Shown in pieces: positions 1-64,000 of a stretch of 64,000 bases of DNA. The position numbers and the translations under genes were made by a program. The notes beneath the pieces are model-generated. The model was not told where the DNA came from. It searched no databases and worked only from the letters and a program-made list of their open reading frames with translations. The stretch spans positions 2,336,001-2,400,000 of the forward strand of contig OY968796.1 of assembly GCA_963695545.1 (NCBI GenBank), read 5' to 3'. Each line of letters begins with the position of its first letter. Within the stretch, counting starts at the first letter, position 1. The stretch comes from Terriglobia bacterium (GTDB lineage Bacteria; Acidobacteriota; Terriglobia; Acidiferrales; UBA7541).

Positions 1-1774
1 GGTTCCCCTGCAATTCCCGCTCGGCAAAGAAGGTTTCTTCATCGGCGTCATCGACTTCATCGAAGAAAATGTAATCGTTTGGCTTGAAGAAACTCTGGGC
101 GCGAAGTTCGAGATTTTTGAAGTCGCCAAGCTCTGGGACGCCGCGTTCGTCGCCAGCCGCCCGGACATCGCCGCAGCTCTAAAAATTTCCGCGATCGACG
201 AGACTTTCTACCGCGAGCATCGCGAAAAAGTCATCGAGTACATCGCCGAGCACGACGACGCCGTGCTCCATAAATATCTCGAAGAGCACGCACTGACGCC
301 GGCCGAACTGCGCGCCTCCGTGCGCCGCTCGACGATTGCCCTGAAGCTCGTGCCCGTTCTCGCAGGCTCAGCGTTCAAGAACAAAGGCATTCAGCCGCTG
401 CTCGATGCCATCGTCGATTATCTGCCGTCGCCTCTCGATGTGCCGCCGGTTGACGGCGTCTCGCTCGACGGCGAAGAGCCTCTGGTTCGCCGCGCATCCG
501 ACGATCAGCCATTCGCCGCGCTCGCGTTCAAGATTATGACCGACCCGTTCGTCGGCCACGTCACGTACATTCGCGTCTATTCCGGCGTTCTCAAATCCGG
601 CAGCTACGCTTACAACTCCTCGAAGCGCACGCGCGAGCGCATCGGCCGCCTCTTGCGCATGCACGCCAATAAGCGTGAAGAAATCGAAGCCGTTCACGCC
701 GGAGATATCGCCGCCGTTGTCGGCCTCAAAAGCGTAACCACCGGCGACACGCTGTGCGATGAAGATAAACCGATCATTCTTGAAGCCATCGAATTCCCCG
801 CACCCGTGATCTCCGTCGCCATCGAGCCCAAGACCAAAGCCGATCAGGACAAAATGGGCACCGCGCTCAGCAAGCTCGCGCAGGAAGATCCCACTTTCCG
901 CGTGCACACTGAACCGGACACCGGCCAAACCCTGATCTCCGGCATGGGCGAACTGCACCTTGAAATCATTGTCGATCGCATGATGCGCGAATTCGGTGTG
1001 CAGGCCACTGTCGGCCGTCCGCAGGTCGCGTATCGCGAAACGATTAAGCGCGAATCCGCCGCGGAAGGTAAATATATCCGTCAAACCGGCGGCCGCGGCC
1101 AATACGGCCATTGCAAGATCGAAGTGTATCCGCTGCCGAACGCCGGCCACGAGGACATGCACGAATTGTCCGTCGACGAACTCGACGCGCTCGCCAAGCA
1201 AGTCGCCGGTTCGGGCGGCAAATGGCGCTTCGACAAAGAGCATCGCTTCCTGTTCATCGACAAAATCGTCGGCGGCGCGATCCCCAAGGAATTTATCGCT
1301 CCCATCGAAGCCGGAATCCGCGAGGCTATGGATAACGGCGTGCTCGCTGGCTACGAAATGGTGGATATCGCCGTGAAGCTGGTCGACGGCAGCTATCACG
1401 ACGTAGACAGTTCGGAAATGGCCTTCAAAATCGCGGGTTCGATGGCCTTCAAGGAAGCCTGCCGCAAAGGCAAGCCGACTTTGCTCGAGCCCATCATGCG
1501 CATTGAAGTCGTCGTTCCTGAAGAATACATGGGCGAAGTCTACGGCGATCTGAATTCACGCCGCGGCCAGCCGCAGGGCACTGAAATCCGCGCGGGCAGC
1601 CAGATCATTCGCTGCGAGGTTCCTCTCGCCGAAATGTTCGGCTACGCCACCGATTTGCGCAGCCGCACGCAAGGACGCGGAAGTTTTTCGATGCATTTTT
1701 CGCATTATGCCGAGGCCCCGGCGAATGTCGCCGAAGAGGTTATCGGCAAGGCCACCGGCAAAGTGGTTCGCTAA
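1..1774 (+). CDS. fusA: Elongation factor G (5' truncated by window edge; frame open from nt 2)
   Basis: [45 protein letters not shown] motifs; directly upstream of tuf. Confidence 0.98.
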
Positions 1775-1817
1775 CGCACCAGCAGGTTGTTCGACATTCT
1801 GAGGAGCAGAGGAAACG

Positions 1818-3005
1818 ATGGCGAAGGAAAAGTTTGAGCGGAGCAAGCCGCACGTAAATATCGGGACGATCGGTCACATCGATCACGGCAAGACCACCTT
1901 GACCGCGGCGATCACCAAAGTGCTCTCGAAGCACGATCCGAAGGTGCAGTTTCGCGCCTTCGATTCGATCGACAACGCTCCGGAAGAGCGCGAGCGCGGA
2001 ATCACCATCGCCGTGGCGCACGTGGAGTACGAGACGGCCAATCGCCACTACGCGCACATCGATTGCCCGGGCCACGCGGATTACATCAAGAACATGATCA
2101 CCGGCGCGGCGCAGATGGATGGCGCGATTCTGGTGGTTGCGGCAACCGATGGACCGATGCCGCAGACGCGCGAGCACATTCTCCTCGCGCGGCAAGTGGG
2201 CGTGCCGGCCATCGTGGTGTTCTTGAATAAGTGTGACTCGGTGGAAGATCCGGAACTTTTGGAACTGGTTGAACTGGAAGTGCGCGAGTTGCTCAAGAGC
2301 TATCAATATCCGGGCGACACGATTCCGGTGATTCGCGGCTCGGCCTTGGGCGCGCTCAATGGAGAAGAGAAGTGGGAGAAGAGCGTGCTTGAATTAATGG
2401 CCGCGGTGGATAAGAGCATTCCGTTGCCGGTGCGCGATGTGGACAAGCCGTTCGCCATGCCCATCGAAGATATTTTCTCAATCTCGGGACGCGGCACGGT
2501 GGTCACCGGGCGCGTGGAGCGCGGCAAGGTGAAGGTCGGGGAAGAAATTGAGATCGTGGGATTCCGACCGACGATGAAGCGCATCGTGACGGGCATCGAG
2601 ATGTTCCGCAAGTTGCTGGATGAAGGCATGGCGGGCGACAACGTAGGCTTGCTGCTGCGCGGCACGGAAAAAGAAGAAGTGGAGCGCGGGCAAGTGATCT
2701 GCAAGCCGGGTTCGATCACGCCGCACACGAAGTTCAAGGCCGAGGCGTACGTGCTGACGAAGGAAGAAGGCGGCCGGCACACGCCGTTTTTCACGGGATA
2801 CCGTCCGCAATTTTATTTCCGGACCACGGACGTTACGGGTGACGTGAAGTTGCCGGGCGGCGTGGAGATGGTGATGCCGGGCGACAACGTGGCCATGGAA
2901 ATCGCGTTGATCACGCCGGTGGCGTTAGAGAAGGGCTTGCGCTTCGCGATCCGCGAAGGCGGCCACACCGTCGGCGCCGGCGCCGTAACCGAGATCATCG
3001 AGTAA
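1818..3005 (+). CDS. tuf: Elongation factor Tu
   Basis: [41 protein letters not shown]. Confidence 0.99.
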
Positions 3006-3008
3006 CCT

Positions 3009-3347
3009 ATGCGCTCCGGAGAAAAAATTCGCATTCGTCTGAAAGCGTACGACCACCGGGTTCTGGACCAATCCACGCGCGAGATCGTGGATACGGCGCG
3101 CCGCACCGGCGCCGAAGTTGCCGGTCCGATCCCTTTGCCGACCACCATCAACCGCTGGACCGTGCTGCGCTCTCCGCACGTGGACAAGAAATCGCGCGAG
3201 CAATTCGAGATGCGCACGCATAAACGGCTGATCGACATCCTGGAACCCACGCCGGACACGGTCGACGCGCTGATGAAGCTCGATTTGCCGCCCGGTGTGG
3301 ACGTTGAAATCAAGGCTTTCGGGCGCGAACACGCGGTGAAATCGTAA
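3009..3347 (+). CDS. rpsJ: 30S ribosomal protein S10
   Basis: [34 protein letters not shown]. Confidence 0.98.
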
Positions 3348-3386
3348 TCGCGTAGCGAAAATTTCAGAAGCGAGACAAAGGCAACC

Positions 3387-4070
3387 ATGGCAGTCAACGG
3401 AATTCTGGGAATCAAATTGGGGATGGCGCAGGTCTTCGGCGAAGACGGCGCGGCCATCGGCTGCACCGTTCTCCAAGCCGGGCCGTGCGTCGTCGTGCAG
3501 CGCCGCACCAAACTAAAAGACGGTTACGACGCCGCGCAATTGGGTTTGGTTGAATTCATTAAGCCGCAGCGCGTCAACAAAGCCATGACCGGCCATTTCA
3601 AAAAAGCCGATGTCGCGCCGCTCAAGCGATTGGGCGAAGTGCGCATCGACGATTCCGCCGACGAAACCAAAGCCGGCGATCGCGTTTTGGTCGATCGCTT
3701 TGCGCCTGGCGATCTGGTTGACGTCACGGGCGTCAGCAAGGGCAAGGGATTTGCCGGCGGCGTGAAGCGCTGGCACTTCCGCGGCGGCGACGCCACGCAC
3801 GGCTCGATGTTTCATCGCGCGCCGGGCGGAATTGGCGGCAGTTCGTTTCCGTCGCGCGTCTGGCCCGGCCAGCATTTTCCGGGGCACATGGGCCACGAGC
3901 AGGTCACCGCGCAAAATCTCAAAGTCGTCAAGGTTGACGCTGAAGAGAATTTGCTTCTCGTGCGCGGCTCGGTGCCAGGACCAAACGGCACTTGCATCAT
4001 GATTCGCAAAGCGAAAAAGTTCCGTAAGCCGGTAATGAAGATCGAACCGAAGGCCAAAGCGAAGAAGTAG
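3387..4070 (+). CDS. rplC: 50S ribosomal protein L3
   Basis: [25 protein letters not shown]10 operon order. Confidence 0.98.
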
Positions 4071-4115
4071 CAAGCGAAACGAAACGCACAACGCATTACG
4101 AAGGGCGCGACGACA

Positions 4116-4964
4116 ATGCCGGTAGTGGACGTCAAAAATTTGCAGGGCAAGACGGTGGGCCAGTTCGAGCTGTCTGACGCCGTCTTTGGCGCGCGCATCA
4201 ATCAGAACCTGCTGCACGAAACTGTGCGTTGGTATCTCGCCTGGCAGCGCGCCGGCACGCACAAAGTCAAAGGGCGCGGTGAAGTTTCCGGCTCCGGCAA
4301 GAAACTGTGGCGGCAGAAAGGCACCGGCCGCGCGCGCGTCGGTTCGATTCGCAGTTCGATTTGGCGCAAGGGCGGCACGGTTCATGGGCCTGTCCCCCGC
4401 AGCTACGCGTATCGCTTGCCGAAAAAGATTCGTCTTGGCGCATTGCGCTCCGCGCTTTCGGCGAAATTGGCGGCCGAAAAACTAACAATCGTCGACGATT
4501 GGGCGCTTGAAACGCACAAGACCAAAGCGTTTCGCGAGGTCCTCGATCGATTGGACGGCGAAACGAAAACGATCTTGCTCGTGAATCTCGAAAGCAACAG
4601 CAATCTCGAGCGAGCCAGCCGGAATCTTGAGGGCGTGAAGCTGATTTCTCCGAAGGGCCTCGAAGTGTACGACTTGCTCCGCCACGATCGGCTGATGCTT
4701 TCAAAGCAGGCAGCCGAGCGCCTTGGCCAATCTCTCGGCGGCGGGCGTCCTGCCGATGCGGACGAAGTCGTGCAAATCGATTTGGCGCCGCAAGCGGCTC
4801 CGGCGAAGGCGAGCGAGCACGCCGCGACGGAAAAACCCAAGAAGGCGCACGCGGCAAAGGCGGCTTCAGTGCACAAGTCGGCTCATAAGGCCGCCGCAGG
4901 CAAGGCGCACGCGAAATCTGCGAAAGCGCCCAGCAAACCGCGCGGCAAAGGGAAAAAGGATTAG
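4116..4964 (+). CDS. rplD: 50S ribosomal protein L4 with long Ala/Lys/His-rich C-terminal extension
   Basis: RAGTHKVKGRGEVSGSGKKLWRQKGTGRAR motif. Confidence 0.97.
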   Translation: MPVVDVKNLQGKTVGQFELSDAVFGARINQNLLHETVRWYLAWQRAGTHKVKGRGEVSGSGKKLWRQKGTGRARVGSIRSSIWRKGGTVHGPVPRSYAYRLPKKIRLGALRSALSAKLAAEKLTIVDDWALETHKTKAFREVLDRLDGETKTILLVNLESNSNLERASRNLEGVKLISPKGLEVYDLLRHDRLMLSKQAAERLGQSLGGGRPADADEVVQIDLAPQAAPAKASEHAATEKPKKAHAAKAASVHKSAHKAAAGKAHAKSAKAPSKPRGKGKKD

Positions 4965-4967
4965 CAC

Positions 4968-5264
4968 ATGGCGCTCACCATCTACCAAATCATTCGCCGG
5001 CCGATCATCACCGAAAAAGGTCTCGGCGTGAGAGAGACGCAGCACACCGCGGTGTTCGAGGTCGCGAAAGACGCCACCAAGACGCAGATCAAGGAAGCGG
5101 TGCAAAAAGTATTTCAAGTAAAAGTGGCCGAAGTGCGCACCGCGATTTTTCACGGCAAGTTCCGCCGCCGCGGGCGCTCCGGCGGGCACAGACGCGATTG
5201 GAAGAAGGCCTACGTCAAGTTGAAAGCCGGCGAAAAGATGATTGAGTACGGCGAGACTTCGTAG
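4968..5264 (+). CDS. rplW: 50S ribosomal protein L23
   Basis: PIITEK, ATKTQIKEAVQKVF, WKKAYVKL. Confidence 0.97.
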   Translation: MALTIYQIIRRPIITEKGLGVRETQHTAVFEVAKDATKTQIKEAVQKVFQVKVAEVRTAIFHGKFRRRGRSGGHRRDWKKAYVKLKAGEKMIEYGETS

Positions 5265-5285
5265 ACGCGTGAAAGGCGAACGATC

Positions 5286-6107
5286 ATGGCGATAAAAAGT
5301 TTCCGGCCCTACACGGCATCGCGCCGCTTCTTGACCATGCTCGATAAGAGCGAGATCACCAAGCAGACGCCGGAGAAATCGCTGCTCGACGTGAAGAATC
5401 GCACCGGCGGGCGCAACGCGCACGGCGAAATCACCATGTGGCATCGTGGTGGCGGACACAAGCAGCAGTATCGCAACATCGATTTTCGCCGCGACAAAAA
5501 GGGAATTCCCGCGCGCGTGGCTTCGATCGAATATGACCCGAACCGTTCGGCGCGCCTCGCCCTGCTGCACTACGCCGATGGCGAGAAGCGCTACATTTTG
5601 CATCCTGTGGGTCTTGAAGTCGGCATGACGGTTTCGACTGGCGAAGGCGCCGACATTCTGCCCGGCAACGCGATGCCGATTCGGTTCATTCCGCCCGGCA
5701 CGCAGGTTCACAATCTTGAGCTTTATCCCGGCAAGGGCGCGCAAGTCGTGCGCTCCGCCGGCGGCTCGGCGCAATTGCTCTCGAAAGAAGGCGACATCGC
5801 GCTTGTGAAGTTGCCGTCGGGTGAAATCAGAAAATTTCGCCTGGATTGCATGGCCACCATCGGCCAGGTCGGCAATCTCGATCATGAGAACGTCACTTAC
5901 GGTAAAGCCGGCCGCACGCGCTGGCATGGCGTCCGGCCAACCGTGCGCGGCGTGGCCATGAACCCGGTGGATCATCCGCACGGCGGCGGTGAAGGTCGCG
6001 TGAAAGGAAATCATCCGGTCACGCCGTGGGCGTTTCCGACCTTGGGCGCGAAGACGCGCCGCAGTAAGCGCGCCGATCGCGTGATTGTGCAGCGCCGCAA
6101 ACCATAG
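5286..6107 (+). CDS. rplB: 50S ribosomal protein L2
   Basis: [31 protein letters not shown]. Confidence 0.99.
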
Positions 6108-6176
6108 CGGCCTCAAAAAAATTTGAGGAATCACCCGGAAGGTTAGTTGACGAGCGAGGCGAAAAAGGAAGGCATT

Positions 6177-6485
6177 ATGAGCGCAAACAGAAACAGAACT
6201 CGGCGGGCAGTGGCACGGCACATCGCGCGCGGAGCCAAGCGCGCTCGCCCCGCGGCGAGCGCAAAGGCCGCGCCGAAGCATGTCGTTCCCGCGCCGCCGC
6301 AGGTGGTGCTCTACCGGCTGTGCAAGGCAGGTTGGGCCGTCACGGTGGAGCGCGCGCCAAGCGCGCAAGGCACGCGTTTTGTCTGCCCGTTTTGCCCGGT
6401 CTCGCATCGCGTGCCCGGACCCGTGCGCGGTTTTCGCAAGATGCGCCGCGCGCAGTGGGTGAAGTTGCGTCACGTCGAAAGTTAA
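6177..6485 (+). CDS. Hypothetical 102-aa basic protein with Cys...CxxC-x3-H, inserted between rplB and rpsS
   Basis: ATG at 6177 preceded by AAAAGGAAGG; GC-rich third positions like neighbours; stop 15 nt before the rpsS ATG. Confidence 0.7.
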   Translation: MSANRNRTRRAVARHIARGAKRARPAASAKAAPKHVVPAPPQVVLYRLCKAGWAVTVERAPSAQGTRFVCPFCPVSHRVPGPVRGFRKMRRAQWVKLRHVES

Positions 6486-6500
6486 TTTTAAGGAACCAGG

Positions 6501-6866
6501 ATGCCACGCTCACTGAAAAAGGGCCCGTTCATCGACGACCATCTGCGCGTCAAGGTGGAAGCGTTGAACGTGCGCAACGAAAAGAAAGTGATCAAGACGT
6601 GGTCGCGCCGCTCGACGATTTTGCCCGAAATGATCGGCCACACCATCGCCGTGCATAACGGCAGAAAATTTATTCCGGTGTACGTCACCGAGCAAATGGT
6701 CGGCCACCGTCTCGGCGAATTTGCGCCGACGCGTACGTTCAAAGGCCACGCGGTAAAAGTCGCGCTTGAACGCGCCGCGTCGCTGGCAGGCGCGCCCGGC
6801 GGCGCTGCGCCCGGTGCGGCGCCGGCCGGTGGTGCATCCGCGCCTCCTTCGGCGCCCAAGGCATAG
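6501..6866 (+). CDS. rpsS: 30S ribosomal protein S19 (Ala/Pro/Gly C-terminal tail)
   Basis: [31 protein letters not shown]. Confidence 0.98.
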
Positions 6867-6869
6867 ACC

Positions 6870-7415
6870 ATGGCGATCGAAACATCTACGGTACACAGTT
6901 CGGCTGCGGCCACGGCCACAGCTCCGGTGATCGAAGCGCGGGCCATGGCCAAGCACGTGCGCATGTCTCCGCAGAAAGTGCGCTTGGTTATCGATTTGAT
7001 TCGCGGCGAACGCGCTGAAAGCGCCTTGCAGATTTTGAAGTTCACACAAAAGCGCGCCTCGCGCGATGTTGAAAAAGTGCTGCGCAGCGCGATTGCCAAT
7101 GCCGAGCGTAAGGCCGAAGACGCCGGCGCGACGCTTGACGTCGATCAATTATTCGTCTCGCAGTGTTTTGTGAATGAAGGTTCGCGCTGGAAGCGGCTGC
7201 GCCCCGCGCCGATGGGCCGCGCGTTCCGCTATCAGCGGCGCACAAGTCACATCGTCGTCGGCGTGGCCGAGCACCATCTGGCCGCGCGCGATCGCGCCGT
7301 CGAAGCTGCGGCCGAAGCGGAATCGCACAAGGGCGTGCGCGGCGCGGTTAAGAAAGCGCGTCAAGCGCTGGTGGGCAAGAAAAAACCCGCGCGTCCGTCG
7401 AAGAAAGTGAAGTAG
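6870..7415 (+). CDS. rplV: 50S ribosomal protein L22 (N- and C-terminal extensions)
   Basis: VRMSPQKVRLVIDLIRG, SAIANAE, RTSHI. Confidence 0.97.
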   Translation: MAIETSTVHSSAAATATAPVIEARAMAKHVRMSPQKVRLVIDLIRGERAESALQILKFTQKRASRDVEKVLRSAIANAERKAEDAGATLDVDQLFVSQCFVNEGSRWKRLRPAPMGRAFRYQRRTSHIVVGVAEHHLAARDRAVEAAAEAESHKGVRGAVKKARQALVGKKKPARPSKKVK

Positions 7416-7424
7416 GAGGAAACT

Positions 7425-8102
7425 TTGGGTCAGAAGACACATCCCTACGGATTTCGGCTGGGCTACAACAAGGCTTGGAAGTCGCGCTGGTACGCCGATC
7501 GCGATTACGCCAACTTGTTGCACGAAGACGTCGTGCTGCGCCGCCAATTGAAAGATCGCCTGAAAGCCGCGGGAATCAGCTCGATTGAAATCGAGCGCGC
7601 CGCCAACAAATTGTTGATCCGGCTCTACACCGCGCGGCCCGGCATCATCATCGGCCGCAAAGGCTCGGAAATTGAAAAGCTGAAGACCGAAGTTCAAAAA
7701 CGCACCAAGCGCGAAGTGCACATGGACATTCTTGAAGTTCACCGGCCGGAACTCGATGCGCAGCTCGTGGCCGAATCGATCGCGTTGCAACTTGAAAAGC
7801 GCGTGGCCTTTCGCCGCGCGATGCGCAAGGCCGTTGATTCTGCGCTGCGCTTCGGATGCAAGGGAATCAAAGTTCGTGTCGCGGGGCGCCTGAATGGCGC
7901 CGAGATCGCGCGCAAGGAATGGTATCTGCAAGGCCGCTTGCCGCTGCAAACGCTGCGCGCCGACATCGACTACGGTCTCGCTGAGGCGCACACGTCATAC
8001 GGCGTGATCGGCGTGAAATGCTGGATCTATCAGGGCGAAAGCATTCCGCAGCGTGGAAATAGCGCCGGCAGCAAGGGCAAAGAAACCGTCGCCGCGGATT
8101 GA
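7425..8102 (+). CDS. rpsC: 30S ribosomal protein S3 (TTG start)
   Basis: [42 protein letters not shown]. Confidence 0.98.
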
Positions 8103-8145
8103 TTCGGCGAACCGAACTTATTAAAGATTCTTAAGGACCACGACG

Positions 8146-8562
8146 ATGTTGATGCCCAAGAAAGTGAAGTATCGCAAACAGCAGCGCGGTCGCCGCGCCG
8201 GCAAAGCCTGGCGCGGAGGCACGCTCGCGTTCGGCGAGTACGGCTTGAAAGCCATGGAGCCGGCTTGGATCACCGACCGCCAAATCGAAGCGGCGCGCGT
8301 GGCCATCACGCGTTTCATCAAGCGCGGCGGAAAACTTTGGATTCGCATTTTCCCGGACAAGCCTTTCACCAAGAAGCCCGCGGAAACCCGCATGGGCAAA
8401 GGCAAAGGCGCGCCGGAGCGCTGGGTCGCGGTCGTAAAGCCCGGCCGCGTGATGTTTGAAATGTCGGGTGTCGATTTGGCGACGGCTACCGAAGCTATGG
8501 AGCTCGCGGCGCACAAACTGCCCATTCATACGCGCTTCGTCAGCCGCGCGGGGAGTCTCTGA
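8146..8562 (+). CDS. rplP: 50S ribosomal protein L16
   Basis: [23 protein letters not shown]. Confidence 0.98.
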
Positions 8563-8774
8563 TGCCGCGCAGAGCCGAGAAATTGCACGATCAGAATACC
8601 AGCGAGTTGCAAGCGCGCGAAAAGGAACTCGCCGAGCAGATGTTTCGCCTGCGCTTTCAGATCACTTCGGGCCAGGCGGAAGCGGTCACGAAATTGCGCA
8701 TCGCACGCAAAGATTTGGCGCGCGTAAAAACCGTGCTGCGAGAGCGTGAATTGAGGGAAGCGCATGCCCACTGA
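8562..8774 (+). CDS. rpmC: 50S ribosomal protein L29
   Basis: FRLRFQ, RKDLARVKTVLRE; operon position. Confidence 0.95.
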   Translation: MPRRAEKLHDQNTSELQAREKELAEQMFRLRFQITSGQAEAVTKLRIARKDLARVKTVLRERELREAHAH

Positions 8775-9063
8775 AACAAACACACAGCCCGTCGCCGCGC
8801 CGGTGCGCCCGCCGCGCCAGCAGCTTGTCGGCATCGTCACCAGCTCGAAGATGCAGAAGACCATCGTCGTCAAGGTCGCGCGTTTGGTCAGGCACCGCAT
8901 CTATCAGCGCGTGATCAAGAAGACCAAGAAATTTTACGCGCACGATGAAGAAGGCGAAGCGCGCGTTGGCGATCGCGTGCGCATTGTTTCCACGCGCCCG
9001 CTCTCGAAGCTGAAGCGCTGGCGCTTGGCGGAAGTGATTGCGCGCAAAAATAGGGCCGCTTAG
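8764..9063 (+). CDS. rpsQ: 30S ribosomal protein S17
   Basis: KMQKTIVV, AHDE, TRPLSKLKRW. Confidence 0.97.
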   Translation: MPTETNTQPVAAPVRPPRQQLVGIVTSSKMQKTIVVKVARLVRHRIYQRVIKKTKKFYAHDEEGEARVGDRVRIVSTRPLSKLKRWRLAEVIARKNRAA

Positions 9064-9108
9064 CTCGCGCGAGCGCGCTAACCGAACGGATCGGGTGAGG
9101 AGCAGCAA

Positions 9109-9477
9109 ATGGTTCAGATGAGAAGTTGGTTGACGGTGGCCGATAATTCCGGTGCGCGTCGCCTGATGTGTATTTTGCCGCTTGGCGGAGACGCTGGCAG
9201 CCGCGCCGGTCTCGGCGACGTCATAACCGCGTCGGTCAAGGAAGCGGCGCCGGACAGCCCGATCAAGAAGGGCAAAGTTGTGCGCGCCGTTGTCGTGCGC
9301 ACGCGCAAAGAGCATCGCCGTCGCGATGGCACCTACATTCGCTTTGACGACAATGCCGCCGTGCTGATCAACGACGCGAACGAACCCGTCGGCACGCGCG
9401 TGTTCGGCCCGGTCGCGCGCGAACTACGCGGAAAAAAATTCGCCAAAATCGTTTCGCTGGCGCCGGAAGTTTGGTGA
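9109..9477 (+). CDS. rplN: 50S ribosomal protein L14
   Basis: [25 protein letters not shown]. Confidence 0.98.
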
Positions 9478-9491
9478 GGGATTAGGCAAAC

Positions 9492-9842
9492 ATGAAGAAC
9501 CGATTCGTGCAAACACCCTCCGCGGCCGGATTGCGCAAAGGAGATCAAGTGCGCGTCATGGCCGGGCGGGACAAAGGGAAAGAAGGCCGCGTGCTCTTCG
9601 TCGACGCGCGGCGCCGACGCGTCACCGTCGAGCACGCCAACATGATCAAGCGTGCCACGCGCGCCGATTCCTCGAAGAATATCAAGGGCGGCGTGGTTGA
9701 ACGCGAAGCGTCGATCGACATCTCGAACGTGATGATTGTTTGCCCGTCGTGCAACAAGCACGCGCGCATCGGCCGCAAAGAAATGCCGGATGGCACCACG
9801 GTTCGAGTTTGCCGCCGCTGCGGCACAACGCTCGAGAAGTAA
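9492..9842 (+). CDS. rplX: 50S ribosomal protein L24 (two CxxC motifs)
   Basis: KOW motif RKGDQVRVMAGRDKGKEG; ISNVMIVCPSC...CRRC. Confidence 0.96.
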   Translation: MKNRFVQTPSAAGLRKGDQVRVMAGRDKGKEGRVLFVDARRRRVTVEHANMIKRATRADSSKNIKGGVVEREASIDISNVMIVCPSCNKHARIGRKEMPDGTTVRVCRRCGTTLEK

Positions 9843-9875
9843 CGAATTAAGAAGAAGGGCAGGAGACAGTACGCG

Positions 9876-10418
9876 ATGATCAGCAGAATGCAACAGCGCT
9901 ACCGCACCGACGTCGTTCCGGCGTTGATGAAGCGCTTTGGACTGAAAAATCCGATGGCCGTGCCCAAAGTCGCCAAAGTCGTCGTCAATATTGGCTTGGG
10001 CGAAGCCAGCCAGAACGTCAAGTTGCTCGACGTTGCGGCGCTTGAGCTTGGCCAGATCACCGGGCAACGCGCGGTCGTCACCCGCGCCAAGAAGTCCATC
10101 GCGAATTTCAAAATTCGCCGCGGCATGCCGATCGGCTGTTGCGTCACTTTGCGCGGCGATCGCATGTACGAATTCCTGGACCGCCTGTGCAACGTAGTCC
10201 TGCCGCGTGTGCGCGATTTCAAGGGCCTTTCGCCCAACGCGTTCGATGGCCGCGGCAATTTCACTCTCGGCCTGAAGGACCAGCTTGTGTTTCCGGAAAT
10301 TGACTACACGCGCGTGGGCAAGATCAAGGGGATGAACATCACCCTCACCACCACCGCGAAAAATGACGAGGAAGGCCGCGAGCTGCTGCGCCTGTTGGGC
10401 GTGCCGCTGCGCACCTAA
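9876..10418 (+). CDS. rplE: 50S ribosomal protein L5
   Basis: [26 protein letters not shown]. Confidence 0.98.
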
Positions 10419-10430
10419 AAGGGAGAACCG

Positions 10431-10617
10431 ATGGCGCGATTGAGTCAATTCGCGAAGATGCGCAAGAAGCCGAAGTTCAAGGTGCGCGTGCGCAACCGCT
10501 GCCGCGTTTGCGGCCGTCCGCGCGGCTATCTGCGCAAGTTCCAGATGTGCCGCATCTGTTTCCGCGGCTTCGCGCTGCAAGGGCGAAATCCCCGGCGTCG
10601 TGAAAGCGAGCTGGTAA
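10431..10617 (+). CDS. rpsN: 30S ribosomal protein S14, Zn-binding type; one extra G near 10582 gives an apparent fusion to rpsH
   Basis: [10 protein letters not shown]...MCRIC; removing one G restores [14 protein letters not shown] and a 61-aa protein. Confidence 0.93.
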
Positions 10618-10619
10618 GC

Positions 10620-11018
10620 ATGCAAACTGATCCGATCGCCGATCTGCTCACGCGCATTCGCAACGCAGTGCGCGCCAAGCACGCGCGTGTGGACGTGCCG
10701 GCTTCGCGCTTGAAAGTTGAAATCGCGCGCATTTTGAAAGAAGAAGGCTACATCTCGACCTACAAGCTGGTCGAAGAGAACAAAACGCGCCGGACGTTGC
10801 GCGTTTTTCTCAAGTACACCACCGATCGCCGCAGCGTGATCACCGATCTCAAGCGTGTCTCGCGCCCTGGCAGCCGCCGCTATACCGGCTCGTCGGAGAT
10901 TCGCGCGGTTGTCGGCGGCATGGGCATCAACATCTTGACCACGCCCAAGGGCCTGATGACCGGCCGCGCGGCGCGCAAAGCGCGCGTGGGCGGCGAATTG
11001 CTCTGCGAGGTCTGGTAG
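10620..11018 (+). CDS. rpsH: 30S ribosomal protein S8
   Basis: [29 protein letters not shown]. Confidence 0.97.
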
Positions 11019-11028
11019 GCAAGAATCT

Positions 11029-11574
11029 ATGTCGCGCATCGGCAAACAACCCATTCCGATTCCCGCTGGCGTCAAAGTTCAGATCCAGCCGGGCGCGGTC
11101 GAAGTGCAAGGCCCGAAGGGCAAGCTCACGGTTCCTTTGCCGCGCGGCATCACGTTTGAGCAGAAGGGCACGGAACTTCTCGCTCTTCGCCAAAGCGACG
11201 AGCAGCGCGCGCTGCACGGTTTGGCGCGCGCCCTTGTCGCGAACGCCGTGCAAGGCGTCACCAAGGGTTTTCAGAAGGATCTCGATATCGTCGGCGTCGG
11301 CTATCGCGCTGAGCTCAAGGGTACGTTCGTGAATTTCAGCCTCGGCTATTCGCATCCGATCGAGTTCCCGATCCCGGCCGGTATCAACATCACCGTCGAG
11401 AAGCAGACGCATCTTCAGGTTTCGGGAGCGGACCGCGCGCGCGTCGGCCAAGTCGCGGCCGACATTCGCTCGCTGCGCCCGCCGGATCCATACAAGCAGA
11501 AGGGCATTCGCATCACCGGCGAACGCTTGAAGAAGAAGGCCGGCAAGGCCGGAGCGGCCAAGACGGGCGCTTAG
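11029..11574 (+). CDS. rplF: 50S ribosomal protein L6
   Basis: [26 protein letters not shown]. Confidence 0.98.
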
Positions 11575-11600
11575 AGCCCGCCAGGACAAGGAGATTCGAC

Positions 11601-11981
11601 GTGGCATTGCAACCAGTTCGGAAACTTTCGCGGAACCTGCATCGCAAACGCATTCATCGCCGCGTGCGCGTTCGCGTCGAAGGCTCAACGGAGCGCCCGC
11701 GGCTTTCCGTGTATCGCTCGCTCGGACACATTTACGCGCAGGTCATCGACGATCAAACCGGGCGCACGCTCGCCTCGGCCAGCTCGCTCGATAAAGAGAC
11801 GCGCAAAGATCTCAAGGCCGGCGGCAACATCGCCGCGGCCAAGGTCATCGGCAAGAAAATCGCCGAGCGCGCTCGCGCCGCCGGCGTTGAGCTCGTGGTT
11901 TTCGATCGCGGCGGATACAAATATCACGGCAGGATCGCGGCCCTGGCCGCAGCGGCCCGAGAAGCGGGGTTGAAATTTTAA
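11601..11981 (+). CDS. rplR: 50S ribosomal protein L18
   Basis: [21 protein letters not shown]. Confidence 0.97.
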
Positions 11982-11983
11982 GT

Positions 11984-12522
11984 ATGTCCAAACACATCCT
12001 ACGCGAGACTTTGTCGGTTCGGCGGCCCATCGAGGTCAGCGCAAACAATTTGAAGGACCAGGTCGTTTCGATCCAGCGCGTCACGAAAGTCGTCAAGGGC
12101 GGCAAGAACCTCAGCTTCTCCGCGCTCGTGGTTGTCGGCGATCAGCAGGGCCACGCCGGATTCGGCATGGGCAAGGCCCGCGAAGTCCCCATGGCCATTC
12201 GCAAGGCCATCGAGCAGGCCAAGAAAAATTTGCTGTCCGCTGAACCTCAAGGGCACCACGATCCCGCATCAGGTGATCGGCCTTTACGGTTCGGGGCAAG
12301 TGCTGTTGAAGCCCGCGCCTGAAGGCACCGGAATCATCGCCGGCGGCCCGGTGCGCGCGGTGATGGAAGTCGCTGGGATTCACAACGTGCTCACGAAATC
12401 GCATCGGCACGTCGAATCCGCACAACGTCATCAAGGCCACCTTCGATGCGCTGTTGCGCTTGAAGGACATCGACAAAGTTGCCGAGATTCGCTCGAAAAC
12501 GGTCGAAGAGCTGGGCAATTAG
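11984..12522 (+). CDS. rpsE: 30S ribosomal protein S5 with two +1 frameshifts (~12235, ~12402)
   Basis: RVTKVVKGG in one frame, [14 protein letters not shown] in the next, [13 protein letters not shown]...ELGN-TAG in the third; 539-2 nt = 179 codons. Confidence 0.92.
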
Positions 12523-12544
12523 CGCAGGAACGAGGCGGCAGATC

Positions 12545-12736
12545 ATGGCGAAATCGAAAACCGGCACGGTGAAAATCAAGTGGGTGGTCAGCTTCATCGG
12601 CTGCCCTCGGCCCATGCGCTCGGCGATTCGCGGCCTCGGATTCCGCCGCATGCAGCAAGTCGTCGAGCGCGAGGACACGCCGTCGATTCGTGGAATGATT
12701 CACAAAGTGCGCCATCTTGTCGTCGTCGTTGAATGA
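12545..12736 (+). CDS. rpmD: 50S ribosomal protein L30
   Basis: [30 protein letters not shown]; between rpsE and rplO. Confidence 0.95.
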
Positions 12737-12781
12737 TTTCGTCGTTGTCGTTGAACAAAGTTGACTAGGGGAATCGTCACC

Positions 12782-13230
12782 ATGGCAGTGAAACTCTCGA
12801 ATCTTCATCCGCCGCACGGCTCGCGCCACCGCAAGGTGCGCGTCGGCCGCGGCATCGGCTCGAAGCTCGGCAAAACGGCCGGCAAAGGCAACAAGGGCCA
12901 GAGCTCGCGCAAGGGTTTCTCGCAGCGTCCGGGATTCGAGGGCGGCCAGATGCCCCTGCATCGCCGCATGCCCAAGCGCGGCTTTCGCAGCCCGTTCGGC
13001 ACGCGTTTATTCGGTCGTGAACGTGGAGCAGCCTCAACGCCTTCGACGCCGGCGAGGATGTCACGCCCGAGCTTTTGCGCGCAGCGGGCTTGGTGCGTGG
13101 CCGAACTTCGAGCATCAAGATTTTGGGCGACGGCGATTTGACGCCGGGCCTCACGGTGCGCGCCCACGCCTTCAGTAAATCGGCTGCGGAGAAAATCGCC
13201 CGAGCCGGAGGGAAGGTCGAGGTCCTGTAA
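12782..13230 (+). CDS. rplO: 50S ribosomal protein L15 with two +1 frameshifts (~13007, ~13032)
   Basis: [18 protein letters not shown], then YSVVNV, then KILGDG...[22 protein letters not shown]; 449-2 nt = 149 codons. Confidence 0.92.
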
Positions 13231-14649
13231 TGAACCAGTTTTTTGAAGCCTTCGCCAATATGTTCCGCATTCCGGACCTGCGCAAGCGGCTTCTATTCAC
13301 GTTGGCTATGCTGGCGGTTTACCGGCTCGGCGCGTTTCTTGCCGACGCCGGGAATCAACACCGACGTGTTGCAGCAGCTTTTTCAGTCAGAACCAGGGCT
13401 CGGTCCTGGGCATCATCGATCTGTTCAGCGGCGGCAATTTCCGCCGGCTCACGATTTTCGCGCTGGGCATCATGCCGTATATCACGGCATCGATTATCTT
13501 GCAGTTGATGACCGTGGTTTGGCCCTATCTCGAGACGCTTGCAAAAAGAAGGCGAGCTTGGCCGGCGCAAGATCACGCAGTACACGCGCTACTTGACGAT
13601 CGTCCTGAGCGTCGTGCAGTCGCTTTCGATCGCCGTCAACGCTCGAGCGCACTGGCGGCGGCCCCGGCGGCGCAGCTCTGGTGTACAACCCGGGTTGGTC
13701 CTTCACGCTGATGACCGTCCTGACGCTGACCACCGGCTCCGCCTTCATCATGTGGCTTGGCGAGCAGATCAGCGAGCGCGGCGTCGGCAACGGAATGTCT
13801 TTGATCATTTTCGCCGGCATCGTTGTCGGCCTGCCGCGCGCCGTGGGCGACCTTTGGGGCAAAGCGCGCACGGAGCAGTGGGGCCCGTTCACCGGTCTCG
13901 CGATTTTCGTGCTCCTCGCGCTCATGCTCGTGGTGATCGGCTTCATCGTGTTCGTGGAGGGTGGTCAGCGGCGCATCCCGGTGCAATACGCCAAACGTGT
14001 CGTTGGCCGGCGAGTGATGGGTGGTCAGATGACCTATCTGCCGCTGCGCGTGAATTCCGGCGGCGTGATTCCGCCGATTTTCGCCAGTTCGCTTCTGACG
14101 TTTCCCGGCACGCTCGATCTGTTTTTCGGCAAGAAGGTGGCCGTCGTCGACAATTTCGCCAAAGCTCTCGCCTGGGGCGAGCCGCTGTACACGCTGATTT
14201 ACGTCGTGCTGATCATTGTCTTCGCGTTTTTTTACGTCGGCATCGTGTTCAATCCCACGGAGCTTGCCGACAACATGCGCAAGTACGGAGGATTCATTCC
14301 CGGCATTCGCCCGGGACGCAACACCTCCGAACATATCGATCGGATTCTGCGCCGGCTCACTTTTGTCGGCGGCGTGTATCTCGCTGCGGTCTGTTTGTTG
14401 CCGGAATGGATGATCGCCGGAATCCATTTGCAGCATTTGCCCGGCGCTGTCGGCGCGTGGTTCGATAATCACATGTGGCGGTTCGTGCTCGAGGGCCTGA
14501 ACATTTCGTTCTATTTCGGCGGCACCTCGCTGCTCATCGTTGTCGGCGTCGCCATGGACACGGTGCAGCAGATCGAATCGCAGCTGGTGATGCGCAATTA
14601 CGAAGGCTTCGTCAAGAAGGGGAAGCTGCGGAGCAGGCGGTATGGCTGA
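13230..14649 (+). CDS. secY: Preprotein translocase SecY with four +1 frameshifts in the 5' third
   Basis: [57 protein letters not shown] spread over successive frames; 1420-4 nt = 472 codons. Confidence 0.93.
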
Positions 14650-15334
14650 TCTGAGGCCCGGCGACGAGCTTCCGATCCGTAACCGCGCCATTATTCTTCT
14701 CGGGCCTCCCGGTGCGGGCAAAGGAACGCAAGCGCGGCGGTTGGCGGAGCGGTTTCACTTGCCGCAGCTCTCCACCGGAGACATGCTGCGCGAGCAGATC
14801 GCGAGCGGGAGCGAGCTGGGGAAGAAGGCCAAGCCCCTGATGGAACGCGGCGAGCTTGTGCCGGACGAAATTGTGCTGGGAATGGTGGAGCACAGAGTCA
14901 CCATGCCGGATTGCGCGAGAGGTTTCGTGCTCGATGGTTTTCCGCGCACGATTCCCCAGGCCGAATGCCTGGGCGAGATTTTGAAGCGATGCGGTTTCGG
15001 TCGGCCCGTGGTGCTGCACTTTGTGGTTGACGGCAATCGGTTGCTCGAGCGGCTCACCGGCCGCCGGATTTGCGCGGTGAACGGCGAGATTTACAACGTC
15101 TACGAGCGGCCGCCGAAAGTGCCCGGCCGCTGTGATAACGACGGCGGGGAACTTGTAGCGCGGCCCGACGATCGCGAAGAAGTGGTTCGGCCGCGTCTTG
15201 AGGCTTATCGCCGGAGAACCAAGGTGCTTGTGGAATATTACACGCACCAGGGCGTGCTTACGGACATTGACGCCGACGCCGCGCCGGACGCGGTCACGGC
15301 GCAGTTGGTGGAGATTCTGACGCGAGTGAACTGA
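14642..15334 (+). CDS. adk: Adenylate kinase
   Basis: GPPGAGKGTQA, STGDMLR, LDGFPRT. Confidence 0.97.
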   Translation: MADLRPGDELPIRNRAIILLGPPGAGKGTQARRLAERFHLPQLSTGDMLREQIASGSELGKKAKPLMERGELVPDEIVLGMVEHRVTMPDCARGFVLDGFPRTIPQAECLGEILKRCGFGRPVVLHFVVDGNRLLERLTGRRICAVNGEIYNVYERPPKVPGRCDNDGGELVARPDDREEVVRPRLEAYRRRTKVLVEYYTHQGVLTDIDADAAPDAVTAQLVEILTRVN

Positions 15335-15335
15335 A

Positions 15336-16106
15336 ATGATTGTTTGCAAGTCTCCGTCGGAGTTGGAAACGATGCACCGCGCTGGCCTTGTCGTTTGGGA
15401 CGTGCTCGATTCGCTGCGGCGCATGGTGAAGCCGGGAATGACGACAATGGAACTCGATCAATTCGCGGAGCGGCGGGCTGTCGAGCAGGAAGCGCGCCCG
15501 GCGTTCAAGAATTATCGCGGTTATCCGGCGTCGCTGTGCACTTCGGTGAATGAGCAAGTCGTGCACGGTATTCCGTCGGACCGGCGCTTGCGCGAAGGAG
15601 ACATTTTGTCGCTCGATTTCGGTGTCGAACTCGGCGGCTATTACGCCGATGCGGCCCTAACGGTCCCGGTCGGCGCGATTCGCCCGGAGCTCGAAAAACT
15701 GCTGGACGTCACGCGCGTCGCGCTCGGTCAGGCCATTGAGAAAGTTCGGCCCGGCAACCGTCTCGGCGAAGTTTCATCGTCCGTGCAGGAATGGGTGGAG
15801 CGCAACGGCTTTTCGATCGTGCGCGAATTCGTAGGCCACGGAATCGGAACGCGCATGCACGAAGAGCCCAACGTTCCGAATTACGGCGAGCCGGGCAAGG
15901 GCCCGAAGCTGCAAGAGGGCATGGTCTTCGCCATCGAGCCGATGGTCAACGCGGGTAAAGCCGATGTGCGCGTTCTTGAAGATCGCTGGACGGCCGTGAC
16001 CTCCGACGGAAGCTATTCGGCGCACTTTGAGCACACCGTCGCCGTCACCTCAAACGGCCCGTGGATCTTGACGCGGCCGCGCGAAGCCGCTGGGCCGGCC
16101 TGGTGA
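15336..16106 (+). CDS. map: Methionine aminopeptidase type I
   Basis: [30 protein letters not shown]. Confidence 0.97.
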
Positions 16107-16122
16107 GAAGGGTAGAGAGATC

Positions 16123-16386
16123 ATGAGAAAACAACGGCCGCCGGACAAGCCGAAAGCTGACGCCGGCAACCCGAAAGAGGACGCCATCGAAGTGATGGCC
16201 ACGGTGATCGAGCCCTTGCCGAACGCGATGTTCCGCGTGCAGCTCGAAAATAAGCACAAGGTGCTTGCGCATATTTCCGGCAAGATGCGGAAAAATTTTA
16301 TTCGGATTCTCGCGGGAGACAAGGTCGCGGTCGAGCTTTCGCCCTACGACCTCACGCGAGGGCGCATCGTTTACCGCTACAAGTAA
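16123..16386 (+). CDS. infA: Translation initiation factor IF-1
   Basis: [28 protein letters not shown]. Confidence 0.97.
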
Positions 16387-16404
16387 GCGGCGCAAGGAGC
16401 AGCC

Positions 16405-16518
16405 ATGAAAGTCAGAGCATCGGTTAAAAAGATTTGCGACAAGTGCAAGGTGATTCACCGGCGCGGCGTTGTGCGCGTAATTTGCGTCAACCCGAAGCAC
16501 AAGCAACGCCAGGGCTAG
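16405..16518 (+). CDS. rpmJ: 50S ribosomal protein L36 (below the ORF track cut-off)
   Basis: Manual translation [46 protein letters not shown]. Confidence 0.98.
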
Positions 16519-16557
16519 TTAACAGATCGTCGGAAGAGAAACTGGGAGGAAGCATAG

Positions 16558-16944
16558 ATGGCACGCATCGCAGGCGTTGATTTACCGCCGCAAAAGCGGC
16601 TCTGGGTGGGTCTGACTTCGATCTATGGCATCGGTCTAAAGCGCGCGCAGTCGTTGTGCGCGAAGGCCAACGTCGAGGAAACCAAGAAGATCAAGGATCT
16701 CACCGAAGAAGAAGTCAATCGTCTCCGGCAGGCGATTGAATCCGAAGGCCGCGTCGAAGGGGATCTCCGCAAGGAGGTTCAGATGAACATTCGCCGGCTG
16801 ATTGAAATCCAGTGCTACCGCGGCCTGCGCCACCGGCGCAATCTGCCCGTGCACGGCCAGCGCACGCACACCAACGCTCGCACGCGCAAAGGTCCGCGCA
16901 AGGGCGCCGTGGCCGCGAAGAAGAAAGTCGCCGCCAGAAAATAG
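16558..16944 (+). CDS. rpsM: 30S ribosomal protein S13
   Basis: [36 protein letters not shown]. Confidence 0.98.
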
Positions 16945-16974
16945 TTTTCAAGATTTAGCCGAGAGGGGAACGAA

Positions 16975-17424
16975 GTGGCCAAAGAACAAGTGCAGGACGC
17001 CGGAGCGCCAGCAGCTGCAGCGGCGAAATCTTCCAAGAAAAAGAAAGAGTTCAAGAAGAAGCGTGAACGGCGCATCGTGCCGCACGGCGTGGCGCACATC
17101 CAGGCCACGTTCAACAACACGATCGTCACAATTTGCGGACCTGACGGTCGCGCCGTCTGCTGGTCATCGGCCGGCTCGATCGGATTCAAGGGCTCGCGCA
17201 AAGGCACGCCGTATGCCGCGCAACAGGCTTCCATCACCGCGGCCGGTGTCGCCCGCGATCAGTACGGCATGAAAAGCATCGAAGTACGCCTCAAAGGCCC
17301 GGGCTCGGGCCGCGAATCTGCGGTTCGCGCGCTGGCTGCGGCCGGCCTGCACATCGTGCATATCAAGGACGTGACGCCCATTCCGCACAACGGTTGCCGT
17401 CCGCCAAAGCGCCGGCGCGTTTGA
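16975..17424 (+). CDS. rpsK: 30S ribosomal protein S11
   Basis: [40 protein letters not shown]. Confidence 0.98.
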
Positions 17425-17482
17425 AGCGCTCGGCAAAGTTTTTGTAACAGAAACGGTAGCAGAAACAAAAGGAGAGACGTCG

Positions 17483-18118
17483 TTGGCAAGACATCGAGAA
17501 GCGGTTTGCAGGCTCTGCCGTCGCGAAGGGCAGAAGCTATTTTTGAAAGGTCTACGTTGCTTCACCGAGAAGTGCGCCATCGAAAAGCGCAACTTCGTTC
17601 CCGGTCAGCACGGACAAACGCGCCGTGCGAAAAAGCTCGTCGGCTACGGCCTACAGTTGCGCGAAAAGCAGAAGGTCAAGCGCACCTATGGCCTGCTCGA
17701 GCGCCAGTTTCGCAACTATTTTGAAAAGGCCGAGCGCATGCAAGGCCCCACGGGCGAAAATCTGATCGTGATGCTCGAACGCCGCCTGGACAACGCGATT
17801 TGGCGCATGGGCGTTGCCAGCTCGCGCTCGCAAGGACGCCAGTTTGTTCTTCACGGCCACGTTCAGGTGAACGGCAAGAAGGTCAATATCCCCTCGTATC
17901 TGGTCAGTGTGGGCGAGGAGATCAGCCTGAAAGAAGACATGCATCAAAACGCCATGGTTCTTGAATCGCGCAACGTCGCGCAAAGCCAGAGCGGCGTGCC
18001 CTGGCTCGATCAGGATCGTGAAAAATTCAAAGCCAAGGTTGTCGCTTTGCCCAAGCGCGAAAATGTGCAAACGCCGCCCATCACCGAGCAGCTCATCGTC
18101 GAGCTTTACTCGAAGTAG
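17483..18118 (+). CDS. rpsD: 30S ribosomal protein S4
   Basis: CRLCRREG, QLREKQK, LERRLDN, LIVELYSK. Confidence 0.98.
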   Translation: MARHREAVCRLCRREGQKLFLKGLRCFTEKCAIEKRNFVPGQHGQTRRAKKLVGYGLQLREKQKVKRTYGLLERQFRNYFEKAERMQGPTGENLIVMLERRLDNAIWRMGVASSRSQGRQFVLHGHVQVNGKKVNIPSYLVSVGEEISLKEDMHQNAMVLESRNVAQSQSGVPWLDQDREKFKAKVVALPKRENVQTPPITEQLIVELYSK

Positions 18119-18188
18119 TCGGCTGCGCGCGCAAAAGTTTTTTGTCAGTTTGTCGGCCCCGCATTAGCGGGGAGGAAGGACGCAAACG

Positions 18189-19217
18189 ATGTGGAAAGGT
18201 TTTCAGAAACCAAAGAGGTTGGCGGCCGAACTCGAGTCGCTCACTGATAAGTACGGGAAGTTTTCGGCGCAGCCGTTTGAACGCGGATGGGGAACGACCG
18301 TGGGCAATTCGCTTCGGCGTGCCCTGCTCAGTTCAATCGAAGGGGCGGCCATCACGGCGGTCAAGATCGAAGGCGTGCTGCACGAATTTTCTTCGATCCC
18401 CGGCGTGGTTGAGGACGCGACCGACATCATCCTGAACTTGAAGCAGGTGCCGCTCAAGCTCAACAACGACCAGCCCAAGACGATTTTTCTGAACATCGAA
18501 AATCCGGGCGTGGTCACCTCGTCGGCGATTGAAGAGGACGCCGATTTTGCCGTCCTCGACAAGAACGTTTACATCGCCACCGTCAGCGAGGGCGGAAAAT
18601 TGCAGCTCGAGATGCGCGTCAAGAACGGCCGCGGTTACGTTGCCGCGGACCGCAACTTCGACGAAGACCTGCCCATCGGCTATATCCCGGTTGATTCGGT
18701 TCATTCGCCGGTGCGCAAGGTCAATTACTCGGTTGAAGCCGCGCGCCTGGGCCAAATGACCGATTACGAAAAGCTTTCGCTCGAGGTTTGGACCAACGGC
18801 GCGATCACGCCGCAGGATTCCATCGGCCTCGCCTCGAAGCTCGTGAAAGATCACATGAGCATCTTCATCAATTTTGAAGAGCAGCCGGAAATTAGCGAAG
18901 AATCCATCGAGCCCTACAACGATCCGCGCGTCGAGCACCTCGATCGCTCCGTCGAAGAGCTCGAGCTCTCCGTCCGCTCTTACAATTGCTTGAAGAACGC
19001 CAACATCCAGACCATTCGCGAACTCGTGCAGAAGAGTGAAAACGAAATGTTGAAGACCAAAAACTTCGGTAGGAAATCGCTCAACGAGATCAAGGAAATC
19101 CTGCAGAAGATGGGCTTGAGCCTGGGCATGAAATTCGACGAGCACGGCCGAATCATCTGGCCGCCGCTTCCGAGCCAGACCGCTCCGCCCACTCCGGAGG
19201 AATCGGCGGGCCTGTAA
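18189..19217 (+). CDS. rpoA: RNA polymerase alpha subunit
   Basis: [43 protein letters not shown]. Confidence 0.99.
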
Positions 19218-19238
19218 TTCCGCGCGAACACTTTCCTT

Positions 19239-19694
19239 ATGCGACACCGAAACCAAGGCTCGAAACTCGGGCGTCAGCCGGCGCATCGCCGGGCCACGCT
19301 GCGCAACTTGGTGACCAACGTCATCGAGCGCGAGCGCATCACCACAACTCTGACCCGCGCCAAAGCCGCGCGTCCGCTTGTCGAGCAGATGATCACGCTC
19401 GGCAAGCGCGACACGCTGCACGCGCGCCGGCAGGCCGCGTCCTACTTGATGACTCCGGCGGCGACCAAGAAACTTTTCGCCGATATCGCGCCGCGTTTCT
19501 CGGATCGCGCCGGCGGCTACACGCGAATCGTGCGCGCCGGTTTTCGCGTTGGCGACGGCGCCAGCGTGGCCATTCTCGAGTTGCTCGGCTCAAAGCTGCG
19601 CAAGAAAGAGAAAAAGGAAAAGCGCGGGAAAGAAGCGCTTCCCGAACAAGCCGAACCACCCGAAGGCGTTGAAGAAGGCCTGAAGAAAGCTTGA
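19239..19694 (+). CDS. rplQ: 50S ribosomal protein L17
   Basis: [16 protein letters not shown]. Confidence 0.97.
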
Positions 19695-19735
19695 AGAAAA
19701 TCTGACGCCGCTCGATACGTAAAATTCCATCGACG

Positions 19736-19766
19736 AGGCCGCTCCGATTCCGGGGCGGCCTTTTTT
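19736..19766 (+). terminator. Intrinsic terminator of the ribosomal supercluster
   Basis: AGGCCGCTCCG-attc-CGGGGCGGCCT stem followed by a T tract. Confidence 0.85.
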
Positions 19767-19768
19767 CT

Positions 19769-20215
19769 TCACGCCACAATGTTTTCGCGGCGCGGGCGCA
19801 GCCAGAGCCATATCACAACCTGCGCGAGGATCGCGCCGCAAACGTCAATCATCACGTCGTGCACGGATGCCCCTCTGCCGGGAACGAAAATCTGATGGAA
19901 TTCATCAGAGGCTCCGTAGACGCCGGCGATCGCAACGGCCAAAAGCGCCCAGCGAAATTGCCATCGGCCGGGCGCGGTGCGAATGCCTAACCACAACAGA
20001 ACGCTGAAGACAAAATACTCGAAAACATGGGCGCTCTTGCGAATCGCCAAGTGCACCGCGAGTAGCGTGGCCATCGCAGCGTGCGGAAAAAGCCAGCGCA
20101 GGATCGGAATGACAATGCGGCTGGTATGCGCGCCGCCAAAACGCTCGGTCGACGCAAAAAATATCCACCCAGCCCAGAGCGCCGCGGCAATCCACGGCCC
20201 GATTCGCCGCCGCAT
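19769..20215 (-). CDS. VanZ-family membrane protein
   Basis: IRKSAHVFEY, SDEFHQIFVPGR..DVMID motifs. Confidence 0.85.
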   Translation of the reverse strand: MRRRIGPWIAAALWAGWIFFASTERFGGAHTSRIVIPILRWLFPHAAMATLLAVHLAIRKSAHVFEYFVFSVLLWLGIRTAPGRWQFRWALLAVAIAGVYGASDEFHQIFVPGRGASVHDVMIDVCGAILAQVVIWLWLRPRRENIVA

Positions 20216-20249
20216 GGTTACGCGTGATTCGCGAGGACCAAGTGATTCA

Positions 20250-21707
<1,458 letters not shown>

Positions 21708-21930
21708 TCCGGCTCCTTCACGTGAAAAACGACCCTAAAAAGCAATTCAGCCCAGCGGCGCACCGCTGGGCTGCGAATGTGTTCCCGTCGAAATCGCAGA
21801 ACTTGATATCCAAGAACGACATTTTAGGCGGCGCGGAAGGCGAGGTCAAGTGAGCGGACGATTGACCGCGCATGTGCGGTAGGAGCGCCACGCGAGCCTG
21901 AGAGGGCGAGTATGATGGGCGCATCCGCAG

Positions 21931-22938
21931 ATGCGCCCATTTGAACCACATCCGCTGTTGCGCAACGGCCATGCCATGACGATCGTGGCGACTTTCCTGC
22001 GCCGCCGCTTCCCGGACCTGCCGGCGGCCGAAACGCGTTTGTTCGACGTCGCGCCGGGCGTTCGGTTGGTCGGCTGCGCGCACTGGCAAACGGCCCGACA
22101 CGAGCGCCCGGTGCTGGTTCTGGTGCACGGCCTTGAGGGATCGAGCGAATCCGGGAATCTGCTTGGTCTTGCGGAAAAGGCGTTTCGCGCCGGCTTCAGC
22201 GTAGTGCGACTGAACCAGCGCAATTGTGGCGCCGGCGAACAATATTCTTCCACGCTCTACAACTCCGGTCTGTCGGGAGATTATCGCGCGGTGCTTGCCG
22301 AACTGATCGAGGTGGACCGTGTGCCGGAGATTTTCTTTGCCGGCTGGTCGATGGGCGGCAATCTGGTGATGAAGATGGCCGGTGAATTCGGCTCCGCGGC
22401 ACCGCCAGAATTCCGCGCGCTGGCGGTGGTTTGTCCGGCCCTCGACCTTTCTGTGTGTGCCAACACACTTGCCGTGCCGCGAAATTTCATTTACGAGCGG
22501 CACTTCGTGCGAAATCTGAAGGCGCGTACGCTGCGCAAGGCGCGTAAGTTCCCCGGCAAGATTCGAGTGGAAGGCCTCGCGCGCGTGCACACAGTTCGGG
22601 ACTTTGACAACGCCATCATCGCCCCGCAGTTCGGTTTCCGAGACGCCGAGGATTATTATCAGCAGTCGAGCGCGCTCCGCGTGATCGATCGCGTGAGTAT
22701 TCCGTCGCTGATATTGACGGCGCAAGACGATCCGGTGGTTCCGATCGGAACATTCGACGTGCCCGCGATCCAGGAAAATCCGAACCTGACGTTTGAAGCG
22801 CCCGCGCACGGCGGACACAGCGGATTCGTCTCGCGCTGGAAAGGCTTCGAGCGCTTCTGGGCCGAGGCGCGGCTGATGGAATTTTTCGCGACACGCGCCA
22901 GGTCGGCCCCTGCCGGCCGGAATCTTCCAGACAAATAG
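21931..22938 (+). CDS. YheT-family alpha/beta hydrolase
   Basis: HGLEGS, GWSMGG nucleophile elbow, DDPVV, GGHSGF. Confidence 0.88.
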   Translation: MRPFEPHPLLRNGHAMTIVATFLRRRFPDLPAAETRLFDVAPGVRLVGCAHWQTARHERPVLVLVHGLEGSSESGNLLGLAEKAFRAGFSVVRLNQRNCGAGEQYSSTLYNSGLSGDYRAVLAELIEVDRVPEIFFAGWSMGGNLVMKMAGEFGSAAPPEFRALAVVCPALDLSVCANTLAVPRNFIYERHFVRNLKARTLRKARKFPGKIRVEGLARVHTVRDFDNAIIAPQFGFRDAEDYYQQSSALRVIDRVSIPSLILTAQDDPVVPIGTFDVPAIQENPNLTFEAPAHGGHSGFVSRWKGFERFWAEARLMEFFATRARSAPAGRNLPDK

Positions 22939-22985
22939 CGCCGACGTTGCGAACGGTGAATTCGTCCGCCCCGCAACGTCGGCGC
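22938..22985. other. 14-bp perfect inverted repeat (hairpin) directly after the hydrolase stop
   Basis: GCGCCGACGTTGCG ... CGCAACGTCGGCGC. Confidence 0.7.
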
Positions 22986-22994
22986 GCAGCGCAA

Positions 22995-23381
22995 GGGGGT
23001 ACACCCCCGGTATGTATTGGGTAACGACGTCGTAATAAAGAACTTCCAGAAGACGAGTGACGGAGCAGTGCGTAATTGATTGAAAACAAAAGGGTTCCAG
23101 TGATTTTGATATCCATTATTTCGCGGGGGCGCGCACTGCTTTGCAGCGGTGCGCATGAACCCGAAAATGAAAAAGTTGTGGGGGCGTGACAGCTTGGAGT
23201 TTTGGCGTTGCCATGGCCGCAGAGTCGACGCTCGTGCGCGGCGGATGAACGCGGACAGGGGCAGGCAAGAGACCGCCGCACGCAGAGGGCGGGGCCGAAA
23301 GTTATTCGAATTGGAAGGAGCGAACACGTAAGACGGCATCAGATCGGACCGGAGCTGTCGATCACTAAATGATTATTCAAA
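22995..23381. repeat. Dispersed non-coding element, copy A
   Basis: Left end ACCCCCGGTATGTATTG; internal TAATTGATTGAAAACAAAAGGGTT; right end TTCGAATTGG..GAACACG..TGTCGATCACTAAATGATTATTCAAA aligns to copy B. Confidence 0.7.
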
Positions 23382-23474
23382 GAAAAGGAGTCGGCGGAGA
23401 CGGGCATTACGAATCGCCGTGGCTGAGATGAACGAGCCGGATTGGCCGGTGCATTCGCAAGAGGCCGCGGGCGC

Positions 23475-23507
23475 AAAAAAAAGGAGGCGGCCCGATGGGC
23501 CGCCTCC
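23475..23507 (-). terminator. Intrinsic terminator of the TonB-dependent receptor gene
   Basis: GGAGGCGGCCC-atc-GGGCCGCCTCC then T8 on the minus strand. Confidence 0.9.
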
Positions 23508-23532
23508 GGTTGCCGAGAGCTTCGGTTAGAAG

Positions 23533-26500
23533 TTAGAACTCAAGAGACGCCTTCAGCTGAAGGATCCGAGCTGAAGCGTTCGCGCCAAGGAACGAACCAA
23601 AGGTACTAGTAGGCGACGAGACCGTGTTCAAGATTTGTCCGAATTCCGAATCGTCCACGTTTGCGTCGGGAGTATCGAAGTTCGGATGGTTGAAGACGTT
23701 GTAAGCGTTGGCGGCGAGCCCGATGCGCGCACCTTCCCATCGCGGCAGGGGGATGTACTTAGTGAGAGAAAAGTCGGCATCGAAGAAGTTAGGCCCACGG
23801 AGGGAGTTGCGCCCGGCGTTGCCAAACCCGCTCGTGGAACCGGTGTAATCGGCGGTGTTGATGCACGGCGAGTCGACGTTATTGCCGGGTCCGGAGCAAG
23901 CCGCGGAGCCGTGACTTCCGAGGAGAGTGGCGAAGATCGTTCCGCCGTAGCCGTTGTAGCTCAGCGCGCCGCTCTCGGTAAGGTCAACGGGAGTAAAAGG
24001 CAGACCGGAATGAACGAAGAACGTACCGGAAACCTGCCAACCGCCAACCACAGACTTTGCACGGCCGCCTGTCAGCTTGGCAAACGGCAGCTCCCAAACA
24101 TAGTTGGCCTTCAGATAGTGCCGGACGTCGTAGTCGGAATCGCCATAATTCGCCTTGATATCGAATGGGTTTTGCGGGTAATACGGAGACTCATTCGTCG
24201 CATAGGAAAACGGCAAGAAACCACCGTTGGAGATGTCATCCATCGCATGGCTCCAAGTATAGGCGATCTGCACTTCGCCAGAGGAATACCTGTGTGTGAA
24301 CGTCGCGCTCAAGCCGTTGTAATTGGAGACGCCCTCGGTGAAAACGCCGGTGACTTCTAGGAACTCAGGATCCGGCGGGGCCTCCGGCAAGCCGGCGAAG
24401 CCGTCGGCGTACCCGTTCAACCCGTTGTCGCTGATGGGCTCGTGAATGCCATGGTTCCCATCGTACTCAACGGCGAGTGAAGTGTTCGGTCCGAAGCGGT
24501 GCTCAACTTCGAGGTTCCACTTCTGATATTGCGGGATCTTCGTGCGGGCTTGCGTATAGGTGAGGTTGGGTGGCGCGAAAGCAGGCACCGCATCGGCAAT
24601 TTCGTTGGCCGATTCGCCCGCAGAGAATCCGGTAAGGAAGCCGGCATTCGACGCCGCTTCATCGGCAAACAGATTTGTGGTCGCGGGGACGCAACTGGAG
24701 CCGCCAGAGCCCCCAGACCCACAAGTTCCGGCGGTGGATTGCGCGGGAGAGAGGTAGTCTCCGAAGACCTCAAATTCCTGGAGCAAGGGCGGATTCGAGG
24801 CGATCTCCTCGGTGATTTGACCGGGGAAAGGATCGTTGAAAATACCGATCCCGCCGCGGATGATCGTGTGGGATCTGTCGCCGAGTGGTTCCCACGCGAA
24901 TCCCACTCGAGGCTGCCATTCAAGACCTTGGAGCCCGGAAAGAGCATCTCGATAGTTGCCGGTCAACACGGAATTGTACGGTGTGTCGCCGCTGCTTAAG
25001 TCCGGATTTGTGACGAGCTCCTCAAAGTCCTCGTTCAGACGCGCAAAGCAGTCATCTTTACACGTAGGGTTCGACTCGTGATCGACGCGGAGCGACAATG
25101 TCAGTGTGAAGTCAGGCTTCAACTGGATGTCATCCTCGGCGTAGCCTCCCATGCCCCAGAACTTAAAGCGCTGTTCGGGACTCTGCGGAAAAGCCTGGAT
25201 CATGATCGAAAGATTATCAATCTCTCCTGCCGAGGTTTCCTCGACAGGGTCCGCCGCATCGACGCCCCCATTGTAAAACGCGTCCGTGTCCAAGGCTTCT
25301 TCCAAGCCGTGGGTGTAAACGCCAAAACCGGAATCGGACGAGTAGTTCGTGCGCCATTTCGCCCCGAATCTAAATGTTTGCCGTCCGATGCTCTTTGAAT
25401 AGTCATCGGATATCTGGGCCTGCGTGACGTTCCTGCCTTCGGGCCAAGCGTAAGCGTCGGCATCGATCTGCGAAAACAGGCCGTTAGCGTAATACATGGA
25501 GGTTGGGAACGCCGACAACGCCGCGCTGGGATTCGCGAAATTGAACGGCGCCTCATACCAACTGCTGGAAACGAGAAATTGGTTGACTGCCGAGGGACCG
25601 AAAGTATGCGTTTCGTTCAGTTGGCCTTGAAACTCCGGCTGATTGCTGACCGCGTTAAAGGCCGAGTCGATAGGATCTGTGTAGGTGGCCTGCAATCCGT
25701 GGTCTTCCTGCCATCGGGCGAACAACGTGTCCTTGCTGCCCAGGTTGTAATCGATGCGCAGGGCGTAGATCTTCTCGTGCGTCGGGCTGCTGACATTCGT
25801 GTAGAACGAACCGGAGCAAGCCACGGTGCTGCCCAGACCGGTCCCATCGGTGGCGGCCCAGTTCCCGCACGACTCAAAGTTGCTCTCGCCGGGAGGCGGG
25901 AAGGTTGCGCGGCTGGCGCCAGGGGCGTTGTTGTAAAGATTGAACATCGTGTTGTAGTACGGAACCGAATCAGACAAACCCTGCGATTCCAAGTTCGCAA
26001 TCGTATCGGTTTCAAATGCCTTCGTCGGAACGAGAACTTGCTCGCTGCTGGGGATGATCAGGAAGAGGCCCTCGGTGTCGAAATAGAAGAAGAGTTTGTT
26101 CTTTACGATGGGTCCGCCAATGTCGGCGCCATATTGGTTGGCATTGATGAATGATTTCGGGGTGCCCGAATTATCATCGAACCAGGTGTTGGCATCCAAT
26201 GCGCTCCCGTTCCAAAAGTAATTCGCCTTCCCGTGAAATTGGTTGCTCCCCGACCTGGTGACGTAGTTCACATTGGAGCCCGCCGCTCCGCCGAATGCAC
26301 CGCCGTAGCTGCTGGTGGTTACGGTGACTTCCTGCACTTCGTTGAGGCCGAGGGAAAGATTCGTCGCGCCGGAATTGTTCAGGTTCAGATAGGGATCGTT
26401 GTCGTCCATGCCATCGAGAGTGAACAGGTTGCTGGTGGCCGAGATACCGTTGGCCGAAAAGTTTCCGTAGCCACCCTCGGTGTTCATCACGGTCCCAGTA

Positions 26501-26991
26501 GCCATTTGCGCCGCATAGGTAATGTCGTTGCCCGGATTAGGCGTCTGCTGAACTTGTGACTGTGTCAGATCCGACGCGGAACTGGTGTCCCGAACGTCCA
26601 GGGTAATGGCTGTCTCGCTCACTTCGACGGTCTCGGATGCTGCTCCGACCTCCAACTGAAACCTGATGTTGGACGTGCTTCCTACCTGGACTTCGACCTT
26701 CCCGATCATGCTGTGGAAATTGGGCGTACTCACCCTGACGAGATAAGATCCGGGCTTGAGCAATGGAAACAGGAAGCTCCCGAGCGAGTTCGTGTGCGCG
26801 GGCTGCTGGGTCTCACCGGTTGCAACGTTTTCGATCGTAACCCGAGCGTTTGGCACCGCAGCCCCGGTTGTGTCCGTGACGGACCCGCTGACGCCGCCGC
26901 TCACGGTGTTCTGGGCGCGAATTACGGCCGGAATCGCTATTAGCAGGGCCAAGCATGCAAGAATCGCGTAGAAAGATCGAATTTTCGTCAT
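23533..26991 (-). CDS. Oar-type TonB-dependent outer-membrane receptor with N-terminal carboxypeptidase-regulatory-like domain
   Basis: Signal peptide MTKIRSFYAILACLALLI, SGSVTDTTGAAVPNA, VTRSGSNQFHG, NQYGADIGGPIVKNKLFF, C-terminal LKASLEF; GGAGGG RBS. Confidence 0.9.
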   Translation of the reverse strand: MTKIRSFYAILACLALLIAIPAVIRAQNTVSGGVSGSVTDTTGAAVPNARVTIENVATGETQQPAHTNSLGSFLFPLLKPGSYLVRVSTPNFHSMIGKVEVQVGSTSNIRFQLEVGAASETVEVSETAITLDVRDTSSASDLTQSQVQQTPNPGNDITYAAQMATGTVMNTEGGYGNFSANGISATSNLFTLDGMDDNDPYLNLNNSGATNLSLGLNEVQEVTVTTSSYGGAFGGAAGSNVNYVTRSGSNQFHGKANYFWNGSALDANTWFDDNSGTPKSFINANQYGADIGGPIVKNKLFFYFDTEGLFLIIPSSEQVLVPTKAFETDTIANLESQGLSDSVPYYNTMFNLYNNAPGASRATFPPPGESNFESCGNWAATDGTGLGSTVACSGSFYTNVSSPTHEKIYALRIDYNLGSKDTLFARWQEDHGLQATYTDPIDSAFNAVSNQPEFQGQLNETHTFGPSAVNQFLVSSSWYEAPFNFANPSAALSAFPTSMYYANGLFSQIDADAYAWPEGRNVTQAQISDDYSKSIGRQTFRFGAKWRTNYSSDSGFGVYTHGLEEALDTDAFYNGGVDAADPVEETSAGEIDNLSIMIQAFPQSPEQRFKFWGMGGYAEDDIQLKPDFTLTLSLRVDHESNPTCKDDCFARLNEDFEELVTNPDLSSGDTPYNSVLTGNYRDALSGLQGLEWQPRVGFAWEPLGDRSHTIIRGGIGIFNDPFPGQITEEIASNPPLLQEFEVFGDYLSPAQSTAGTCGSGGSGGSSCVPATTNLFADEAASNAGFLTGFSAGESANEIADAVPAFAPPNLTYTQARTKIPQYQKWNLEVEHRFGPNTSLAVEYDGNHGIHEPISDNGLNGYADGFAGLPEAPPDPEFLEVTGVFTEGVSNYNGLSATFTHRYSSGEVQIAYTWSHAMDDISNGGFLPFSYATNESPYYPQNPFDIKANYGDSDYDVRHYLKANYVWELPFAKLTGGRAKSVVGGWQVSGTFFVHSGLPFTPVDLTESGALSYNGYGGTIFATLLGSHGSAACSGPGNNVDSPCINTADYTGSTSGFGNAGRNSLRGPNFFDADFSLTKYIPLPRWEGARIGLAANAYNVFNHPNFDTPDANVDDSEFGQILNTVSSPTSTFGSFLGANASARILQLKASLEF

Positions 26992-27187
26992 TAGCGTTCC
27001 CTCCCCGCACGGGTGATGGAAATGGTTTGTCAAATCAATAGGCCCGCCACAAGACATTTGCTAAACGTCCTCGCGTATGTGTCTAAAATTTGGGTGGTTC
27101 TACCACGATCGCACCGGATGCAACCCGGCATCCGCAATACCCGTCTCCGGTCCCCACTCAGGGCCGGGCCAATATGGTCCGACATTA

Positions 27188-27203
27188 TGCACAATACGTG
27201 CCA
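27188..27203 (-). promoter_or_regulatory. Putative sigma54 (-24/-12) promoter of the receptor gene
   Basis: Minus strand TGGCACGTATTGTGCA (GG-N10-GC), ~200 nt upstream of the ATG. Confidence 0.65.
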
Positions 27204-27440
27204 AATCGGCACCACTTTTGGCGAAATAAGTCCTGTGTTTTTATATCGTTTTGAGACGGCTTGTGCAATACGAAATTAGGTCAGAGTTTCCATACCTAAA
27301 ACAATATGAGAGCTACAGTTTTACGGATGATTTCACCGAGACGGACGGAAAACGGGGTCGCCGCCGGGCAGTATCGGGTAAGCGAGTAACTTGCGGAGGA
27401 CGCGGGCACCCGCGAGCGGGTGCGGTCCTGACCGATCGAT

Positions 27441-28151
27441 TTACTCAATTCGATCGGCGTGGAGCAGGTCTCCGCGAACGCTCACTTCGATGGATATGGG
27501 CGGCCGCAAGCCACCACCCTGGACAATGGCCCCGCGAATCCAGGCTCCGTCGGAGCGCTGACCCATCCTCAATGGATCGAAGACCGTTTGGGTGCATGGG
27601 TCAACAACCATGGGATGGCTCGCGGAGAAGCCGTACTGACTGGCCAGGACACTGAGATCGGTTACATAGAGGAGCTGGCACGTGCCGAAGGGCTCGGCGA
27701 GCGAGAAGGCCCAATAGGAGCTGCTTTTGTCAGGCGAGGATCCCGGCAGCCGCACGACCATGGAGGGCACGCCCTCGTGCGTCAGGGGGTGAACGAACAT
27801 GAATGGCTTTGAGGACCAGGGCTTGGCTAGTTCTTCGAGGGAGCCAATTTGGCCGGGATCGCCTGACGGCGCCGGCTTTTGAGGGACAGGCGGGGCTGGA
27901 GAAGACACATCTTCGAGATTCGCGGCTGCAGCAGGCGCGACAACGGCCCCGGCTCGCGCGTGGAGGTGATGGCGAATTCCGAGGGCCAGCCCCGCGACGA
28001 GCAGCACTCCTGCGACTGCAGCCAGAGCGGCTGCGGCCCCCTTTGAGATGTTTAGGCGAGACCAAGAACCGCCGCCGCGGCCCGAGCTGACTCCCGGAAT
28101 GCTCGGCATCTGGGCTTGGAAGCGATCGGCGCTGGGGGGCGATTGAGCCAT
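27441..28151 (-). CDS. Membrane-anchored protein with degenerate Rieske-like domain
   Basis: One TM helix, Pro/Ala linker, AFSLAEPFGTC...VVDPCTQTVFDP...GAIVQGGGLRPP. Confidence 0.7.
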   Translation of the reverse strand: MAQSPPSADRFQAQMPSIPGVSSGRGGGSWSRLNISKGAAAALAAVAGVLLVAGLALGIRHHLHARAGAVVAPAAAANLEDVSSPAPPVPQKPAPSGDPGQIGSLEELAKPWSSKPFMFVHPLTHEGVPSMVVRLPGSSPDKSSSYWAFSLAEPFGTCQLLYVTDLSVLASQYGFSASHPMVVDPCTQTVFDPLRMGQRSDGAWIRGAIVQGGGLRPPISIEVSVRGDLLHADRIE

Positions 28152-28156
28152 CGAAG

Positions 28157-28552
28157 TCAATACTTCCTCATGTGGATTTCCGTGCCGCCACGTTCGTAGG
28201 TTACCTCATCCATCAGCCGATGAATGAGGAAGACTCCGCGGCCGTGCTCAGAATGTACATTGTCTTTAAGAGTCGGGTCCGGGAGACGCGTGGGATCAAA
28301 ACCCGCGCCCGGGTCGCGCACCACGATCAAGATCCCGCCGGCATCGTTGAAGTCCACGCCACATTCGACGGATTTGGTTGGATCTCCATGGCAGCCGTGC
28401 AGGATCGCGTTGGCCAGCGCCTCGCGCACGGCCATCTCGATCTCGAATTCTTTGCCAGAGGCTCGGCCGGAGCGGCGCACGAGTTGGAGGACGGAGTCGA
28501 CCGCGCGGGATATCGCGGAGATTTCAGCGGGGAGTGAGGTTTCAAATTGCAT
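28157..28552 (-). CDS. RsbW-like anti-sigma factor / HATPase_c_2 ATP-binding protein
   Basis: EALANAILHG, DPGAGFDP, GRGVFLIHRLMD. Confidence 0.88.
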   Translation of the reverse strand: MQFETSLPAEISAISRAVDSVLQLVRRSGRASGKEFEIEMAVREALANAILHGCHGDPTKSVECGVDFNDAGGILIVVRDPGAGFDPTRLPDPTLKDNVHSEHGRGVFLIHRLMDEVTYERGGTEIHMRKY

Positions 28553-28572
28553 GCGAGTGTCCGAGACTAGAG

Positions 28573-28926
28573 TTATTCGGCAAATCCGCCGGGCCGGGCG
28601 GAGCGCCGGGCTTCAATCGTATGGTGCGCGACGTACTCGTGCAGGTTTGCCAGGCACAACAATAATTCCAGAAGACGGGTGCGCTCGATTGGATCGGGCG
28701 CCCCGCCGCCTTTCGCCAGAGTCTCGGCGGCGACATCGCCCTGCAAAAGCAGCCAATCGAAGGACCCGGGAACGACCGGTCCGCCGGTTTGGCAGATTTC
28801 GAGGGCCGCCTCGACTCGGACGAAGGCCATCTCGAGGTAATGCCCCAGGCATAGGCCCTGCGTCGCGAGGGATGGCAGAACGTCACGACGGCAGCCGGCA
28901 ACTTGACAGGATACGCACATGGCCAC
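28573..28926 (-). CDS. Hypothetical protein with N-terminal Cys/His cluster
   Basis: CVSCQVAGC...LCLGHYL; co-oriented 20 nt upstream of the RsbW-like gene. Confidence 0.6.
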   Translation of the reverse strand: MAMCVSCQVAGCRRDVLPSLATQGLCLGHYLEMAFVRVEAALEICQTGGPVVPGSFDWLLLQGDVAAETLAKGGGAPDPIERTRLLELLLCLANLHEYVAHHTIEARRSARPGGFAE

Positions 28927-29297
28927 GACACACCCCCGCCAGTGGCAGGTGAGATTGCACGAAAGTCGCCACTAGGCGAAGACGCCGAGGCGACTGCAAA
29001 TGCAACAGTTAGGACGGCATGTCGGGCGAGTGCCAGTGGATTGCTTTCGCAATGCGGATAGAAATTAGCCGAGCTGGGAATTCCGCGAGGCAGACCGGAG
29101 TTCGACTCATGATTGCTGTGCCGTTTCGGTTCCGCCGAGGCGCGGAGTACCGACCACGAAATATTGAGCTACGAAGGGAGCGGGCTGCGCGGGTATAGGG
29201 CGGCGGGAATTCGGATTCTTCTGTTACGAAGTATCGATCGGGGGCTCGCGATCGCGCTAGGAGCCGACTGCGGGAATTTGGGCCGGATGGCTCGCTT

Positions 29298-29909
29298 TTA
29301 GAAGCTGAACGCGATGCCGGTATTAATGTTGAAGTTCGGTTGATTGCTGCCGAACTCGCGCGTTCCCAAAAAATCTCCTCCGAAGGTCCAGAAGGCGCGT
29401 GGTCCGATGCGGACATCCGCGCCAGCGCCTGCGATGTAGGCAAATCCATTATCGCTTCCGAGAAATGGGGAAACTTGGCTAAAGCGGAGGTATTGGCCGC
29501 CTAGCAAAACGTGTATATACGGTTGAAAGCGGGTGCGCTCGGGTCCGATGCGGACGCCGCCGCCGTAGAAAATGGAACTCGATTCCAATTTGACGTCCGG
29601 CTTGTAGGTCGCCCAACCAAAGCCGGCAGTGACGTCGCCTTCGAGAGCGAAATCGTGACCAAGGTAACCTGTGAGATCGGTATTGACCCCGTTGTTATGA
29701 AACGAGAGACCGTCTTGCCTGTAGAATCCCGTGAATTGATAACTGAAGTCAATTCGCAGCGGAAATTCCTGGCTTGACCCATAGGGCGGAGGAGTCGGCG
29801 CGGCGCCGGCCGGCGTGCTCGGTGCGAGCGTCAGGTTCAAACCCTGCGCGGCAGCGCCAAGCGAAAATACCAGCACGGACGCGAACACCATCAGAATAAT
29901 TCTGCGCAT
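29298..29909 (-). CDS. Small outer-membrane beta-barrel protein
   Basis: Signal peptide, alternating beta strands, C-terminal GIAFSF; AGGAGG RBS. Confidence 0.8.
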   Translation of the reverse strand: MRRIILMVFASVLVFSLGAAAQGLNLTLAPSTPAGAAPTPPPYGSSQEFPLRIDFSYQFTGFYRQDGLSFHNNGVNTDLTGYLGHDFALEGDVTAGFGWATYKPDVKLESSSIFYGGGVRIGPERTRFQPYIHVLLGGQYLRFSQVSPFLGSDNGFAYIAGAGADVRIGPRAFWTFGGDFLGTREFGSNQPNFNINTGIAFSF

Positions 29910-30183
29910 CGGACGATCCTCCTGTACCCAGCTATCCCGCATCCCTTTGATGCAACAATCTTACGATCCGGCGCTGATGTGTGCATCCACATTGGAACAT
30001 ATCGTTGCCGCCAAGTAAACAGGAGCTAGAACGGCCCGCCGGATGCACGGGCGAGTCCGATTCGGGAAAAGCAGAACTGACGGCTGACATTGAAAGGCCC
30101 GTCCGCGAAAGTCGGCCGTGAAGCGACTATTCGCGGTGACGAGTGCGCGGGAATCCGGCGCAGCGGACGGGATAAATTCGGCT

Positions 30184-33054
30184 TCAGGCCGCTTGGCCGT
30201 GACACTTCTTGTATTTTTTCCCGCTACCGCAGGGGCAGGGATCGTTGCGGCCGATTTTGGCACCGGTGCGCACTGGCTTCGGGGCTTCGGCTTGCGCGGC
30301 GCCGGCTTGATACTGCATTTGTTGCTGTTGCCTGCGCTGGCGGCGTTCGATTTCCTTGGCTTGATCCTCAGGCCGCGCGGGCTGGATCAGGAAAAGATAG
30401 CGGACAGTTTCCGCGTCGATGCGGCCCATCAACTCTTCAAACAGCGTGAATGCTTCGCGTTTGAATTCGACCAGCGGATCTTTTTGCCCGTAGCCGCGCA
30501 GGCCGATGCCTTCTTTCAGGTGATCGAGCGTGAGCAGATGGTCTTTCCATTGCGTGTCGACGCGATCGAGGATCACGCGGCGCTCGAGCCAGCGCATCAT
30601 CTCGCTTCCGAACTGCTTTTCTTTGTCCTCGTAGCGCTGCTTGACGGCGGCGACGATCGCGTCGCTCAATTCGGCATTCGTTAGCATCGTCGGATCGATG
30701 CCTACGGCCTTTAGGTCGATGCCGAATTGCGCGAGCACTTCGCCCGCGAGCGCTGTGGTGTTCCATTTTTCGGGGTGTTCGTTTGGAGGGCAGGTGTTGT
30801 TGACGATCTCCATCGCCAGTTCTTCGGCGATGCCCATGGCGTATTGCTTCTGATCTTTTCCTTCAAGCGCGGAGCGGCGAATCGAATAGATCGTTTCGCG
30901 CTGCTTGTTCATCACGTCGTCGTATTCGAGCAGGTGTTTGCGCTGCTCGAAGTTTTGCGCTTCACGCGATTCCTGCGCGGTCTCGATGCGCTTGGAAATG
31001 AGGCGTGATTCGATGGGCACTCCTTCGGTCATTCCGAGACGAAACATCAAGGCTTTGACGCGCTCGCCGCCGAAGACGCGCAGCAGATCGTCTTCGAGCG
31101 AAAGGAAAAAGCGCGAAGAACCGGGATCGCCCTGGCGGCCGGCGCGGCCGCGAAGTTGATTATCAATGCGGCGAGCTTCGTGCCGCTCGGTGCCCAGGAT
31201 GTGCAGGCCGCCGAGCGCCACGACCTCATCGTGCTCGGCGCGGCACTGCTGATTGAAATCATCGTAGAGCGGTTTCCACTGATCGAGCGGAACCTCAAAT
31301 ACTTTGCCTTCATGCTGGAACAGAACCATGTTCGGCGGCGCTACGCCGCTCGGATCGTCGGTGCCGATCACCGGCGCGGCCGAAGCGTGCGGGATGGCGA
31401 GCTTGTTCTTCAGGCAATATTCGCGCGTCATGGCTTCGGGATTGCCGCCGAGCAGGATGTCGGTGCCGCGTCCCGCCATGTTGGTGGAAACGGTCACCGA
31501 ACCCTTGCGGCCGGCTTGCGCGATCACTTTGGCTTCGCGCTCGTGCTGTTTGGCGTTGAGCACCTGATGCGGGATACCGGCTTTTTTGAGATGTTCGGCG
31601 AGCTGCTCGGATTTTTCGATCGAGATTGTGCCCAGCAGGACGGGCTGGCCCGATTCGTGGATCTGGCGCACGCCGTGCTCGTAGGTGCCGTCTTCCTGAA
31701 GGATGCCGTTGACGACGGCGGTGAACTTTTCCGCTTCTGTGCGGTACACGACGTCATGGAATTCCTGGCGGCGCAAGTCGCGGTTGGTGGGAATCACGCA
31801 GACGTCAAGGCCATAGATTTTGTGGAATTCGGCGGCCTCGGTTTCGGCCGTGCCGGTCATGCCGGAAAGCTTGCTGTACATGCGGAAATAGTTCTGGAAG
31901 GTGATGGTCGCGAGGGTTTGATTTTCGCGCTCGATCTTCACGCCTTCCTTGGCTTCGACGGCCTGATGAAGACCGTCGGACCAGCGGCGGCCGGGCATTT
32001 CGCGGCCGGTGAATTCATCCACGATGATCACTTCGCCGTTTTTGACGACGTAATCGACGTCGCGTTTGTAAAGGGTGTGCGCGCGCAGGCCCTGATAGAC
32101 GTGATGCATGGTCTCGATATTCACGGCATCGGAGAGATTGGTGATGCCGAGCAATCGCTCGCACTTGCTGAAGCCTTCTTCGGTGAGCGTCGCAGTGCGC
32201 AGCTTTTCGTCGACGGTGTAGTCGATTTCCTGAATCAGCTTGGGAATGATTTTGTCGATGCGGTAATACTTGTCGGCGGCTTCGTCCGAAGGCCCCGAAA
32301 TAATCAGCGGCGTGCGCGCTTCGTCGATCAGGATCGAATCGACTTCGTCGACGATGGCGAACCGGTGGCCGCGCTGGACGCATTGCTCGAGATCGTACTT
32401 CATGTTGTCGCGCAGATAATCGAAGCCGTACTCGTTGTTCGTGCCGTAGGTAATGTCGGCTCCGTAGGCCGCGCGGCGCTGCAGGTCGTCCAAATCGTGC
32501 ACAATCACGCCGACGGTGAGGCCGAGCGCTTTGTAAATCGGCGCCATCCATTCGGCGTCGCGGCGTGCCAGATAATCGTTCACGGTGACGATGTGCACGC
32601 CGCGCCCGGCCAGCGATTCAAGATACGCCGGCAGCGTGGCCACGAGCGTTTTGCCTTCGCCGGTTTTCATCTCGGCGATGCGCCCTTGATGCAGCACGAC
32701 TCCGCCGATCAATTGCACATCGAAGTGGCGCATTCCCAGCGTGCGACGGCCGGCCTCGCGCACCGCGGCGAAGGCCGGTTCGAGCACGAGATCGAGCGCC
32801 GCATTCACCAGCTGCTTGTACTCGAAGCTCCTGCGGTAATCAGGATCCTCGTTGGTGTCTTTTGCGAGTTCCGCCTGAACCACGGCGCGCAACTCGACCG
32901 TCTTGGCGAGCAGCTCCGCGTCGGTCAACGCCTCAAATTCGGGCGCGAGCGCGTTGATGGCGTCCACGCGCGGCTGAATTTTCTTGATGTCGCGCTCGTG
33001 CTTGGTGCCGATAAAGCGCGCGACTACGCCATCTATGATTTCTTCGACTTTCAT
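30184..33054 (-). CDS. secA: Preprotein translocase ATPase SecA
   Basis: [54 protein letters not shown]. Confidence 0.98.
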
Positions 33055-33252
33055 CGTTTCCCTGAGGTGGCTTCTCCGCGGAGCGTACGCCGTGCGCCGC
33101 TCGAAAATCGCCCGTATACAACAGAAGCAGTCCCACTGCCCCGGGACTGCTTCCGGTGAAGTCTGGACGACAAAATCATTGTACCGCGCCCGGCGCGCAG
33201 GGTGCAAAGTAGGGCGGCGGGGGTTGCTGGAGCGGAGGTGGAAATGGGATCA

Positions 33253-33561
33253 GGTATATATACCCCCGGTATATTTTGCGAAAGTGCAGTAAACAAAGGG
33301 GATGCAGGGAAAGAGTGCGGATGAGTGTGAAAAGACAGTGAGTTAAAAGTTCTTTGTTTGAATGAGTTGCGCACTCTTTTGTAATGCATTGAAAACAATG
33401 TGGTTGCGGACGGGGATAATGCGATGAATGGAGCGACGCGGTTCACTTCGGGCGTCCCGGGGAAAAGTGCGCGGGCACGACAATTCGAATTGGTGGGAGA
33501 GAACACGGAAAAAGGTAGCATAACTGTATAACAATGTCAAGTACTACTTGAGTATTCGAAA
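33253..33561. repeat. Dispersed non-coding element, copy B
   Basis: ACCCCCGGTATATTTTG left end; four AT-rich motif copies; right end TGTCAAGTACTACTTGAGTATTCGAA. Confidence 0.72.
33512..33540 (-). promoter_or_regulatory. Sigma70-type promoter inside copy B
   Basis: Minus strand TTGACA-N17-TACCTT with TG extended -10. Confidence 0.65.
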
Positions 33562-33770
33562 CAATTTCCACAGGGTGAGAAGATTCCGAAAGCCCAATGG
33601 CAAATCCAACTCGCCCGCGAGCGGCGGGGCGGGCGCGCGGGGTAGCGGGAAGGGCGTGACTCGGGCAGTCCCAGCGCCCTTGCTGTATTGCAGGGTGACA
33701 CCCGGCGCGTTCTCGTTCAGAATGAAGTGTTCGCGGCGGCGTGCGTGCCGTCGCAGGGAGAAACCGACCG

Positions 33771-34607
33771 ATGCCGCCAGGCCCAGCAGCGCCGCAAGAA
33801 CGGATGCCCATCGAGGGCGTGAAGAATTTGATTGTGGTCGCCAGCGGGAAGGGCGGCGTTGGCAAAACCACGGTGGCCGTGAACCTGGCGATTGCGCTTT
33901 CGCGCATGGGTTCGGCCGTGGGCTTGCTCGACGCCGACGTATATGGGCCGAATGTGCCGCTGATGCTGGGCACGCAAGAGCAGCCGCAGGCGCTGAGCGA
34001 GCGCGAAATTCTGCCGGTGGAAGCGGGCGGCTTGAAAGTGATCTCGATGGGCCTGCTGATGCCCGGCGATAAGCCGATGATTTGGCGCGGGCCGATGTTG
34101 CACAGCGTAATTTTGCAATTTTTGCGCAGCGTGGTGTGGGGCAAACTCGATTACTTGATCGTGGATTTGCCGCCGGGCACGGGCGACGTTCATCTGACGC
34201 TGATTCAAACTGTGCCGGTGACTGGCGCGGTGGTGGTGACCACGCCGTCGGTTGTGGCGCTGGCTGACGTGCGCAAGGCGATTGAAATGTTTCGCCAGGT
34301 GAACGTGGAAATATTGGGCGTGGTCGAAAACATGAGTTATCTGGTTTGCCCACACTGCCAGGAGCGCATCGATGTTTTCGGCCAAGGCGAAGGGCGCCGC
34401 GTCGCCGAACAGTTTGGCGTGCCGCTGCTGGGCGAAATCGAAATCGATCCGAGGATTCGCATCGGCGGCGATACGGGCAAACCTGTGGCCGCGCAGGGAG
34501 AAGACGCGCCGGGCGCCGCGAGCATTTACGCCATGGCCCGCGCGGTGGCCGCGCGCGCGGAAGAAGTTCGCAGCGCGGGGGCCGGGCCGCGCGTGCAAAT
34601 CGTGTGA
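33771..34607 (+). CDS. mrp: Mrp/ApbC/NBP35-family Fe-S cluster carrier ATPase
   Basis: ASGKGGVGKTT, DADVYGP, WRGPM, DLPPGTGD, CPHC. Confidence 0.93.
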   Translation: MPPGPAAPQERMPIEGVKNLIVVASGKGGVGKTTVAVNLAIALSRMGSAVGLLDADVYGPNVPLMLGTQEQPQALSEREILPVEAGGLKVISMGLLMPGDKPMIWRGPMLHSVILQFLRSVVWGKLDYLIVDLPPGTGDVHLTLIQTVPVTGAVVVTTPSVVALADVRKAIEMFRQVNVEILGVVENMSYLVCPHCQERIDVFGQGEGRRVAEQFGVPLLGEIEIDPRIRIGGDTGKPVAAQGEDAPGAASIYAMARAVAARAEEVRSAGAGPRVQIV

Positions 34608-34651
34608 ATGCCGAAGCTTCCGCGCCACTTCGTTCAAATGTTTGCCTTCAG

Positions 34652-34667
34652 CGTTTCACGTGGAACT
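34652..34667. promoter_or_regulatory. Putative parS site
   Basis: cGTTTCACGTGGAACt, intergenic; matches the core of the TGTTNCACGTGAAACA consensus. Confidence 0.7.
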
Positions 34668-34843
34668 CCTGGTGTGCGCGTGGGCACCGAGAGCGCCGCT
34701 CGCATCGCGTCGCTGCGGCGCGATTTCTTGTCAGCCTCGAAGGCGTGTGCTAGCGTGACAATTCGAGCGATGTTTTTTCGCGCGCGGGACGCGCGTGAGT
34801 TTCCGAGTGCGCGCCGAGTTCTTCGGGTGAGCCAGGTGGCTTT

Positions 34844-35380
34844 GTGATTCGCAGCTATCGCGGGCAGTGGCCGAAGATCGCGTCGTCGGCGTACGTTGAT
34901 CCGGCGGCGACGGTGATCGGCGACGTGAGCATCGGCGAATCTTCGAGTGTGTGGCCGGGCGCAGTGATTCGCGGCGACGTGAACGTGATTCGCATTGGCT
35001 CGCGCACAAATATTCAGGACGGCGCGGTGCTGCACGTAATGCGCGAAAAATTCGGGCTTGAGTTGGGCGATAGCGTGACGGTCGGGCACGGCGCCGTGCT
35101 GCACGGCTGCCGGATCGAATCGCGCGTGCTGATCGGCATGGGCGCGATCGTGTTGAATGGCGCGCGCGTCGGAGAGGGTTCGATCATCGCCGCGGGCACG
35201 CTGGTACTCGAAGGCACGATTGTGCCGCCCGGATCGTTGTTTCTGGGACACCCCGGGAAATTTCATCGCGCGCTCACGCCGCAGGATTTGGATGGAATCG
35301 ACCGTTACGCCGCGCGTTACGTCGAGTACGCCGAGACATACAAGGCCGAAACCGCGGCCGAGGAAAGCCGGCACCAGTGA
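34844..35380 (+). CDS. Gamma-carbonic-anhydrase-family (YrdA-like) hexapeptide-repeat protein
   Basis: VIRGDVN.IRIG..TNIQDGAVLH, TVGHGAVLHGC. Confidence 0.92.
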   Translation: MIRSYRGQWPKIASSAYVDPAATVIGDVSIGESSSVWPGAVIRGDVNVIRIGSRTNIQDGAVLHVMREKFGLELGDSVTVGHGAVLHGCRIESRVLIGMGAIVLNGARVGEGSIIAAGTLVLEGTIVPPGSLFLGHPGKFHRALTPQDLDGIDRYAARYVEYAETYKAETAAEESRHQ

Positions 35381-36960
35381 AATTTCAGGCCATTAAGGGC
35401 GTGCGCGACATTTTGCCACCGGACTCCGCGCTGTGGAATCGCGTGGAGCAGACCGCGCGCGAAGTGTTTGGCACATTTCGCTTCGCCGAAATCAGGCTGC
35501 CCATTTTCGAGCAAACGCAGTTGTTCGTGCGTTCGATCGGCACGGATACCGATGTGGTCAGCAAGGAAATGTTTTCCTTCGACGAGCAGGGAGGCGGCGC
35601 GCTGCTTCGCGCTCGAGAGAACGTCAGGAATTTCATGACGCAGGGCCAACTGGATCAGCACGCTGTCGTGGTGTTTCGCGGATTTGTCGACGATTTCATC
35701 AAACGGCGTGACGAAGCGATCGCGCAGGGGGTTCTTGAAGTTGACCGCGATGCGAGCGACTTCTTTCAATACTTATTGTCGAGCGTGCGCCAGCTCGACG
35801 AGTTTGCGGCAGCGGGGCAGTGGAGCGATTCGGAATTACTGGGGATCATCAAACTCATACAGCAGGCGACGGCATATATAAGGATAGGTGAAAGCCTCAG
35901 CCTGCGACCGGAGGCCACGGCCTCAGTGGTGCGCGCCTACATCGAGCACGGGATGCAGACGCTGCCGGGCGACGTAAAACTTTATTACATCGGGCCGATG
36001 TTTCGGCGCGAGCGGCCGCAGAAGGGGCGCTACCGGCAGTTCTATCAGATCGGCGCGGAAGTGCTGGGCGCGTCGGACAATCCGCGCATCGACGCGGAAT
36101 TGATCGAGATGCTGATGACGTTTCTCGATCGCTTGGAGCTTGTGGGCGCGAAGCTGGCGATCAATTCGATTGGGTGCCAACAATGCCGGCCCGCGTACGT
36201 GGAAACATTGCGCGCGGCGCTGCGCAAGGTGAAAGATCGCCTGGGCGCGGATAGCCAGCGGCGCATCGAGACGAATCCGCTGCGCGTTCTCGATTCGAAG
36301 CTGCCGGAAGAGCAGGGAATTATCGAGACGCTGCCGCGCATCGCCGACCATCTGTGCGCGGATTGCCGCGAGCACTTCGCGCAATTGCAAGAACAATTGA
36401 AACTGCGCGGCATCGCTTGCGAAATTAATTGGCGCCTGGTGCGAGGACTCGACTACTACACGCGCACGACGTTTGAGATCACCGCGCCGGGGCTCGGTTC
36501 GCAAGACGCGATTTGCGGCGGCGGACGCTATGACGGGTTGGTCGAGCTGCTGGGCGGTCCGCCGACCAAGGGGATCGGCTTCGCGATCGGAACGGACCGG
36601 ATGATTTTGTCTTTGCAAGAATCGAAAAAGGCCGATGGGGTTGCACGGCTGGACGTGTGTTTCGTGTGGTTCGGCGCGGCGACGTATCCGGTTGCCGCGA
36701 AACTCGCCGCGAAGTTACGCGCCGACGGGTTCCGCGTAGAATTGCCGAGCGAAGAAATGAAATTCAAAAAAGCGCTGAGCCTGGCGGATCGGCTGGGCGC
36801 GCGCCATGCGATTATCGTTGGCGAGGACGAATTGGCCGCGGGCGTGTTCACGATCAAGCGCCTGGCGGACGGCACGCAGCAAAAGCTCGGCGAATCGGAG
36901 TTGCTGACGTATCTTTCTTCTGATCGGGCTTCAAATCGGGCTTCTGAGCGGGGCGCTTGA
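35377..36960 (+). CDS. hisS: Histidine--tRNA ligase with ~100-aa insertion
   Basis: KEMF, LRPEATA, FRRERPQKGRYRQFYQ, LVRGLDYY, GGGRYDGL. Confidence 0.97.
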   Translation: MKFQAIKGVRDILPPDSALWNRVEQTAREVFGTFRFAEIRLPIFEQTQLFVRSIGTDTDVVSKEMFSFDEQGGGALLRARENVRNFMTQGQLDQHAVVVFRGFVDDFIKRRDEAIAQGVLEVDRDASDFFQYLLSSVRQLDEFAAAGQWSDSELLGIIKLIQQATAYIRIGESLSLRPEATASVVRAYIEHGMQTLPGDVKLYYIGPMFRRERPQKGRYRQFYQIGAEVLGASDNPRIDAELIEMLMTFLDRLELVGAKLAINSIGCQQCRPAYVETLRAALRKVKDRLGADSQRRIETNPLRVLDSKLPEEQGIIETLPRIADHLCADCREHFAQLQEQLKLRGIACEINWRLVRGLDYYTRTTFEITAPGLGSQDAICGGGRYDGLVELLGGPPTKGIGFAIGTDRMILSLQESKKADGVARLDVCFVWFGAATYPVAAKLAAKLRADGFRVELPSEEMKFKKALSLADRLGARHAIIVGEDELAAGVFTIKRLADGTQQKLGESELLTYLSSDRASNRASERGA

Positions 36961-36962
36961 CG

Positions 36963-38750
36963 ATGCAACTCGACGCATTGGGAGATTGGCAGCGCACAAA
37001 TTCTTGCGGAGATCTGCGCGCGGCGGACGTCGATCGCGAAGTGACGCTGACGGGGTGGGTGCATCGGCGCCGCGATTTGGGGCAACTGATTTTTCTCGAT
37101 GTGCGCGATCGCTCGGGAATCGCGCAGGTGGTTTTCAATAAAGAGCAAAATCCGGCGGCGCACGCTCGCGCGGAGGAAGTGCGCGGGGAATACGTGGTCG
37201 CCGCGCGCGGACGCGTGGTGGCGCGGCAAAAGGCCAATCCGGATTTGGCGTCCGGCGAAATCGAAGTGATCGGCGGCGAGTTGCGCTTGTTGAACACGGC
37301 GAAAACGCCGCCGTTCATGATCGAAGACGAAGTGAGCGCGAGCGAAGAGACGCGCTTGCGCTACCGCTATCTCGATTTACGGCGCACCCGGCCGAAAGAC
37401 AATATCGCGCTGCGGCATCGCGTGCTGCTCGAAATACGCCGCACGCTCGATGAGCTTGGCTTCTACGAAATCGAAACGCCGATGCTCACGCGCTCGACTC
37501 CGGAGGGCGCGCGCGATTATCTGGTGCCGAGTCGCGTGCATCGCGGGCATTTTTACGCGCTGCCGCAATCGCCGCAGATTTTTAAACAAATTCTGATGAT
37601 CGCCGGAATGGAGCGCTATTTTCAGATTGTGCGCTGCTTCCGCGACGAAGATTTGCGCGCGGATCGCCAGCCGGAATTCACGCAACTCGATTTCGAGATG
37701 TCGTTTCCCACGCAGGACGCGATCTTCAGCGTGATCGAGCGCGTGATGGAGCGCGTGTGCGCCGCGGCGGGAGTCGAGGTACACGGGCCGTTTCCGCGTC
37801 TTGAATATCGCGAGGCCATGCGGCGCTTTGGTTCCGACAAGCCCGACATGCGCTTCGGAATGGAACTGCGCGACGTTACTTCGCACTTTGCGGCGGCGCA
37901 AGCGAAGCTGGGCTTCGCGGGGAGCGTGCAAGCGATCGCTGCACCCGGCGGCGCGGCGCTTTCGCGGAAACAGCTCGACGAATTGACCGAGCGCGCGAAA
38001 TCGCTCGGCGCTTCGGGCGTGTATACGATTAAGCTGACGCCGGAAGGCGCCGCTGCGTCGTCGCTTGAAAAGGCGCTGGGAGCTGACACGGTGCGCGCGA
38101 TCGCCGCGGCAGCCGGCGCGAAGGCGGGCGATCTTGTAGTGGCCGTGGCCGCGAAAGAGCAGATTCCTGGGACGGACGCCGCAGCGCTCGTCGCCGGTCA
38201 ATTGCGTTTGCATTTGGGCGAAAAGCTGGCGCTCGTGCCGGCGGACCAATGGAAATTCACGTGGATCACGGGCTTTGCGCTGTTTGAATGGAGCGAAACG
38301 GAGAAGCGCGTGGTGAGCGCGCAGCACCCGTTCACCGGCATCGTCGAGGAGGATTTGCCGAAGCTCGAGGATCCTTCCGACTCCGTGCGGCTCTCGATGC
38401 GCTCGAAGGGCTACGATCTCGTGCTGAATGGCGTCGAGCTCGGCTCGGGCAGCATTCGGATTCACCAGCAGGAAGTGCAGCAGCGGCTGTTTCGCGCGCT
38501 CGGACTTTCCGACGAACAGCAGCGCGCCCGGTTCGGGTTTTTCCTCGATGCGCTGACGTACGGCACGCCTCCGCACGGTGGCATCGCGCTCGGCCTTGAT
38601 CGCGTGGTGGCGCTGCTCGCGGGCGAAAAATCCATTCGCGAGGTGATCGCGTTTCCGAAAACCGCGAGCGCGCAGGACTTGATGGCCGACGCGCCCAGCA
38701 CGGTCAGCCGCGATCAACTCGATGACCTGGGAATCGCGGTGAAGGAATGA
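36963..38750 (+). CDS. aspS: Aspartate--tRNA ligase
   Basis: RYRYLDLR, STPEGARD, FRDEDLRADRQPEFTQ, PPHGGIALGLDR. Confidence 0.98.
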   Translation: MQLDALGDWQRTNSCGDLRAADVDREVTLTGWVHRRRDLGQLIFLDVRDRSGIAQVVFNKEQNPAAHARAEEVRGEYVVAARGRVVARQKANPDLASGEIEVIGGELRLLNTAKTPPFMIEDEVSASEETRLRYRYLDLRRTRPKDNIALRHRVLLEIRRTLDELGFYEIETPMLTRSTPEGARDYLVPSRVHRGHFYALPQSPQIFKQILMIAGMERYFQIVRCFRDEDLRADRQPEFTQLDFEMSFPTQDAIFSVIERVMERVCAAAGVEVHGPFPRLEYREAMRRFGSDKPDMRFGMELRDVTSHFAAAQAKLGFAGSVQAIAAPGGAALSRKQLDELTERAKSLGASGVYTIKLTPEGAAASSLEKALGADTVRAIAAAAGAKAGDLVVAVAAKEQIPGTDAAALVAGQLRLHLGEKLALVPADQWKFTWITGFALFEWSETEKRVVSAQHPFTGIVEEDLPKLEDPSDSVRLSMRSKGYDLVLNGVELGSGSIRIHQQEVQQRLFRALGLSDEQQRARFGFFLDALTYGTPPHGGIALGLDRVVALLAGEKSIREVIAFPKTASAQDLMADAPSTVSRDQLDDLGIAVKE

Positions 38751-40726
38751 GTCGCGTTCGCATCCTGCCGGAAGCTGTCGCGAATCGCATCGCGGCTGGG
38801 GAAGTTGTGGAGCGGCCGGCGTCGGTGGTGAAGGAGCTGGTCGAGAACGCGCTTGACGCAGGCGCGAGCGAAGTGCGCGTCGAAGCCGAATCCGGCGGCA
38901 AGCGCATGATTCGCGTTTCGGACGACGGCGGCGGCATGGCGCACGACGACGCGCTGCTGGCGTTCGAGCGCCACGCCACATCGAAGCTGCGCACGTCCGA
39001 CGACTTGCTCTCCATCGCCACGCTCGGGTTTCGCGGAGAAGCGCTGCCATCGATCGCGTCGGTTTCGCGGCTGCTGCTCGAAACGCGCGCCGCCGAAGAA
39101 GCCGAGGGAACGCGCATCGAATTTGCCGGCGGGAAATTGATCGGCGTGAAACCGATGGGCGCGCCGGTGGGCACCACGGTCAGCGTGGCGGATTTGTTTT
39201 ATTGCGTGCCGGCGCGGAGAAAATTCCTGAAGTCGGAATCGACCGAGCTGGGCCACATCGCTTCGCTCGTCACGCACTACGCCCTGGCGCATCCGGGCCG
39301 CCACTTCGTGCTCAAAACGCCGACGCAGGAAATCGTGAACGTTCCGCCGGCCGCGAATTTGTCCGACCGCGTCTATCAACTCTTTGGCCGGCAAGCGCTC
39401 GAGGAATTGCTCGAGCTGCCCACAGCGACGGCGCCGTTGCGCGCCGCGATCACAGAGCCCGAGCTCGAGCCCGCCGAGCGCGCGTCGCAACTTTCCGTCG
39501 GCGGATTTGTTTCGCGTCCGGAAGTGCAGCGCGCGAATCGCAATAGCATCTACATTTTCGTCAATCGGCGTCTGGTGCGCGATCGCGTGATTCTGCACGC
39601 GATCCACGAGGCCTATCGCAATTTGATGCCGGGCTATTCGTTTCCGTCCGTGCTCTTGTTTTTGGATTTGCCCGCAGAAGAAGTGGATGTGAACGTGCAC
39701 CCGGCCAAAATCGAAGTTCGCTTCCGCCATCCGGCGTTTGTGCACGATTTCGCGCGCGACGTAATTCGCCAAGCGCTTGTCGCGGCGAAACCGATTGCTG
39801 ATTTTCCGCAGTCTTCTGCGTATGCGCCTGGCGCTCCGGACAGCGCCGAGGCATTTCGAGCCGCGGCCGGTGCAGCGGGTGATTCCGCGGCGTCCGGAGC
39901 TCCTCGCGCGGTGATCCCGCCTCTTGGGCCGCTCGGTGACGCAGGACTTGCCGAAGAATTTCAGTTGAGCGTGGCGCCGTCCGAGCCCGTCCCGCAGCGC
40001 TTTGAATTCGGCACGCCTGGAAATTCCGCCGCAGCCGCGGCCCTTGGCGCGTTCGGCGCCGAAGCGGCCATGCAACCGGCCGTTTTTGCCGAACATTTTC
40101 GCGAAGTCGCGGCGCAACGCGCGGACGCGCCGGCGAACGCGCACAGCATCGGCGCGCTCAAGCCGCTGGGCCAGGTGAATTCGAGTTTCATCGTGGCCGT
40201 AAACGGCGAAGGATTGTGGATCATCGATCAGCACGTGGCGCACGAGCGCATTTTATTCGAGCAGCATCTGAAAGCGCGGCGCGAAGGCGCGCTCACGGGG
40301 CAGCGTCTGCTCGTGCCGATCGTGGCGGAACTTTCGCCGGGGCAACTTGCGATTTTCGAGCGCATCGCCGAGGAGCTTTCGGCCAACGGCTTTGACGCCG
40401 CGATGATGGGCCCGCGCACCGTGGCTATCCAAGCGGCGCCCGCCGGAATCGCCAGCGCCGACGCCGAGCGGCTTCTGCTCGAGATTCTGGACGGCATCGA
40501 GCGCGAAGACGCCGGCATCTCGATCGATTCGCTGCAAGAAAAAATCGCCGCGTCGACCGCGTGCCGCGCCGCGATCAAAATCAACATGGCGCTCGATCAA
40601 ACCAAGATGGAATGGCTGCTCGACGAATTGGCGCGCACCGAAGCGCCGATGAGCTGCCCGCACGGCCGGCCGATCGTGTTGCGCTATTCGACGCGCGAAA
40701 TCGAGCGCGCTTTCAAGCGCATTTGA
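38747..40726 (+). CDS. mutL: DNA mismatch repair protein MutL
   Basis: IAAGEVVERPASVVKELVEN, GFRGEAL, DQHVAHER, CPHGRP. Confidence 0.98.
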   Translation: MSRVRILPEAVANRIAAGEVVERPASVVKELVENALDAGASEVRVEAESGGKRMIRVSDDGGGMAHDDALLAFERHATSKLRTSDDLLSIATLGFRGEALPSIASVSRLLLETRAAEEAEGTRIEFAGGKLIGVKPMGAPVGTTVSVADLFYCVPARRKFLKSESTELGHIASLVTHYALAHPGRHFVLKTPTQEIVNVPPAANLSDRVYQLFGRQALEELLELPTATAPLRAAITEPELEPAERASQLSVGGFVSRPEVQRANRNSIYIFVNRRLVRDRVILHAIHEAYRNLMPGYSFPSVLLFLDLPAEEVDVNVHPAKIEVRFRHPAFVHDFARDVIRQALVAAKPIADFPQSSAYAPGAPDSAEAFRAAAGAAGDSAASGAPRAVIPPLGPLGDAGLAEEFQLSVAPSEPVPQRFEFGTPGNSAAAAALGAFGAEAAMQPAVFAEHFREVAAQRADAPANAHSIGALKPLGQVNSSFIVAVNGEGLWIIDQHVAHERILFEQHLKARREGALTGQRLLVPIVAELSPGQLAIFERIAEELSANGFDAAMMGPRTVAIQAAPAGIASADAERLLLEILDGIEREDAGISIDSLQEKIAASTACRAAIKINMALDQTKMEWLLDELARTEAPMSCPHGRPIVLRYSTREIERAFKRI

Positions 40727-40756
40727 AGCCGTCCGTCGGACGAAGACCTTGGCAAA

Positions 40757-41470
40757 TTGACCGTGCGCAAACTGATCATCGCGATCGATGGGCCCGTGGG
40801 TTCCGGCAAAAGCACGGTGGCGCGGGGCGTGGCCGAATCGCTGGGCTATTCCTATCTCGATAGCGGAGCGATGTATCGCGCGCTCGCGCTCGCCGCGCTG
40901 CGCGCGGGAGTTTCGCTCGCCGATCCGGCGGCGCTCGAGCGTCTGACCGAAGCGACGCGCATCGATTTTGAACGGCATCCCGACGGCCAGCGCGTGCGGC
41001 TGCACGGCGAAGACGTGACCGACGCCATCCGCGCGCAGGAAATCTCATACGCGGCGTCGAAAGTGGCGGCGCTTGCGGGTGTGCGGCGCGTGCTCGTGGC
41101 CGAGCAACGGCGCGCGGGCGCAGGCGGCGCCGTGGTGATGGAGGGGCGCGATATCGGCACGGTCGTCTTTCCTGGCGCCGAACTCAAGATTTTTCTCGAC
41201 GCTTCGCTCGAAGTTCGCGCTCGTCGCCGCTGGCTGCAGCAGCAGGAAAAGCACGAGCCCGCGATTTTCGAGCAAACGCTGGTCGAGACGCGCGAGCGCG
41301 ATCAGCGCGATCGCGAGCGTGTGACCTCGCCGCTGGTGCGCGCCGCGGACGCGGTGCTCGTCGACAACACTGCGATGGACGCCGGCGAAACCGCGCGTTT
41401 AATCGTTATGCTCGCGCGCGAGCGCGAAAACAGCGAGAGCGCGGCTCCAGGCGCTGCCGTTCGTCCGTAG
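40757..41470 (+). CDS. cmk: Cytidylate kinase
   Basis: IAIDGPVGSGKST, DSGAMYR, MEGRDIGTVVFP. Confidence 0.96.
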   Translation: MTVRKLIIAIDGPVGSGKSTVARGVAESLGYSYLDSGAMYRALALAALRAGVSLADPAALERLTEATRIDFERHPDGQRVRLHGEDVTDAIRAQEISYAASKVAALAGVRRVLVAEQRRAGAGGAVVMEGRDIGTVVFPGAELKIFLDASLEVRARRRWLQQQEKHEPAIFEQTLVETRERDQRDRERVTSPLVRAADAVLVDNTAMDAGETARLIVMLARERENSESAAPGAAVRP

Positions 41471-41584
41471 CGCGGCTCGCAGAGATGTCGCTGCGCAGCC
41501 GCGGCCATTTGAATTTGGCGTCATTAGTCATTATTTGTCCGCGACTCGTTTAGGCACGGGCACTTCGCGCAGGAGGTTGAACTA

Positions 41585-43438
41585 ATGAACCGAATCCTTT
41601 CTGCCGCTCTTCTACTTTCGTGTCTCGCCCTATTCCCACGATCCGCGCGCGCGCAAAATGCCGCGGCCAGCGGCTCGCAGAACGAGTCCGCACGCCTGAA
41701 GCAATTCTTCGCCGACGATTGGAAATACTGGATGGCGGCGTATCCCGAATTCGCTACGGCTGTCGGTGTTCCAGGCTACAACGACCGTTGGACCGACGAA
41801 TCGCCCGACGCGGTGGCCGCGCGCTACGCGCACGTGCAAGCCGCGCTCGGGATGCTTGCGAGCTTCGACCGCTCCGCGCTCAATCCCGAAGATCAGCTCA
41901 GCTACGATCTTTACCATCGCGCGCTATCGGACGCGGCCGAAGGCTACCATTTCGGCTACGAGGCCAATCCGTTCGCTTCCGTGAGCCAATCGAGCTGGAT
42001 TCGGCCAGTGGATCAGATGGACGGTCCGCAGGAGAACATGCTGCAAGTAATCGCCTTGATGCCCACCGAGCGCGCCGACGATTACGAAAATATTGTGAAG
42101 CGGCTGCGCGGCGTCCCGGCGGTGATCGATCAAACCATCGCGCAGATGCAGGAGGGATTGAAGCAGCGCAACACTCCGCCGAAGATCGTGATGCGCGATG
42201 TTCCGAAGCAAGTGAGCGATCAGATCGTGGACGATCCCGACAAAAGCCCGCTGCTCGCCGCGTTTCTCCATTTTCCTGAAACTGTTCCCGCGGCCGATCA
42301 GCAGCGATTGCATGACGAAGCGCGAGCTGCCTATCGCGACGATTTCGTGCCGGCCTTTCAGAAGCTTCACGATTTCCTGGTGAGCGACTACATTCCGCAC
42401 TGCGTGGACACCATCGCGATCAGCGATCTTCCCGACGGTGCGGCCAACTACGCATTCAATGTTCACTGGCACACCACGACGGATTTGACTCCGCAGCAAA
42501 TTCACCAGATCGGCCTCGCCGAAGTGGAGCGCATCCAGGCCTTGATGCAGCAAGTGATGGTCCAGACGGGATTCCACGGCACGATGCAGGACTTTTTCCA
42601 CTTCCTCGAATCCGATCCGCAATTTTTCTTCACCAAGCCTGAAGACTTGCTGATGACCTACCGCGACCTCGACAAGCGCATCGATCCGCAATTGCCGCGC
42701 ATTATCGGCACACTTCCGCGCCTCACCTACGGCGTGCAACCCGTGCCGGATGCGATCGCGCCATCGCAAACTTCGGCCTACTACCAGCCGGGCTCACCGC
42801 AGGCCGGGCGCCCTGGCTGGTTCTACGTCAACACCTACGATTTGCCGCACCGACCGAAATGGGAGATGGAATCGCTCGCCCTGCATGAATCCGTGCCGGG
42901 CCATCATCTGCAGCTTTCGATCCAGGCAGAGATGCAAGGTCTGCCGGACTTCCGCACGCAGATTGAATACACGGCGTACGTGGAAGGATGGGCGCTGTAC
43001 TGCGAAACGATGGGTTCGGAGCTGGGTCTCTACACCGATCCCTACCAGAAGTTCGGCCAGCTGGCGAACGAAATGTGGCGCGCGGTGCGCCTGGTGGTGG
43101 ACACGGGCATTCATTCCGAAGGCTGGACGCGCGATCAAGCCATCCAATATTTCCACGACAACACCAGCATCTCCGAGCACAACGCCACTGTCGAAGTCGA
43201 TCGCTACATCGTTTGGCCGGGTCAGGCGCTGGGATACAAGATCGGCCAGATGGAAATTCGCCGCTTGCGCACCGAAGCCGAGCAACAATTGGGCGCGCGC
43301 TTTGACGAGCGCGCGTTTCACGACGCGGTGCTGGACGAAGGCGCTCTGCCGATGGATGTGCTCGCAGCGCGAATTCACGCCTGGATCGCGGCCGAGCAGG
43401 CCAAGCCGGCTGCGCCCGCGACGAACGCGACGAATTAG
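41585..43438 (+). CDS. Secreted DUF885-family protein
   Basis: Signal peptide; HESVPGHHLQ, EGWALY, EVDRY..WPGQALGYKIG. Confidence 0.9.
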   Translation: MNRILSAALLLSCLALFPRSARAQNAAASGSQNESARLKQFFADDWKYWMAAYPEFATAVGVPGYNDRWTDESPDAVAARYAHVQAALGMLASFDRSALNPEDQLSYDLYHRALSDAAEGYHFGYEANPFASVSQSSWIRPVDQMDGPQENMLQVIALMPTERADDYENIVKRLRGVPAVIDQTIAQMQEGLKQRNTPPKIVMRDVPKQVSDQIVDDPDKSPLLAAFLHFPETVPAADQQRLHDEARAAYRDDFVPAFQKLHDFLVSDYIPHCVDTIAISDLPDGAANYAFNVHWHTTTDLTPQQIHQIGLAEVERIQALMQQVMVQTGFHGTMQDFFHFLESDPQFFFTKPEDLLMTYRDLDKRIDPQLPRIIGTLPRLTYGVQPVPDAIAPSQTSAYYQPGSPQAGRPGWFYVNTYDLPHRPKWEMESLALHESVPGHHLQLSIQAEMQGLPDFRTQIEYTAYVEGWALYCETMGSELGLYTDPYQKFGQLANEMWRAVRLVVDTGIHSEGWTRDQAIQYFHDNTSISEHNATVEVDRYIVWPGQALGYKIGQMEIRRLRTEAEQQLGARFDERAFHDAVLDEGALPMDVLAARIHAWIAAEQAKPAAPATNATN

Positions 43439-43487
43439 AAATGCGCCGGGATTTGAGTGATGTCGTGCGGTTACGCGGGGCCCGAAG

Positions 43488-44747
43488 CTAGCTCGGGCTC
43501 GACATAGAGGCGAGAAATTCGGCGTTGGACTTGGTCTTCACCAGCCGGCCTAGCAGCAATTCCATGGCTTCAACGGGCGAGAGCGGATTGAGCACCTTGC
43601 GCAGCACCCACACGCGATTTAGTTCGTCGGGCGGCATCAACAATTCTTCCTTGCGCGTTCCGGAGCGATTGATATCGATCGCGGGGAAAATGCGTTTATC
43701 CACCAGCCGCCGGTCGAGATTGATTTCCATGTTGCCGGTGCCCTTGAACTCTTCAAAGATCACGTCGTCCATGCGGCTGCCGGTGTCAATCAGAGCGGTC
43801 GCCATGATCGTGAGCGAGCCGCCTTCTTCGATATTGCGCGCCGCGGCAAAGAACCGGCGCGGGCGCTGCAATGCATTGGCGTCGATACCGCCCGAAAGCA
43901 CTTTGCCCGAAGGCGGCGTGACGGCGTTGTAGGCGCGCGCGAGACGCGTCACCGAATCGAGCAGAATCACCACGTCGCGTTTGTGCTCCACCAGGCGCTT
44001 GGCTTTTTCGAGGACCATTTCCGCAACTTGAATGTGACGCTGCGGCGGTTCATCGAACGTGGAGCTGATCACTTCGCCCTTCACCGTGCGCTGCATGTCC
44101 GTGACTTCTTCCGGCCGCTCGTCGATCAGCAGCACGATTAGCGCGACTTCAGGGTGATTCGTGGTGATCGAATTCGCGATGGATTGCAGCATCATGGTTT
44201 TGCCGGTGCGCGGCGGCGCGACGATCAAACCGCGCTGGCCCTTGCCCACCGGGCACAGCAAATCCAGCACGCGCCCCGTCAGCACATCCTTGCCGACTTC
44301 CATTTTCAAGCGACCTTGCGGATAAAGCGGCGTCAGATTGTCGAAGAAAATCTTATTGCGCGCGACCTCGGGATCTTCAAAGTTGATGGCTTCGACTTTG
44401 ATCAGCGCGAAATAGCGCTCGCCGTCTTTCGGCGGACGCACCTGCCCGGAGACAGTGTCGCCGGTACGCAGATCGAACTTGCGGATTTGCGACGGCGAGA
44501 CGTAGATGTCGTCGGGTCCCGGCAGATAGTTGTATTCCGGCGCGCGCAGGAAGCCGAAGCCGTCGGGCAGGCATTCGAGCACGCCTTCGGAAAAGATCAA
44601 TCCATTCTTCTCCGTTTGCGCGCGGAGGATCTGGAAGATCAGCTCCTGTTTGCGCATGCCGCTGGCGCCGGGGATCGCCAAATCCTTGGCGATCTTCGCC
44701 AGGTCGGTGATGTTTTTCTCTTTCAGTTCAGCCAGGCTAATACTCAT
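43488..44747 (-). CDS. rho: Transcription termination factor Rho
   Basis: [44 protein letters not shown]. Confidence 0.98.
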
Positions 44748-44761
44748 CGTTTTGGTTCCTT

Positions 44762-44799
44762 GTTCTTGTGGCGTTGGTTTTGGTTCTTGTGGCGTTGGT
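44762..44799. repeat. Two 17-bp direct repeats (21-bp period) immediately upstream of rho
   Basis: GTTCTTGTGGCGTTGGT at 44762 and 44783. Confidence 0.85.
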
Positions 44800-45032
44800 C
44801 TTGCGACTTCAGTTGTATTTCGCATTACACTCTTTCAAGTCGTTCCAGTCATCTCGATCTAAATCCAAATTTCGATTCCGGAGAATTCCGAGGCAATCTC
44901 GGAACGTTCCTCGCGGTCCCAGTGGGAAATTGGTCAGGCGCCCGGCGGGGCGCAATGCCTTTCGCTGCCTGATTCGTCCGAAGAAGTCCACCCTGGATGC
45001 AGCTTCGGAAAAGAGAGCGGAGGATTCTCGCC

Positions 45033-47442
45033 CTAATTCGTCAAATTCTGATCGGCTTCCGGCTCGGCGCCGAATTCGCCCGCGACTTCGGGCACAGGGC
45101 CCGGCGCCGTCGGCTCGATGGGACGCTCAAGGGCCGCGCGCAGCACCTCATCCATCGTCTCCACCACGCAGATGGTGAGTTCGGAGCGCACTTCCGGCGG
45201 AATATCCGCCAAATCTTTTTCGTTGTCCTTCGGAATGATCACGGTGCGTATGCCGACGCGATGCGCGGCCATCAGCTTTTCCTTCACGCCGCCGATCGGC
45301 AGCACTTTTCCGCGGAGCGTGATCTCACCGGTCATGGCCACGTCGCAGCGAACCGGGATGCGCGTGAGCGCGCTGACGATCGAAGTGGCGATGGTGATTC
45401 CGGCCGAAGGGCCGTCCTTCGGAATCGCGCCTTCGGGAACGTGCATGTGAATATCGAGATGCCGATAAAAATCGCGCGGCAGACCGAACTGGCTGGTACG
45501 CGAGCGCACGTAGCTCATGGCCGCCTGCGCCGATTCCTGCATCACGTCGCCGAGCTTGCCTGTGAGCGTCAAGCGGCCCTTGCCCACCATCAGCTGAGCT
45601 TCGGTGGCGAGCACTTGGCCGCCGACTTCGGTCCACGCCAGGCCGGTGGCCAGGCCGACTTCGCTCTTTTTGTGCGCCCACAACTCGCGAAATTTGATCA
45701 CGCCGAGGAAATCGGAAAGGTTCGCCGGCGTCACTTCGACCTTGACGTCGCGCCCTTCCTTCACCACGCGCCGCGAAATCTTGCGGCACACGCTCGAAAT
45801 TTCGCGCTCGAGGGTGCGCACGCCGGCTTCGTGCGTGTAGTGCCGGATGATGTGTTGCAAGCCCTCGTCGGTGAACGTGACGTTGGCCTCGGTCAATCCG
45901 GTTTGCTTCGAGCTGTTTTTTCACCAGGAAGCGCTTGGCGATCTGTAGTTTCTCAAGTTCGGTGTAGCCCGCGAGGCGCAGCACTTCCATGCGGTCCTGC
46001 AAAGGCTGCGGAATCGTGTGCAGCACGTTGGCGGTGCAGATGAACATCACCTTCGAGAGATCGTATTCCACGTCGAGATAATGGTCGGTGAAGGCGTGAT
46101 TGAGTTCCGGGTCCAGCACTTCCATCAGCGCCGCCGAAGGATCGCCGCGAAAATCGGTGGACATCTTATCGACTTCGTCGAGCACGAAGACGGGATTGAT
46201 CGTGCCGGCCTTCTTCATCATCTGCACGATCTGCCCGGGCAGCGCGCCGATGTAGGTGCGCCGATGACCGCGAATTTCCGCTTCGTCGCGCACGCCGCCA
46301 AGCGAAACGCGGACGAATTTGCGTCCCGTGGCGCGGCCGATGGACATCGCCAAAGAAGTTTTGCCCACGCCCGGCGGTCCGACAAAGCACAGGATCGAGC
46401 CCTTCGGGTTCTTCACCAGTTGGCGTACGGCGAGATATTCGAGGATGCGCTCTTTGACCTTCTCGAGCCCATAATGCTCTTCTTCCAGAATGCGCTCAGC
46501 CACAGCGATATCACGAATCTCTTTCGATTTCTTCTTCCACGGCATGGCCAGCAGCCAATCGAGGTAGTTGCGGCTCACCGTCGATTCAGCCGACATCGGC
46601 GGCATCAATTCCAGGCGCTTCAATTCCTGCACGGCCTTCTCGTGGGTTTCCTTGGGCATGCCGGCGGCGTCAATTTTCTTTTTCAGCTCTTCGAGCTCGT
46701 TCTTTTCGCCGCGGCCCAGTTCCTTGTGAATGGCCTTGAGCTTTTCGTTGAGGTAATACTCTTTTTGCGCGCGCTCCATCTGGCGCTTCACGCGCGTATT
46801 GATGTTGCGCTCGACGTTCAGTTTCTCGAGCTCGCCTTCCAGAATATCGGCCACGCGGGTCAGGCGCTCGAGCGGATCGAAGCATTCGAGCAATTCCTGT
46901 TTTTCCTCCACCGCGATCTGCAGATTCGAGGCCACGCTGTCGGAAAGCTTGGCCGGATCGTCCGCGCGGACGGCGGCAATCATCGAATCGTAGTTCAGGT
47001 TCTGCGAGAGCTTGACGTATTGCTCGAACAGGCCCGTGACGCGCGAAACGATCTGTTCGAGTTGCGGAGACGGCTCGATGCGGCTTCCCACCACGCGCAG
47101 CGTCGCGCGGAAAAAACCGTCCTCGACGGAAACCTGCACGACTTTCGCGCGCTCCACGCCTTCGACCAGTACTTTAATGTTGCCATCGGCCAGCTTCACA
47201 CTCTGCACGATGTTCGCGAGCGTCCCGACGCTGTAAATTTGATCGGGCTGCGGATCGTCCATCGAAGCGTCGTGCTGCGTGGCCAGGAAAATTTTCTTCT
47301 CGCCCGCCAGCGCGTCTTCGAGCGCGCGCACGGAGCTTTCGCGTCCCACGATGAACGGCGTCATCATCTGCGGGAAGATGACCATGTCGCGCACCGGCAT
47401 CATCGGCACGCGCTTCAATTCGGTTTTTTCGCGATTGAACAT
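45033..47442 (-). CDS. lon: Lon protease with one +1 frameshift near 45903
   Basis: GPPGVGKTS and DEVDK in one frame; PKDGPSAG catalytic motif in the next; 2410-1 nt = 803 codons. Confidence 0.95.
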
Positions 47443-47548
47443 TACCTGTGTCTATGTCCCGGATGCGGGCTCGACGTGGAGCCTGCTGAAATACTGCTGA
47501 TCTTCTGTTGCCGATTCCAGTGCAGAATTCTTTGCCGTTTCCTGTGGC

Positions 47549-48805
47549 TCAGCCGGCCTTCTCAAGCAGGCCCCAATTGATTTCGCGGCCACGCACCATT
47601 TCCGCCGTCACCGAGAAGTCGCGCACTTTTCTCTGAGTAGGTAGATGGTACATCAGTTCGAGCATCAGGTCTTCGAGGATCATGCGAAGCCCGCGCGCGC
47701 CGACTTTGCGCGCCAGGGCCAGTTCGGCCACGGTCTCGATCGCGTCGTCGGTGAAGTGCAGCTTCACGTTCTCGAATTCAAACAGGCGCTGGTATTGCCG
47801 GATCAGCGCGTTCTTCGGCTCGGTCAGGATGCGCATCAGCGCCGGCTTGTCCAAATCGCCGAGCACGCCCATCACCGGCAAGCGGCCCACGAATTCCGGG
47901 ATAAGGCCGTAGCGGATCAGATCGGTCGGCTGTGCCTGCTCCAGGATCTCGATGTTGCGGCGATTCGCCGTCGAAGGCTGCGCGTCGGTGTGAAAGCCCA
48001 GCGATTTTTGCCCCACGCGCCGCTCGATCACCTTTTCGAGGCCCACAAACGCCCCGCCGCAGATGAACAGAATGTTCGTCGTGTCCACCGGCGTAAATTC
48101 CTGGTGCGGATGCTTGCGACCGCCCTGCGGAGGCACATTGGCCACGGTGCCTTCCAAAATCTTCAGCAGCGCCTGCTGCACGCCTTCGCCGGAAACGTCG
48201 CGCGTGATCGAAGGGTTCTCATCTTTCTTCGAGATCTTGTCGATCTCGTCGATGTAGATGATGCCTTGCTGCGCTTTGGTCACGTCGCCATCGGCGTTTT
48301 GCAGCAGCTTCAGAATAATGTTCTCAACGTCTTCGCCGACGTAGCCCGCTTCGGTCAGCGTGGTCGCGTCCACGATCGCAAACGGCACATCCAGCATGCG
48401 CGAAAGCGTCTGCGCCAGCAGCGTCTTGCCCGTTCCGGTCGGCCCGATCAGCAGAATATTCGATTTCGTCAGTTCGACGTCGCCCGGTTGGCGGTTCAAG
48501 AAGATGCGCTTGTAATGGTTGTAAACAGCCACCGCCAGCTTCTTCTTGGTTTTATCCTGCCCGATCACGTAGCCGTCGAGGAATGCCTTGATCTCCGGAG
48601 GCCTCGGCAGACGCCGGTTCACCGGCCCGGACTGTTCGCGCTTTTCTTCTTCCAGAATCTGCTCGCAAACGCTCACGCATTCGTTGCAGATGTAGGCGCG
48701 CGGATAATCGGAGGGCGAACTGATGAGCTTCTCGACCTGCTCCTGCGTCTTATGGCAGAACGAGCAGCGCAGCGGGTCTTCGGTGGTAGATTTTTTCACC
48801 GGCAT
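47549..48805 (-). CDS. clpX: ATP-dependent Clp protease ATPase ClpX
   Basis: CSFC...CNEC Zn finger, [18 protein letters not shown]. Confidence 0.98.
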
Positions 48806-48928
48806 TGATTCCTCTCGCGGTTCCCGAGGCCAGGTGGTACCGCGAAAAACATTCTAGGCCCGATCGAGGCTCGATGTCCCATCCCCGCTCTCGCTCGCTC
48901 GTATTGGGTACTAACTGATTGGTACGCG

Positions 48929-49549
48929 CTAGCGATGCTTGAAAATGATTTCGTCGATCAGGCCGTACTCCTTGGCCTGTTGCGCCGACATGATGAAGTC
49001 GCGTTCGCAGTCACGTTCCACTTTTTCCGTCGGCTGCCCGCAGTGCTTCACCAACAGCTCGTTGATCACCATGCGCATGCGCAGAATTTCTTTGGCGTGA
49101 ATGTCGATGTCGGTGGCCTGGCCCGAAAGGCCGGACATCCACGGCTGGTGAATCAGGATGCGCGAATTCGGCAAAGAAAAGCGCTTCTTGGCGGCGCCCG
49201 CGGTCAGCAGAAGCGCCGCGATCGAAGCCGCCTGCCCCACGCAAATCGTCACCACGTCGGGCCGCACGAATTGAATCGTGTCGTAGATCGCCATGCCCGC
49301 CGTGATCGAGCCGCCCGGCGAATTGATGTACAGCGAAATATCCTTTTCCGGGTCTTCGGCCTCGAGGAACAGCAATTGCGCCGTCACCAGGTTCGCCACG
49401 TGATCGTCGATCGGCGTCCCGATGAAGATAATGTTGTCCTTCAGCAGGCGCGAATAAATGTCGTACGCCCGCTCGCCGCGGTTCGTCTGCTCGACGACCA
49501 TGGGAACGAGCGTCGTATTGTAGGGTCCGGGCTGGTCGGAGCCGTTCAT
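48929..49549 (-). CDS. clpP: Clp protease proteolytic subunit
   Basis: [22 protein letters not shown]. Confidence 0.98.
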
Positions 49550-49637
49550 CGTAGTGTCATCTTGGAATTCGCGCGTTGTTCGTGTCTTGCGTATAAGGGC
49601 TCGTGTATTGGAATCGGGCGAGGAGGCCGGCCGGAAT

Positions 49638-50915
49638 TTATGTTTCTGCCTTTGGTTGGGTCCGGATCCGGGAACTCTGACAGAGCCACTCCAGAGTTTT
49701 ATCGCTCCGGAGCTTCGATTTAATCCTATCGAGCGTACCTTGCTTTGTCAAGCGCGCGCGAAGCGCGATGGCCGATTCGCCACTGCGTTCCGCCAGCTCG
49801 TTGAGCTCTCGATCGACCTCTTCGTCCGCCACCTCGATCTTTTCCTCGTTCGCGATGCGATCCAGCAACAATTCCGCCTTCACATCTTCCACGGCGCGGT
49901 CGCGCTGGCGCCGCCGCAATCCGGCCCAATCCACGTTGACGGCCCGCGGATCCACTCCCTGCGCCGCGAGCGTGCGCACCGCGCGCTCCAGGCGCGCATC
50001 CATCTGCTGCTCGACGAGCGCCTCGGGCACGGGGAAGTCGTGCGCGGCCACAATCTTCGCGAGCAGCTTCTCGCGCGCCTCTTCCTTTTGCCGATGGTCG
50101 CGCGCCGCTTCCAGATTCTGCCGGATTTTCGCGCGCAATTCGTCGATGGTTTTCGCGTCGCTCACTTTTTGCACGAATTCATCGTTCAATTCGGGCCGCT
50201 GCTTTTCCTGAATCCCCAGAACTTCCACGGCGTAGTGATACGTTTTGCCCGCGAGCTTCGCATCGGGATAATCGGCGGGGTAAGGCACGTCGAACTCGCG
50301 ATGCTCGCCAACCGCAGCGCCGCGTAGATTTTCGTTGAACGGCGCCATCGTTTGCTCGCCGCCCACCTGGCAATCCACGCTGTCCGCTTGCAGCGGCTCG
50401 CCGCCGTCGGCGGACGTTCCCGAGAGCTTGAGGCGCGCGATATCGCCGTCGGCGATCGCGCGGCCTTCAACCGGGGCCACGGTCGCCGCGCGGTCGCGCA
50501 GCTCTTCGAGCGTTTTCTCGACGTCGGCGTCGGTTACGGCCGTCGCTTCGATCTCGACTTCCAGGTCCTTATATTGTCCGAGCGTGAATTCCGGAAGCAC
50601 CTCGAACGAGGCCACGAATTTCACCGGGCCGTTCTCCGCGAAGTCCACCTTGTCCACGTGCGGCTGCGTCACCGGCACAAGCTTCTGATCCTGCACGGCG
50701 CTTTCGATCTTCGGCGGCAGCAGCGATTGCAGCACTTCGCCCTTGATCTCATCTGCGAAGCGCCGGCGGATCAGCGTCACCGGAGCCTTGCCCGGCCGAA
50801 ATCCCGGCACGCGCGCCACTTTGGCGAATTCGTTCGCCACGCGCGCCACGGCTTTCTGCACATCTTCGGCGGGAATTTCCAGCTCCAGTTCGCGCCGGCA
50901 CGTCGCTTCTGTCAT
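49638..50915 (-). CDS. tig: Trigger factor
   Basis: PGFRPGKAP ribosome-binding motif; upstream of clpP. Confidence 0.95.
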
Positions 50916-51137
50916 CGCGCCTCTGTATTGCGGTAAATCTTTTCCCTCGCCAAGTTTCTGCAAGCGCCGCGTTCGTCGCCAAGTGCTCCAGACATTGAAA
51001 CTGGAAAAAGGGACGAGCGAAGGAAAGAATGCCCAGTATAGAGAAACCCCGCGCGAGCGTCAACGCCGGGCACGCTCGAGCAGCGAAAACGCAGCGCGCG
51101 GCAACTTTATGATACGATGGAGCCAGAAGAGGCGGCC

Positions 51138-51410
51138 ATGAAGCGGCAAGAGCACGTCACAGAAGTGGAAGAAGCGGCCATCCGCATCCGGATCGAGGCG
51201 CTCAAAGACGGGCGATATCTCGGCACAAGTCCGGACGTTCCAGGACTTGTGGCGGAAGGGCGCAGTGCAGCGGAGACCGTCGAAATTGCACAGGGCCTCG
51301 CCCGCAAAATTGTCGAATCCTGCCGCGAGCATGGAGATCCTCTACCTCCCGTTTTTTCAAAGGCCCGTCTGAAAACCCGCGAATTCCTCGTGCCTGTCCC
51401 GATGCCCTGA
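51138..51410 (+). CDS. Short HicB-like antitoxin
   Basis: YLGTSPDVPGLVAEGRS..E; stop overlaps the HicA-like start (TGATG). Confidence 0.8.
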   Translation: MKRQEHVTEVEEAAIRIRIEALKDGRYLGTSPDVPGLVAEGRSAAETVEIAQGLARKIVESCREHGDPLPPVFSKARLKTREFLVPVPMP

Positions 51411-51637
51411 TGGGGCGTTTAGCGGTATTCCGCTACCGCGAAGTCGCCAGACGTCCCCGTGTGTTTGGGTTATGCTTCGACTGTCCCGCGGCGGGCAGCC
51501 ATGAAGTCTGGCGTCAGTCGGAGACGGGCGGGAAAGTCACAATTCCACACCACTCTGGCGATATGGCGGAAGGAACGCTACGCGCCATCTTGCGCGAGGC
51601 CGGAATCAGCGTAGATCGCTTCCTGAACGAGCGGTAA
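51410..51637 (+). CDS. HicA-like toxin (possibly degenerating)
   Basis: GSHEVW, VTIPHH, GTLRAILREAGI. Confidence 0.8.
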   Translation: MGRLAVFRYREVARRPRVFGLCFDCPAAGSHEVWRQSETGGKVTIPHHSGDMAEGTLRAILREAGISVDRFLNER

Positions 51638-51807
51638 CTTGTCCCCGGGCAGGTTCCACCCGCAAAATTCGCGATGCTATCATTCCAACTTCCGTCGAAG
51701 TTGCCACTTTCACTCGGAACGGCATCAGTCGTGATAGTCTCTCTGACGAAATCGCCGAGTCGCGATTGCGATTGGCGATCCTAGGGGGAGAAGGAAGCCA
51801 TCAAGCT

Positions 51808-52797
51808 ATGAAGCTTACCCGCATTCTGCTCCTGTTTCTTAGTGGTCTGCTGCTTTTGCCCGCCGTCGCCGCTGACAAAGACTTTATCGATTGGGAGCAC
51901 CTCACGAATCCAGTGCTTCAGTATCCGAATTGGTCCATCAAAGATGCCGCCATGGCTTTTCGCGACGGCACATTCTATGTTTTCTTTTCCGCGTTTTATG
52001 CCGATCGCGGCCAGGTGCGCAGCCACGTCGTAGAAGTCAGCACGCGCGACTTCAAAACTTTCTCCGATCCGATCTTCGATATTGACGGCCGCGAAGATGG
52101 CTGGATCGGGCTGTGCTCGCCCGACGTGCAGGAAATTGGCGGCACGTACTATATGACGTTCAATTCCTGGGGCGATTTGCCGGACAAGCCGAACCAACTC
52201 TTCTACGAATCTTCTCCCGATCTCGTCCACTGGTCGGATCGCAAGCCGCTCGCGCGAAACCTCACCACCGCCGGCCGCGTGATTGACGCAGCCGTCGCCG
52301 GTGCCGACGGCGGTTTCTATCTCACGTGGCGCGAAGGCCGCGGCCCGATCATTCCGCACATTGCGTTCGCGAAGTCCATGGACGGGCCGTGGGCGCTCGT
52401 CGGCTCCGGCGTCGCGCAACTGACCATGCCGGATGGAAAGGATAACGGCTCGAATCACGAAAATTTCGAGTTCGTTAAAATTGATGACAAGTGGCGCTTG
52501 CTTACCTCCGACTATCCGCCAGGCCACGAGGAATATCTCTACACGCAGGAAGACTCGCACAATTGGCTCGACTGGGGCCAAGGCGCGCGGTTTGACATCG
52601 CCAAAGCCGATTACAACAGCTTGATTCCGTGCGACGCCGCGGCACTCTATGACTGGCGCAGCTACGACGGCTACTTCTATCTGTTGTGCGCCGGGCGCAC
52701 CGAAGCGAGTTCCTACTTGGGGCGCGGCTGGAATCGTCTCGCGCTGCACCGCTCGAAAGACCTGGTGCACTGGTTGCCCGCCGGCACGATGCACTGA
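51808..52797 (+). CDS. Secreted five-bladed beta-propeller glycoside hydrolase-like protein (GH32/43-like)
   Basis: Signal peptide; NPVL, SPDV....GTYYMTF, SPDLVHW, SKDLVHW. Confidence 0.65.
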   Translation: MKLTRILLLFLSGLLLLPAVAADKDFIDWEHLTNPVLQYPNWSIKDAAMAFRDGTFYVFFSAFYADRGQVRSHVVEVSTRDFKTFSDPIFDIDGREDGWIGLCSPDVQEIGGTYYMTFNSWGDLPDKPNQLFYESSPDLVHWSDRKPLARNLTTAGRVIDAAVAGADGGFYLTWREGRGPIIPHIAFAKSMDGPWALVGSGVAQLTMPDGKDNGSNHENFEFVKIDDKWRLLTSDYPPGHEEYLYTQEDSHNWLDWGQGARFDIAKADYNSLIPCDAAALYDWRSYDGYFYLLCAGRTEASSYLGRGWNRLALHRSKDLVHWLPAGTMH

Positions 52798-52810
52798 CCT
52801 CTGGCGAACT

Positions 52811-54118
52811 GTGTCCGCGCCGAATCGCGCACGAGCGCCTTCCACGTTCATCGTCCCCAGTTTGCGCTGGTGGATCATCACGCTGGTGTTTCTCGCCACG
52901 GTGATCGGCTACATCGACCGGCTAACGCTGTCGGTGCTCGCTCCGGTGATTTGCGCGGACCTGCATCTCACGAATCTTCAATACGCGACGATCAGCACGT
53001 CGTTTCTGTTTGCGTACTCGCTCAGCATGTTTCTCTTCGGCCTCGTTCAGGATCGCGTGGGCACGCGCATCGGCTTCGGCGCCGCGATGATCGTGTGGTC
53101 GCTTGCCGAACTCGGCCACGCGTTCGCGCGCGGTTTGGCGAGCCTGAGCTTTTTCCGATTCTTGCTGGGCATCGGCGAAGGGGGACATTGGCCCGCCGCG
53201 ACTAAAACGGTAGCCGAGTGGTTGCCGGCGCGCGAGCGCGCGCTCGGCATGGGCGTGGCCAATTCCGGCGCCGCACTTGGGTCGGCGATCGCTCCGCCGC
53301 TAATCGTTTGGATGCAGCTGCATTACGGATGGAAGGCCACGTTCGTAGCGACGTCCGCGCTCGGCGCTTTCTGGCTCGTGCTGTGGTTCACGACGTATGA
53401 AATTCCCAACCGGCACCGCTGGCTCGGCGGCAAAGAGCGCGCGCTGATTGAATCCGGCAGCGCGAAGGCGGATACGCGGATTCCGCAGAAAATGAGATGG
53501 GTTGAGGTTCTGCGCGACCCGAACGCGATCGGCATCGTCATCGCGCGTTTTTTCGGCGATCCCGTCTGGTGGCTGTATCTGATTTGGCTTCCGCTCTATC
53601 TGACGACGGCGCGCGGTTTCACCTTGAAAGAAATCGGCATGTACGCGTGGATTCCGTACATCGCGGCCGATCTCGGCGCGCTTTCGGGCGGCTGGATGTC
53701 GGGCCACCTTTTGCGCCGCGGCTACTCCGTGCTGATGGCGCGCGGCGCGGCAATCGTGTTGTCCGCGGCGCTCACTCCCGCCGCGCTGCTTGTTGCCGGA
53801 GCGCGCACTCCGGCCGCGGCAATTTTCTTCATCAGCGTTGTGCTCTTCGCGTTTCAATTCTGGATCGGCAATGTGCAGACGTTGCAAAGCGATCTCTTTC
53901 CGTCCGATCGCGTTGCTTCCGTTGCCGGACTTTCCGGCACATCCGCCGGCCTCGGCGCGATTCTGTTCACTCTGCGCACGGGCTGGGTCGTGGATCATTT
54001 TTCTTACGCGCCCATTCTTTTCGCTTCGGGTTTTCTTGTCCCGCTCGGTACGATCATTCTGTTTGTTTTTCTGCGAGCTTCGGGCCGCGCTTCGGCGCAA
54101 TCGCGGGCTAAAAATTGA
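52811..54118 (+). CDS. MFS transporter, ExuT-like hexuronate family
   Basis: RWWIITLVFLATVIGYIDR, RFLLGIGEG, EWLPARERA, DPVWW. Confidence 0.88.
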   Translation: MSAPNRARAPSTFIVPSLRWWIITLVFLATVIGYIDRLTLSVLAPVICADLHLTNLQYATISTSFLFAYSLSMFLFGLVQDRVGTRIGFGAAMIVWSLAELGHAFARGLASLSFFRFLLGIGEGGHWPAATKTVAEWLPARERALGMGVANSGAALGSAIAPPLIVWMQLHYGWKATFVATSALGAFWLVLWFTTYEIPNRHRWLGGKERALIESGSAKADTRIPQKMRWVEVLRDPNAIGIVIARFFGDPVWWLYLIWLPLYLTTARGFTLKEIGMYAWIPYIAADLGALSGGWMSGHLLRRGYSVLMARGAAIVLSAALTPAALLVAGARTPAAAIFFISVVLFAFQFWIGNVQTLQSDLFPSDRVASVAGLSGTSAGLGAILFTLRTGWVVDHFSYAPILFASGFLVPLGTIILFVFLRASGRASAQSRAKN

Positions 54119-54139
54119 TCGGAAGAGCAACCAAGAGGT

Positions 54140-54226
54140 TGGTGCGGAAGGAGGGATTTGAACCCCCACGACCTTTCGGCCACAGGATCCTAAGTCCTGC
54201 GCGTCTGCCAGTTCCGCCACTTCCGC
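54140..54226 (-). tRNA. tRNA-Leu(TAG)
   Basis: Reverse complement GCGGAAG...CAGGA-CT-TAG-GA-TCCTG, long variable arm, GGTTCAAATCC, CTTCCGC-ACCA. Confidence 0.96.
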
Positions 54227-54325
54227 GTTGACCGGAGTATAGCATCGCCGCCGAAAGCCGCGGCTTAGGCCGAAAACGCCGTCGGCCGAGCCGTGGGGCC
54301 GGACAGCCACTCGACGCCGTTCGGC

Positions 54326-54354
54326 TTGCGGGCGAATGGCGCATTTGGTAGCCT
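54326..54354 (+). promoter_or_regulatory. Putative sigma70-type promoter (duplicated at 55390)
   Basis: TTGCGG-N17-TAGCCT with TG extension. Confidence 0.55.
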
Positions 54355-54399
54355 TCCCGCCGTCACGACGATTTACCTCGGCCTGGAAGGAGTGTACCC

Positions 54400-55335
54400 A
54401 TGGCTATCTGCAATAAGTGCGGTGCAGGTGTTCCGGATGGACAAGCTTTCTGTTCTCACTGCGGGCAGCCAATTGCCGCGACAGCGCCCGCGCCGCAGCA
54501 GTATCAGGCCCCGCCCGCGCCGCCTCGCGTCGGGGGAGCGGCGGGGATGGGCTTGCCGGCGGCGATCGCCGCGTTGCTTACCCCGATGGGGCTCGCGCCG
54601 CTCGTTGCGACGCTGCTTTGCTGGATCGGCTGGTTTCTTTTGCCAGGGGTCAGCGTGGGCATTTCGTCGTTCATGCTGGGATCGCAGTCCACGAGCTATA
54701 CGCTGTGGGACGCTTTGGGCATTACGGGCAGCGCGATGGGTGGACTTGGCAACGGCAGCGCTGGTTTCCTGGGATTCATCGTGGTGGTTTGCCTTCTGAT
54801 TCCGTTCGGTGTCCCGTTCGTTCCCATGCCGTTCGCAAAGATCGCGCGGTTCGCTTATGGAGCGCCGCTACTTGCGTTCTTGGTCGGATGGCTCTCGATT
54901 GAACACACGGTGAGCCAGGTTACGTCGATGTTGAATTCCACATTGGTGGGCACGGGGGGCGCCGGCTTCGGAATCAATGCTTCGTGGGGCGTCGGCACCT
55001 ACCTGGTCGTGCTCGCGAGCCTTGCCGCTGCCGCATGCATCGTTCTGCCAATGTTAATGCCGAAACTCGCAGGCACAGTTGCGGCACCGGCCGCGCGCGC
55101 CGCGGCGCAAGCGCCTCCAGCGCACGCGCAGCCGCCGGCCTACGCACCTCCGGCGCAGCCCGCTTACCGTCCGCCACCGCCCGCGTATGCACCCCCAGCA
55201 CCACCGCCGGCTCATGTTGCGCCGCCGGCCGCGCCCGTCGCGAACCAGGCTACCGGATTTTGCACAAGCTGCGGAGCACCGCGCGCGCATGGATCGCAAT
55301 TCTGCACCGGCTGCGGCGCACGATTCGCGACGTAG
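54400..55335 (+). CDS. Membrane protein with N- and C-terminal zinc-ribbon motifs
   Basis: CNKCG..FCSHCG; several TM helices; Pro-rich linker; CTSCG..FCTGCG. Confidence 0.82.
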   Translation: MAICNKCGAGVPDGQAFCSHCGQPIAATAPAPQQYQAPPAPPRVGGAAGMGLPAAIAALLTPMGLAPLVATLLCWIGWFLLPGVSVGISSFMLGSQSTSYTLWDALGITGSAMGGLGNGSAGFLGFIVVVCLLIPFGVPFVPMPFAKIARFAYGAPLLAFLVGWLSIEHTVSQVTSMLNSTLVGTGGAGFGINASWGVGTYLVVLASLAAAACIVLPMLMPKLAGTVAAPAARAAAQAPPAHAQPPAYAPPAQPAYRPPPPAYAPPAPPPAHVAPPAAPVANQATGFCTSCGAPRAHGSQFCTGCGARFAT

Positions 55336-55389
55336 GCCGTCTTCCGCGCGAGCGGCGGGGCGACGCTCATTTTCTGGTCGCCGTAGCGC

Positions 55390-55418
55390 TTGCGGGTAGC
55401 GCGGGCTTTTGGTAGCCT
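55390..55418 (+). promoter_or_regulatory. Putative sigma70-type promoter (duplicate of 54326)
   Basis: TTGCGG-N17-TAGCCT with TG extension. Confidence 0.55.
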
Positions 55419-55462
55419 TCCGCCCAACTGCCGGTCCCACGGCAGCTCGAAGGAGACGCTCG

Positions 55463-56050
55463 ATGGCTTTCTGCGGCAAGTGCGGTGCAAGCAATCAAGA
55501 TGGTGTCGCCTTTTGTGCGCGTTGCGGCCAACCGCTCGCGGCGGGCCAGGCCCCGCCTCCACAGCATTACCAAGCTCCGCCGCCTCCGGCGCAATACCAG
55601 CAGCCGGGCGCGCCGCCGGCGCAGTATCAGCAGGCTCCCGCACCTGGCTCGGGTGGCACGGGCCTTGAGGAAAACGTCGCGGGCGCGCTCGCCTACGTTC
55701 TGGGCTGGGTGACGGGAATTATTTTTCTGATCATCGACAAGCGGCCCTCTGTGCGCTTCAATGCCGCGCAATCGCTGGTGGTGTTCGGCGGCGGCGGGAT
55801 CCTGGTGATCCTGATCGGGATCGTCACCGGCGGGGGCATGTTCTTCGGCGGATTCGGCGGCTTTGGCTTTGGGCCGGATATGGGTTTCCGATACATGCTG
55901 GTGATGCTCGGCATGGCTCTGAACGGGCTGCTTGAGTTGACGATGTTTGTGCTCTGGATCGTGCTGATGCTCAAAGCGTATCAACACCAGCCGTTCCGAG
56001 TTCCTATCGCCGCGGGCATCGCCGATAGCTTGGTCGGGAAGGTGGGATAG
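55463..56050 (+). CDS. Zinc-ribbon plus DUF4870-like membrane protein
   Basis: FCGKCG..FCARCG; GLEENVAGALAYVLGWVTGIIFL, VRFNAAQS. Confidence 0.85.
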   Translation: MAFCGKCGASNQDGVAFCARCGQPLAAGQAPPPQHYQAPPPPAQYQQPGAPPAQYQQAPAPGSGGTGLEENVAGALAYVLGWVTGIIFLIIDKRPSVRFNAAQSLVVFGGGGILVILIGIVTGGGMFFGGFGGFGFGPDMGFRYMLVMLGMALNGLLELTMFVLWIVLMLKAYQHQPFRVPIAAGIADSLVGKVG

Positions 56051-56248
56051 AGCCGCCTGCCGCTTTTCAATCGGTTCGCCAAACTCGTTGTGCGCCGGTG
56101 CGGTCCGCAAGTGGCGCGGAACTGCACCGGCGCGACACTCGCCTGCGGCGCTTGACTTTCCCCTTCCGGGCGTCCATCTTTTAACGCTCTTTTGTGGTTT
56201 GTCCTCCGGCATGATGCCGGAGCGGGAGTGCTGCGCGTGCCGGCTCCG

Positions 56249-57202
56249 GTGAAAGTTCGGCTCTGCTTCCATAACCACTGCTTCGACGGTGCGGCTTCGT
56301 CGGCGGTGTTCATGCGCTTCTATCGCGAGCGCATCGAGGCCAATTCCGAATTCCATTTCACGGGCATGGCGCATCGCGCCTCGGCCCTTTTTGAGGAAGG
56401 CATTTTTGATGGCGATGAAAACGCCATCGTGGATTTCAAATATTCGAGTTCGCCGCGCGTCACCTGGTGGTTCGATCACCACCAGAGCGCGTTTCTGAGT
56501 CCCGCGGACGCCGAGAATTTTCGCCAGGATCATTCCGGCCACAAGTTCTACGACCCTTCGTACAAATCCTGCACCAAGCTGATCGCCAACATCACCAGCG
56601 CGAAATTCGGTTTCAACGCCGCGCCCCTGGCGGAACTCGTGCATTGGGGCGACATTATTGATGGCGCGCAGTTCGCTTCGGCGGAAGTGGCCGTGGCCAT
56701 GCGCGAGCCCGCAACGCAACTGGCTCTGGTGATCGAAGCGGCGCCGGATCCCGAATTGCCGGCGCGGCTGATCCCGGAAATGGCTACCCGCCCGCTGGCC
56801 GAAATCGTCAAGTTGCCGTTTGTCCAGCAGCATCTGGGGCCCCTGCTTGAGCGGCATCGCCGCACCATCGAATTGCTGCGCGAGCGTTCGGAATCGCGCG
56901 GCGGCGTGATTTTCTTCGACGTGAGCGATCTCGATCTCGAGGGCTACAACAAATTTATTCCGTACTTGCTGCACCCCGAGGCGCTCTACACCGTCGGCGT
57001 CAGCGCTTCGCCGACGCGCGCCAAAATTTCGCTCGGCTCGAATCCGTGGAAAGACGAGGCGGCCGAGCAGAATCTGGCCTCGATCGCCGAAGCTCACGGC
57101 GGCGGGGGACATCCACGCGTCGCGGCGATTTCGCTCGAACCCGGCGACATCGAGCGCGCCCGCCGCGTCGCGCGAGAAATCGCCGCCGTGCTGCGCGGCT
57201 AG
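56249..57202 (+). CDS. DHH/DHHA1-family phosphoesterase
   Basis: FDG, IVDF, FDHH, GGGGHP. Confidence 0.85.
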   Translation: MKVRLCFHNHCFDGAASSAVFMRFYRERIEANSEFHFTGMAHRASALFEEGIFDGDENAIVDFKYSSSPRVTWWFDHHQSAFLSPADAENFRQDHSGHKFYDPSYKSCTKLIANITSAKFGFNAAPLAELVHWGDIIDGAQFASAEVAVAMREPATQLALVIEAAPDPELPARLIPEMATRPLAEIVKLPFVQQHLGPLLERHRRTIELLRERSESRGGVIFFDVSDLDLEGYNKFIPYLLHPEALYTVGVSASPTRAKISLGSNPWKDEAAEQNLASIAEAHGGGGHPRVAAISLEPGDIERARRVAREIAAVLRG

Positions 57203-57325
57203 GCTCGGTTTTTCTCCACGCGCCGCTGGACGTTTCGCGCGCCGCGCCGTACTCTCGGAACAGAGTTTTGCGTTCTCGGGCGCGGCGGCAACACCAATGC
57301 TCACGCTGGATGCATCTAACCTCCA

Positions 57326-57433
57326 AATACGCTCCGCGCAGATGATTAGAGCAATGCGCTCCGCGCAGACGATTAAAGCAATGCGCTCCGCGCAGACCGG
57401 TAAAGCAATGCGCTCCGCGCAGAGCGGCCGCTC
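57326..57433 (+). repeat. Four tandem 27-bp repeats
   Basis: AATRCGCTCCGCGCAGA core every 27 nt. Confidence 0.9.
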
Positions 57434-57736
57434 ATGACAACTCCTCCGAGTGAAAAGAATGTCCGCGAACGCCGCTTGAAGATTGCGCAGCCGGTGCGCA
57501 TCCGCGCGGAAGACTTCGGCGATTCGGTGCAGATGGGCGAGACGCTGAACATGACGCGCAGCGGGCTGTACGTGGTCTGCCCGGAGAGTCCTTATCACAT
57601 CGGCATGCACGTTCACTTGATCCTCGGCTATCGTACGGGCGACCCGGTGCAGCACGAATGGTTGGCAGAGGTGCTCCGGATTGAGCGCCTGGAAGACGCG
57701 CGCTGGGGCATCGCGATGAAAATTCTGCTCCGATAG
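57434..57736 (+). CDS. PilZ-domain-like protein
   Basis: RERR near the N-terminus and NMTRSG (D/NxSxxG-like) motif; beta-rich 100 aa. Confidence 0.65.
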   Translation: MTTPPSEKNVRERRLKIAQPVRIRAEDFGDSVQMGETLNMTRSGLYVVCPESPYHIGMHVHLILGYRTGDPVQHEWLAEVLRIERLEDARWGIAMKILLR

Positions 57737-57763
57737 TGGCGCCAGCAGGGCCGACGTCTGGCA

Positions 57764-58083
57764 CCCCCCTCCCCCCGGTGTTTTTTGGAAGTGTTGAATC
57801 TAAACGACTTTAAATCCTTATTCCCAGAACTGCTCATTCTAAAGGACTTTAAGTCCTTATCGGCAGAACTGCTCATTCTAGTTGACTTAAAGCCATTAAT
57901 AATGAGCGAGATGTGGGTTTGCACAAAAATCATGGAAGTGTGGATTCTAAAAGAGTTGTGGGCGCGGAGATGCAGAAATGCGCCATTTATGGGGTGTTTT
58001 GGGAGGCGTGGATGTTTGCAAATCACGCCGAATCATAGCACATTTATACTAGACGCGTCAATATAACTTTTGAGTTATTCGAA
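57764..58083. repeat. Dispersed non-coding element, copy C, with 39-bp tandem units
   Basis: CCCCCCGGTGTTTTTTG left end; units at 57788, 57827, 57866, 57935; right end CGTCAA..TTGAGTTATTCGAA. Confidence 0.75.
58032..58061 (-). promoter_or_regulatory. Sigma70-type promoter inside copy C
   Basis: Minus strand TTGACG-N18-TATGAT with TG extended -10. Confidence 0.62.
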
Positions 58084-58264
58084 TAGACCGTGGGGAGGAT
58101 TGGTTCGAAGAGTTGTTTCGAAACGCCGGATTTGCGACGCCCCAGCGAGCCTCGCGCGAACTTGTGGCGCGCGCCGGCATCGGTGACGATTGGGTGCGCG
58201 GGCGTCGAACGCAAATCGCGACCTTCATGCCATTACTTCCGACGTGTTATGATTTCTGGCTCGT

Positions 58265-58339
<75 letters not shown>

Positions 58340-58534
58340 CTTAACTCTTTTTCAAATCGAGAGTTACAGTGGATTTTCTTCCCGCAATCAAAAGACGTTG
58401 ATTTCGGTTGTGCCCAATTTTGTGCCCGCCTGCATTCGCTACGGTCTGCGATGGTTTTCCGGCCAGCTTTGAGAATGCACGATCGATCGCATTGTTCTGC
58501 GGATGCACGCACCGCCGAGTCATCGCAAGCGACG

Positions 58535-59236
58535 TCATCTGTGGACCCGTTTGAAGTCGAAATAAGCCAGATTCATGTTGCCGTTCGTCAATATGTGCAC
58601 GGTGACAACGTTTTTCCCTTTGTTGAGGCGAACTTTGAAAAGTTGCGGCGCCAGATTCCAGTGGTGCCACTGGCGCCAGGCCACCGGCTCCGCAGGATCA
58701 TTTGTAGAGATGATCTCCAGAGGCCCTGTCGCATCCTTTCCATTCACATCAACGGATATTGTTCCGCCGCGATTCGATGTGTACAAGAGATCGGCCGCGT
58801 ACGTTCCCGAATGTGTCACATCTACAGTGATGTTGAACCACTCTCCGGGTTCGGTCCAGCCAACATAGAGCAGGTCTGCAGGAGGAACAACCTTGTCGAA
58901 CGGGTTGTCGTCAATCGCGGTTGGCTGGCGGTGAAACTTCGTGTAGGAAGTATCCACTCCCTCATGCATACGAAATTCGTTGAGGTAGGTCCCATCGGCC
59001 GGGTTCAACTCTCCGCTGCCGTGATTCTCTGGATCGCTGTCGTGATACGCGATCCCTTCGCCGCCCAGGTCATAATAGGCGCACAATACGCGTCCCGGTA
59101 TTTTTTGTGCGCCGCCCTGGTACTGGCTGTCGTGATAGGGCAGACCTTTATACTGGCTCAAGAATGATTGGGAAAACGCGATTGCCGGTAGCATCGAAGC
59201 CGCTACGAAGCATAAGAACAACACTTTCCGGTTCAT
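58535..59236 (-). CDS. Secreted carbohydrate-binding (CBM6-like) protein
   Basis: Signal peptide; YDLGGEGIAYHDSD, VGWTEPGEW, GNMNLAYFDF. Confidence 0.78.
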   Translation of the reverse strand: MNRKVLFLCFVAASMLPAIAFSQSFLSQYKGLPYHDSQYQGGAQKIPGRVLCAYYDLGGEGIAYHDSDPENHGSGELNPADGTYLNEFRMHEGVDTSYTKFHRQPTAIDDNPFDKVVPPADLLYVGWTEPGEWFNITVDVTHSGTYAADLLYTSNRGGTISVDVNGKDATGPLEIISTNDPAEPVAWRQWHHWNLAPQLFKVRLNKGKNVVTVHILTNGNMNLAYFDFKRVHR

Positions 59237-59322
59237 CCTGCCTCCCTGAGTAGCGGTAGCCTGTCTGCAGTTGCGCAACTCCAGCAATCAGCGGTAGCGA
59301 CGGCTCACGCAGGCTCCGAACT

Positions 59323-60564
59323 TCAGACTTGGAAAAGTTCGATGCCGCGCGCTTTCCCGAGATTGCGCGAGTACTTCTTGTCTGTCCCATTATTCCAATG
59401 TTCATGTACGCCAAGGCTGCGGCAGCGGATACCGTCGCGTTCGGGATCATAGAAAGTCTTCGAAGGTGGGTCATTCGCCAAGGCAGATTCGCGCAGGTAG
59501 TTATCGGCATTCGCGATATCCGGAAGATCGGACCATTCCGAAGTGAGAAAATCGAAGCCGACGGAATCGATCGCTACGCCGTCAGACGACATAAAAATGC
59601 TGCTCGGCCAAGCATCGTTGAATGGCGCCATCTTCCACTTGCGATGAGGCGGACCATCCGCGTTGTCGCTACCATAGAGCCCATCAACAATAAAAAGGAC
59701 GGTTTTCTCGCCGAGGTCTTTATGACCCAAATAATCTGTGAAGGCAGCATAGCTTGCCGATCCATCGCTGTTGTGATGGAACCCGTCGTGCGCGTTCTTG
59801 TGCCAGTCGGGGTTGATACTCGTAGCGCCGAAGAGATTCTTCGCGCAGAGTGTCACCCCTGAACTCACATGCCCTTTCAATAGGGCAGCATCGATTAAGT
59901 AGGTGGCCTCAACCACCGTGGTGTCGAGTCCCTTGGCGTTGCGGCTTTCGACTGAGAAAGGAATCGCGTTGGCTTTGAACTCGGCCATCACTCGTCCATC
60001 CCCCCCGACATGGTCCACAAACGTGACGCCGGGAAATTCATGGTGAATCTTGTCGTAAAGATTGCCCGGGATGAATCGGCTGGAATCGAAGATGGCGATC
60101 AATGATTCCGGCACTCGTCCCGGGCCGGTCAACTGTCGGACGAGCGAAAGGATCAATTGGGGCGAGGAGTTCAGCCGTTCGATCGTGCCATGGTCCGTTG
60201 TGTTGTTCAGGTTCGGCTTAATCGCGATTTTTTCGCCCGTCCTGTATCCATGGTTGCCGCGACCGTGAGTGCCATTGAAGTATTGAAAGATGGAGTTCCA
60301 TGCGTGGGCGTCGCTTTTTTGATTCGTAAGACCCCGAATGGATCGGGAAACCATGCGGTCGATTGCAGACTGGTTATTGTTGGCATCGGTCCACCACGAA
60401 CCTGTGCCATCCCAGGTCACAGCCGCCGGATCGTGCGCCCAAGTGACTCGGCCGGGAACGATGCCGCGGGGAACTCCTAATGGGGAAAGCGGCTCGAATA
60501 AGGAGGGCCTCAGGTAGGTGGCAGCTGCAAGTGTCAGGGCGAATTGTCGGCGCGTCATGTCCAT
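59323..60564 (-). CDS. DUF362-like protein with twin-arginine-type signal
   Basis: MTRRQF; KIAIKPNLN, LKGH...VTLCAKNLFG, DGVAIDSV. Confidence 0.75.
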   Translation of the reverse strand: MDMTRRQFALTLAAATYLRPSLFEPLSPLGVPRGIVPGRVTWAHDPAAVTWDGTGSWWTDANNNQSAIDRMVSRSIRGLTNQKSDAHAWNSIFQYFNGTHGRGNHGYRTGEKIAIKPNLNNTTDHGTIERLNSSPQLILSLVRQLTGPGRVPESLIAIFDSSRFIPGNLYDKIHHEFPGVTFVDHVGGDGRVMAEFKANAIPFSVESRNAKGLDTTVVEATYLIDAALLKGHVSSGVTLCAKNLFGATSINPDWHKNAHDGFHHNSDGSASYAAFTDYLGHKDLGEKTVLFIVDGLYGSDNADGPPHRKWKMAPFNDAWPSSIFMSSDGVAIDSVGFDFLTSEWSDLPDIANADNYLRESALANDPPSKTFYDPERDGIRCRSLGVHEHWNNGTDKKYSRNLGKARGIELFQV

Positions 60565-61004
60565 TGTGACCCGCTCCTCTCGCACAAAATCTCGGAGTTG
60601 CGTGAATCAATTTGCCTGAAAGCGCAGAAACCGCCACCGCCGCCGCCGCTTCACAGGCAGCACCGTCTTGGGTTGGAGACCGGCAGTTGCAGCGCCGGAC
60701 CCTTGAACTGCCCAGTGAATTGTACCTGACGACGCATGTACAATCCGCAACTAGAATGGCCGCGAACTCCCCAGGCGGGGATGGTATATGTGACTTTCCA
60801 GAACGGGGCGAAGAAGGCAGCCGGCGATGAAAGCGCCGGGTAAGGTGACTTTCATAGACACGCCAATAGTGCCAACACTGGGGTATTCGGTTTGGCGGAA
60901 CATTTGATCACTCGGTTGCGTCTCACTCTATGGTCGGCGCTGCGTCTAAAGTTTAATCGGGCCATCTCGAATCACATTTGCGCGCGGAGCATACGGTCAA
61001 CGGC

Positions 61005-63434
61005 GTGAAGAACCTTTGGCGTGACATTCGTTTTGGCTTTCGACTGCTCAGGAAGAATCCGGGGTTTGCCCTGGTCGCCGTACTGGCGCTCGCGCTGGGC
61101 ATTGGCGCGAACACCGCGATTTACAGCATCGTTTACGCCACTCTATTTGAATCCATGCCTTATCCCCATCCCGAGCAACTTGTGATGGTGTGGTCGAAAA
61201 TACAAGGAGGCCGGAACGTAGTTTCCGCCGGCGACTACCTTGACTGGAAAAACGAGAGCACTGTTTTCCAGAGCTTGGGGGCGTGGAGCTCCGAGAGTGT
61301 GAACCTGGGGACTTCCAGCCGACCGGAGCAGGTGCAAGCGAGCGAAATCACGCCGGGCTTTACCACGATGATGAGAGGATCGCTCTTATTGGGACGCGAT
61401 TTCCTGCCTGAGGAGGGCGAGGTTGGCAGGAACCATGTCGCCATTCTCACCTACAGTTTGTGGATGGATCGTTTCGCGGGCGACCGCGGCATCGTCGGCC
61501 GGACAGTTCCGATGAACGGCGAGCCTTACACGATTGTCGGCGTCTTCACCCCTGGCGTTGCCGACCGCGGGCGAGAGAAGCTTTCCGTGCCGCTGGCCTT
61601 CAAACCCGAACAAATCAATCACGATTTTCATTGGTTGTATGTCATGGGGCGCCTGAAACCGGGAGTAACCATTGCGCAGGCGAACGCCGATATGGACCGC
61701 GTGACGCACCATATCGCGGAGGTTTACCCGAAATCGGATCAAGGCTGGGGCGCCAGCGTCGAGTTGCTCAAGAACGACTTCTTGGACCGCGACGTGATTC
61801 GGGCACTGTGGCTGCTGTTGGGCGCGGTTGGATTCGTACTGCTGATCGCCTGTGCCAACGTGGCGAATTTGCAGCTCGCTCGAGCGACCACACGCCGGAA
61901 GGAAATCGCCGTGCGTGCGTCCGTAGGCGCAACGCGGTGGCAGATATTCCGGCAGTTTCTGGCCGAGAGCTTGGTCTTGGCGTTCATCGGAGGGATCGCA
62001 GGCGTCGCGCTGGCCTGGGTTCTGTTGAAAATTATTATAGCGATGATGCCGCCATTCACGCTCCCGTATGAAGCGGACGTGCGGCTGAGCGTGCCGGTTC
62101 TGCTGTTCACTGTCGCGGCCACTGCACTGGCGGGATTGCTGTTTGGATGCGTTCCGGCTTGGCAGGCCTCGCGGCTGAATCTTAACGACGTGCTGAAGGA
62201 GGGCGGCGGCCGGTCCTCGGTAGGTGGTAGCCGGCATGGGTTGCGCCGCATCCTCGTTGTTAGCGAGTTCGCGCTGGCGCTTACCTTGCTGGCCGGCGGC
62301 GGAATCGCGCTGCACAGCCTGTGGAACGTCGAGCACGTGGACCTGGGCTTTCGCACCGACCATCTGCTTACCTTCTCTCTTCCCGTTCCGGAGGGCCAGC
62401 TTACCGATCCACAACAGATCGACTCGTTCTATCGCCAGCTTTTGGACAGAATAAATGGCCTTCCAGGGGTATCGGCGGCCTCTGCCTCCACGGGCATGCC
62501 GCTCATGGGCACGAGTTTCGGCATGCCCTTTCAAATTGCGGGGAAAGAAGTTGATGATCTATCGAAGCGTCCGGGCGCCGGTTTCAATATGGTGAGTCCG
62601 GGATTCTTCCAGGCGTTTGGCATCCGCATGGACCAGGGGCGCTCATTCACGGATCAGGATTTGGCCGGCGGCGCTCCCGTGGCCGTGGTGAATGAGGTAT
62701 TCGCGAAGCGTTATTTTTCCGGCGTCGATCCGTTGACGCAGCGCATCCTCGTCGAGCAGTTGATTCCGGGCGTCACCAAGCTGGGCCCGACCATCGAATG
62801 GCAAATCGTCGGCGTCTACCATAACGTCCACAATGGCGGTCCCAGGGGAGAAGGCTTTCCCGAGATTGATGTGCCCTTTTGGCAGAGCCCGTGGCCACAA
62901 GCCATGATCGCCGTGCGCGCATCCGTCGATCCAGCCACGTTGAGCAAAAGCATTTCGGATATCGTCTTATCCATGAATCCCAATCTGCCTCTCGCGGATG
63001 TCAAGACGATGGATCAAATCAAAGACGAATCCATGGCCGGAGACCGATTTGGCGCGTTCCTGTTTGGAGGCTTCGCCGGAATGGCGCTGCTTCTTGCGGC
63101 GCTGGGGATTTACGGCGTGATGTCGTTTGCGGTGGCGCAGAGAACGCATGAGATCGGATTGCGCATGGCGCTTGGCGCCGGGCGCGGCGGTGTCCTTGCG
63201 CTGATTTTAAAAGAGGGCATGATCTTGTCCGGCGTGGGACTCGTCCTTGGCCTTGCCGGCGCCTATGGCGTCGGCCGAACGATGCACGGAATGTTCTACG
63301 ACGTCGGCACGATCGACCCCGCCGCGTTCGGCGCCGTGGCCTTCATTCTGATCCTCGCGGCGCTCCTGGCGTGCATCATCCCGGCGCATCGCGCGACCCA
63401 AGTCGATCCGATGCAAGCCCTCCGCGACGAATGA
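61005..63434 (+). CDS. Duplicated ABC permease (acidobacterial ADOP / MacB-FtsX type)
   Basis: DIRFGFRLLRKNPGF, LALGIGANTAI, LLIACANVANL, RTHEIGLRMALGA, PAHRATQVDPMQALR. Confidence 0.93.
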   Translation: MKNLWRDIRFGFRLLRKNPGFALVAVLALALGIGANTAIYSIVYATLFESMPYPHPEQLVMVWSKIQGGRNVVSAGDYLDWKNESTVFQSLGAWSSESVNLGTSSRPEQVQASEITPGFTTMMRGSLLLGRDFLPEEGEVGRNHVAILTYSLWMDRFAGDRGIVGRTVPMNGEPYTIVGVFTPGVADRGREKLSVPLAFKPEQINHDFHWLYVMGRLKPGVTIAQANADMDRVTHHIAEVYPKSDQGWGASVELLKNDFLDRDVIRALWLLLGAVGFVLLIACANVANLQLARATTRRKEIAVRASVGATRWQIFRQFLAESLVLAFIGGIAGVALAWVLLKIIIAMMPPFTLPYEADVRLSVPVLLFTVAATALAGLLFGCVPAWQASRLNLNDVLKEGGGRSSVGGSRHGLRRILVVSEFALALTLLAGGGIALHSLWNVEHVDLGFRTDHLLTFSLPVPEGQLTDPQQIDSFYRQLLDRINGLPGVSAASASTGMPLMGTSFGMPFQIAGKEVDDLSKRPGAGFNMVSPGFFQAFGIRMDQGRSFTDQDLAGGAPVAVVNEVFAKRYFSGVDPLTQRILVEQLIPGVTKLGPTIEWQIVGVYHNVHNGGPRGEGFPEIDVPFWQSPWPQAMIAVRASVDPATLSKSISDIVLSMNPNLPLADVKTMDQIKDESMAGDRFGAFLFGGFAGMALLLAALGIYGVMSFAVAQRTHEIGLRMALGAGRGGVLALILKEGMILSGVGLVLGLAGAYGVGRTMHGMFYDVGTIDPAAFGAVAFILILAALLACIIPAHRATQVDPMQALRDE

Positions 63435-63499
63435 CGAGCCTCGGTAAGACGGTGGTAATCGCGCCAAAGGTGGTCCAAAATGACGGAAGGGGGATCACT

Positions 63500-64000
63500 T
63501 TGAAACTCGCGCGGACAACGTTGACAGCCGCAATCGGAATCCTGTTCTGCGCAGCATTTGCTGCGGCGCAGGCCACTCCTGTCCAGCTGTGGATTACGAC
63601 ATCCGACGATGCGGGCATAGTGAAAGGACTGGAGCAACAACCGGATCTGGCGTTCGGCGCGGACAGCAACACCGCCGAAGCCGTGATCAACCTGGACGAC
63701 ACGAAGCAGTTTCAAACAATGGTCGGCGGTGGCGCGTCTTTCACCGACGGAGCAGCCTGGCTGATCAACGAAAAATTGTCGCCCGTGCAGCGCGACGAAG
63801 TGATGCGGCGGCTCTTCGATCCGCACGAGGGAATCGGGTTGAGCTTTCTTCGCAACCCGATGGGATCCTCCGACCTCACGCGCAAGTGGTATACCTACGA
63901 TGACGACGCAAGCGATGCGACTGATCCCAGCCTGCCGCATTTCAGCATCGATCACGATCGCGCCGACGTGCTGCCCTTGACGCAATGGGCGCGCCGTTTG
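63500..64000 (+). CDS. Glycoside hydrolase family 30 protein, 3' truncated (TTG start; alternative ATG at 63431)
   Basis: Manual translation: signal peptide, FQTMVGGGASFTD, GIGLSFLRNPMGSSD, YTYDD, FSIDHD. Confidence 0.85.
   Translation, partial: MKLARTTLTAAIGILFCAAFAAAQATPVQLWITTSDDAGIVKGLEQQPDLAFGADSNTAEAVINLDDTKQFQTMVGGGASFTDGAAWLINEKLSPVQRDEVMRRLFDPHEGIGLSFLRNPMGSSDLTRKWYTYDDDASDATDPSLPHFSIDHDRADVLPLTQWARRL

What the first reader, a model, noticed from the sequence alone, without database searches (positions are those of the whole stretch)
22995..58083. Unnamed family of dispersed ~310-390 bp non-coding elements (three copies in 35 kb)
Seen: A (22995-23381), B (33253-33561) and C (57764-58083) share one orientation and architecture. 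Each has a left end CCCCCGGTRTNTWTTG, several copies of a ~23-bp AT-rich motif (e.g. TAATTGATTGAAAACAAAAGGGTT, TAATGCATTGAAAACAATGTGGTT, GAAGTGTGGATTCTAAAAGAGTT), and a right end GTCRA-N9-10-TGA(G/T/GT)TATTCRAA. A and B also share TTCGAATTGG-N7-GAACACG and match 19/26 at the right end. Interiors are otherwise divergent. No terminal inverted repeats, transposase or target duplication were seen, and the contexts differ (convergent, divergent and tandem genes). Inference: a self-contained, probably high-copy module, either a non-autonomous mobile element, an ncRNA family, or a nucleoid-protein loading platform. This is the best candidate for an undescribed system here.
Basis: partly seen in the sequence, partly recalled or inferred. 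Interest (0 to 1): 0.88.

Follow-up and report, generated by a model that had tools for sequence, protein, structure and literature searches.

The report
Dispersed promoter cassettes with stop-free leaders
The three repeats belong to a family of about a hundred intergenic cassettes, each with a strong promoter, a start codon at the predicted transcript start and a long stop-free but non-coding reading frame aimed at the neighbouring gene, a combination I did not find described.

Summary
Iterated nhmmer from copy B gives 113 hits in the 4.16-Mb genome, 82 of them full length, 40 on the + and 42 on the - strand.

Its "right end", on the opposite strand, is a near-consensus sigma-70 promoter: TTCGAATA, AT-rich stretch, TTGACN, 17-18 nt, TGnTAnnnT. 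Exactly 5 nt further lies ATG or GTG in 73 of 82 copies, 6 nt in one more.

The frame from that codon is stop-free to the "left end" in 63 of 74 copies. The other frames are stop-free in 5 and 4. Yet there is no codon periodicity or codon bias, and conserved DNA is read in two frames.

The sense strand is C-rich and G-poor (C/G 1.87), and Rho is encoded. The gene beyond the left end lies downstream in 59 of 82 cases. The frame tends to stop on that gene's start codon.

Copies are missing at orthologous sites in sister species. Four literature searches and Rfam gave no match.

Best reading: a portable promoter with a translated leader. No expression data were available.

The parts
22989..23385 (-). 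Copy A, whole profile match (genome 2358989-2359385). It sits between convergent genes: an alpha/beta hydrolase at 21931-22938 (+) and a TonB-dependent-receptor-like gene at 23533-27057 (-).
   Evidence: profile positions 42-362, E 6.5e-36; neighbours
23003..23011 (+). Copy A left-end core ACCCCCGGT, within GGGGGTACACCCCCGGTATGTATTGG
23328..23381 (-). Copy A promoter remnant. The -35 reads TCGACA and the -10 position reads TGCCGT, so it is degenerate. TATTCAAA stands in place of TATTCGAA.
   Evidence: read; listed as 'no TTGAC'
22659..23327 (-). Copy A frame from the family GTG. It is open for 222 codons and runs antisense into the 3' end of the hydrolase gene. No Pfam family.
33222..33645 (.). 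Copy B, the whole segment present here but absent upstream of secA in two sister species. Boundaries are approximate to about +/-10 nt.
   Evidence: 475 bp here against 41 bp in G004 and 23 bp in G003
33253..33278 (+). Copy B left-end motif GGTATATATACCCCCGGTATATTTTG (ACCCCCGGT at 33262-33270)
33310..33379 (.). Copy B internal inverted repeat AAAGAGTGCG / CGCACTCTTT (arms 33310-33319 and 33370-33379). It encloses TGAAAA-type motifs.
   Evidence: family-wide pair counts
33481..33492. Copy B palindrome CAATTCGAATTG, about +13 to +26 from the start codon. Coordinates were counted by hand from the anchor.
   Evidence: ATTCGAAT census
33504..33560 (-). Copy B promoter and start: TTCGAATA 33553-33560; -35 TTGACA 33535-33540; 17-nt spacer ending in TGC; -10 TACCTT 33512-33517; 5 nt; GTG 33504-33506.
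   Evidence: 0 matches in 100 shuffles
33051..33506 (-). Copy B stop-free frame of 151 codons. Its TGA (33051-33053) overlaps the conserved ATG of secA (33052-33054).
30184..33054 (-). secA, the gene downstream of copy B. Its start, [14 protein letters not shown], is conserved in G003 and G004.
57764..58098 (-). Copy C, a sister subfamily. Its left module differs (about 19 loci in the genome). Its promoter module is the same.
58024..58083 (-). Copy C promoter and start: TTCGAATA 58076-58083; -35 TTGACG 58056-58061; 18-nt spacer ending in TGC; -10 TATGAT 58032-58037; 5 nt; GTG 58024-58026.
57628..58026 (-). Copy C stop-free frame of 132 codons. No Pfam family.
57832..57907 (.). Copy C internal inverted and tandem repeats (GCTCATTCTAAAGGACTTTAAGTC and partner)
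57768..57784 (.). Copy C left arm of a 17-nt terminal inverted pair, 82% complementary. The partner lies at 58082-58098. This is seen in C only and is not a family feature.

Best explanation

Shown from sequence:
1. ATTCGAAT-type palindromes flank it at about -55 and about +20.
2. An ATG or GTG lies 5 nt after the -10, preceded by a pyrimidine. That is where RNA polymerase should start, so the mRNA would be leaderless.
3. From that codon a 250-450-nt, C-rich and G-poor frame is kept free of stop codons. It passes through the whole element and out past the 'left end'. It has no codon bias, no periodicity and no fixed frame over the conserved DNA.
4. The gene beyond the left end is usually co-directional.
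5. The frame often ends on that gene's start codon.

Inferred mechanism: the cassette supplies strong transcription. 70S ribosomes that start at the 5' end translate across the leader. Their passage shields a Rho-loading-like RNA from premature termination. They are then handed to the downstream gene by termination-reinitiation at ATGA, or by in-frame read-in. What is selected is the act of translation, not the peptide.

The palindromes may be operators that tie all copies into one regulon.

The cassettes spread in the past within one family of uncultured Acidobacteriota. The lineage is named only from the titles of related records. The spreading mechanism was not identified.
For: Promoter: of 101 profile hits that reach the right end, 94 have TTGAC.
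- The -35 is TTGACA in 67 of these.
- The spacer is 17 nt in 43, 18 nt in 50 and 16 nt in 1.
- TGn precedes the -10 in 86 of 94.
- The -10 fits TAnnnT in 75 of 94.

Specificity:
- The strict pattern TTGACN-N14/15-TGnTAnnnT-N5-RTG occurs 71 times in the genome and 0 times in the reversed sequence. 65 of the 71 lie in or near profile hits. Of the other 6, five carry TTCGAA-like sequence upstream and one does not.
- ATTCGAAT occurs 124 times, 100 of them in or near elements.

Start codon:
- RTG lies 5 nt after the -10 in 73 copies and 6 nt after it in 1, out of 82 full-length copies.
- Host genes show an extended -10 at 6-9 nt before starts (16, 11, 9 and 13 cases) and none at 5 nt. So leaderless starts exist in this organism, though at a slightly different spacing.

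Open frame:
- 63 of 74 copies have no in-frame stop up to 20 nt beyond the left end. Frames +1 and +2 are stop-free in 5 and 4 of 74. The copies have 55 distinct lengths.
- The conserved TGA/TAA of the left module falls in phase 1, 2 or 0 in 32, 40 and 2 copies.
- Over 46 distinct distances the split is 19, 25 and 2, p 2.2e-6.

Independent species:
- In 83 loci from other Acidobacteriota-titled genomes with at least 70 codons of sequence after the start, frame 0 is open for 70 aa or more in 63. Frame +1 is open in 8 and frame +2 in 12 (p 6e-16).

Not ordinary coding:
- Base composition is flat over the three codon positions.
- Coding log-odds are -0.14, -0.15 and -0.15 in the three frames, against +0.35 for genes.

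Rho:
- C/G on the sense strand averages 1.87, and C exceeds G in 74 of 74 copies. Genes average 1.02, with a 95th percentile of 1.36.
- Rho is encoded at window 43488-44825.

Context:
- The left-end-side gene is downstream in 59 of 82 cases (p 8.7e-5). The right-end side shows 46 of 82 (p 0.32).
- The downstream genes are unrelated to each other. Among the 58 scanned they include relA/spoT, ligA, gpmI, aroA, lpxD, nadE, leuC, typA and icd. secA was identified separately.

Coupling, at 53 co-directional loci:
- The frame's first stop after the left end overlaps a gene-frame start (NTGA) in 13.
- It lies within 4 nt of such a start in 5.
- The frame runs in frame into the gene in 10.
- The two control frames (106 frame-loci) give 8, 2 and 19.
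- Fisher p is 2.8e-4 for 18 of 53 against 10 of 106.
- 13 of the 21 NTGA events are in the true frame, p 0.007.

Conservation at an orthologous site:
- Upstream of an aldo-keto reductase gene, G003 keeps an element with an open 112-codon frame. The frame ends on the same ATGA, although the peptide differs.
Against: - There are no expression data. The transcription start, the strand and translation are therefore all predicted.
- The spacing of 5 nt is one shorter than in the host's own putative leaderless genes.
- 23 of 82 copies do not face a co-directional gene, yet those with a detectable start keep the frame open. All 6 copies with internal stops do face a gene. This argues against selection acting only through the downstream gene.
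- The frame has no defined end.
- Gene starts come from my own crude gene caller, so the coupling counts are soft. At secA the ATGA and the open upstream frame also exist in G004, which has no element.
- In-frame fusions are no more common in the true frame (10 of 53) than in the control frames (19 of 106).
- Copies within one genome are relatives, so the p-values overstate independence.
- Rho dependence is inferred from composition alone.
Confidence: 0.55

Rival explanations
1. It is a purely selfish, non-autonomous mobile element. It would be MITE-like, or mobilised by a single-strand HUH/Y1 enzyme through subterminal hairpins. The promoter and open frame would be relics with no role for the host.
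For: - It is dispersed in both orientations with no replication bias: 36 of 74 copies are co-oriented with replication.
- Filled and empty orthologous sites exist. secA: present in G000, absent in G003 and G004. Aldo-keto reductase: present in G000 and G003, absent in G004. HAD hydrolase: present in G000, absent in G004.
- The conserved left motif is subterminal, with a further 35-45 nt of inserted tail.
- There are no family-wide terminal inverted repeats and no target duplication seen at B. This fits HUH-type elements.
- Six Y1_Tnp genes are present.
Against: - The Y1 genes are flanked by their own different repeats: ~125-nt inverted flanks in three, GTAG-type REP hairpins in two.
- No TnpB, IS110 or reverse transcriptase was found.
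- The only young insertion sequence is an IS3-family element whose ends look unrelated.
- Copies are old. Almost all pairwise matches are 70-85% identical, so there is no recent burst.
- Relics would not keep one frame stop-free across 46 different lengths and across species. Nor would they keep -35, spacer, extended -10 and start so uniform.
- This rival is not exclusive of the best explanation: the family must have spread somehow.
Confidence: 0.2
2. The ATTCGAAT palindromes, and the TGAAAAYAAAGG direct and inverted motifs, make the element chiefly a binding platform for one regulator or nucleoid protein. The promoter would be one output of that platform.
For: - 100 of the 124 ATTCGAAT sites in the genome lie in or near the elements. 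The remaining 24 roughly equal my own composition-based estimate of the chance number, which comes from no call.
- Two palindromes bracket the promoter at about -55 and +20. The downstream TTCGAA recurs in other species' copies.
- The inverted repeats are conserved as sequence, with no compensatory changes, as expected for DNA sites.
Against: - No candidate binding protein was identified.
- A platform alone does not explain the start codon or the phase constraint on the frame.
- The two TTCGAA palindromes could equally pair as a hairpin in single-stranded DNA.
Confidence: 0.1
3. The frames are real genes: a large, fast-evolving family of small leaderless proteins of about 90-150 aa.
For: - A conserved promoter, a start codon and an open frame occur in most copies and in other species.
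- In six C-type copies one peptide motif (RITSSGAKDLKS) is read in the same frame.
Against: - There is no codon periodicity or bias.
- The best-conserved DNA is read in two frames about equally, 40 against 32 copies.
- The N-termini shift frame within the first 10 codons.
- There is no conserved stop; the frame ends wherever the flank provides one.
- No Pfam family for the frames of A, B or C.
Confidence: 0.08
4. It is a structured non-coding RNA gene family (sRNA or cis-regulatory leader) whose function lies in its fold.
For: - It has its own promoter.
- It has long conserved inverted repeats and alternative pairings. One UGAAAAUAAA segment could pair with any of three UUUxUUUUCA segments.
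Against: - No Rfam match even at E<=10.
- The outer helix has 646 Watson-Crick cells, but no pair shows more than one Watson-Crick type, and departures are mismatches.
- RNAalifold found no consensus structure.
- The sense strand folds less stably than the antisense strand in 73 of 74 copies.
- An RNA-only function does not predict the three-base phase constraint.
Confidence: 0.07

Closest known systems
Neisseria REP2 repeats, and the Borrelia IR sequences
   Same: Both are dispersed intergenic repeats that carry a promoter and a translation start, followed by open reading frames. They thereby supply expression signals to whatever follows. This is as described in passages of the review PMC3184786.
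   Different: Those elements carry a ribosome-binding site ahead of the ATG. Here the start sits at the predicted transcript start, with no leader. Here also a 250-450-nt stop-free, non-coding, C-rich frame lies between the start and the gene. The copy number here is about 100. I made no sequence comparison with REP2.
Correia elements (CREE) of Neisseria, and 'putative mobile promoters'
   Same: These are transposon-like intergenic repeats that carry functional promoters, are often found 5' of genes, and can overlap ORFs. Sources: passages of PMC3184786 and of PMC3575422.
   Different: Correia elements are ~104-157-bp MITEs (PMC3184786; the review's abstract gives terminal inverted repeats as what defines a MITE). 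From recall, they also have TA target duplications and outward-firing promoters. Here no family-wide inverted repeats were found, the promoter fires inward across the whole element, and translation appears to be built in.
MIRU (mycobacterial interspersed repetitive units)
   Same: These are repeats inside transcription units that 'display open reading frames', and whose ends overlap the adjacent genes of the polycistron. Filled and empty sites are known (passage of PMC3184786). This parallels the stop/start overlaps seen here.
   Different: MIRUs are 40-100 bp. The passage read mentions no promoter. Here the element brings its own promoter and start codon.
Rho-dependent attenuators with a translated leader ORF (for example the mgtA, tna and corA leaders of enterobacteria; recalled, not read here)
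   Same: The layout is promoter, then a leader ORF whose translation decides whether Rho can load on a C-rich, G-poor leader, then the gene. Here C/G is 1.87 in 74 of 74 copies and Rho is encoded.
   Different: Known cases are single-locus, have a ribosome-binding site and a short ORF with a defined stop, and are not repeated or mobile. Rho dependence was not tested here.
REP/REPIN-RAYT systems and IS200/IS605-derived elements
   Same: They lack terminal inverted repeats and target duplications, and have subterminal GC-rich hairpin-like motifs. Y1 (HUH) genes are present in this genome.
   Different: The Y1 genes here sit between other repeats. The element is three or more times longer than a REPIN (size recalled). 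No TnpB was found. No cleavage motif was identified.

Membership tests
MITE | Terminal inverted repeats | tested here: not met
   Local alignment of each left end against the reverse complement of its right flank gave a mean score of 12.1, against 12.2 for shuffles. Only 4 of 71 copies exceed their own 95th percentile (p 0.48). C alone has a 17-nt pair.
MITE | Target-site duplication flanking the insertion | tested here: inconclusive
   Empty and filled sites were aligned at secA, the aldo-keto reductase gene and the HAD hydrolase gene. The flanks have diverged too far to place the junctions to the base. No duplication is visible.
MITE | A related autonomous element with a transposase and matching ends | tested here: not met
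   The only multicopy insertion sequence is a 1.25-kb IS3-family element, 9 copies. Its ends (TGACCAGCCC... / ...GGTCAGGTCA) look unrelated by eye. No longer copy of the element encloses a shared gene.
REP/REPIN with RAYT | RAYT (Y1) gene flanked by the repeats that it moves | tested here: not met
   Six Y1_Tnp matches were found. Three genes have their own ~125-nt inverted flanks and two have GTAG-type REP hairpins. The element lies near four of the six. It directly abuts only one intact gene, as a truncated copy, and a degenerate Y1 fragment.
IS200/IS605-derived non-autonomous element or omega-RNA carrier | TnpB or IscB partner, or a matching RNA family | tested here: not met
   PF07282 gave 0 matches in the genome. 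Rfam at E<=10 gave nothing on B.
IS200/IS605-derived non-autonomous element or omega-RNA carrier | Subterminal hairpins at both ends and a fixed target tetranucleotide | tested here: inconclusive
   The left motif is subterminal and partly palindromic. No common flank motif was seen in 82 left flanks.
Any Rfam RNA family | Covariance-model match | tested here: not met
   At the gathering threshold the window gave only 2 tRNAs. At E<=10 on window 33150-33700 there were 0 matches.
Promoter-bearing intergenic repeat (REP2 / Correia kind) | Promoter consensus inside a dispersed repeat | tested here: met
   Activity was not tested.
Promoter-bearing intergenic repeat (REP2 / Correia kind) | Preferential position 5' of genes in the firing direction | tested here: met
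   59 of 82, p 8.7e-5. Gene calls are my own.
Leaderless mRNA | Start codon at the transcription start, with no Shine-Dalgarno sequence | not testable with these tools
   The sequence fits: RTG lies 5 nt after the -10 and is preceded by a pyrimidine. The 5' end is unmapped.
Rho-dependent attenuator with leader ORF | C-rich, G-poor untranslated-if-stalled leader, and Rho present | tested here: met
   C/G is 1.87, with C above G in 74 of 74 copies. The Rho gene is present.
Rho-dependent attenuator with leader ORF | Termination that depends on leader translation | not testable with these tools
   This needs reporter assays with and without a Rho inhibitor.
Protein-coding gene family | Codon periodicity or bias, and conserved residues in one frame | tested here: not met

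The most novel reading that the evidence does not exclude
A whole lineage of soil Acidobacteriota has wired about a hundred genes, many of them housekeeping genes (secA, relA/spoT, ligA, typA, icd and others), to copies of one mobile cassette. Its output would depend on leaderless (70S) translation across a Rho-sensitive leader. The cell's capacity for leaderless initiation, and perhaps one ATTCGAAT-binding regulator, would then act as a global switch. This would be a new class of element in which selection maintains ribosome transit itself rather than any peptide or RNA fold.
Probability: 0.2. Interest if true: 0.88.

Novelty: new variant of a known kind. Interest (0 to 1): 0.74.

Why it matters
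Dispersed repeats that carry promoters are known. A repeat that also carries its own leaderless start, and a long reading frame kept open without coding for anything, turned up in none of my four literature searches, which returned nothing relevant, nor in Rfam.

If the mechanism holds, it would be the first mobile, translation-gated promoter. It would also be a natural, hundred-fold replicated experiment on how ribosome transit protects transcripts from Rho.

It also has a practical side. Gene callers will mis-annotate these loci:
- as 100-aa hypothetical proteins;
- as N-terminally extended enzymes. My caller added about 100-190 aa to ligA, gpmI, aroA, thiI and fabH.

The strict promoter pattern was found only in this one family among the genomes searched. 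It occurs 58, 24 and 30 times in three genomes of the genus. In the 9 other positive genomes of the same family, of 132 searched outside the genus, it occurs 1-7 times. It does not occur in the 17 genomes searched from the two other families of the order.

Tried and rejected
- **RNA evidence.** The run search found one metatranscriptome holding 0.04 of the sampled words. Nothing can be said about expression.
- One search failed because I gave both 'source' and 'sources'. I corrected it.
- **Earlier findings of this scan.** Nothing by place or by sequence.
- **Plasmid and phage collections.** No match to B.
- **RNA structure.** RNAalifold gave no consensus on the left module. Hand-drawn helices show conservation but no compensatory pairs. 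The antisense strand folds better than the sense strand.
- **Paralogous gene family downstream.** Rejected. The only shared segments are the element-encoded extensions, apart from two unrelated gene pairs.
- **Long frames running hundreds of codons past the left end** (up to 1287 aa). I first suspected real fusions. Most are the antisense shadow frames that nearly every gene of this genome has (the 762-aa frame at 55367-57655 has no Pfam hit while the genes opposite it do). In-frame read-in is not enriched (10 of 53 against 19 of 106).
- **Retro-mobility.** No RVT_1 in the genome.
- **RAYT link.** Four of the six Y1 matches lie within 4 kb of an element, but the genes have their own repeats.
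- **Adaptation of the secA leader after insertion.** Not seen. The same frame is open in G004, which has no element, and has one stop in G003.
- **Strict promoter pattern in three orthologous loci of sister species.** 0 matches. By eye, G003 has a diverged promoter (TGCTATGAT, then 6 nt, then ATG) at the aldo-keto reductase locus. The G004 loci are empty.
- **Replication-strand bias.** None: 36 of 74 copies.

Full report
**1. What is there**

The window is G000:C1:2336001-2400000, part of a single-contig genome of 4.16 Mb with 60.6% G+C.

- blastn at E<=1e-3 gives 28 hits for A, 86 for B and 37 for C.
- nhmmer iterated from B gives 113 hits at E<=0.01.
- 82 of these span the profile from the left-end motif to the right end, 40 on the + strand and 42 on the - strand.
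- A is a diverged full-length member (E 6.5e-36). B is typical.
- C shares only the right-hand module with B. Its left module defines a sister subfamily of about 19 loci.
- Copies within the genome are almost all 70-85% identical to one another.
- Rfam finds nothing in the elements. The plasmid and phage collections find nothing either.

**2. The 'right end' is a promoter on the other strand**

I read the right end as its reverse complement. Of 101 profile hits that reach it, 94 contain TTGAC:
- The -35 is TTGACA in 67.
- A spacer of 17 nt (43 copies) or 18 nt (50 copies) follows, and one copy has 16 nt.
- The spacer ends in TGn in 86 of 94.
- The -10 fits TAnnnT in 75 of 94.
- About 20 nt upstream, past an AT-rich stretch, lies TTCGAATA, often as the palindrome CTATTCGAATAG.

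The strict pattern TTGACN-N14/15-TGnTAnnnT-N5-RTG occurs 71 times in the genome and never in the reversed sequence. 65 of the 71 lie in or near profile hits. Of the other 6, five carry TTCGAA-like sequence upstream and one does not. In the window it matches B (33504-33560) and C (58024-58083), against 0 matches in 100 shuffles. The octamer ATTCGAAT occurs 124 times in the genome, 100 of them in or near elements. A's promoter is degenerate, with TCGACA at -35 and TGCCGT at -10.

**3. A start codon at the predicted transcript start, and a frame kept open**

Five bases after the -10 there is ATG or GTG in 73 of the 82 full-length copies, and six bases after it in one more. In the sequences listed the preceding base is mostly a pyrimidine, which is the usual start-site dinucleotide.

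From that codon the frame has no stop up to 20 nt beyond the left end in 63 of 74 copies.
- Most of the other 11 stop at or just beyond the left end.
- About six copies have internal stops.
- Frames +1 and +2 are stop-free in 5 and 4 of 74, although the copies have 55 different lengths in all three residue classes.

The sharpest test uses the one conserved stop-bearing motif of the sense strand, CATTGAAAATAAA.
- Its distance from the start takes 46 distinct values.
- Only 2 of these are in frame, against 19 and 25 in the other phases (p 2.2e-6 if independent).
- One of the two is a misaligned copy and the other is one of the broken copies.

The + strand is full of stops in every frame (read), so the constraint is on the promoter-sense strand.

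The same holds in other species. In 83 loci from other genomes titled Acidobacteriota, Terriglobia or Acidiferrales that carry the promoter pattern and hold at least 70 codons after the start, frame 0 is open for 70 aa or more in 63. Frame +1 is open in 8 and frame +2 in 12.

All three window copies obey the rule: A has 222 codons, B 151 and C 132.

**4. But it does not code in the ordinary sense**

- Base composition is flat over the three codon positions (C is 0.34, 0.36 and 0.33). Genes of this genome show strong periodicity.
- A codon log-odds score is -0.14, -0.15 and -0.15 in the three frames, against +0.35 for genes.
- The best-conserved DNA is read in two different frames in 40 and 32 copies.
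- N-termini change frame within the first ten codons.
- There is no conserved stop. The frame runs out of the element until the flank supplies one.
- No Pfam family matches the frames of A, B or C.

Some very long continuations, up to 1287 codons, are explained by antisense shadow frames, which nearly every gene here has. What is conserved is therefore the absence of stops, that is, the passage of ribosomes, not a product.

**5. Composition and Rho**

The sense strand has a mean C/G of 1.87 (minimum 1.27), and C exceeds G in 74 of 74 copies. Genes average 1.02, with a 95th percentile of 1.36. C-rich, G-poor RNA is what Rho loads on; this is established knowledge and was not tested here. Rho is encoded in this very window at 43488-44825 on the - strand.

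**6. Context**

With my own codon-usage gene caller (3154 calls), the gene beyond the left end is transcribed away from the element in 59 of 82 cases (p 8.7e-5). That places it downstream of the promoter. On the right-end side the figure is 46 of 82 (p 0.32). There is no replication-strand bias (36 of 74).

The downstream genes are unrelated to one another. NCBIfam named about two thirds of the 58 scanned at E<=1e-15. They include:
- relA/spoT, fabH, thiI, gpmI, ligA;
- aroA, lpxD, nadE, leuC, typA, icd, msrB;
- an encapsulin and hpnJ.

B's downstream gene, secA, was identified separately.

At 53 co-directional loci I scored the first stop of the frame after the left end:

| Outcome | True frame (53 loci) | Two control frames (106 frame-loci) |
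|---|---|---|
| Stop overlaps a gene-frame start codon (NTGA) | 13 | 8 |
| Stop within 4 nt of such a start | 5 | 2 |
| Frame runs in frame into the gene | 10 | 19 |

Fisher p is 2.8e-4 for the first two rows combined. 13 of the 21 NTGA events fall in the true frame (p 0.007).

For B, the frame ends at TGA 33051-33053, overlapping the ATG of secA. That start, [14 protein letters not shown], is conserved in two sister species. These counts rest on crude start calls and should be redone with proper annotation.

**7. History**

Distribution:
- blastn with B finds the family in 4 of 5 other genomes of the genus and in none of 25 genomes of other genera.
- The strict promoter-plus-start pattern occurs 58 times in G000, 24 in G003 and 30 in G004.
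- It occurs 1-7 times in 9 of the 132 other genomes searched from the same family. These 9 belong to four other genera.
- It occurs 0 times in the 17 genomes searched from the two other families of the order.
- The backward control pattern gives 0 in all 151 genomes.
Most come from MAGs titled Candidatus Acidiferrales, Acidoferrum, Terriglobia or Acidobacteriota. That is the only basis for naming the lineage.

Filled and empty orthologous sites:
- B is absent upstream of secA in G003 and G004. The gap there is 23-41 bp, against 475 bp here. The profile also finds nothing in the G001 locus.
- The element upstream of an aldo-keto reductase gene is present in G000 and G003 but absent in G004.
- The element upstream of a HAD hydrolase gene is absent in G004.

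Where the element is orthologous, the interior has diverged much more than the flanks, while the promoter is kept. At the reductase locus G003 keeps an open 112-codon frame that ends on the same ATGA, although the peptide differs.

The inserted DNA reaches 35-45 nt beyond the conserved left motif and 70-100 nt beyond TTCGAATA. The recognisable ends are therefore subterminal.

How the element moved is unknown:
- No family-wide terminal inverted repeats, and no visible target duplication.
- No reverse transcriptase, TnpB or IS110.
- The six Y1/RAYT-like genes have repeats of their own.
- The IS3-family element (9 copies) has ends that look unrelated.

B's closest paralogue is only 75% identical. 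That is less than the 81-88% identity of the flanks that align between species. Its source copy is therefore not in this genome, or B is older than it looks.

**8. Reading**

Shown:
- The family and its polarity.
- The promoter-like module.
- The start codon at fixed spacing.
- The phase constraint, in this genome and in other species.
- The absence of coding signatures.
- The C/G bias.
- The bias towards co-directional downstream genes.
- The presence/absence differences between species.

Inferred:
- The promoter is active and the transcript starts at RTG.
- 70S ribosomes translate the leader.
- This shields the RNA from Rho.
- Ribosomes are handed to the next gene.

Points that do not fit neatly:
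- Of the 23 copies that do not face a co-directional gene, those with a detectable start also keep the frame open.
- The six broken copies all face a gene.

So the constraint may serve the cassette's own transcript, for example antisense control or its propagation, and not only the neighbour.

**9. Literature**

I ran four searches:
- mobile promoters;
- Acidobacteria with repeats and MITE;
- leaderless with repeat elements;
- Acidiferrum and Acidiferrales.

None gave a description of such an element.

What I read:
- Passages of PMC3184786. It describes Neisseria REP2 and Borrelia IR repeats with a promoter, ribosome-binding site and ATG. It also describes Correia promoters, and MIRUs with ORFs overlapping neighbouring genes.
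- The abstract and three passages of PMC3575422, on putative mobile promoters.

These are the nearest known kinds. The Rho-attenuator comparison rests on recall.

Noticed in passing
window 43488-44825 (-): The gene for transcription termination factor Rho (Rho_N, Rho_RNA_bind and ATPase domains) lies inside this window.
   Followed up: partly
window 1799-3005 (+), and genome 696556-697762: A 1207-bp repeat, 99.7% identical between the two places, is a duplicated tuf gene (EF-Tu, 395 aa).
   Followed up: partly
window 33124-33160, in the secA 5' leader: The hairpin GAAGCAGTCCC...GGGACTGCTTC, about 70-110 nt upstream of the secA start, is conserved in G000, G003 and G004. The terminator scan lists it on the - strand. 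It could be a regulatory structure of secA.
   Followed up: no
whole window, e.g. 31156-33159 (+) opposite secA, and 55367-57655 (-) opposite three zinc-ribbon genes: Nearly every gene has an antisense shadow ORF of similar length, sometimes spanning several genes. This is a trap for gene callers in this genome.
   Followed up: partly
genome 15537-16786 and eight other places (none in the window): Nine copies, 99.8-100% identical, of a 1.25-kb IS3-family insertion sequence (DDE transposase). One copy sits next to a damaged element at 3370296-3370654.
   Followed up: partly
genome 1198842-1199456, 1475749-1476336, 1478770-1479357, 1387411-1387944, 1424782-1425324: Five intact Y1/RAYT-like genes. 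Three are flanked by ~125-nt inverted repeats. Two are flanked by GTAG-type REP hairpins (GTAGCGCCAGCCTTCAGGCTGGCG). Similar REP-like hairpins abut several elements.
   Followed up: partly
L182:~1250-1390 and L176:~1340-1490 (upstream of a HAD-IIA hydrolase gene): A leader of about 150 nt (GAATGAAACACATCGGAATCTTGCGGGCTC...GTCTTCCGATGCCACGACGCCGGC...CAGGATTAGGACCTGG) is highly conserved between G000 and G004, independently of the element. It may be a cis-regulatory RNA. The start codon context is ATGA in G000 (element present) and ATGG in G004 (no element).
   Followed up: no
window 57800-57910 (copy C): C's left module holds two ~62-bp tandem units, each with the palindrome AAGGACTTTAAGTCCTT. 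In six C-type copies this stretch translates in the same frame to RITSSGAKDLKS-like peptides.
   Followed up: partly
genome 1200800, 1473959, 1709319 and 1205303: Three elements share longer flanks on both sides (left flank ctgagatgagc..., right extension TTGGTGTGGGGCATAGCGAAATGATTT). A fourth locus shares the right extension. They may be part of a larger duplicated unit that in two cases includes a RAYT-like gene 1.3 kb away.
   Followed up: partly
G002:C133 (locus L013): The contig ends about 20 nt upstream of the secA match, as expected if a repeat broke the assembly there. The state of this site in G002 is therefore unknown.
   Followed up: no
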